Origin: Candidatus Hadarchaeota archaeon
GTDB taxonomy: Archaea; Hadarchaeota; Hadarchaeia; Hadarchaeales; Hadarchaeaceae
Direction: 5' to 3'
Length of the DNA: 32,000 bases
Assembly (NCBI GenBank): GCA_964514965.1
Contig: CAZETV010000002.1
Span: 213,057 to 245,056, forward strand
Shown here: positions 1 to 32,000 of the stretch, one piece after another
How the letters are laid out: the number at the start of each line of letters is the position of its first letter
Position numbering within the stretch: position 1 is the first letter of the stretch
Made by a program: the position numbers and the translations under genes
Notes under the pieces: model-generated
Database searches by the model: none
Seen by the model: only the letters and a program-made list of their open reading frames with translations
Told to the model about the DNA's origin: nothing

Positions 1-121
1 AAGAATGATGCCCACGGTGGTTTTGGGATATCAACCCCCAATAGATATAAGGGATTACCGGTCTGCTATCGAAACTATAGGCTCCGAAGACTCCACAGGA
101 TTCTCCTAGCGAATCAGACAT
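1..121 (-). CDS. purF: Class-II (Ntn) glutamine amidotransferase, PurF-like amidophosphoribosyltransferase; only the N-terminal 40 codons are present (gene runs off the left edge)
   Basis: Own translation of the minus strand from ATG at 121..119: MSDSLGESCGVFGAYSFDSRPVIPYIYWGLISQNHRGHHS. A short propeptide is followed by the CGVFG nucleophile motif and a GL...HRG motif, as in PurF-type enzymes. It starts 30 nt downstream of the carA stop on the same strand. It is absent from the ORF track because it is truncated. Confidence 0.55.
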   Translation of the reverse strand, partial: MSDSLGESCGVFGAYSFDSRPVIPYIYWGLISQNHRGHHS

Positions 122-151
122 GGCAACAAAGTTAGAGCCAGGCGACATTTG

Positions 152-1234
152 TCATCTCCTTTTATTTTTCAACATCTCAACGAAGCGGTCAAAAAGGTAC
201 TGATTATCCTGCGGTCCTGGGGAGCCTTCCGGATGATATTGCACGGAGAAAACAGGGAGTTCCTCGTGATCGATTCCTTCAACCGTGCCGTCGTTGCAGT
301 TGATTTTTGTAACTTTGAATCCAGTACCTTGTAGGCTTTCCGCGTCAATCGCAAAACCGTGGTTCTGCGCGGTTATGTGAACTTTCCCAGTTTGAAGGTC
401 CTTAACTGGCTGATTAGTCCCGCGATGTCCAAACTTGAGTTTAAAAGTCTTCGTTCCAGCAGCCAAAGCCAAAATTTGATTACCCAAACATATACCCATA
501 ATCGGATATTTTTCCATTAGTTGCCCAACGGTCTTGTGGAGGTGGGTCAAAACCGCTGGGTCACCCGGGCCATTTGATATCACGATGCCATCTGGCTCCA
601 ATGCCTCAATTTGGCTCACGTCCATCGTTGCGGGAACAGCGATTACTGAGAGTCCTCTTTTGACTAGACTTCTGAGGATACTTCTTTTAACTCCGCAGTC
701 GATGAGCACGATTTTTAACTTACCCCCATTGCCAAATCTGTTTATTTCCTTCCGAGTTGTTTCCCCAACCAAGTCCTGCTCTGAAATGTCTGGATGCTTC
801 CTAACCTTTTCAAGCAACTCTTCGACATGGGGCTCTTTACCTTCATAAGTAACCATGCCGCATTTCATCGTGCCATATTTTCTAACCTTGATCGTTAACG
901 CGCGAGTATCCACGCTCATGATGCCAGGAATCTTGAATTCCTCCAAGAACTCTTCGAGCTTTTTTGTTCCCTTCCAATGAGATGGCTCCTCGCAGAGTTC
1001 CCTGAGTACCAATCCCTTAACCCAAATTCTATCTGACTCGAACCAATCGGGATGCACTTTGTAGTTCCCAATCAACGGATAGGTAAACATCAGGATTTGC
1101 CCATTGTAAGAAGGGTCCGTCAAAGACTCAACGTAGCCTGTCATCGATGTGTTGAAAACGATTTCACCAAGCGCTTCCCTTTTAGCTCCTAATCCCGCTC
1201 CCCTGAATACTGTTCCATCTTCGAGCACTAGCAT
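152..1234 (-). CDS. carA: Carbamoyl-phosphate synthase small (glutaminase) subunit
   Basis: Track ORF 152..1276. MLVLEDGTVFRGAGLG...IVFNTSMTGYVESLTDPSYNGQI is the canonical CarA N-terminus. The C-terminal half is a triad GATase (GICLGNQ, QYHPE). I prefer the ATG at 1234 (M15 of the track ORF). The track start at 1276 is a TTG that would overlap the nrpR stop by 4 nt. Confidence 0.9.
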   Translation of the reverse strand: MLVLEDGTVFRGAGLGAKREALGEIVFNTSMTGYVESLTDPSYNGQILMFTYPLIGNYKVHPDWFESDRIWVKGLVLRELCEEPSHWKGTKKLEEFLEEFKIPGIMSVDTRALTIKVRKYGTMKCGMVTYEGKEPHVEELLEKVRKHPDISEQDLVGETTRKEINRFGNGGKLKIVLIDCGVKRSILRSLVKRGLSVIAVPATMDVSQIEALEPDGIVISNGPGDPAVLTHLHKTVGQLMEKYPIMGICLGNQILALAAGTKTFKLKFGHRGTNQPVKDLQTGKVHITAQNHGFAIDAESLQGTGFKVTKINCNDGTVEGIDHEELPVFSVQYHPEGSPGPQDNQYLFDRFVEMLKNKRR

Positions 1235-1272
1235 CGCTTTAATGTTCTCGCTCAGATTTGAGTGGTGGGATT

Positions 1273-2259
1273 TCAAATTTTTTTCAACTCCTTAACAGAG
1301 ATGAGGCAGTGCGGTGCAAATGTTTCGATCTTGGCTCCGCGTTCTTTCATGATGACAGCGGGTATCAACCCACCAACCATAGAAATTCCAACTCTGTCCA
1401 TGCTTACTGGAATACCCAGAATGGCTTCATTGGGCTTACCAAAGGCTAAGATTCCACCCCATCCTTTATCTTTTAGGTTTGAAATCACTCGTTGCGTAGC
1501 ATCCCCCGCAGTCATTGGAAGCTCTCTTAAACCAGCGGTTAACATCCCAGAACCGGTCTTGAGGACGCTATCTATTGAAGTCATGCCCCTGTAAACGAAC
1601 ACCTCCAGAGGCGGTATTGTTGTTCCATTGTAGGAAATCAGCTCCACGAAGCGGATGGGTTTGTATTTCAAAAATTGAACCAGACCTCCATAAGTAGGGA
1701 TTATCGGAATACCTGAGTGCATAAGGACGCCATCTATTGTAAGATTGCAAACGGTAAAAATAGCTATTTGCCCTTTTGGAACGGATATTTCGCCATGTTC
1801 TTCTCCTTCATCCAACACTTTGATGTAAGGAGCCAACAGGAGATCCTTTTCGTGGAGGGAATCCAAGACCTTGAGAACCCGATCGTGAAGGGCCTTGTCC
1901 ACGAAGGAAACATTAGCGACCACCTTTCCTTTATCACTCCTAGGTTCGTAAGTCACAGTATACGCTAAAGATAGGAAACGCGTGGTAACGAAGCCCACTC
2001 TTTCATAAGCTAACGCCCTGCCAAGCTCTTTTAGTCCCTCCTGAGTTATCGTTCTCCCACTCCGATCATGCCCATGAATGAGACCTCTAGCTTGTAATAA
2101 TTGAAGGTGATATCTTATCGCCCTCTCGCTGAGCAGAAAACCTCTTCTCCTCAGTTCTCGGCTAAGCATCGTAGAGCCTAAGGGTTTATCATGCCCGCTC
2201 AAAGCCTTTAAAATCTCAATCTCCTTCCTGTTGCTCTCGTTCTGCCCAGAATCAAGCAT
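1273..2259 (-). CDS. nrpR: NrpR-type nitrogen regulatory repressor (winged HTH plus one NrpR/DUF128 domain), paralogue 1
   Basis: 328 aa. The N-terminal HTH (LGSTMLSRELRRRGFLLSERAIRYHLQLLQARGLI) is followed by the NrpR-domain pattern (VPKGQIAIFTVCNLTIDGVL, GGLVQF, PLEVFVYRGMTS, GSGMLTAGLRELP). It is homologous along its whole length to ORF 13940..14941. It is divergent from glnA and co-directional with carA. Confidence 0.85.
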   Translation of the reverse strand: MLDSGQNESNRKEIEILKALSGHDKPLGSTMLSRELRRRGFLLSERAIRYHLQLLQARGLIHGHDRSGRTITQEGLKELGRALAYERVGFVTTRFLSLAYTVTYEPRSDKGKVVANVSFVDKALHDRVLKVLDSLHEKDLLLAPYIKVLDEGEEHGEISVPKGQIAIFTVCNLTIDGVLMHSGIPIIPTYGGLVQFLKYKPIRFVELISYNGTTIPPLEVFVYRGMTSIDSVLKTGSGMLTAGLRELPMTAGDATQRVISNLKDKGWGGILAFGKPNEAILGIPVSMDRVGISMVGGLIPAVIMKERGAKIETFAPHCLISVKELKKI

Positions 2260-2294
2260 GCCCTACCCGAAAATCACTACAACCTCTACCCTTA

Positions 2295-2316
2295 AATAGG
2301 TAAACGGCTACCTATT
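2295..2316. promoter_or_regulatory. Perfect 8-6-8 inverted repeat AATAGGTA-aacggc-TACCTATT, candidate NrpR operator, overlapping a central TTAAATA TATA-like box (2292..2298) in the 71-bp nrpR/glnA divergent intergenic region
   Basis: Read directly: the reverse complement of AATAGGTA is TACCTATT. The core GGTA-N6-TACC has the same 4-6-4 geometry as the GGAA-N6-TTCC NrpR operator described in Methanococcus. It ends 15 nt upstream of the glnA ATG. Confidence 0.45.
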
Positions 2317-2330
2317 ACCGAGGATAGACC

Positions 2331-3659
2331 ATGGTAAGCCACACTAAAGAAGATGTCTTAAAGGTTGTAACTGAGAATGATGTCAGGTTCATAAGGCTTT
2401 GGTTTACCGATATCTTGGGGCAACTGAAGAGTTTTTCCATTACATCAGGGGAATTAGAGACAGCTTTTACCGAAGGGATGGGATTTGATGGTTCGTCCAT
2501 AAAAGGTTTTGCACGAATCGATGAGAGCGATATGATCGCCAAACCGGACCCCACAACCTTTACTATTCTTCCTTGGAGACCAAAAGAAAAAGCTGTTGCG
2601 AGGATGTTTTGTGACATTCTGGAACCGGACGGGAGACCCCACGAAGGTGACCCTCGCTATATATTGAAGCGAAATTTGGAGCGATTGAAGGAAAAAAATT
2701 ATACTTTTTACGTCGGGCCTGAAGTAGAGTATTTTTACTTTAAAGATGCAGAGCATCCAGACGTTTTAGACAAGGGCGGGTACTTTGACCTCACTACCTT
2801 AGATGCAGCGAGCGACTTACGAAGAGACACGATTTTGACATTGGAAGCAATGGGAGTAAAGGCTGAATATAGCCATCACGAAGTCGCGCCTTCTCAACAT
2901 GAGATAGACCTGTACTATATGGACGCACTTACCATGGCCGATAACGTAATGACTTACAAGGTAGTGGTGAAGGAGATTGCACACAAATACGGCTACTATG
3001 CTACCTTCATGCCCAAGCCGATCTTCGGGGAAAATGGAAGTGGGATGCATACTCACCAATCTTTGTTCAAAGGAGACAAAAACGTCTTCTTTGATGCAAG
3101 TGATGAATATCACCTATCCCCAATTGCTAAAGGATACATCGCTGGATTGCTAAAACATGCCCCGGAAATCACCGCCATTACTAACCAATGGGTCAATTCT
3201 TACAAGAGGCTGGTCCCCGGCTATGAGGCGCCAGTTTATCTAAGTTGGGCTCGTCGGAATAGGTCCACGTTAGTAAGAGTGCCCATGTACAAACCAGGGA
3301 AGGAGAAGGCCACACGAATTGAATTCCGTAGTCCAGATCCAGCTTGCAATCCTTATTTGGCATTTGCTGTTATGCTAGCAGCTGGACTCGAGGGAATTGA
3401 GAAAGGATATTCGCTTCCGGGTCCAATCGAAAAAGATGTTTACCACCTCAGCGAAAAAGAAAGAAAAAAACTGGGCGTAGAAACACTTCCGGGAAGCTTG
3501 GTTGAGGCTATAGAATTAGCGGAAAAAAGCGAGCTGATGCACAAGACCTTAGGGGCCCATATTTTCAACAATTTTATCGAGAGCAAAAAGGTTGAGTGGG
3601 ACAATTATAGAAAACAAATCCACCCTTGGGAAGTGAAAGAGTACCTCCCTATCCTGTAG
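2331..3659 (+). CDS. glnA: Glutamine synthetase, type I
   Basis: 442 aa. Shows a typical GSI N-terminal beta-grasp (VRFIRLWFTDILGQLKSF) and catalytic-domain motifs (GSGMHTHQS, NPYLAFAVMLAAGLEG). Confidence 0.95.
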   Translation: MVSHTKEDVLKVVTENDVRFIRLWFTDILGQLKSFSITSGELETAFTEGMGFDGSSIKGFARIDESDMIAKPDPTTFTILPWRPKEKAVARMFCDILEPDGRPHEGDPRYILKRNLERLKEKNYTFYVGPEVEYFYFKDAEHPDVLDKGGYFDLTTLDAASDLRRDTILTLEAMGVKAEYSHHEVAPSQHEIDLYYMDALTMADNVMTYKVVVKEIAHKYGYYATFMPKPIFGENGSGMHTHQSLFKGDKNVFFDASDEYHLSPIAKGYIAGLLKHAPEITAITNQWVNSYKRLVPGYEAPVYLSWARRNRSTLVRVPMYKPGKEKATRIEFRSPDPACNPYLAFAVMLAAGLEGIEKGYSLPGPIEKDVYHLSEKERKKLGVETLPGSLVEAIELAEKSELMHKTLGAHIFNNFIESKKVEWDNYRKQIHPWEVKEYLPIL

Positions 3660-3706
3660 GAATCTGGGGTTTGAAAAGATGAAATCCTCGGGAAAAAGGT
3701 GGAAAA

Positions 3707-4789
3707 ATGAATCGCTATCTGGAAAAAGAAAGAAGTGGCTGTTCCCTTGTGGGGATAATGAACGAACAGGGAAAGAGATTTAGCGGCAAATTAGTGATAA
3801 AATCTATCGCCGTGATGCGCGAACGGGCAAATGGTTTGGGCGCGGGGTTCGCCGGTTATGGTATATACCCCAAATACAGCGATTTTTACGCCTTCCATTT
3901 GCTGTATGATAACGATAAAGCCAAAGATTTAACTGAGGAATACTTAGAAAAAAATTATCTAATCCAGAAAGACGAAGCCATTCCGTCTAGGGAAGTAGAG
4001 GCAATAAAAAATTCACCCTGTATCTGGCGATATTTTCTAAAGATAAAAGAAGAGAGAAAAGAAGAACGTTGCGACCTTGCTGAAGAAGATTTCATTGTCA
4101 AAACAGTGATGGACATAAACACCGGCATTGACGGGGCATTTGTATTCTCAAGTGGGAAAAACATGGGCATCTTTAAAGGCGTAGGTTTTCCTGAAGACAT
4201 CGGCGCCTTTTACAGGTTGGAGGATTATAAAGGCTACAACTGGATTGCCCACGGGAGATTTCCAACAAACACGGGCGCATGGTGGGGGGGAGCTCATCCT
4301 TTAGGGCTTTTAGATTGGTCTGTGGTCCATAACGGAGAGATTTCATCTTACGGGACAAACAGAAGGTTTTTGCTCAACTACGGATATCACTGTGCCCTTT
4401 TTACTGACACAGAGGTAATGACATACCTCTTCGACCTGCTGGCGAGAAAACACAAACTAGATTTTGGGGTGATATCAAAAATTCTCGCCGCCCCATTTTG
4501 GGATGAGATAGATAGAGCCCAGAACGGCGAATCTACGTTGGTTAAGGCCCTGCGCATGACTTATAGCAGCGCTCTGGTTAACGGCCCGTTCTCGGTTATA
4601 GTGGGGCGCAACAGGGAATTGGTGGGCCTAAACGATCGCATCAAGTTAAGGCCGTTAGTAGCTGGAAGAAAAGATGATATGCTCTATATGTCTAGCGAAG
4701 AGTCCGGCATTAGGGAAGTATGTCCTTCGCCTGACAGAGTCTGGGCGCCGAAAGCGGGAGAGCCGGTAATCGGACGGTTGAGGGGGTAA
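3707..4789 (+). CDS. Archaeal-type glutamate synthase, stand-alone class-II glutamine amidotransferase domain (GltB domain 1 equivalent)
   Basis: 360 aa. Short leader then CSLVGI nucleophile motif; GRFPTNT and HNGEISSYG motifs of Ntn amidotransferases. It lies immediately upstream of the FMN-domain gene (3-nt gap). Confidence 0.8.
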
Positions 4790-4791
4790 AA

Positions 4792-6312
4792 ATGCCTATC
4801 ACTTTCATTCCACCCGAATTCATTATCGAAAGAGACGATGAAAAATGTATCACTTGCCAAGTTTGTTGTAGGCAGTGTGCAAACGATGCTCATACCTACG
4901 ATGCTGAAGACGACAAAGTTTACACCGATAATTCTAAATGTGTGGGATGCCATCGCTGCGTGACACTTTGCCCAACCGGTGCACTAAATGTCATACGCAA
5001 TCCTCTGCACTTTAAAGATAATCCCAACTGGACGCCTCGTGCGATAAAAGACATCTATAAGCAGGCCGAGTCTGGCGGGGTGCTGTTGACTGGGATGGGC
5101 TGTGACCGACCCTACTTTGATTACTTTAGCCATATTGTACTCAACGCGTCACAAGTGACTAACCCATCAATCGACCCCCTCCGGGAGCCGATGGAACTAC
5201 GTACCTACATCGGGAAAAAACCAGACAAAGTCGAAATAGAGGGTACTAGCGAGAGGGCCCGACTAAAGACCAAGATACTCCCGCAGCTGGAGTTGAGTAC
5301 TCCAATCCTCTTCTCGGCGATGTCGTTCGGCTCGATAAGTTACAATGCTCATTTGTCTTTGGCTAAGGCAGCCCAAGAGTTCGGGATTTTTTATAACACT
5401 GGAGAGGGCGGATTACACCCGGACCTGTACAAATACGGTAAACACACGATAGTCCAAGTCGCCTCGGGTCGGTTCGGTGTACATCGGGACTACTTGGAGG
5501 TAGCTGCCGCGATAGAGATAAAAATCGGCCAGGGTGCAAAACCGGGAATAGGCGGACATCTCCCGGGAGAGAAAGTAAGCGAACAAATAAGTCGAACCAG
5601 GATGATTCCAGAAGGAACGGATGCCCTTTCCCCAGCCCCGCATCACGACATTTATTCGATAGAGGACCTGCGACAACTCATTTATGCGTTAAAAGAGGCA
5701 ACGAGCTACACGAAACCAGTGGGGGTAAAGATTGCCGCCGTGCATAACGTGGCCCCCATCGCGAGCGGCATAGTTCGTGCGGGTGCTGATTTTGTAGCCA
5801 TTGACGGGATTCGTGGTGGCACTGGTGCCGCCCCTACAGTAATCCGAGACAACGTGGGGATACCGATAGAACTCGCTGCTGCTGTAGTTGACAGCCGTCT
5901 TAGGGAGGAGGGGATTAGACATCGAGCTTCGCTTATAGTTGGTGGCGGTATAAGATCCAGCGCGGATGTCGTAAAGGCTATTGCGTTAGGCGCAGATGCT
6001 GTCTATATCGGGACCGCCTCATTGGTAGCAATGGGTTGCCGCGTTTGCCAAAAATGTTATACTGGAAAATGCAACTGGGGTATCGCTACTCAAGACCCCT
6101 ATTTGACCAAAAGATTGAATCCTGAGATTGGCGCCCGAAGATTGCTAAACTTACTCCGTGCGTGGTCATTGGAAATCAAGGATATGCTCGGCGGCATGGG
6201 CATCAACGCAATTGAAAGCCTGCGGGGGAATAGAGATCAATTAAGAGGCGTTGGACTTACGGATGTGGATTTGAAAATGCTGGGGATAAAGCCAGCTGGA
6301 GAGGCGTGGTAA
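4792..6312 (+). CDS. gltB: Archaeal-type glutamate synthase, FMN-binding synthase domain with N-terminal 2x[4Fe-4S] ferredoxin domain (GltB domain 2 equivalent)
   Basis: 506 aa. Two CxxCxxCxxxCP-like motifs at the N-terminus (CITCQVCCRQC, CVGCHRCVTLCP). The TIM-barrel synthase motifs follow (GEGG, IKIGQGAKPGIGGHLPG, DGIRGGTGAAP, GGGIRSSADVVKAIALGAD). Confidence 0.9.
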   Translation: MPITFIPPEFIIERDDEKCITCQVCCRQCANDAHTYDAEDDKVYTDNSKCVGCHRCVTLCPTGALNVIRNPLHFKDNPNWTPRAIKDIYKQAESGGVLLTGMGCDRPYFDYFSHIVLNASQVTNPSIDPLREPMELRTYIGKKPDKVEIEGTSERARLKTKILPQLELSTPILFSAMSFGSISYNAHLSLAKAAQEFGIFYNTGEGGLHPDLYKYGKHTIVQVASGRFGVHRDYLEVAAAIEIKIGQGAKPGIGGHLPGEKVSEQISRTRMIPEGTDALSPAPHHDIYSIEDLRQLIYALKEATSYTKPVGVKIAAVHNVAPIASGIVRAGADFVAIDGIRGGTGAAPTVIRDNVGIPIELAAAVVDSRLREEGIRHRASLIVGGGIRSSADVVKAIALGADAVYIGTASLVAMGCRVCQKCYTGKCNWGIATQDPYLTKRLNPEIGARRLLNLLRAWSLEIKDMLGGMGINAIESLRGNRDQLRGVGLTDVDLKMLGIKPAGEAW

Positions 6313-6324
6313 GCGGGGATAGAA

Positions 6325-6759
6325 ATGAAACGGATCTACATAAAAGAAGATGTTTGCATTGGATGCCGGCTTTGTGAGATTTATTGTCTGGTTCAACATT
6401 CGAAGTCAAAAAAGATAATCAAAGCCTACAAAGGGGAGTATCCCAAAGCCATCCCTAGGATTTTGGTGGAAGAGAAAGGGCACGTGTCCTTTGCCCTTCA
6501 ATGCCGTCACTGTGAGGATGCCCCATGCATTGACGCTTGCATAACAGGAGCAATGTACCGGGATAAAAAGACGGGAGCCATCCTCTGTGACGAAAAGAAG
6601 TGCGTCGGCTGTTGGATGTGCATCATGGTATGCCCGTTCGGGGTTATAATGAGGGATGTGGAAGGCAAGAAAGTCGCCTCCAAATGCGACTTGTGTTGCG
6701 GGGAGGAAATCCCTGTTTGCGTGGCGAATTGTCCTAATGAAGCGCTGGAATTCAGGTGA
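6325..6759 (+). CDS. 4Fe-4S multicluster ferredoxin-like protein
   Basis: 144 aa with four Cys clusters (CIGCRLCEIYC; CRHCEDAPCIDAC; CVGCWMCIMVCP; CDLCCGEEIPVCVANCP). Confidence 0.8.
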   Translation: MKRIYIKEDVCIGCRLCEIYCLVQHSKSKKIIKAYKGEYPKAIPRILVEEKGHVSFALQCRHCEDAPCIDACITGAMYRDKKTGAILCDEKKCVGCWMCIMVCPFGVIMRDVEGKKVASKCDLCCGEEIPVCVANCPNEALEFR

Positions 6760-6764
6760 AATGA

Positions 6765-8042
6765 ATGACCCACTACGTGATTATCGGAAACTCGGTAGCC
6801 TCCATAGCTGCGGTTGAGGCGATTCGCAATCAGGACAAAGATGGTGCAATAACCATCATCTCCGATGAACCTCACCACGCTTACTCGCGGCCGCTTATTT
6901 CGTACCTACTCGCTGGCAAGGTTTCAGAAGAATCGATGTTATATCGAGATAGAAACTTTTACAAAAAGAATAAGGTCGAGGTTCTCTTGGGCAAGAAAGC
7001 CATCGCCTTAAACCCGAAGAAGAAGTTGATTACTCTCGCTGACAAAAAGAAAATCCATTTCGACAAGCTATTGATTGCAACCGGGGGAACTCCGATTCTC
7101 CCAAAAGTTAAAGGCAAAAATCTAGACGGTGTCTTCACTTTCACCAAATGGGACGATGCCAAGAAGATTAAGGAGTACATCAACAAAAACAAGGTAAAAA
7201 AAGTAATCGTAGTAGGAGGCGGGCTAATAGGACTAAAAACTGTCGAAGGCTTGATTGGGCTTAAAGTAAAGGTGAGTATTGTCGAACTTGCCGACAGGAT
7301 ATTAAGTGCCACTTTCGATAAGAAAGCTTCCAATCTCATAAAGACTTGTTTGAATAAAATGGGTTGTAACGTAATCACCAAAAATACCGTGACTAAAATC
7401 AGGGGCAAAAAGAAAGTAACCAGCGTGATTTTAAAGGATGGATTGAAACTCGATTGCGGCATGGTCATCTTCGCTATCGGCGTTGCTCCAAACGTAGAGA
7501 TCGCCAAAGGTACAGATATCGAAATAAATAAGGGTATCCTTGTCGACAACCACATGCAAACTAATATCCCGGACATCTACGCAGCAGGCGATGTTGTTGA
7601 AGGGCTTGATTTTATTACAGGATTAACTCGCCCTATAGCCATTTGGCCAAACGCTTACAAACAAGGCAACATTGCTGGATCCAACATGGCCGGGGTGCCT
7701 AAAGAATACACGGGTAGTTTTGTTATGAACTCGGTTGAACTTTGCAACATACCAACCATTTCGGTGGGATTAACCGACCCCAAAGAGGACGGATACGAGG
7801 TGCTCGATTATTACGACGAGGAAAATTTAGTATACAGGAAAGTTGTGCTGAAAGGAAACCGGATAGTCGGCGCCATATTTATCAAGAATATCGATAGAGC
7901 GGGAATTTATACAGGTCTCATCATAGAAAAGGTAGATGTTTCGAGCTTTAGAAATCACCTTCTAGAAGAAGATTTTGGTCTGCTATCTCTACCCAAAGAG
8001 TACAGGAAACACTTAGTTTATGGACCGGGGGTTGAGGTATGA
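6765..8042 (+). CDS. FAD/NAD(P)-dependent pyridine-nucleotide-disulfide-family oxidoreductase (NADH-oxidase/NirB-N-terminal-like)
   Basis: 425 aa. Two Rossmann signatures (VIIGNSVASIAA; VIVVGGGLIGLK), the YSRPLISY motif and the AAGDV FAD motif typical of this family. The 3' end overlaps the next gene by 4 nt. Confidence 0.8.
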   Translation: MTHYVIIGNSVASIAAVEAIRNQDKDGAITIISDEPHHAYSRPLISYLLAGKVSEESMLYRDRNFYKKNKVEVLLGKKAIALNPKKKLITLADKKKIHFDKLLIATGGTPILPKVKGKNLDGVFTFTKWDDAKKIKEYINKNKVKKVIVVGGGLIGLKTVEGLIGLKVKVSIVELADRILSATFDKKASNLIKTCLNKMGCNVITKNTVTKIRGKKKVTSVILKDGLKLDCGMVIFAIGVAPNVEIAKGTDIEINKGILVDNHMQTNIPDIYAAGDVVEGLDFITGLTRPIAIWPNAYKQGNIAGSNMAGVPKEYTGSFVMNSVELCNIPTISVGLTDPKEDGYEVLDYYDEENLVYRKVVLKGNRIVGAIFIKNIDRAGIYTGLIIEKVDVSSFRNHLLEEDFGLLSLPKEYRKHLVYGPGVEV

Positions 8043-8770
8043 GGATAGATGCGAAGGGGGTTTATTATAAGGATTTAAATGAGCAAATCCGCCAAGCCGT
8101 CGCTAAAGGGGAAAAGGAAATCATTCTAGACAACATTAACGGACAAAGGTATATCGGTGCTGGGCTAAAGGGTGATATAGATATCAAAATTTTTGGGGTT
8201 CCGGGAAACGATCTCGCCGCTTTCATGGACGGCCCAACTATAACAGTGTTTGCAAATGGACAAGATGGGGTGGGAAATACGATGAATTCTGGTAAAATCG
8301 TGATTCGCGGAGATGCCGGAGATATATTGGGGTATTCCATGCGCGGGGGGAAGATCTTTGTCAAAGGTGATGTTGGTTACCGCGTGGGCATACACATGAA
8401 GTCTTACAAAGAGGCATATCCTGTTGTGATTGTTGGGGGGCGTGCACAAGATTTCCTTGGAGAGTATATGGCAGGGGGATTACTAGTCGTTTTAGGACTA
8501 GAGAAAGGGGAATCACGGATGACTGGGAACTATGTGGGGACAGGTATGCATGGCGGGGTGATGTACATCCGGGGGAAATTGGAGGATTACCAACTTGGGA
8601 AAGAAGTGGAGATACTCAAACCCAATGAACAAGACATTAAAATGTTAGATTGTTATTTAGAAGAATACTGTCACGATTTTAATTTAGATTTAAATGAGAT
8701 TTCAAACGAAGAGTTCGTGAAATTAGTACCTCACTCCTACCGCCCCTATGGGAGGATATACGCTTATTGA
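8039..8770 (+). CDS. Glutamate synthase GXGXG beta-helix domain protein (GltB C-terminal domain equivalent)
   Basis: 243 aa with repeated G-x-G motifs (GQRYIGAGL, GVPGNDLAAFMDG, ANGQDGVGNTMNSGKIVIRGDAGD, GYSMRGGKIFVKGDVGYRVG, EYMAGGLLVVLG). Confidence 0.85.
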   Translation: MRIDAKGVYYKDLNEQIRQAVAKGEKEIILDNINGQRYIGAGLKGDIDIKIFGVPGNDLAAFMDGPTITVFANGQDGVGNTMNSGKIVIRGDAGDILGYSMRGGKIFVKGDVGYRVGIHMKSYKEAYPVVIVGGRAQDFLGEYMAGGLLVVLGLEKGESRMTGNYVGTGMHGGVMYIRGKLEDYQLGKEVEILKPNEQDIKMLDCYLEEYCHDFNLDLNEISNEEFVKLVPHSYRPYGRIYAY

Positions 8771-8798
8771 ATATCTGGTGTTTTCGTTGAAATCTATT

Positions 8799-10268
8799 AT
8801 GAAAATCAAGGATTTCAAAAAGCTAGCAGACCAATTAGATAGACCGTGCATAATACCTCTTATTCACACGGTCGAAGGGTGCGGCGATCCAGCTAAAATT
8901 TATAATAACCTAAGACGCATACACAACCCATCTTACCTCCTCGAGTCTGCAGAAGGACCTGGTGGGTCAGCTCGCTATTCTATTATAGGCTGTAACCCAC
9001 TGCTTCACATCTCCGTGCGCAATGGTACACTCAAGGCTTCAGGTAGAGCAGATGTAGTTAACCTTTCTCAAAAATATGCACGAAAAGTCGCCAAAGCTGA
9101 TGCCTTGGACAAGATGAAGGAAGCAATGTTTTTAAAAATTATGGGGCAAGCAACTGAAAGTGTGCCACGCTTTGTGCTCGGGGTGGTTGGATATGTGGGT
9201 TATGATTTAGTGAGATCTATGACCAACATTGGAGCACACGCTCTCGATGACCGTAACCACCCAGATGTTGAGTTCATGCTTGCAGAAGGGTCCATCACTT
9301 TTGACCATCTTAAGCATCAAACTCACTATTGTTCTCTGACTCTATTTACCGAGGAAATCGATGTAGACAGCTACTATGAAAAAGCATTGTCGAACATCAA
9401 AAAACTCAAGGCCATAAAACCAATATCGGCCGAGCCCCAACGGCAAAAAATCGTGACGCGGTCAAATATCTCGAAATCAAAATTTGAGCATGATGTCAAG
9501 GTGGCAAAGCGATACATCCGGGCAGGAGACATAATCCAAGTCGTGCTTTCGAGACGTATCGAGCTGAAGCCCGCGCCCCCGCTCGACCAGTTTTACATGA
9601 ATCTCCGAAAAATCAATCCTTCCCCTTACATGTTTTTCCTTGATTTTCCGAATCGTTCTCTGATTGGATCAAGCCCGGAAATCTTGGTGAAAGTCGATGG
9701 CAAAAAAGTATTAACTAGGCCCATCGCCGGCACACGACGTCGGGGCAATAACAAAATCGAGGATATCTCTCTCGAGCGTGACCTCCTCGGAGACGAGAAG
9801 GAGCGAGCCGAACACATCATGCTTGTCGATTTAGGAAGGAACGACATCGGCCGCATCTCAGAGTATGGCGCCGTTAAGGTAACTGATTTCATGGAGGTCG
9901 AAAAGTACAGTCATGTCCAGCACATAGTTTCGAATGTTGTTGGGCGAATGAGACCAGAGAAAGACGCTTTTGATGCATTACGTGCGACTTTCCCTGCCGG
10001 CACGGTGACGGGAGCGCCGAAAGTTAGGGCAATGGAGATAATTGATGAACTCGAACCCACGCGACGAGGCATCTATGCTGGAGCAGTCGGATCCTTCAGC
10101 TATAGCGGTCATGCTGACCTCGCGATAACCATCAGGACCATGGTGGCAGAGCGAGGCAGAGGTTATATCCAAGTAGGCGCTGGCATCGTTGCAGATTCTA
10201 TACCGTGGAAAGAACACTACGAAACTGAAAACAAAGCACAGGCGCTTTTGCGTGCGGCGGGTGTTTAA
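8799..10268 (+). CDS. trpE: Anthranilate synthase component I family (TrpE; PabB not excluded)
   Basis: Chorismate-utilising enzyme motifs (LLESAEG...RYSIIG, SPYMFF, GSSPE, RPIAGTRRRG, EHIMLVDLGRND, FPAGTVTGAPKVRAMEII). The track ORF starts at 8748 inside the preceding gene. I prefer the ATG at 8799 (MKIKDFKKLADQL), downstream of the stop at 8770. Confidence 0.8.
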   Translation: MKIKDFKKLADQLDRPCIIPLIHTVEGCGDPAKIYNNLRRIHNPSYLLESAEGPGGSARYSIIGCNPLLHISVRNGTLKASGRADVVNLSQKYARKVAKADALDKMKEAMFLKIMGQATESVPRFVLGVVGYVGYDLVRSMTNIGAHALDDRNHPDVEFMLAEGSITFDHLKHQTHYCSLTLFTEEIDVDSYYEKALSNIKKLKAIKPISAEPQRQKIVTRSNISKSKFEHDVKVAKRYIRAGDIIQVVLSRRIELKPAPPLDQFYMNLRKINPSPYMFFLDFPNRSLIGSSPEILVKVDGKKVLTRPIAGTRRRGNNKIEDISLERDLLGDEKERAEHIMLVDLGRNDIGRISEYGAVKVTDFMEVEKYSHVQHIVSNVVGRMRPEKDAFDALRATFPAGTVTGAPKVRAMEIIDELEPTRRGIYAGAVGSFSYSGHADLAITIRTMVAERGRGYIQVGAGIVADSIPWKEHYETENKAQALLRAAGV

Positions 10269-10838
10269 GTGCGCGTTACGGTGATTGACAACATTGATTC
10301 ATTCGTCTATAACCTTGTGCAATACATCGGGGAGCTAGGAGCGGAACTCCGAGTTTTCACGAACGATGTATCACTCCGTAAGATCATCGATGAAAATCCA
10401 GATAAAATTGTCATTTCTCCAGGCCCCAAGACTCCCGAAGTTGCTGGCGTATCAATCGATGTGATTAAGGAATTTAGCGGCAAAGTCCCGATTCTTGGGG
10501 TATGCCTTGGTCACCAAGCGATTGGCTATGCATTTGGAGCAAATATCGTCCCAGCAAAACGATTGATGCACGGCAAAACTTGTTTTATTGAGCACGATGG
10601 TAGTGAACTCTTTAAAGGAGTGCCGAATCCATTTGAGGCAACACGCTATCATTCTCTAGCGGTCGACCGTGCAACGTTACCGTCCTGCTTACGCATAACG
10701 GCTGAAACTTCCGATGAGCATCACGAAATAATGGGAATAAAACACGCGGAACATCCAACTTTTGGGGTACAATTTCACCCGGAGTCGATACTGACCACAC
10801 ATGGGAAGCTCATGATAAAAAATTTCATCAAGCTATGA
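10269..10838 (+). CDS. trpG: Anthranilate/aminodeoxychorismate synthase glutamine amidotransferase component II
   Basis: 189 aa triad GATase (GVCLGHQ, QFHPES). The GTG start directly abuts the trpE stop. Confidence 0.85.
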   Translation: MRVTVIDNIDSFVYNLVQYIGELGAELRVFTNDVSLRKIIDENPDKIVISPGPKTPEVAGVSIDVIKEFSGKVPILGVCLGHQAIGYAFGANIVPAKRLMHGKTCFIEHDGSELFKGVPNPFEATRYHSLAVDRATLPSCLRITAETSDEHHEIMGIKHAEHPTFGVQFHPESILTTHGKLMIKNFIKL

Positions 10839-10891
10839 GATGTATAGTAATGCAAAAAACTCGAACGGAAAATAAGTGGTAGTGTGTTCAG

Positions 10892-11665
10892 ATGTTAACG
10901 AAACGAATCATCCCCTGCCTCGATATGCGCTGGGGGCGTGTTGTCAAGGGTGTCAAGTTCAAGCAACTACGTGATGCGGGCGATCCAGCTGAGCTAGCAC
11001 ATTGGTATGACGAACAAGGCGCCGATGAGGTGGTGTTCTTGGATATCGGAGCATCACCAGAGGGGAGGGAAACTATGTTTGAAGTGGTCAAGCACACAGC
11101 CAAACAACTATTTATCCCACTAACAGTTGGCGGCGGCATTAATTCGCTCGATCATATCAACCGCATGCTCAAGTCAGGGGCGGACAAGGTGGCGATAAAT
11201 ACTGCTGCAGTTGAGAGCCCTGAACTGGTACGTGAGTCGGCGGAGAAGTTTGGGAGCCAGTGCATCGTCATCGCTATAGACGCCAAGAGTATCGGAGAGC
11301 GAAAGTGGGAGGTTTACACTTATGGCGGCCGCAAGCCAACCGGCGTGGATGTATTGGAATGGGCCAGACAAGTCGAGTCATTAGGAGCAGGCGAAATTCT
11401 GCTTACGAGCATGGACGCCGATGGCACGAAAGCCGGTTATGATTTAGAACTCACCAAAACTGTAGCTAACGCGGTTAACATACCAATCATCGCTTCGGGC
11501 GGCGCTGGCAATCCTCAACACATTTGCGAGGTTCTTACGACTACTGGAGCAGACGCTGCTTTAGCCGCTGGCATTTTTCATTTCGGCGCTTATTCTATCG
11601 GCGACGTTAAAAGTTACTTGCGCGAACAAGGCGTTCCTGTGAGGTTGTGGGTGAGGCAAAAATGA
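10892..11665 (+). CDS. hisF: Imidazole glycerol phosphate synthase, cyclase subunit
   Basis: 257 aa: [12 protein letters not shown]...[52 protein letters not shown]. Confidence 0.95.
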
Positions 11666-12267
11666 CCCGAATAGCAATCGTTGACTATGGTGTCGGCAAT
11701 CTGCATAGCATCCGGCGTGGCCTCGACCTAGCTGGTGCTCAAACCAAAATCACAAATGAACCCGATGAAATCGCTGCAGCTGATGCCATCGTGCTCCCAG
11801 GAGTCGGGGCATTCAAGAGTGCAATGCAGGAGCTTGGGGCTAATCTCGATATCATCAAACAAGCTACTTCTGCAGGCAAGCCTTTATTGGGTATTTGTTT
11901 GGGCATGCAACTATTGCTGGCTCGGAGTGAGGAAGGCGGCAACACAGAGGGCTTAGGACTCATTCCCGGCAAGGTGGTCAAGCTACCGCGTACTCAAAAG
12001 GTGCCGCATATGGGCTGGAATTCTTTAGAAGTTAAACGCGAACACCCATTCTTGGTGGACGTTCAATCTGGCGCCCAAATTTACTTTGTGCATTCCTATC
12101 TCGTGCAGCCTGAAGACGAAAAATCTGTTATCGCGACTAGCACTTACGGTATCGAATTCCCCGCTATTGTGGCACAGGGCACAGTGATTGGGACACAGTT
12201 TCACCCAGAAAAAAGCGGAAGGGTCGGATTACAAATGCTTAAAAATTTTGTTATGATGGTAGAATAA
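11662..12267 (+). CDS. hisH: Imidazole glycerol phosphate synthase, glutamine amidotransferase subunit
   Basis: [44 protein letters not shown]. The ATG at 11662 overlaps the hisF stop (ATGA). The track GTG at 11647 adds 5 unsupported codons. Confidence 0.92.
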
Positions 12268-12291
12268 AGGGCAGCCACCCAAAATGAGGAT

Positions 12292-13842
12292 ATGTTTATG
12301 AAAACCGATGCAATCATTGTAGTTGATTTTGGCGGGCAATATTGTCACCTGATAGGAAGAAGGGTTAGGGAGTACAAAGTTTACTCCGAAGTAGTGCCAT
12401 ATGATGTAACCCCCGAAGAAATCAAAGCACTCAACAAAAAGTTCAATGTTAAGGGGATAATCCTATCTGGCGGACCGTCTAGCATTCACGAAGAAAACGC
12501 TCCTAAATGTAGTCGAGAAATTTTAGAATTGAACATTCCAATCTTAGGTTTATGTTACGGACACCAGCTCATCGCTCATTTTTCTGGGGGGGAAGTAAAA
12601 AGAGCGGACAAGAGGGAGTATGGAATAACAATTGTTATAATCGATAAGCCAATTGGAGTCCTAAAGGGATTAGATGATAAAGAAAAAGTCTGGATGAGCC
12701 ACGGTGATACTGTTTACACGCTTTCACAAGAATACGATATCCTCGCACACACTGAAAATTGTCCTGTAGCTGCATTCAAGCATAAGGAGGAGCCCATTTA
12801 CGGTCTACAGTGGCATCCCGAAGTTATCCATACTGAGAAAGGAGGAAAAATGCTAGAAAATTTCATCTTCGAAATCTGCAAATGCCAAGCGAATTGGAAG
12901 ATGGAAGATTTCGTGAAAAAATCCATCCAAGAAATAAAACAGGTAACAGGTAATAAAAAAGCTATAATCGCTTTAAGCGGGGGTATCGACTCTAGCACGG
13001 CTACAGTATTGGCCGCAAAAGCCATGGGGAAGAACTTAACTGCAGTCTTCGTTGATCACGGATTCATGAGGGAGGGGGAACCTGAATTTATCAAAGATAC
13101 ATTTGAAAAATTTGATTTCAACTTCATTGCGGTGGATGCACGGGAAAGGTTCCTGCGAAGATTAAAAGGGATAATAGACCCCGAGCGGAAAAGGAAGATA
13201 ATTGGAGAAGAATTCATCAAGGTTTTCGAGGAAGTCGCAAGAGAAGTTGGAGCGGAGTACCTTTTGCAAGGAACGATTTATCCGGATAGAATCGAATCAG
13301 GTTTTAGGAAGTATTCCGACAAAATAAAAACCCACCATAACGTTGCGGGCTTACCAACCAAAATTGAATTTCTTGGAGTAGTCGAACCGTTAAGGAACCT
13401 GTATAAAGATGAAGTAAGGAAGGTTGCAAAAAAGTTGAGATTACCAAACGAAATTATCTGGAGACAACCCTTTCCCGGCCCAGGTTTATCCGTGAGAATA
13501 ATTAATGAGGTAACTCCTGAGAAAATCGAAATAATTAAAAAAGCTGACAAAATAGCGACCGAGGAGATAGAGGAAAGCGGATTGAAAGAGGATTTATGGC
13601 AATATTTCGCTGTTTTGACTGACACCAAAAGTACCGGGGTGAAAGGCGATTCAAGAGCGTATGGTTACACGGTCGCTATCAGAGCCGTTAAAAGTAAAGA
13701 AGCTATGACCGCTAACTTTGCAAAAATCCCTTATGATGTGTTGGAGCGGATTTCTACGAAAATAACAAATGAGATACCAGAAGTTACAAGAGTTGTATAT
13801 GATGTCACCCACAAACCACCGGCAACAATTGAATGGGAGTGA
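12292..13842 (+). CDS. guaA: GMP synthase (glutamine-hydrolysing), fused GATase plus ATP-pyrophosphatase form
   Basis: 516 aa. N-terminal triad GATase (GLCYGHQ, QWHPE), PP-loop SGGIDSS, C-terminal dimerisation motifs (HHNVAGLP, PFPGPGL, IEWE end). Confidence 0.95.
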   Translation: MFMKTDAIIVVDFGGQYCHLIGRRVREYKVYSEVVPYDVTPEEIKALNKKFNVKGIILSGGPSSIHEENAPKCSREILELNIPILGLCYGHQLIAHFSGGEVKRADKREYGITIVIIDKPIGVLKGLDDKEKVWMSHGDTVYTLSQEYDILAHTENCPVAAFKHKEEPIYGLQWHPEVIHTEKGGKMLENFIFEICKCQANWKMEDFVKKSIQEIKQVTGNKKAIIALSGGIDSSTATVLAAKAMGKNLTAVFVDHGFMREGEPEFIKDTFEKFDFNFIAVDARERFLRRLKGIIDPERKRKIIGEEFIKVFEEVAREVGAEYLLQGTIYPDRIESGFRKYSDKIKTHHNVAGLPTKIEFLGVVEPLRNLYKDEVRKVAKKLRLPNEIIWRQPFPGPGLSVRIINEVTPEKIEIIKKADKIATEEIEESGLKEDLWQYFAVLTDTKSTGVKGDSRAYGYTVAIRAVKSKEAMTANFAKIPYDVLERISTKITNEIPEVTRVVYDVTHKPPATIEWE

Positions 13843-13939
13843 CAAATTGAACTTTTAGCCACGAAGCTGAAGATTCAATATGGGAAAATTAAATGAGGTC
13901 AATGTTACATATGTTTAAACAATTTTTGGGGGAGAACAC

Positions 13940-14941
13940 ATGATAAGCGAAGAGAAAGTTCAGAGGCTAGTGTTTGAGATTTTACGAATCCTTAAAGAAA
14001 AAGAACATGATGGGCCAGTGGGCGCACGGACGATAGCCAGGGAGCTAGGTAAAAGAGGATTTAAAATAGGAGAAAGAACAGTACGTTATCACCTAAGACT
14101 ACTCGATGCAAAAGGATTTACCAAAAAGATAGGTTCACTAGAAGGGAGGCTCCTCACAGAAGAGGGTAAAGAAGAGATAAAACACACTCTTGTTGGTAAA
14201 CGCGTTGGTTTCGTTATTGGAAAAATTGAGGAACTCATCTACAGAATGAGTTACAACCTCAAAAGTGAGAGAGGCACCATAATCGTTAACATTTCTTTAC
14301 TGGATGCGAGGGAACTTAAAAAAGCGCTTGCTATAATGAAAAAAGTTATCGGTGCAGGGTATGCCTCTAGCCCTTTAATTAAAGTAGCTCATGAAGGGGA
14401 GAACATAGCGGAGGTTAGCGTGCCTAAGGGAAAGATTGGCATAGCCACTATGTGTAGCATTACTATTGACGGGTTGTTGACGAAGGCAGGCGTTCCTGTA
14501 TCCCCAAAATTTGGTGGAGTTTTAGAAATCGAAAATCGAGAACCAAAAAGATTTACCGATGTTATAACCTATCAGGGGTCTTCGTTGGACCCTCTTGAGG
14601 TTTTTGCGTCCAGAAAGATGACCTCATACTTAAATGTGGTAAAAATGGGGTCTGGTAGAATACTCGCTAATCTTAGGGAAATTCCCATGCTCGCGAGAGA
14701 TTCTGCCCAAGATATCATAAACCAAGCTAAAAGGAATGGATTAAATGGTGTTTTGGTTATGGGCGCCCCAGGTGAATCTTTGTATGGGCTCCCCGTTGAT
14801 GTGAACCGAGTGGGCATAGTAATCTTAGGTGGAATTAATCCAATGACAGCGGTTGAAGAAAGTGGCATCGCAATTGAAACAAAACCTATGGAAACGACAT
14901 TAGATATTGCAGAAATGCAGCTTATTCAAAAATGGATGTAA
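13940..14941 (+). CDS. nrpR: NrpR-type regulator (HTH plus one NrpR/DUF128 domain), paralogue 2
   Basis: 333 aa, collinear with ORF 1273..2259. Shared motifs: ERTVRYHLRLLDAKGF; VPKGKIGIATMCSITIDGLL; GGVLEI; PLEVFASRKMTS; GSGRILANLREIP; VNRVGIVILGG. Confidence 0.8.
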   Translation: MISEEKVQRLVFEILRILKEKEHDGPVGARTIARELGKRGFKIGERTVRYHLRLLDAKGFTKKIGSLEGRLLTEEGKEEIKHTLVGKRVGFVIGKIEELIYRMSYNLKSERGTIIVNISLLDARELKKALAIMKKVIGAGYASSPLIKVAHEGENIAEVSVPKGKIGIATMCSITIDGLLTKAGVPVSPKFGGVLEIENREPKRFTDVITYQGSSLDPLEVFASRKMTSYLNVVKMGSGRILANLREIPMLARDSAQDIINQAKRNGLNGVLVMGAPGESLYGLPVDVNRVGIVILGGINPMTAVEESGIAIETKPMETTLDIAEMQLIQKWM

Positions 14942-14968
14942 GGACCAATCATTTTTAATCTATAGTAG

Positions 14969-15053
14969 TGCGGGGGACAGGATTCGAACCTGCGAACCCC
15001 TTCGGGATGAGGTCCTAAACCTCACGCCTTTGACCTGACTTGGCTACCCCCGC
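14969..15053 (-). tRNA. tRNA-Leu (anticodon TAG), intron-less, long variable arm, no encoded CCA
   Basis: Manual fold of the reverse complement GCGGGGGTAGCCAAGTCAGGTCAAAGGCGTGAGGTTTAGGACCTCATCCCGAAGGGGTTCGCAGGTTCGAATCCTGTCCCCCGCA. Acceptor GCGGGGG/CCCCCGC, anticodon stem TGAGG/CCTCA, loop TTTAGGA, T-loop TTCGAAT. Confidence 0.9.
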
Positions 15054-15083
15054 CCAATTCAGATTTCATCTCAGAAGATAAAA

Positions 15084-15296
15084 CTACCACATTCGACCCG
15101 GTTTATCTCTGCCTAGAGCCTCGCGCTGGGCCATCCGCTCGAAGCGTGCCTGTTTTTTTGCCTGTTTGTAGCAGCCCTTACAATAGGACTTACCCATCGT
15201 TCGCTTAGCGCATGCGCGGTGGAGCTCGACATTGCAGCTCAAGCACTTAACAATCGGCGGCTCAAGAGGTTTGTCACAGATTGGGCAGTTGGGCAT
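15084..15296 (-). CDS. Small Cys-rich zinc-ribbon protein, function unknown
   Basis: 70 aa with CPIC...CLSC...C...CKGC pairs followed by a basic tail. There is no antisense competitor ORF. No family is recognised. Confidence 0.5.
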   Translation of the reverse strand: MPNCPICDKPLEPPIVKCLSCNVELHRACAKRTMGKSYCKGCYKQAKKQARFERMAQREALGRDKPGRMW

Positions 15297-15697
15297 GTGG
15301 TCACCAGCTAAACTGCATTAACAATATCTGGAATTAAGTAATTAAAGTATCGAGCTCCGGCGATGTTTAAGTCCGACTACAATCCAGCTTCTCGCTTAAA
15401 TTCGGGTCTTGTTCTATAAAACGCCATGAATGAGGATAAAAGAGTTATCAGGCTACTGACGAACAGTATCCACAGGCCCCAACGACTTCCTCCTCTTGCA
15501 AGATTTTCTATACTGTAGAAAAAAATAGAATCACCCCACAAACAATAGAGACACTGAAAATGCTTTTTCTAGGAATGGACTATCTGACCACTTATAAACT
15601 CACTCAACCGTGCCAAGCGGCCCCTGGCAAAACTCGGGCTTGACTTCATCACTTGCCACAACCCTCACTCTGCTCACTTGTAGCCGATTAAAAATAT

Positions 15698-16261
15698 TTA
15701 GTCGGAACTCGGTTCCAACAAATCCTTGCTCAAAATCGCGAAGGTGTCGCCACCAACCTGATAGAAGTTCCGGACTTTTTCAACATTCATAAATCTACCG
15801 TCAAATGCGCCCTCGTTCGCGTACGCTGCGACCACCTCTCCCACGAATAGGGTATGATCTCCCGTGGTAATCTGGTTCACAAGCTTGCACTCGAGATGGG
15901 CAACGCATTCTTCGACGATCGGAGATTTAACGACTTTTGCGGGCTTGGCAGTCAAACCAATCTCGGAGAACTTGTCATGCTCGCGCCCAGAGGCTCTGCC
16001 GCACTTGATTGCTTTGTCGAGGATTTCAACTGCGGGGATATTTATTACGAATTCTTTGGCGCGCGCGATTAGCCCATGTGAGTATCGGCGAGGGGCAACG
16101 AGAACCCCAACAAGCGGCGGGTTCGCGGAGAGTGGCGCGGCCCAAGCGATTGTAATTAAATTAGGCTTTCCAGTCGTAGGGTCGACACAACTGACAAGGA
16201 CGACCAGCCTCGGGTAAAGTAATCTATACGCTTTTTGGCTTGGCACTTCTATTTTTTCCAT
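15698..16261 (-). CDS. Flavin reductase-like (FMN-binding split-barrel) family protein
   Basis: MEKIEVPSQKAYRLLYPRLVVLVSCVD...NLITIAWAAPLSANPPLVGVLVAP...DHTLFVGEVV matches the flavin-reductase domain pattern. The track ORF (to 16390, TTG) reads through tRNA-Glu and is rejected. Candidate starts are ATG 16261 or ATG 16273. Confidence 0.8.
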   Translation of the reverse strand: MEKIEVPSQKAYRLLYPRLVVLVSCVDPTTGKPNLITIAWAAPLSANPPLVGVLVAPRRYSHGLIARAKEFVINIPAVEILDKAIKCGRASGREHDKFSEIGLTAKPAKVVKSPIVEECVAHLECKLVNQITTGDHTLFVGEVVAAYANEGAFDGRFMNVEKVRNFYQVGGDTFAILSKDLLEPSSD

Positions 16262-16275
16262 CCCAATCACCATGG

Positions 16276-16386
16276 TGCCCCGGGCGGGATTCGAACCCGC
16301 GTCACAGCCTTTCTTCGTTAGCAACTCGAAAGGGCTGTATGATTTCGGCGGAGATTTACTCCTTGACCGGCCTACACCACCGGGGC
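16276..16386 (-). tRNA. tRNA-Glu (anticodon TTC) with two introns: about 20 nt in the D-loop/D-stem junction (about 16343..16362) and 16 nt at canonical 37/38 (16311..16326); CCA encoded (16273..16275)
   Basis: Reverse complement: GCCCCGGTGGTGTAGGCCGGTCAA[GGAGTAAATCTCCGCCGAAA]TCATACAGCCCTTTCG[AGTTGCTAACGAAGAA]AGGCTGTGACGCGGGTTCGAATCCCGCCCGGGGCACCA. Removing the bracketed parts gives a 75-nt cloverleaf that matches the archaeal tRNA-Glu pattern (GGTGGTGTAG...CCGG.CAATCAT, loop CTTTCGA). Confidence 0.85.
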
Positions 16387-16514
16387 CCAATACCGTTTAT
16401 GTTTTAAATTATTAAACTCGACTTCTTTGGAACATTTCTCGACCACAAATTTTTTTACTAAGTCGGTGGGGCACCATTATCTGTTCATTTGACAAATCTG
16501 AAATCTATTCAAAT

Positions 16515-16545
16515 GGTGGGCCCGAAGGGGTTTATACTTTTCTAG
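16515..16545. repeat. Direct repeat copy A resembling the 3' end of tRNA-Met (ggtgggcccgaaggg...ttctag)
   Basis: The 15-mer ggtgggcccgaaggg is identical to 17879..17893. Its 13-nt core tgggcccgaaggg is identical to the 3' end of the tRNA-Met gene (26518..26530), in the same orientation. Confidence 0.6.
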
Positions 16546-16626
16546 GTGTGAGTCCATCCGATTTCACCCAAAAAAATTTCCTTCATTGTATAGCACCTGA
16601 ACCAAGGGCCCCGTCTTAATAAAAAT

Positions 16627-16850
16627 CGCGCCTAGGCCTCCGGGACGGGAGCGCCTACTCGGAGAACTACACCTACGACGACGCCAACCAGCTCCTAGAG
16701 ATCGTGGCCTCGAACAACAGCGTCACCACCCTGAGACTTATGACAACAACGGCGGCATGACCGGCATGGTGACCACGGTCGGGGGAACCGTCACCGACAA
16801 CATGGCCTACTTCTACGACTACGACGGCAGGCTGGTGCGGGTGGAGAACT
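16627..16850 (+). pseudogene. YD/Rhs-repeat protein gene fragment 1 (no start, internal frameshift)
   Basis: Own translation gives frame a ...GSAYSENYTYDDANQLLEIVASNNSVTTL. The reading then shifts near 16725..16739 to frame b TYDNNGGMTGMVTTVGGTVTDNMAYFYDYDGRLVRVEN. These are repeated YD..G motifs. G+C is visibly higher than the flanks. Confidence 0.6.
16799..16850 (+). repeat. 52-bp direct repeat, copy 1 (aacatggcctacttctacgactacgacggcaGgctggtGcgggtggagaact)
   Basis: 50 of 52 nt are identical to 17554..17605. It encodes MAYFYDYDG(R/M)LVRVEN. Confidence 0.95.
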
Positions 16851-16876
16851 TAGATTTAATCGACTCCCCCCCTGAT

Positions 16877-17143
16877 TTATTTTCCCTTGTACGCCCCACG
16901 CCTGTGTCTGACGTATTGAATTTCAACCGACGCCTCACTTACTATTCTGTAAATAATCCGATAATCCCCAGCTCGTAATTTCCAGTACCCCTCCCATCCG
17001 CCGTGGAGCTTGTCGCCCGCCCTGACATCGTCAAACAATTCGTCCATCGCCAGCTCTATCCGCCGTTGCACATCCGTCGGGAGCTTTCTTATGTCCCGCA
17101 TCGCCCTTCGGGTAAAAGAAATTTCAACCATGTTGACGCCCAT
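16877..17143 (-). CDS. RelE/ParE-family type II toxin
   Basis: 88 aa: FTRRAMRDIRKLPTDVQRRIELAMDEL...KLHGGWEGYWKLRAGDYRIIYRIVSEASVEIQYVRHRRGAY. This is the classic RelE/ParE layout (RxGDYRiiY ... hRk.aY). It lies 26 nt downstream of the antitoxin gene. Confidence 0.8.
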   Translation of the reverse strand: MGVNMVEISFTRRAMRDIRKLPTDVQRRIELAMDELFDDVRAGDKLHGGWEGYWKLRAGDYRIIYRIVSEASVEIQYVRHRRGAYKGK

Positions 17144-17169
17144 CGTTTAAAACGATTCAGTACCAGCTC

Positions 17170-17460
17170 TCACTTATTTTTTACACTCAAGCGCGGGGGC
17201 TGACGCCCGAAGACTTCCTCGTAGGTATAAATCCTTCCGGCCGCAGAGTCCTCTTGGGCCTCTCTAAGCGCGCGCAGAGCACGAGGGTCTGCCATCTCCT
17301 CAAGGGTCGCCATTATGCTGTTGTATTCCTTAGCCCCAATAACCACAGCGACGGGCTTCCCCTTTCTGCTCACGACAATCTGTTTCCCCGCCTCGGCATC
17401 GCGAAGCAAGCGGGGCAACTTTCGGTTCGCTTCCCTCACTCCTACAACCCGTCCAACCAT
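17170..17460 (-). CDS. Phd/YefM-family antitoxin
   Basis: MVGRVVGVREANRKLPRLLRDAEAGKQIVVSRKGKPVAVVIGAKEYNSIMATLEE has the Phd/YefM N-terminal pattern. The ATG at 17460 is preferred over the track TTG at 17478. Confidence 0.75.
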   Translation of the reverse strand: MVGRVVGVREANRKLPRLLRDAEAGKQIVVSRKGKPVAVVIGAKEYNSIMATLEEMADPRALRALREAQEDSAAGRIYTYEEVFGRQPPRLSVKNK

Positions 17461-17500
17461 CTGGATCACCAGTAACAATCGCCGTTATCATACTTATAGG

Positions 17501-17522
17501 TTTGTATCTTTGTCAATACAAA
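17501..17522. promoter_or_regulatory. Inverted repeat TTTGTAT-ctttgtca-ATACAAA upstream of the antitoxin gene, next to a TATAAGTA-like box (17491..17498, minus strand); candidate autoregulatory TA operator/promoter
   Basis: Read directly from the sequence. The position (40-60 nt upstream of the antitoxin ATG) fits the usual autoregulation of type II TA operons. Confidence 0.35.
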
Positions 17523-17553
17523 TGTATGTACTAAGTGTGAGGTTGCCAAGGAG

Positions 17554-17605
17554 AACATGGCCTACTTCTACGACTACGACGGCATGCTGGTCCGGGTGGA
17601 GAACT
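17554..17605 (+). repeat. 52-bp direct repeat, copy 2
   Basis: aacatggcctacttctacgactacgacggcaTgctggtCcgggtggagaact; two mismatches to 16799..16850. Confidence 0.95.
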
Positions 17606-17814
17606 CGGCGACCTGGCCCAAGCTGGTCGTGGAGTACGGCTACGACCCGCTGGGCAACCGCGTCCTGCGGCGTGAATATCGTCTCTACGAAAACGGCGAC
17701 AGGACCGGAGAGAACGACCTCTACTACGTCGACGACTTGGCCGGCTCTTTGACCCAGGTGCTCCAGGCGTCCGACAACGCGGGGCGCTGTCCTCTGCGTA
17801 TAAGGAATCCATGA
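17554..17814 (+). pseudogene. YD/Rhs-repeat protein gene fragment 2
   Basis: Track ORF 17557..17814: MAYFYDYDGMLVRVENSATWPKLVVEYGYDPLGNRVLRREYRLYENGDRTGENDLYYVDDLAGSLTQVL. It shows YD repeats and a YY.D.LGS-like motif. At 85 aa it is far too short for an intact Rhs/YD protein. Confidence 0.6.
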
Positions 17815-17878
17815 AACGCGAGATCGTGAAAGAGCTTTCTATTGGGTCCGAAAATGACGAAATATTCTTACCTGGGCA

Positions 17879-17921
17879 GGTGGGCCCGAAGGGATTTAAC
17901 CCGCCAACCACGAACTTCTAG
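17879..17921. repeat. Direct repeat copy B: degenerate copy of the 3' part of tRNA-Met
   Basis: tgggcccgaagggatt (17881..17896) is identical to 26518..26533. The continuation taacccgccaaccac resembles cgaacccttgaccac of the tRNA T-arm. The T-stem can no longer pair, so it is not a functional tRNA. Confidence 0.6.
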
Positions 17922-18226
17922 ACCCAACTCAGAACCGCCTTGGAACCGACGCAATAAGCGAAAACGCTTTCGGGGGCCCACGCTATGACCTCCCTGTGCG
18001 CCATGAACTGCCAATTTTTATTTATGAAACGTGGGGGATGAAGCTGGGGGCCGGATTATGCACCGTGGGTTTGGGTTCGATGGCTCAAGTGCGTTGGCGA
18101 GGCGCCGCACGGACTGCTCGCTGGGGAGGTTGAAAGAAATATACGAGAAGGCGGGGTTGAGGATGCTTTCCTAAGATTTAGACCTCATGCGCAGCAATTG
18201 GTAAAATATCTGCACCTGTGTTGAGT

Positions 18227-18264
18227 AAAAAAATAAAAAGGGACGGAAAGAATTACTTCTTTCC
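18227..18264 (-). terminator. alba terminator: 8-bp hairpin GGAAAGAA-ttac-TTCTTTCC spanning the stop codon, followed on the minus strand by TTTTTATTTTTTT
   Basis: Read directly (hairpin 18245..18264; A-run 18227..18239 on the plus strand). Oligo-T tracts are the known archaeal termination signal. Confidence 0.5.
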
Positions 18265-18537
18265 GAGCACTATTTCAATTGTTGAGACGTTTGTTGCACC
18301 GCGTTCTCCTTGCATGGACTCGGTTCCTATCAAAATGTTCTTCACTATCATGTTTTGCAGGAATCTGTTTTTGGTGATCTCCGCAACGTCGACCGCTCTG
18401 CTAATCGCTTTGCCTCGTGCCTTGAGGGTGACGTCGCCGACACCCTGGTTGGCCTGCGTTATCACTGCAAGGACGTAGTTCATCACTAGTTTTATTCCAA
18501 TAAAAACCACGTTTCCAGCGGCTCTTTGTTCTGCCAT
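18253..18537 (-). CDS. albA: Alba (Sac10b) DNA/RNA-binding chromatin protein
   Basis: 94 aa: [20 protein letters not shown]...[25 protein letters not shown]...NVSTIEIVL is the canonical Alba pattern. GGAGGT lies 8 nt upstream of the ATG. Confidence 0.92.
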
Positions 18538-18653
18538 AGTTTCTTACCTCCCCACGATTTGTCCAAATATTCTATGATTTCTAATCCTAAATTTTTTGGG
18601 GTTAATCCCTTGGCGAGGAACTACTTTATAACCTGACGAAGAAACCATGAGAA

Positions 18654-19319
18654 CTAGACTGGAAGTCTTAACACTACGATCTTTTGTTCCTTAGGTAAAC
18701 TGTCTTTCGTGACGCTAAGGCCCGGACCATTGGTTTTCTCAACGGTTTTCTTACCTTTTAGAAATGCATCGAGGGCGATAGGCATCACCCTTGACAACCA
18801 CGGCGATGCACCTGAGAACCCTGTGTTGTAATGCATCGGTATAATTATTTTCGGGTCCAATTTGGTGATAACCGACCATGCGACATCGGGCCCTATGGTG
18901 GCTCCTCCCGCAACTGGTGTGCACAGCACGTCTACCTTGCCTATCTCCTTTGCCTGCTCCGCGGTCAGGTCGTGACCTAGGTCTCCCAAATGACACAGTT
19001 TGAGGCCGTCAAGCTGTACAGTGTAGACGCTGTTCTTCCCTCTTTGGCTGCCCCCAGCGTCGTCGTGTAGGGTCGCCACGCCCTTCACTGGAATGCCTCC
19101 AACGTCCTTTGCGCCCACGAATCCTTCTAGGGCATCTCCTCCTTCTTTGAGGACCGGTTTTACGTTGTTGTGGTCCCTGTGGCCGTGGCTGCACAGGACG
19201 ACGTCAGCTTTTGCCTTTGGCTCAGGTAAGCCGATCCCTCCGAAGGGGTCAAACACGATTGTAGCATTCTGTCCCCTCACCTCAAAGCACGCGTGCCCAT
19301 GCCATAGAATATTCACCAA
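18654..19319 (-). CDS. MBL-fold metal-dependent hydrolase (UPF0173-like)
   Basis: 221 aa: ILWHGHACFEV, VLCSHGHRDH, CHLGDLGH. Confidence 0.8.
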   Translation of the reverse strand: MVNILWHGHACFEVRGQNATIVFDPFGGIGLPEPKAKADVVLCSHGHRDHNNVKPVLKEGGDALEGFVGAKDVGGIPVKGVATLHDDAGGSQRGKNSVYTVQLDGLKLCHLGDLGHDLTAEQAKEIGKVDVLCTPVAGGATIGPDVAWSVITKLDPKIIIPMHYNTGFSGASPWLSRVMPIALDAFLKGKKTVEKTNGPGLSVTKDSLPKEQKIVVLRLPV

Positions 19320-19465
19320 AATACCCGCCCCCTTTCTAAATGCACCGAGTTTTAATAGTTGAACAAAGCCTTAACTTTTTCGCTCTCCTGGAGTTTGATG
19401 GCATGCTGAATTCTCCGCTTTAGACTCCACCTCCCAAACCATTGAATGGGAGGTGTGGAAAAAGC

Positions 19466-19663
19466 ATGACCACATACGTGGGTTTGGATGTGCATCTGCG
19501 CACGTGCCACGCGACGGTGATGGACGAACACGGAAGAATCCTGAAGCAGGAGAAATTCCCGAACGAGCGTCCGGAGTTCGAGAGGGTCCTCAAGGGCATC
19601 GACGATGCGAAGGTCGCGATGGAAGCGTGCTACTGCTGGCAGCCCGTTCACGAGCTGCTCGAA
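19466..19663 (+). mobile_element. IS110-family transposase, N-terminal remnant only (about 66 codons)
   Basis: MTTYVGLDVHLRTCHATVMDEHGRILKQEKFPNERPEFERVLKGIDDAKVAMEACYCWQPVHELLE matches the IS110 DEDD N-terminal pattern (VG.DVH....v.D..G.....F.N......l......V.mEa...w). The remaining roughly 270 aa are missing, and the reading frame runs into the antisense of the next gene. Confidence 0.65.
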
Positions 19664-19724
19664 ACCTTTCTCGTAACCAGATTGCCTATTGCGGCATTCA
19701 ATATTCCTATTGTCGTCGTAGTTT

Positions 19725-21113
19725 TCATTTTTCATCAGGCCTCTTCCTTTGATATAACTCGGTGACAAGGTAGTGCATCGCTTTTCTAAATATGAACCCT
19801 TTATCCTTTATCAAGTCCTTTGCTAGTGTTTTTGGACGAAGGTAAAATTTCAGGTAAGCCAATTTCAAAGCGTTTGCTATCTGAGACGCCGTGAGGTATT
19901 TTAATTTCATTACAGGGTCCAATGTTGTGAATTTTTTCCAGTTCGTTGTGAGAAGTAATTTTTCTTTCAAAGCATATGACCATAATTTCGTCCCCGGATA
20001 AGGAGTGGCTATGGTAAATTGGGCGAAATCAACTCCTACTTTTTTCGAAAAATTTATTGTTTTATTAACATCTTCCCCATTTTCCTCGGGAAAGCCTATC
20101 ACAAAAGACCCCAGCGCATGCAGTCCAGCTTCCTTCGCGTTTTTCACGGCCAATCCCGATTTTTCCAGCGTGATCCCTTTCCCAATGAAATCGAGTGTTT
20201 TTTGGGAGCCTGATTCCAGGCCAAAGTATACGGTGTGGGCTCCTCCTTTTTTCATCGTGTTTGCAATTTCCGCAGAGAACGTGTCCACTCTTGAAGACGC
20301 GGTCCAAGAAATATCCAATCCCTCTTCCCTTATTTTCTTGGCTATTGCGATCACCCTAGGTTTCAATAAGGTGAATGTATCATCCATAAATTCCACGTCG
20401 GTTTTACCGTATTCATGCCTGAGTATGGATAGTTCTTCCATGGTTCTCTCCACGCTGTGCCCACGCCATTTCTTCCCGAATTGCAGGGATGAGGAGCAGA
20501 ATATACAGTTGAATGGGCAACCCCTGCTAGTAATTATTGTCGCAAATTCAACTTTGCCCGACTTGTATTTTTTCATGGGAAGTAATTCATAAGATGGAAT
20601 TGGAATTGTATCGATGTTTTCTATCAGCTTTCTTGGCGGGTTATTTATTATTTTTCCGTTCTTTTTAAAAGTCAACCCATTTATCTTTTTAAAATCCGCT
20701 CCATTTCCGAGGGCATAGACCAGTTCTTTAAATGTGTCTTCCCCTTCCCCTCTCACGATAAAGTCTACATACGGGCATTCCTGCATGATCCTCTCTGGTA
20801 CAAAAGTTGCGTGTGGCCCTCCTAAAATAATATTAATGTTTTCATTTATCCCTTTAGCGATCTTTGCTATTTCGTATGCATCTGGCATCATCGAAGTTGT
20901 CGCCGTTAAACCAACTATGTCAGGGTCTGAATCTCTTATTATCTTGGCCACATCTTCCCTTCCGTATCCTTCCGCAATTGAATCGATGATTTTCACGTCA
21001 TGTTCATCTTTTACCATTGAAGCAAGATATGCTAAGCCAAGAGGGGGCATGGTTTCGCCCATAACTCTTCTTACGGCGCTTTCTGTTGGGGGAGAAACCA
21101 GCATCACGTTCAT
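19725..21113 (-). CDS. Cobalamin(B12)-binding-domain radical SAM protein (class B type)
   Basis: 462 aa. The N-terminal B12-binding-like domain (PPLGLAYLAS..., DIVGLTATTS, ILGGPHATF, DFIVRGEGE) is followed by a CPFNCIFC radical SAM cluster motif and TIM-barrel motifs. The gene is AT-rich (a sampled 60-nt line gave about 37 percent G+C). Confidence 0.85.
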   Translation of the reverse strand: MNVMLVSPPTESAVRRVMGETMPPLGLAYLASMVKDEHDVKIIDSIAEGYGREDVAKIIRDSDPDIVGLTATTSMMPDAYEIAKIAKGINENINIILGGPHATFVPERIMQECPYVDFIVRGEGEDTFKELVYALGNGADFKKINGLTFKKNGKIINNPPRKLIENIDTIPIPSYELLPMKKYKSGKVEFATIITSRGCPFNCIFCSSSLQFGKKWRGHSVERTMEELSILRHEYGKTDVEFMDDTFTLLKPRVIAIAKKIREEGLDISWTASSRVDTFSAEIANTMKKGGAHTVYFGLESGSQKTLDFIGKGITLEKSGLAVKNAKEAGLHALGSFVIGFPEENGEDVNKTINFSKKVGVDFAQFTIATPYPGTKLWSYALKEKLLLTTNWKKFTTLDPVMKLKYLTASQIANALKLAYLKFYLRPKTLAKDLIKDKGFIFRKAMHYLVTELYQRKRPDEK

Positions 21114-21153
21114 GTTATCTCACTTTTTCTGGGTGGCCGGTCATATACCGGTG

Positions 21154-22662
21154 TTAGGCAGCCATCCGCGGTGGAACTTGGGATCTTGATCTAGCCTGCT
21201 CGAGCTCCTGCCAGTAATGGATGTTGTGGATGCAACCCGGGTCGGGCGCCTGTACGTCCCCATAGTAGCCGTAGGCACGTGCCCTGCACCCGCCGCATAT
21301 GTACTTGTGTTCGCATTGGCCGCAGTTCTCCAGGGCATCGCGGTTCCTGAGCTTCCAGAGGAGCTCCGTGGAGTCCCAGATATCGCGCAGCCTGTCCTTC
21401 CTTATGTTGCCGAGCTTGATGGGCATGAAGACGCAGGGGGTTATGTCGCCGTTAGGTTCGAGCCCGCAGTACAGCCTTCCGGCCCCGCACCCCCCTAGGA
21501 ACTCCGCGAGGCTCTTTGTCCGCCCCTGTAGCGCACTCATGGCAGCGCGGTTCGTGAAGTGCGTGGCCACCACCCCGACCGCATCGTTGCCCAGAGCGTA
21601 CTCCCAGGAGACGGTGGAGTACTGGGGCGCAGTCGAATAGCATATCATCTTGCAGTTGCTGTCCATCATCCTGTTGTAAAGGTACTTGAGGAGCTCCTGC
21701 CTGTCCTCCGGGCTTAGGTCCTGTTCGGTGATTTCCTTTCCCCTCCCCGTCGGCACGTAGTTGAATACTATCACGCGTCCAACTCCGAGCTCCTTCTCGG
21801 CGAAGTCAACCAGCTTCGGAATCTCGTGAAGGTTATAACGAGTTGCGGTGAGGGCAACGCAGGTGTCAATCCCTTCGGCAACGCAGTTCTTGATTCCCTC
21901 GCATGTGCGCTTCCAGGCCCCGGGCACCCCCCTGAACTTGTCGTGGGCCGCCTCGAATCCATCGAGGGAGATTTCAGCGTAGCCGAAAACATCCTTCATC
22001 TTCTTGGCCATATCCCGCGTGATCAGCGTTCCATTGGTAGCGACTGAGGTGTAGAACCCCCTGCTTTTCGCGTATCCGGCGACTTCAAAGATGTCCTTCC
22101 TCGTTAACGGCTCTCCCCCTGAAAAGGCGATGGCAACCACGCTGGCATCTTCGAACTCGTCGATTACGTGCTTGGCCTCCTCGGTTGTGAGTTCGTCCTC
22201 CATCGCCTTCGGTCCTGCATTCTCATAGCAATGCTCGCACCGCAGGTTGCATAACTTTGTATAGTTCCAAACGACCAGGAAGGGCGCCACGGAGATGAAG
22301 GGCCTTCGAGTGCCGTAACGCGCGATGCCCTCCAGCACGTTGACCATGGCGCGCCTTATCATCGGGTCCGACATGTTTTCCTTCAGATTGGAGTCAGAAT
22401 AACCGAAGGCGTTTGCCCCGTGATCAAGCACGAATTTAACGATTAGTGAGGCGAGAGCGTCCTGCACGTCGCATTTAATTTCCTCGCCGGTATATTTACG
22501 AAGAGCAATATCGAGCCTGTTGCCTCCCCCCCTGCTTCGGCCACAGACTAATCTTAGCATGGCCCTTGAGACTGGGTTATCGAGCCAACGCTGGACATGG
22601 CCAATTACCGCATCCTCAGTCCTAACCTCAGCTCCCACCTTGATGCTTTTGTTGGAGGCCAT
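21154..22662 (-). CDS. Radical SAM/SPASM-domain protein with an N-terminal extension of about 125 aa, function unknown
   Basis: CNLRCEHCY radical SAM motif, GGEPL. The C-terminal auxiliary-cluster region is CGAGRLYCGLEPNGDITPCVF ... CGQCEHKYICGGCRARAY ... PDPGC. ATG 22662 (MASNK..., GGGGGTG upstream) is preferred over the track TTG at 22677. The gene is GC-rich. Confidence 0.8.
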   Translation of the reverse strand: MASNKSIKVGAEVRTEDAVIGHVQRWLDNPVSRAMLRLVCGRSRGGGNRLDIALRKYTGEEIKCDVQDALASLIVKFVLDHGANAFGYSDSNLKENMSDPMIRRAMVNVLEGIARYGTRRPFISVAPFLVVWNYTKLCNLRCEHCYENAGPKAMEDELTTEEAKHVIDEFEDASVVAIAFSGGEPLTRKDIFEVAGYAKSRGFYTSVATNGTLITRDMAKKMKDVFGYAEISLDGFEAAHDKFRGVPGAWKRTCEGIKNCVAEGIDTCVALTATRYNLHEIPKLVDFAEKELGVGRVIVFNYVPTGRGKEITEQDLSPEDRQELLKYLYNRMMDSNCKMICYSTAPQYSTVSWEYALGNDAVGVVATHFTNRAAMSALQGRTKSLAEFLGGCGAGRLYCGLEPNGDITPCVFMPIKLGNIRKDRLRDIWDSTELLWKLRNRDALENCGQCEHKYICGGCRARAYGYYGDVQAPDPGCIHNIHYWQELEQARSRSQVPPRMAA

Positions 22663-22663
22663 T

Positions 22664-23281
22664 CTATCCACCCCCAAAAGTAGAAGTGATCTTTGACCAA
22701 TCCGCAGCCCATCGGATCTGGTTGCCGTACTTGTCCATGAGCAGCAAATGCCTGGCCGGGAAGGGGAGTTCGTCCAAGTTCGTTATCAACGGCGTTGGGG
22801 GGTTCCTGGCGATGCTGTCGCCATTGCGATAGCATATGCCGGTTACTGTGGCTAGGCCGCCGCCGCTTTCGAGTGCTTTCGTCAGATTGAGCATAGTTCT
22901 TTCCCCTTCGCCGACGCAAACCGCATCCAGCTGGGGACACCCTTTCAGGGTTTCGGTCGGGAGGAACGTGGGGTGTGCGCCGCCCATTACAGTAAAGGCG
23001 TCCGGGCAGGACTCCTTGGCTATACCCATGGCGGCCATCGCGCCGTAGATTGTCGGCGTTACGGCCGTTGTGCCCACGATGTCCGGATTCTCCTTTCCCA
23101 GTCGCGCTTTCAATTCCGCGGGCCCGATGCACGTCGCTGGGACGTCTATTATCCCGACCTCGTGCCCAGCCCCCTCGAGAACCGCAGCTATGTACGCCAG
23201 TCCCATCGGAGGCATCAGGATCTTGAGGTACTCCTGAACTTCCATCCCCGGCGAAGCGGGGTTGATTAATATTACCTTCAT
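22664..23281 (-). CDS. Stand-alone cobalamin-binding-like domain protein (N-terminal module of class B radical SAM enzymes, lacking the radical SAM core)
   Basis: 205 aa, collinear with residues 1 to about 190 of ORF 19725..21113 (PPMGLAYIAAVLE, DIVGTTAVTP, VMGGAHPTF, DAVCVGEGE, LDELPFPARHLL). It stops (TAG 22666..22664) exactly where CxxxCxxC would begin, 1 nt before the ATG of the SPASM gene. Confidence 0.75.
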   Translation of the reverse strand: MKVILINPASPGMEVQEYLKILMPPMGLAYIAAVLEGAGHEVGIIDVPATCIGPAELKARLGKENPDIVGTTAVTPTIYGAMAAMGIAKESCPDAFTVMGGAHPTFLPTETLKGCPQLDAVCVGEGERTMLNLTKALESGGGLATVTGICYRNGDSIARNPPTPLITNLDELPFPARHLLLMDKYGNQIRWAADWSKITSTFGGG

Positions 23282-23371
23282 TTTGCCATCCCCTCAGGGC
23301 TCGGCGGTTTTCGCCCGCCCGGGTTCGGGGGCCATATGAGTACCGCCTTTATGCTCGATGCGCCCTCCGTT

Positions 23372-23824
23372 TCATCCCCTAGGCCGGGACATCTCTTCCC
23401 GGAGCTTCTCAAGGAGATTGCGTAGTGTCCTCCGTTCGTCTGTCGTGAACGCTCGAAAGACGTTCCGCATGTACTCGCTGTACCTCGTAGCTACAATTTC
23501 TTGCACGGCTTTCCCCTTGGGGGTGAGCTCTATGATGGTGGCCCTCCTGTCTCCCCGTCGCGCCATCCTCTTTAGGAGCCCCTTGGACTCGAGCCTGTCG
23601 ATTATCCCGGTGATGTTGGCCGGAGTCACGAGCATTTCATCGCTTATCCCCTTCATCGGCGTCGCGCCATTTTTGGCAACTATCCTCAACACCCGGAACT
23701 GCGGCTGAGTCAGCCCTTCCTTTAAAAGCATTTCTGTGATGCTGCATTGCATCACCTTGTACGTCGCTATGACGGCGTTGTATGTCTCGTTGGGATGTCC
23801 CGCTGGTCCTTCTCCTTTGGGCAT
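23372..23824 (-). CDS. MarR-family transcriptional regulator
   Basis: 150 aa from ATG 23824: LTQPQFRVLRIVAKNGATPMKGISDEMLVTPANITGIIDRLESKGLLKRMARRGDRRATIIELTPKG is the MarR winged-helix pattern. The track ORF (to 24124) adds 100 unsupported codons that cross the promoter and the pseudogene on the other strand. Confidence 0.85.
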   Translation of the reverse strand: MPKGEGPAGHPNETYNAVIATYKVMQCSITEMLLKEGLTQPQFRVLRIVAKNGATPMKGISDEMLVTPANITGIIDRLESKGLLKRMARRGDRRATIIELTPKGKAVQEIVATRYSEYMRNVFRAFTTDERRTLRNLLEKLREEMSRPRG

Positions 23825-23854
23825 GTTGTAAAATAAGTTAGTCAAAGTATAAAT

Positions 23855-23870
23855 AGTTAAGTCATTAACT
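23855..23870. promoter_or_regulatory. Inverted repeat AGTTAA-gtca-TTAACT (plus a related AGTTAGTCA at 23836..23844) flanking a TATAAAT box (23848..23854); candidate MarR operator in a divergent promoter
   Basis: Read directly. The TATA-like box lies about 24-30 nt upstream of the marR ATG, which implies a leaderless or near-leaderless mRNA. Confidence 0.4.
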
Positions 23871-23887
23871 GTTTCTTTGGTTATACC

Positions 23888-24338
23888 TTGAACGCAAGCA
23901 GCATAGGCTCTGAAATGGTCCCCTTCAGAGGCACACGAGAACCCACAAAGGCCCGTTTTTCCGGGCCTGAAACGAGCGAGCCAAGGCCCGCAATCGCAGT
24001 GATACACGAGGTATGGGGAGTTAGTAAACCACACAAAGGACGTAACGAACAGATTCGCGAGGGAGGGATACGTGGCGCTCGCTCCCAACTTCTCCTCGTG
24101 TCCAGAGCTGGCCTCGCTGCTCACACCTCAGAATATTGGCATCACGATGGGTTTCGTTCAGACACTGCCTGCCGAGAGGAGGGCGGACATGGTTTATGCA
24201 CGGCAAGAGTCTGCAAAGCAACCGGCCGGGACGAGAGATGTGGCACAGAGGATGATGAGTAAGATGTTTGGAGGAATGCAGAAGGACGCTCCCACAAAAG
24301 AAGCGGTGAAAGTAGTGGACGTGTTATATCGCGGTTAG
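23888..24338 (+). pseudogene. Dienelactone hydrolase-family gene, frameshifted and apparently 3'-truncated
   Basis: Frame 1: ...MVPFRGTREPTKARFSGPETSEPRPAIAVIHEVWG. Skipping one g near 24020 continues in the next frame as LVNHTKDVTNRFAREGYVALAPNF. Together these reproduce the DLH N-terminal consensus (P..vvihE.wGl..h.kdv..r.A.eGY.alaP.l). No nucleophile motif (GFC.GG-like) is seen before the stop at 24338. Confidence 0.5.
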
Positions 24339-24383
24339 GAGCTTGCGCGCTTTAGCCCCTGCTCGAACTCGAGGTGCAAAAGA

Positions 24384-26204
24384 ATGGTCGAATACAAGTG
24401 GGTCGCCCTCTCCAACACCACCCTGGGCGTGCTGATGGCCACGATAAACGGATCGATAACCCTGATCTCTCTGCCAGCGATATTTCGCGGGATTAACATC
24501 GACCCCCTCACATCTTTTCAGTACCTGTTGTGGATTCTCTTCGGCTACAGTATCGTCACGGCCTCCTTGCTCGTCATGTTCGGACGGATATCCGACATGT
24601 ACGGGAGGGTGAAGCTGTACAACATGGGGTTCTTAATCTTCACGGCAGGTTCCATACTCCTGTACTTTACTCCAAGCGGCGGAGACCTCGGAGCATTAGA
24701 AATAATCTTCTTCAGGATAGTGCAAGGACTGGGCGCCGCCTTCCTCTTTGCCAACAGCGCGGCAATTATCACCGATGCCTTCCCCTTCAACGAACGTGGT
24801 AAAGCCTTGGGCATAAACCAAGTAGCAGCAATGATCGGCTCCATCGCGGGGCTCATCCTGGGCGGAATCCTGGCGGCCTTCGACTGGCGTTACGTCTTTC
24901 TCGTCAGCGTGCCCGTTGGTATTTTCGGGACAATCTGGTCGTACCGGAAGCTCAGGGAGCTCGCTGCGATACGGAAGAACCAAAAGCTCGACCTCTTGGG
25001 CAACGCCCTGTGGGGTACGGGTCTCACCGTGATCCTGCTGGGGGTGACGTACGGGTTGATCCCGTACGGAGGCTCAACCATGGGCTGGGGCAACCCCTGG
25101 GTAATCACCGCGCTCATATTCGGCGTTGCGCTGCTGGTGGCGTTTCCCTTCGTAGAGGCCAGGGTAAAGGATCCGATGTTTAGGCTGGGGCTGTTCAGGA
25201 ACAGGATGTTCAGCGCCGCAAATTTCGCCGGGATGCTTGCAGCCATCGGCAGAGGAGGGGTCATGATCATGCTGATAATACTGCTACAGGGAATATGGCT
25301 CCCGCTCCACGGATACAGCTATGAATCGACGCCCTTCTGGTCCGGCATATACATGCTGCCCCTGTTGGCTGGTTTTGTTGTCATGGGACCGCTGAGCGGC
25401 TGGCTCTCGGACAGATACGGTGCCCGGGGCCTCTCCACGCTTGGGATGCTGATCACGGCGGTCACCTTTTTCGCGCTCGCGGCCCTTCCTTACAACTTCG
25501 ACTATTTGCCCTTCGGCGTGATCCTCTTCGTGCAGGGTATCGGGGGTGGGATGTTTGCGTCTCCAAACACGGCATCGATCATGAACTCCGTTCCCGGAGA
25601 ACACCGCGGCGCCGCTTCGGGGATGAGGGCGACACTCCAGAACACAGCGACGACGGTGAGCCAGGCGCTGTTCTTCACCATCGTGATTTTCACCCTCGCC
25701 AACAACCTGCCCAGCGCCTTCTCGGCCGCCTTCACGAGTGCCGGCGTGCCCCAGCTCGGTTCGGTCTTCGCCCAGACTCCGCCGACCGGGGCTCTCTTCG
25801 CTGCCTTCCTCGGCTACAACCCTGTCGGCAGCATCGTCTCGCAGCTCTTGCTCAACCAGAGCACGGCCTCGTTGGTGTCGTCTATTCCGCCGCAGACCCT
25901 GAGCTACCTGACGGGCAACACTTTCTTCCCGACCGCGATCGCCCCTCCGTTTATGGGCGCACTGAGTTTCGCCTTCTACGTCGGCCTTGGCCTCTCCGTT
26001 GCGGCCGCGGTCTCGTCCCTTTTCCGTGGCAGGGTTTACATATACAAAAAGGAGGTGACTGTCGCCCCCAAGCCTCCCGTCCTTCCGCCGATAACGGGGC
26101 AGGAAAGCGATGCTCAAAACCTGAGCGGCAAAGGAGATATGCGAAAGGCCCCCCGTGGCGCGATTGGATTAGAACCTTCGCCGCGCAAGGAGGGGGATGA
26201 CTAA
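24384..26204 (+). CDS. MFS transporter, DHA2 (EmrB/QacA-like, 14-TMS) type
   Basis: 606 aa, highly hydrophobic. MFS motif [13 protein letters not shown] after TM2 and [21 protein letters not shown] lies upstream of the ATG. The C-terminal tail is hydrophilic and Pro-rich. Confidence 0.85.
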
Positions 26205-26517
26205 TTGAGTCAACAAGTCTACAATTATTACTCTAGACGGATTGAGGAGCGTTTACGCCAACGCGAACATGAACATCAGGCAACGGCCCGCAATCTCCAA
26301 GATAGACCAGCTGAAAGTTTTCGCTCAAGGCCTGGGGTTGAATCCCGATCAGATCATCATGTCCGGCGCATTGGCAGAACCACACAGGGCCATAGTGACT
26401 CCGGGCGACTTGGAGGCTTGGCAGGTACAAACCCTATCCTCGGCTCTGAAGGAAACCCTCAAAAACGAGATTATTTCCGAGCTATCGTTTGGGTCCAAAG
26501 GTATATGGTTAGAGGAA

Positions 26518-26613
26518 TGGGCCCGAAGGGATTCGAACCCTTGACCACTCGGTTATGAGCTTCGCCCAACTTAAGCAGCTGTCGAGCGCTCTAACCAGCT
26601 GAGCTACGGGCCC
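26518..26613 (-). tRNA. tRNA-Met (anticodon CAT; Ile2-type CAU not excluded) with a 22-nt intron at a non-canonical site in the 5' strand of the anticodon stem (about 26561..26582)
   Basis: Reverse complement: GGGCCCGTAGCTCAGCTGGTTAGAGCGCTCG[ACAGCTGCTTAAGTTGGGCGAA]GCTCATAACCGAGTGGTCAAGGGTTCGAATCCCTTCGGGCCCA. Only after removing the bracketed 22 nt does the stem CTCGG/CCGAG with loop CTCATAA form. No CCA is encoded. Confidence 0.85.
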
Positions 26614-26697
26614 TGTACCAACTTCTCTAAGGATTGATTAAAACATTTGCTAAACAATATTAAAATGGAATCGCACGAATTATTATAAGGTGGAGAC

Positions 26698-27684
26698 TTG
26701 GCTGTAAAAATTCTATCTCACGGCGACACCGATGGCGTATGTTCAGCAGCCCTCGCTAAGGCGCGCTTTCCCAATGCAGAAGTTTGGTTCACCCGCCCGA
26801 TAACACTCTTGCGCGACCTCAACACAATTAACATCGGCAACGTAGTTTTCATTTCAGATATCGCAATAAGCGAGACCCATAAAGAGGAGATATTCAAGCG
26901 CATGCGTGAACTTGCGCAGAAGGATGAAGTCATCTACATCGACCACCACCCGCTCCCCCCCAATACTCTGAAGAGGGACATCCCGGCCACGCAGTCTGCT
27001 CATGAGATAGGCACGAGTGCTTCGGAGATTACCTTCCGATTTTTTAAATCAGACATAAACCCAGATTTGGACCGAGTCGCATTGTGGGGCGCGATTGCCG
27101 ATTACTGCGAAGAGACCGAGTTCGTGCGCGATGGAATGAGCAAGTACGACAGGCGAACAATCTACATGGAGGCAGGGCTGCTTACCCAAGCGCTGGGCGA
27201 GGCTGCAGGCGATTATCACTACAAACGCGATGTTGCACTCAAGCTAGCGCGGGGCGACCCCCCAACGGAAATCCCAGAAATTGTCGACCGGGCAATTAAA
27301 GCAACGAAACGTGAGTGGGAGGTATGGCGGTACGTCAAGGAACATGTAATACGTGAGGGGAATATTGCGATTATCTATGACTTGCCCTCCGGCAGCCTCG
27401 GGAAAGCGGCGCTCTACGCGCTGGGAACGACTGGCGCTAATGTTGGAATTTGCACCCGAAAAGACGACGACGAGATAGACGTGAGCATGCGGCGCCGGGC
27501 AGGGGCAAAGATCGACCTTAACGAGATGCTCCGCCACATCACCGCTCGCGTAGGAGGCTCTGGAGGTGGGCACGAAGGAGCCGCTGGTGCGACTATTCCG
27601 GCCGACCTCTTTGACTCTTTCTTGGATACAATTAAGAAAGAAATCTCGCCTGTGATAAGCAGGAACTTTACACTCAAGAGATAG
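26698..27684 (+). CDS. DHH-family phosphoesterase (RecJ/NrnA-like, DHH plus DHHA1)
   Basis: 328 aa: SHGDTDGVCSAAL, FISDIA, IDHHP, GGSGGGHEGAAGA. TTG start preceded by AAGGTGGAG. Confidence 0.8.
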   Translation: MAVKILSHGDTDGVCSAALAKARFPNAEVWFTRPITLLRDLNTINIGNVVFISDIAISETHKEEIFKRMRELAQKDEVIYIDHHPLPPNTLKRDIPATQSAHEIGTSASEITFRFFKSDINPDLDRVALWGAIADYCEETEFVRDGMSKYDRRTIYMEAGLLTQALGEAAGDYHYKRDVALKLARGDPPTEIPEIVDRAIKATKREWEVWRYVKEHVIREGNIAIIYDLPSGSLGKAALYALGTTGANVGICTRKDDDEIDVSMRRRAGAKIDLNEMLRHITARVGGSGGGHEGAAGATIPADLFDSFLDTIKKEISPVISRNFTLKR

Positions 27685-27766
27685 CTAGAACAAATCTACC
27701 TCAATAATTCTCTAGGCCTAACCATCACAACAATGCGTGAGCCTTCTCGTGCTAGATACTTTGTGG

Positions 27767-27929
27767 CGCCGGGGAGAGGACTCGAACCTCTGACCGCCTG
27801 GTCGCTGTACACAAGCATGTCGTCCCCGGTAATTGAGGTTCGTTCTTCATCCATGCCAGGTTTAACAGCCAGGCGCGTTCGGCAGGCGCAGAATTAACTG
27901 TAGCCTACTACCTACTGCGCCACCCCGGC
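27767..27929 (-). tRNA. tRNA-Asn (anticodon GTT) with a 60-nt intron at canonical 37/38 (27803..27862) and about 30 nt of additional intron sequence in the D-arm (about 27879..27908; one or two introns); CCA encoded (27764..27766)
   Basis: The reverse complement is 163 nt. Acceptor GCCGGGG/CCCCGGC with discriminator G, D-stem GCGC, anticodon stem CCTGG/CCAGG, loop CTGTTA|A, variable CGGTC, T-arm AGAGG-TTCGAGT-CCTCT. 163 minus a 73-nt mature cloverleaf leaves 90 nt of intervening sequence. Confidence 0.8.
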
Positions 27930-28036
27930 GCCGTAGGATATATCCCAACTTTAAACATATAAGGCATCTTTAAATATCTCGGGGATTGTTGGAACCGATC
28001 ATTTAAACCATTTTTACATTCTTTGAGCTTGCCGCT

Positions 28037-28792
28037 TCAAATTTCCAGTATCGCCTTCCGGCACATCTTTCTAAAAGTTACTCTGAGATTTACTTTATTA
28101 TCAAAATTCTTAGCTTTTTTGCGCAGCCTCGCCCGCGGCTGATACGACAAACACTCAGCCGTTTTTATTAGAAGTGGCATAGCACGAACTATATTGTCAA
28201 CAATCGTAATGTCCGCCGCCCGTGCAGTCCTTGACAACGGATTCAGGTCAATCGCAATGATGTGTTTTCCGAGTTTTTTCAAAGTGTCCGTTCGATCGCC
28301 ATCCTCGAGCGGAACTAGAACGACATCCGCAACAGCGATTCCCCTCCGGTCAACTTTCCTTCGATCACTATAGATCTCATTTATCCGAATCGAGAACTTT
28401 TTACCAGACCCGAGCACCTCTTTTACTCCATGTTTTCGCAACCATCGGGCTATTGCTGCCTCACGTTTTATTGAACCATGAAATAGATTGACCTCGACTT
28501 TCGCGTTTGTTACTTTCGCCAGTTTTGCAATATCTTCCGGCACGAGCGCCGCTACGTTGCCGTTCACAGAGATTACAGGATGTTTTGCCAAGAGGAGCAT
28601 TGCAGCCGCGGCCTCGATAGCGTGTCGGGCGTGCTTGGTCGTTTGTTCGCCCAGCATATAGTCGAACGCCTCACCCCGACCGTGCGCCGCCAGTCCCTCA
28701 GGTACAACTAATCCAGCATTGAATCCATCGACGAGCCGCTCACGAATGCGTAAAGACTCCGCGCGAGGATGCAAAGGAGAAACTTTGCTCAT
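28037..28792 (-). CDS. Archaeal phosphopantothenate synthetase (4-phosphopantoate--beta-alanine ligase, COG1701 family)
   Basis: 251 aa: HPRAESLRIRERLVDG, GLAAHGRGEAFDYMLGE, PVISVNGNVAAL, VEVNLFH, IAIDLNPLSRTA. This is the pattern I recall for this archaeal CoA-pathway family. Confidence 0.7.
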   Translation of the reverse strand: MSKVSPLHPRAESLRIRERLVDGFNAGLVVPEGLAAHGRGEAFDYMLGEQTTKHARHAIEAAAAMLLLAKHPVISVNGNVAALVPEDIAKLAKVTNAKVEVNLFHGSIKREAAIARWLRKHGVKEVLGSGKKFSIRINEIYSDRRKVDRRGIAVADVVLVPLEDGDRTDTLKKLGKHIIAIDLNPLSRTARAADITIVDNIVRAMPLLIKTAECLSYQPRARLRKKAKNFDNKVNLRVTFRKMCRKAILEI

Positions 28793-28872
28793 CTGATCAT
28801 CGATAAATTTCCCCTCGTTCGTTTAAATCTGACTATGAAAAGCTTTTTTGGGCAGGCAAAACCATCTCAAAA

Positions 28873-29550
28873 GTGATGATCATGCGCCCTCATCCTCTTA
28901 TCATTGTCCCCCTTTTCTTGGCCGTGATCGCTTTGGTAATAACGAGTGGTACGAGTGGATATCTCCTGCCTCTCGCAGCGGGGTTGTCGGTCGCGACTGT
29001 GTTCCTTGCATTCGCCGTGATCTTCCAGTATACGAGACCGCCCCCCGATGTCAAACAAGTCCCAGTCGAGAATTTCTACCTCTGGGCAGATATCGGTGAG
29101 TCCGGAGCGGAACTTAGTCGGCTCAGCCTTGGAGATGTCGAAGCAGCGACGCGCATAGTTAGTGCTGATCTCAGCGCTCTCTCCTCAAACGCGGACCTTC
29201 TCAATGCTCGCATTTCCCTGCTCCTTGGTAGAGAAGGATTCGAGGAATTGACGCGAGAGAAGTTTAACTTGCAAACCGAAAAACTTTCCGAGGACCTCCG
29301 CGGAATCACCAGACAACTGAAGAAAGAATTTCAAGCTGAAATATTGAGCTCAATCGAACAGTGTGCTTCTCAGGCCGATCGAATCGCGAACAAACTTTAC
29401 GATTTCCAGCGAGGAAAGTCGGAAGTAATCCACACTTATGCCGAACCTCTGCGCAGGGCTGCAGAAAAACTTTCCAGCGACCTGAGACTCGCCTTCGTGA
29501 ATATTTCAAATTTCATGAAAAGCTCACAGGCTGGATTTGAGAGTTCTTAG
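28873..29550 (+). CDS. Hypothetical membrane protein (two N-terminal TM helices plus a long helical/coiled-coil C-terminal region)
   Basis: 225 aa. Hydrophobic N-terminus (LIIVPLFLAVIALVI; LLPLAAGLSVATVFLAFAVIF), then heptad-like charged sequence. It ends 11 nt before the EF-1alpha start. No family is recognised. Confidence 0.5.
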   Translation: MMIMRPHPLIIVPLFLAVIALVITSGTSGYLLPLAAGLSVATVFLAFAVIFQYTRPPPDVKQVPVENFYLWADIGESGAELSRLSLGDVEAATRIVSADLSALSSNADLLNARISLLLGREGFEELTREKFNLQTEKLSEDLRGITRQLKKEFQAEILSSIEQCASQADRIANKLYDFQRGKSEVIHTYAEPLRRAAEKLSSDLRLAFVNISNFMKSSQAGFESS

Positions 29551-29561
29551 AGGGATCGTTC

Positions 29562-30806
29562 ATGGCGAAGCCGCACGTAAACTTGGTATTTATCGGTCAT
29601 GTCGACCACGGGAAGTCCACACTTATTGGCAAGCTACTCATTGAGCTTGGCGTAGTCTCAGAGAAGGAAATCAGTGAAGATGCGGGAAGTTTCAAGTTTG
29701 CGTGGGTGATGGACCGCGAGAAAGAGGAGCGCGACCGAGGACTGACAATCGATGTGGCTTACCGTAAGCTTGAGACTTCCAAGAATTACATCACTATAAT
29801 CGACGCACCTGGACACCGAGATTTTGTGAAAAATATGATTACTGGGGCAAGCCAAGCCGACGCAGCGGTGCTCGTGGTCGCGGCTGACGATGGAATCATG
29901 CCCCAGACGCGGGAGCACGCGGCGCTCGCGTTCACTCTTGGTGTGGGACAGCTCATTGTGGCGATAAACAAGATGGACCTCGTAAATTACGACGAGGCGG
30001 CCTACGATAAATTGAAGGAAGATTTAGTCACGCTGCTAGGCGGTATAGGATATCGTAACGCAAGCGATTTTATTTACATACCAATCTCCGCTTTCCACGG
30101 AGAAAACGTGGCAAAGGCTAGCTCGAAGATGCCTTGGTACAACGGTCCTAATTTGCTCCAAGGGCTGGAAACGTTCACCGAGCCTGAGAAACCAATCGAC
30201 AAGCCCCTTAGAATTCCCATACAAGATGTCTTTTCAGTCACAGGTGTTGGAACCGTACCCATAGGGCGGGTCGAAACCGGAGTACTAAAGATCGGTGATT
30301 CCATTGTGTTCGAGCCCTCGGGAAAGAGCGGTGAGGTTCGATCAATCGAGATGCACCACGAATCCATGCAAAAAGCCATGCCCGGCGACAATATAGGCTT
30401 CAACGTTCGCGGTGTTTCAAAGGCAGACGTGAAGCGGGGCGATGTTGCCGGACATCCTGACAGACCCCCCACTGTCGCGAGCGAGTTCACCGCAAAAATC
30501 ATTGTGCTCGCAGTGCCCACTGATCTCACTCCTGGTTTCGTGCCGTTATTCCATTGCCACTCCGCACATGCTCCCGGGAGGTTTGAAGAGATTATCCAAA
30601 AAATAGACCCGCGCACGGGAGCAGTGGTTGAAGAGAGACCTAAGGCACTGCGAAAAGGCGATGCAGGTCTCGTTCGCGTGGTTCTGAATAAGCCCATCGT
30701 GATTGAGCGCACCAGCGATATCCCCGAGCTAAGCAGGTTCGCGGTTCGCCACGGGGGGCAAACAATTGCGGCGGGGATGTGTGTCGACCTAACGCCAGCA
30801 AAGTGA
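29562..30806 (+). CDS. tuf: Translation elongation factor aEF-1alpha (EF-Tu family GTPase), somewhat short and divergent
   Basis: 414 aa. G1 GHVDHGKS, G2 RGLTI, G3 DAPGH, G4 NKMD, G5 SAF. Domains II/III are conserved (DKPLRIPIQDVFSVTGVGTVPIGRVETG, GDNIGFNVRG). Confidence 0.85.
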   Translation: MAKPHVNLVFIGHVDHGKSTLIGKLLIELGVVSEKEISEDAGSFKFAWVMDREKEERDRGLTIDVAYRKLETSKNYITIIDAPGHRDFVKNMITGASQADAAVLVVAADDGIMPQTREHAALAFTLGVGQLIVAINKMDLVNYDEAAYDKLKEDLVTLLGGIGYRNASDFIYIPISAFHGENVAKASSKMPWYNGPNLLQGLETFTEPEKPIDKPLRIPIQDVFSVTGVGTVPIGRVETGVLKIGDSIVFEPSGKSGEVRSIEMHHESMQKAMPGDNIGFNVRGVSKADVKRGDVAGHPDRPPTVASEFTAKIIVLAVPTDLTPGFVPLFHCHSAHAPGRFEEIIQKIDPRTGAVVEERPKALRKGDAGLVRVVLNKPIVIERTSDIPELSRFAVRHGGQTIAAGMCVDLTPAK

Positions 30807-30820
30807 ACAAAAGCGTATGC

Positions 30821-31642
30821 CTAAAGCTTCGGAATTTCTGGCATGCTGAGCTTGTGGGTTATTCGCCGTTCTCGCTCGATGAAGCGGTTTACATCCTCAA
30901 CCTTAATGTCTGCCGCACCAGCTATTACATCCGGCTCCAATCCAAGGTCAAGCCCAGCATAAATTATGTCGAGTTTTTCGTATGATATGCCGAGCTCCTC
31001 CTCATCTGTCTGTCCCCGCCAAAGGCCAGCTGAGGGCGCATTTTCAACTATCCACTTCGGCACTTTCAGATGCGCTGCGAGCTGTCTAACCTGCGTCTTG
31101 TAAATGCAACCGAGCGGCATTATATCGACCGCTCCATCCCCGTGTTTAGTGAAATATCCAGCCCGAAGCTCGCTCCGGTTGCCAGTCCCAACCACGAGGC
31201 TGTTGAGCAGGTTTGCATAATAGTAGAGAATCGTCATTCGCACTCGAGGTTTGACGTTGGCCGCTGGGATGCGCGCGCCAATCCTAAAATCGTATAAGTT
31301 TTGGTGTATCCCCAACACTGCTGGAGTGATATCAACTACTCTAAATTTTATACCCAACCTGTTCGAGATGTCATGAGCGTCGGCAACATCTCGAGGATTT
31401 GTGACTCCCGCCTCTGGCATGCAGACCCCTAAGACATTAGGTTTGCCCAAAGCTTTTTCGCAAAGGATAGCCACTACAGATGAGTCTAAACCCCCGCTGA
31501 GCCCTACCACCGCACCATCAGCCCCAGCTTCCCTGATTTTTCGCTTGATGAATGCGACGAGTTTTCGCTCCACGGCAGGAAGGTTTATTTTAAGTGAACG
31601 CTTAATCAGCTTCGTGACGTCCTTTTTGGTCATCTGTGTCAC
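30821..31642 (-). CDS. nadE: NH3-dependent NAD+ synthetase
   Basis: 273 aa. PP-loop GLSGGLDSS, GTGNRSE, YFTKHGDG, GQTDEEELG. There is no N-terminal glutaminase (CN-hydrolase) domain. Confidence 0.9.
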   Translation of the reverse strand: MTQMTKKDVTKLIKRSLKINLPAVERKLVAFIKRKIREAGADGAVVGLSGGLDSSVVAILCEKALGKPNVLGVCMPEAGVTNPRDVADAHDISNRLGIKFRVVDITPAVLGIHQNLYDFRIGARIPAANVKPRVRMTILYYYANLLNSLVVGTGNRSELRAGYFTKHGDGAVDIMPLGCIYKTQVRQLAAHLKVPKWIVENAPSAGLWRGQTDEEELGISYEKLDIIYAGLDLGLEPDVIAGAADIKVEDVNRFIERERRITHKLSMPEIPKL

Positions 31643-31763
31643 TTTATTAAAGCGAATAAGTCTATAAACTACTTACTCTTGTCCTTCTTTTCCTCCTGTT
31701 CTTGACTTTGAATTCCGCCTTTTTACTCTGCCCGTCGCTTTGGCTTGGAAGCTGTTCCGGAGT

Positions 31764-32000
31764 TTACCGGCCACGCGCTCGAGGTGATGCAGTAAACGCG
31801 AGTTTCAAGGAGGGGAACCTCACGGACGGACGTAGCTCGAATTCAGAAGACTTGTTCTTAACCAGCCTCTCAACCTCCACTATGGACTTCCCGGTCCAGC
31901 GCCCTTTTCGTGGATTTCGGTGAAGGAATTTGTTTCGACCACTATCGGCTTTGTTGAATAAGTCTTCATCACCCCCTACTTTTGCAACACGATAGTGGCT
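31764..32000 (-). CDS. C-terminal 78 codons of an unidentified protein (gene runs off the right edge)
   Basis: Own translation of the minus strand is open from the window edge to TAA at 31766..31764: SHYRVAKVGGDEDLFNKADSGRNKFLHRNPRKGRWTGKSIVEVERLVKNKSSEFELRPSVRFPSLKLAFTASPRARGR. It looks more protein-like than the antisense track ORF 31702..31923. No family is recognised. Confidence 0.35.
   Translation of the reverse strand, partial: SHYRVAKVGGDEDLFNKADSGRNKFLHRNPRKGRWTGKSIVEVERLVKNKSSEFELRPSVRFPSLKLAFTASPRARGR

Follow-up and report, generated by a model that had tools for sequence, protein, structure and literature searches.

In an uncultured subsurface archaeon affiliated with the Hadarchaeota, genes for glutamine synthesis lie beside those for seven enzymes that use glutamine nitrogen, drawn from seven pathways, in a block of ~18 kb with one predicted nitrogen-repressor operator. 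The question raised by this locus is whether these genes are grouped by their common substrate and controlled together. We analysed a window of 32 000 nt, of which positions 1–14941, with the adjoining part of the same contig to the left (L002), cover the block. A preliminary description had placed the block within about 15 kb. All of its named genes were found in place with strong profile support (Pfam, NCBIfam), but the block proved larger, extending through the remainder of purF to pyrG, the seventh amidotransferase, beyond which lie ribosomal protein genes. Of 17 consecutive genes, about 15 have to do with glutamine, and two sets of junctions were found again in assemblies made independently from other sequencing runs, so that chance grouping is unlikely. 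The enzymes lack their pathway partners, as had been noticed: no carB, trpDCFBA, other his or pur genes or guaB was found across the 32 kb of the window and a further 10 kb on its left side. The block is an incomplete set, since purQ/L, glmS, asnB, pdxT and gatD/A, which are also typical glutamine amidotransferase genes, are absent from it. With a probability of roughly 0.5, we interpret the block as a lineage-specific enlargement of an NrpR-controlled glnA/GOGAT nitrogen-assimilation locus that is co-regulated by NrpR.

Two closely packed strings of genes diverge from a common 71 bp control region between nrpR-A and glnA. The leftward string (minus strand) consists of nrpR-A, carA and purF, followed after an 88 bp gap by pyrG; as previously described, nrpR-A heads the string and diverges from glnA. 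The carA gene (152–1276) encodes the glutaminase small subunit of carbamoyl-phosphate synthase (Pfam CPSase_sm_chain and GATase; TIGR01368, 497 bits against a cutoff of 307), with catalytic motifs GICLGNQ and HPE in its translation. It overlaps nrpR-A by 4 bp and is spaced from purF by 3 bp, which suggests that at least carA and purF share the nrpR-A promoter next to the operator. Only the 5′ end of the purF-family amidophosphoribosyltransferase gene falls within the window (1–148, the first 49 codons), and its translation (ESCGVFG) places an Ntn-type Cys just before GVFG. The complete protein of 502 aa (L002, 11129–12637) gives a full-length alignment to TIGR01134 that scores 330 bits (cutoff 350). 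CTP synthase is encoded by pyrG (L002, 12726–14351; 822 bits).

The rightward string (plus strand) comprises glnA, five genes of a split GOGAT, trpE–trpG, hisF–hisH, a fused guaA and, after a 97 bp gap, nrpR-B. Type I glutamine synthetase is encoded by glnA (2331–3659; Pfam; TIGR00653, 557 bits against 429), and the GOGAT genes specify a glutaminase subunit (class II, Ntn; 3707–4789; GATase_2/6/7), an FMN/synthase subunit with an N-terminal 2×[4Fe-4S] domain (4792–6312; Glu_synthase, 486 bits, plus Fer4), a polyferredoxin (6325–6759; Fer4_11), an FAD/NAD(P) oxidoreductase (6765–8042; Pyr_redox_2) and a GXGXG-domain subunit (8039–8770; PF01493, 116 bits). The polyferredoxin and the oxidoreductase are presumed to be the electron-donor subunits. 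Anthranilate synthase I, encoded by trpE (8748/8799–10268), scored just below the TIGR00564 cutoff (509 against 518), and its start is probably 8799 rather than 8748 because the gene of a congener is called there. It is followed by trpG (anthranilate synthase II; 10269–10838; motifs GVCLGHQ and HPES), by the imidazole glycerol phosphate synthase genes hisF (10892–11665; TIGR00735, 386 bits against 295) and hisH (11647–12267; TIGR01855, 251 bits against 105; GICLGMQ and HPEK), and by guaA for a fused glutamine-hydrolysing GMP synthase (12292–13842; NF000848, 717 bits against 400; GLCYGHQ and HPEV), the GC3 of which (0.41) is below that of every other enzyme gene in the block. Gaps from glnA to guaA range from −23 to 53 bp; past the glnA promoter, intergenic T5 runs and near-consensus TATA boxes are both absent until the guaA/nrpR-B gap is reached, and these genes may be co-transcribed.

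Both regulators are of the NrpR family, as had been proposed, on the evidence of Pfam domains and of sequence similarity to 3NEK, an NrpR domain of known structure. Each has a winged HTH and a single NrpR regulatory domain (NRD): nrpR-A at 1273–2259 on the minus strand (HTH_12, 68 bits; NRD1_2, 260 bits; 105 bits to 3NEK) and nrpR-B at 13940–14941 on the plus strand (HTH_12, 75 bits; NRD1_2, 315 bits). The two proteins are 39–40 % identical; the nearest relatives of NrpR-A are of Bathyarchaeia type, and NrpR-B belongs to a Hadarchaeota/MSBL1 clade. A TATA-like box at 13914–13921, TTTAAACA, probably serves nrpR-B. The paralogues had been viewed as brackets of the block; nrpR-B does stand at its right end, but nrpR-A is internal, at the point of divergence, because the block runs on past window base 1 through purF to pyrG.

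The divergent intergenic region has a sole near-consensus TATA-like box, CTTAAATA (2291–2298). It is abutted by a predicted NrpR-type operator (2296–2315), the perfect palindrome ATAGGTA-N6-TACCTAT with 7+7 arms, which ends 15 bp ahead of the glnA ATG; the expectation for GGTA-N6-TACC is 0.24 per window. The published NrpR operator of M. maripaludis is GGAA-N6-TTCC (PMC2723118), of which the predicted site is a symmetric one-base variant. A congener (L110, 91 % nucleotide identity) has kept the arms and changed the spacer. The order of TATA box then operator recurs in L110 and L087; in the Hadarchaeota loci L011, L085 and L087 the site so placed, ahead of gltB1, glnA and nrpR, is ATAGGAA-N6-TTCCTAT, the motif published for M. 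maripaludis. A second perfect palindrome, AGAGGTA-N6-TACCTCT (4411–4430), lies within the gltB1 coding sequence, where it overlaps conserved TDTEV codons, and may either serve as an auxiliary operator or have arisen by coincidence. The scan of block promoters for GGTA-N6-TACC thus recovered a conserved palindrome between nrpR-A and glnA, but no operator was found upstream of hisF, nrpR-B or pyrG, and 2296–2315 is the only promoter-proximal site in the block. This variant is the kind seen beside NrpR-A-clade genes, and GGAA-N6-TTCC, the kind adjoining NrpR-B orthologues, occurs nowhere in the window. Control by both paralogues, as first suggested, is unsupported because no other block promoter carries an operator.

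The synteny comparison suggested in the preliminary description had a mixed outcome, conservation of the arrangement being found only close by. A congeneric species, from independent sequencing runs and with 91–92 % nucleotide identity, keeps nrpR-A–carA–purF–pyrG (followed by L18e in L110) and GOGAT–trpE–trpG (in L119, Fer4–Pyr_redox–GXGXG–trpE–trpG). Its gene divergent from nrpR-A begins MGNRMAILKTRSCLECE, unlike glnA, so that the two arms of the block may not be contiguous in that species. In all more distant Hadarchaeota examined the genes are dispersed: relatives at 57–84 % protein identity have them scattered, L011, L085 and L087 combine nrpR, GOGAT and glnA without other amidotransferases, and a canonical trpEGDCFBA operon was present for 22 of 22 metagenomic TrpE relatives and for L120 (75 % identical), the ancestral place of trpEG being within aro/trp operons. 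The arrangement is restricted to a narrow, roughly genus-level lineage. Such confinement is also the expected look of a recent neutral rearrangement.

The combination of glnA with a five-gene ‘archaeal-type’ split GOGAT (GATase_2, Glu_synthase with Fer4, Fer4, Pyr_redox_2 and GXGXG) is widespread, and window positions 2331–8770 are typical of it; the order is the same and identity is 55–80 % over 80 loci from bacteria and archaea. The first place of the GATase_2 gene is conserved across these loci, and the Fer4 and Pyr_redox_2 genes are both inside the module in about half. Most module loci end after GXGXG or glnA and have regulators as neighbours (GAF kinases, NtrC, PII/Amt), whereas six further glutamine-using enzyme genes are appended here on the same strand. 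Amidotransferase genes adjoin the module in 8 of the 80 loci (Poisson p between about 3e-5 and 3e-3 for different assumed genome sizes), and PF00117 is its commonest neighbour family when Fe-S/redox, sensor (GAF) and regulator families are left out. A locus in a Thermodesulfobacteriota MAG (L062, JBDOIB010000243.1) reads glnA–GOGAT–guaA–hisH–hisF–nadE, with nadE of the glutamine-dependent type. As here, amidotransferases directly follow glnA–GOGAT, grouped by common substrate away from pathway operons; unlike here, the host is a bacterium, NrpR is lacking, the order is guaA–hisH–hisF, and trpEG, carA, purF and pyrG are missing. The appended genes are 44–63 % identical, which favours independent assembly, and their presence in this unrelated bacterium suggests convergent grouping by substrate. 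Grouping by substrate, as originally proposed, is thus favoured by this parallel, by the detachment of the genes from their pathways and by the retention of trpEG in trpEGDCFBA among relatives. The Fer4 and Pyr_redox_2 genes, conserved parts of the GOGAT module with a presumed electron-donor role, have no glutamine chemistry of their own and are exceptions to the claim that every enzyme makes glutamine or carries an amidotransferase domain.

The locus resembles the NrpR regulon of methanogens (nif, glnA and glnK–amtB in M. maripaludis; NrpRI in M. mazei) in its regulator family (winged HTH plus NRD), in a single palindromic operator with 4 bp cores and a 6 bp spacer at the TATA/TSS of glnA, and in its tie to GS and GOGAT. 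It differs in the core sequence (GGTA/TACC here, GGAA/TTCC there) and in having two HTH-bearing single-NRD paralogues from different clades, whereas M. maripaludis has one double-NRD protein; NrpRII of M. mazei is HTH-less. The known methanogen regulon has no biosynthetic amidotransferases, and unlike any described NrpR regulon the presumptive transcription units here include six such enzymes. The regulatory logic is not obvious, because a cell that strongly repressed essential biosynthetic enzymes whenever nitrogen sufficed would be harmed. The PurR regulon of E. coli (purF, guaBA, carAB, pyrC/D, glnB) similarly places amidotransferases of several pathways under a single repressor, as is proposed here. 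However, its genes are dispersed, keep their pathway partners, respond to purines and are not clustered with glnA, in contrast to a physical cluster with glnA, without pathway partners and with a proposed nitrogen/2-oxoglutarate signal.

Clustering might have been selected while the NrpR response is limited to glnA/GOGAT, the appended amidotransferases being expressed mostly from internal constitutive promoters or by read-through and kept together for another reason, for example to balance their dosage, to be inherited as a unit, or to be translated in one place where GS can hand over glutamine. This reading is somewhat unlikely, although essential biosynthetic genes should stay on when nitrogen is plentiful and such enzymes are missing from the known regulon. 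Weak internal promoters are possible, as the 53 bp trpG–hisF, 88 bp purF–pyrG and 97 bp guaA–nrpR-B gaps could hold them; TTTAAACA at 13914 is TATA-like and AT-rich stretches precede pyrG. The lack of a near-consensus TATA or T-run terminator in the glnA–guaA gaps argues against it, as does the tight coupling of carA and purF to the operator-proximal nrpR-A promoter.

A recent neutral rearrangement in one small-genome lineage, making the grouping functionally meaningless, would accord with an arrangement limited to organisms at least about 91 % identical, with dispersed genes in relatives and with an nrpR-A/glnA junction seemingly absent from the congener. We consider it improbable, since at least five separate relocations, all of glutamine-dependent enzymes, would be needed at one spot, which is vanishingly unlikely by chance; they also split pathway partners (trpEG from trpDCFBA, carA from carB), and both the bacterial MAG and the enrichment of amidotransferase genes beside the module speak against it. 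Equally doubtful is a horizontally acquired accessory island of second copies, for instance for a specialised pathway, with housekeeping copies elsewhere in normal operons. The mixed affinities of the block might suggest one: NrpR-A is nearest to Bathyarchaeia, NrpR-B and TrpE are nearest to Hadarchaeota, relatives of the GXGXG subunit (55–65 %) are mostly bacterial with adjoining glnA copies at 63–75 % identity, and guaA is of the fused type with low GC3. But the closest TrpE relatives are Hadarchaeaceae/Hadarchaeales proteins in canonical trp operons, which fits vertical descent and then relocation; hisF, hisH, carA, pyrG and guaA score as ordinary equivalogs, core ribosomal protein genes adjoin pyrG, and GC3 is neither uniform nor clearly foreign. 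An assembly chimera of unrelated contigs is very improbable. The source is metagenomic, and the trpG–hisF, hisH–guaA, guaA–nrpR-B and nrpR-A/glnA junctions occur only in contigs of one sample, but all bases that the window shares with the Logan assembly of SRR14802574 agree (100 % identity), two other junction sets recur at 91–92 % identity in runs SRR34261171 and SRR34261173, and a chimera would not pick out glutamine enzymes.

Under the preferred reading, an enlarged and NrpR-co-regulated nitrogen-assimilation locus, an ancestral core of nrpR, glnA and split GOGAT, as in other Hadarchaeota, would have recruited CarA, PurF, PyrG, TrpEG, HisFH and GuaA, making seven pathways with GOGAT. At low 2-oxoglutarate (nitrogen sufficiency), ATAGGTA-N6-TACCTAT would be occupied by a dimer or tetramer of NrpR, most likely of NrpR-A; as the palindrome separates the TATA box from the glnA start and also falls on the BRE side of the promoter that reads leftward, both strings would be damped. 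Since growth always requires the amidotransferases, control is expected to be modulatory rather than on/off, as it is for the M. maripaludis glnA with its single operator. When 2-oxoglutarate is high (nitrogen limited), NrpR would be released, and the glutamine-making and glutamine-spending capacity of the organism would rise jointly.

Gene calls based on Pfam and NCBIfam profiles bore out the gene set of the preliminary description, from the purF-like gene to guaA. On the minus strand, the 5' end of a purF-family gene (1–148, by profile and translation) adjoins carA (152–1276) and nrpR-A (1273–2259), which encodes a winged HTH and one NrpR regulatory domain. The plus strand from 2331 to 14941 carries, in order, glnA, a five-gene split glutamate synthase (GOGAT), trpE-trpG, hisF-hisH, a fused guaA and nrpR-B (13940–14941), the last with the same architecture as nrpR-A. 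The window was 100 % identical across all shared bases to an independent Logan assembly (SRR14802574), in which pyrG (CTP synthase, 822 bits; 12726–14351 of the same contig, L002) lies directly left of window base 1 on the window minus strand, with the ribosomal protein genes L18e, L13 and S9 and then rpoN beyond it. The unit, running leftwards as nrpR-A-carA-purF-pyrG and rightwards as glnA-GOGAT-trpEG-hisFH-guaA-nrpR-B, comprises 17 genes in ~18 kb, 15 of which encode glutamine-making or glutamine-using enzymes or their subunits, the other two being the regulators. To the six amidotransferases originally counted, pyrG adds a seventh. Similarly, the two NrpR genes had been said to bracket the block, which holds for nrpR-B at the right end but not on the left, where carA, purF and pyrG lie beyond nrpR-A.

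Scores exceeded the NCBIfam equivalog cutoffs for carA, glnA, hisF, hisH, guaA and pyrG, and class I triad motifs and Ntn cysteines were visible in the translations. Chance or misannotation as the source of the block was ruled out by the profile scores. As first described, the amidotransferase genes are without their own pathways: carB, trpDCFBA and other his, pur or gua genes were found neither in the window nor within 10 kb on its left side. No glutamine riboswitch or other known RNA element was detected in the block, with Rfam at gathering thresholds giving only three tRNAs.

The window is archaeal, encoding a phosphopantothenate synthetase, aEF-1α and intron-containing tRNAs. Two long tRNA genes, presumably intron-containing, lie on the minus strand at 16276–16386 and 26518–26613; the former was found by Rfam only and is overlapped by the 5' extension of a flavin-reductase ORF (15698–16390), whose start is therefore probably further downstream. 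The stretch from 21154 to 26204 is compositionally distinct (GC3 0.64–0.76) and encodes a radical SAM/SPASM protein, a B12-binding domain protein, a MarR regulator and a 606-aa MFS transporter; adjoining it is a B12-binding radical SAM gene of low GC3 (0.44; 19725–21113).

PurF (502 aa, complete in L002) aligned to its profile over the full length with 330 bits, against a cutoff of 350, and contains the Cys-Gly-Val-Phe-Gly motif. TrpE also gave a full-length alignment, scoring 509 against a cutoff of 518 (TIGR00564) and 506 against 512 (TrpE-arch), and is favoured over PabB because its orthologues at 61–84 % identity all lie in trpEGDCFBA. The longest TrpE ORF, from 8748, shares 23 bp with the GXGXG gene. 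In a congener, a close species represented by contigs L110 and L119, the gene call is 489 aa long and suggests translation from the Met at 8799 instead, with a gap of 28 bp. The split GOGAT genes, all on the plus strand, encode a class II glutaminase (gltB1, 3707–4789), an FMN/synthase subunit with Fer4, a polyferredoxin, an FAD oxidoreductase and the GXGXG protein. The glutaminase, FMN synthase and GXGXG domains are thus separate genes in one predicted operon, an order kept in 80 loci. The presence of Fer4 and Pyr_redox_2 subunits points to NAD(P)H or ferredoxin as the electron donor; the best named match was PadH-like (318 bits, cutoff 475). The guaA gene (from 12292) is of the fused, bacterial-style form. 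The lowest GC3 values of the block are those of guaA (0.41) and nrpR-B (0.37), with the remaining genes at 0.44–0.56.

Both regulators had been proposed to be NrpR-type, and profile assignment agreed for the HTH and the regulatory domain alike. NrpR-A and NrpR-B matched the N-terminal winged HTH (PF08461) with 68 and 75 bits (cutoff 21.4) and the NrpR regulatory domain (PF01995) with 260 and 315 bits (cutoff 25), while the solved MJ0159 NrpR domain (PDB 3NEK) was matched across the whole domain with 105 and 116 bits. The paralogues share 39–40 % identity. The nearest named relatives of NrpR-A are from Bathyarchaeia (61–68 % identity), and those of NrpR-B and TrpE are from Hadarchaeota, Hadarchaeales and MSBL1. 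NrpR-A falls in a Bathyarchaeia-like clade and NrpR-B in the Hadarchaeota/MSBL1 clade, and the HTH/wing differs consistently between the two, with LLSERAIRYHLQ…HGHD-RSGR in the NrpR-A type versus KIGERTVRYHLR…KKxGSLEGR in the NrpR-B type. A stand-alone AsnC_trans_reg (RAM-domain) gene of ~80 aa stands directly before NrpR-B orthologues in several relatives (L083 9694–9933, L115 5657–5902 and L118 940–1185), but no such gene precedes nrpR-B in the window.

The 71-bp spacer between nrpR-A and glnA contains the block's only near-consensus TATA box (CTTAAATA, 2291–2298) and a perfect palindrome, ATAGGTA-AACGGC-TACCTAT (2296–2315), which shares three bases with the TATA box and ends 15 bp from the glnA ATG. 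The published NrpR operator is GGAA-N6-TTCC (PMC2723118), from which this candidate operator differs symmetrically by one base per half-site (GGTA-N6-TACC, 7-bp arms). Hadarchaeota loci with NrpR-B orthologues have the exact GGAA-N6-TTCC with identical flanks (ATAGGAA-N6-TTCCTAT), likewise after a TATA box, and these sites stand upstream of gltB1, of glnA and of nrpR. Compared with the window, the congener (L110) keeps both arms of the palindrome but has the spacer AAAGGT in place of AACGGC (window orientation), as would be expected if selection acted on a palindrome bound by protein. Across seven loci with an operator-like palindrome, including the window, L110, L111, L011, L085 and L087, the core type (GGTA/GGCA versus GGAA) follows the clade to which the neighbouring regulator belongs: loci of the NrpR-A clade have GGTA/TACC (window, L110) or CGGCA-N6-TGCCG (L111) and those of the NrpR-B clade have GGAA/TTCC. 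From these clade-linked cores and the HTH/wing differences, we infer that the candidate operator at glnA belongs to NrpR-A.

The GGTA-N6-TACC motif anticipated for the promoters of the block was present at glnA, with its arms kept in the congener, but no operators were found before hisF, nrpR-B or pyrG. Exact GGAA-N6-TTCC was absent from the window, and NrpR-B is thus without a recognisable site there. Control by both NrpR proteins, as originally suggested, found no support, given a single promoter site that is assigned to NrpR-A. A second perfect palindrome, AGAGGTA-N6-TACCTCT, also with 7-bp arms and a GGTA/TACC core, lies inside gltB1 at 4411–4430, over conserved TDTEV codons, and could serve as an auxiliary operator or have arisen by coincidence.

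Promoters and terminators were sought by a scan for TATA boxes and T-runs, as the organism is archaeal. The gaps from glnA to guaA range from −23 to 53 bp, and the scan found in them neither a near-consensus TATA nor a stretch of at least five T. In the left string, nrpR-A and carA overlap by 4 bp and carA and purF are 3 bp apart. Longer gaps precede pyrG (88 bp) and nrpR-B (97 bp, with TTTAAACA at 13914), and these two genes may have promoters of their own. The layout fits two divergent, putatively polycistronic units around one shared candidate operator.

A scan with the GXGXG protein over one genome per species gave 80 loci, spread across many phyla of bacteria and archaea. Most of the loci had the glnA/GOGAT module only; glnA with split GOGAT is clearly a widespread, mobile and conserved unit. 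Three Hadarchaeota loci (L011, L085 and L087) combine nrpR, GOGAT and glnA, with amt and glnB also in L085, and contain none of the other amidotransferase genes. A metagenome scan with TrpE gave 22 loci at 45–84 % identity, in all of which trpE-trpG is followed by trpD, and by trpC-F-B-A where the contig reaches, often with chorismate pathway genes upstream; a relative at 75 % identity (L120) likewise lies in a canonical trp operon. NrpR-B orthologues at 83–84 % identity occur in other contexts, namely with riboflavin genes or with a different GOGAT type and a small AsnC-like gene. In samples that hold the congener (L115–L117, SRR34261171-173), the other split GOGAT type, ordered ACT plus GATase_6/7, then GXGXG, then Glu_synthase+Fer4, is followed by an NrpR-B orthologue of 84 % identity. 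Broad conservation of the supercluster, which extends from pyrG to nrpR-B, was ruled out by the 80 GXGXG loci, the 22 TrpE loci and the contexts of the NrpR-B orthologues.

The congener contigs, from runs SRR34261171 and SRR34261173, are 91–92 % identical to the window at the nucleotide level. One (L110) reads nrpR-A-carA-purF-pyrG-L18e-L13 and the other (L119) GOGAT(end)-Fer4-oxidoreductase-GXGXG-trpE-trpG. Synteny in relatives thus supports the grouping in part: the congener keeps the left set and GOGAT-trpEG, but more distant relatives have these genes apart. Since the congener keeps the arrangement and more distant relatives do not, the supercluster is real and heritable but of recent assembly, placed between the ~75 % and ~91 % identity levels, in the course of which trpEG was taken from a canonical trp operon. 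Despite the conserved TATA box and operator-like palindrome, the gene divergent from nrpR-A in L110 (1–51) starts MGNRMAILKTRSCLECE, which is not the GlnA N-terminus; only 17 codons of it are present, and these weakly resemble an unannotated ORF in L083. The junction of the two arms may therefore be specific to the window's species, with the arms non-adjacent in the congener.

Grouping by substrate was also seen in other lineages. At least one of carA, trpEG, hisFH and guaA was present in the flanks of 8 of the 80 GXGXG loci, against about 1.2–2.4 expected (Poisson P 3e-5 to 3e-3, depending on the assumed genome size). Among immediate same-strand neighbours (n=110), class I GATase (PF00117, five members) was the commonest family outside the Fe-S/redox, sensor (GAF) and regulator families. 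Most notable was a Thermodesulfobacteriota MAG (L062; JBDOIB010000243.1, 43–11196) with the order glnA-GOGAT(5 genes)-guaA-hisH-hisF-nadE, in which NadE is of the glutamine-dependent type (CN_hydrolase and NAD_synthase); gene order and identities of 44–63 % indicate that this cluster was probably assembled independently of that in the window. Another Hadesarchaeon (L045) has GOGAT-hisH-hisF. The trend is modest, since in some loci the module is bordered by entire pathway operons, such as trp in L015 and, probably, carAB in L010.

The block is read most simply as a lineage-specific expansion, within a narrow uncultured group, of an NrpR-gated glnA/GOGAT operon, through which the glutamine producer would be co-expressed with its main consumers; as these are required for growth at all times, control is expected to be modulatory. 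The rival view is that only glnA and GOGAT respond to NrpR and that the remaining genes are expressed by read-through or from weak internal promoters, the chief argument for which is that strong shut-off of constantly needed consumers is implausible. Neutral rearrangement is very unlikely to have produced the block, as at least five relocations would be needed, every one of them bringing glutamine enzymes. An accessory island of second gene copies is disfavoured by the vertical affinities of TrpE and by the position of pyrG next to ribosomal genes. An assembly chimera can be dismissed for two junction sets, both of which were seen again in independent runs.

A bolder extension of the operon-expansion reading, which we regard as tentative and rather unlikely, is that the locus is a 'glutamine economy' unit, in which GS as the sole glutamine producer, the GS-GOGAT cycle and most of the major amidotransferases that spend glutamine would be transcribed from one 2-oxoglutarate/NrpR-gated region, setting supply of and demand for amide nitrogen jointly. 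Such units would then be a case of convergence between an archaeon and a sulfate-reducer-type bacterium. Physical coupling between GS and glutaminases would be possible, and may take the form of co-translational assembly or of glutamine hand-over from GS to glutaminase subunits.

Regulators of this family, operators of this type and the glnA/GOGAT module are already known. Three features appear to be undescribed, namely the amidotransferases appended as a set, the pair of HTH-bearing single-domain paralogues of different clades and the symmetric operator variant, and literature searches for an amidotransferase supercluster or for Hadarchaeota nitrogen regulation returned nothing comparable. 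Operons usually comprise the steps of one pathway; here, some 15 genes from seven pathways, with the use of glutamine amide nitrogen as their one common feature, lie beside the glutamine-making enzyme and a nitrogen-sensing repressor. The symmetric operator variant and the distinct NrpR clade provide a ready system for studies of specificity in this regulator family. If the genes are co-regulated, the NrpR regulon would widen from nitrogen acquisition (nif, amt and glnA) to nitrogen distribution, and the locus would show, in nature, how one metabolite pool can be controlled by supply and demand. It would also open a way into the nitrogen physiology of Hadarchaeota, an uncultured deep-subsurface group.
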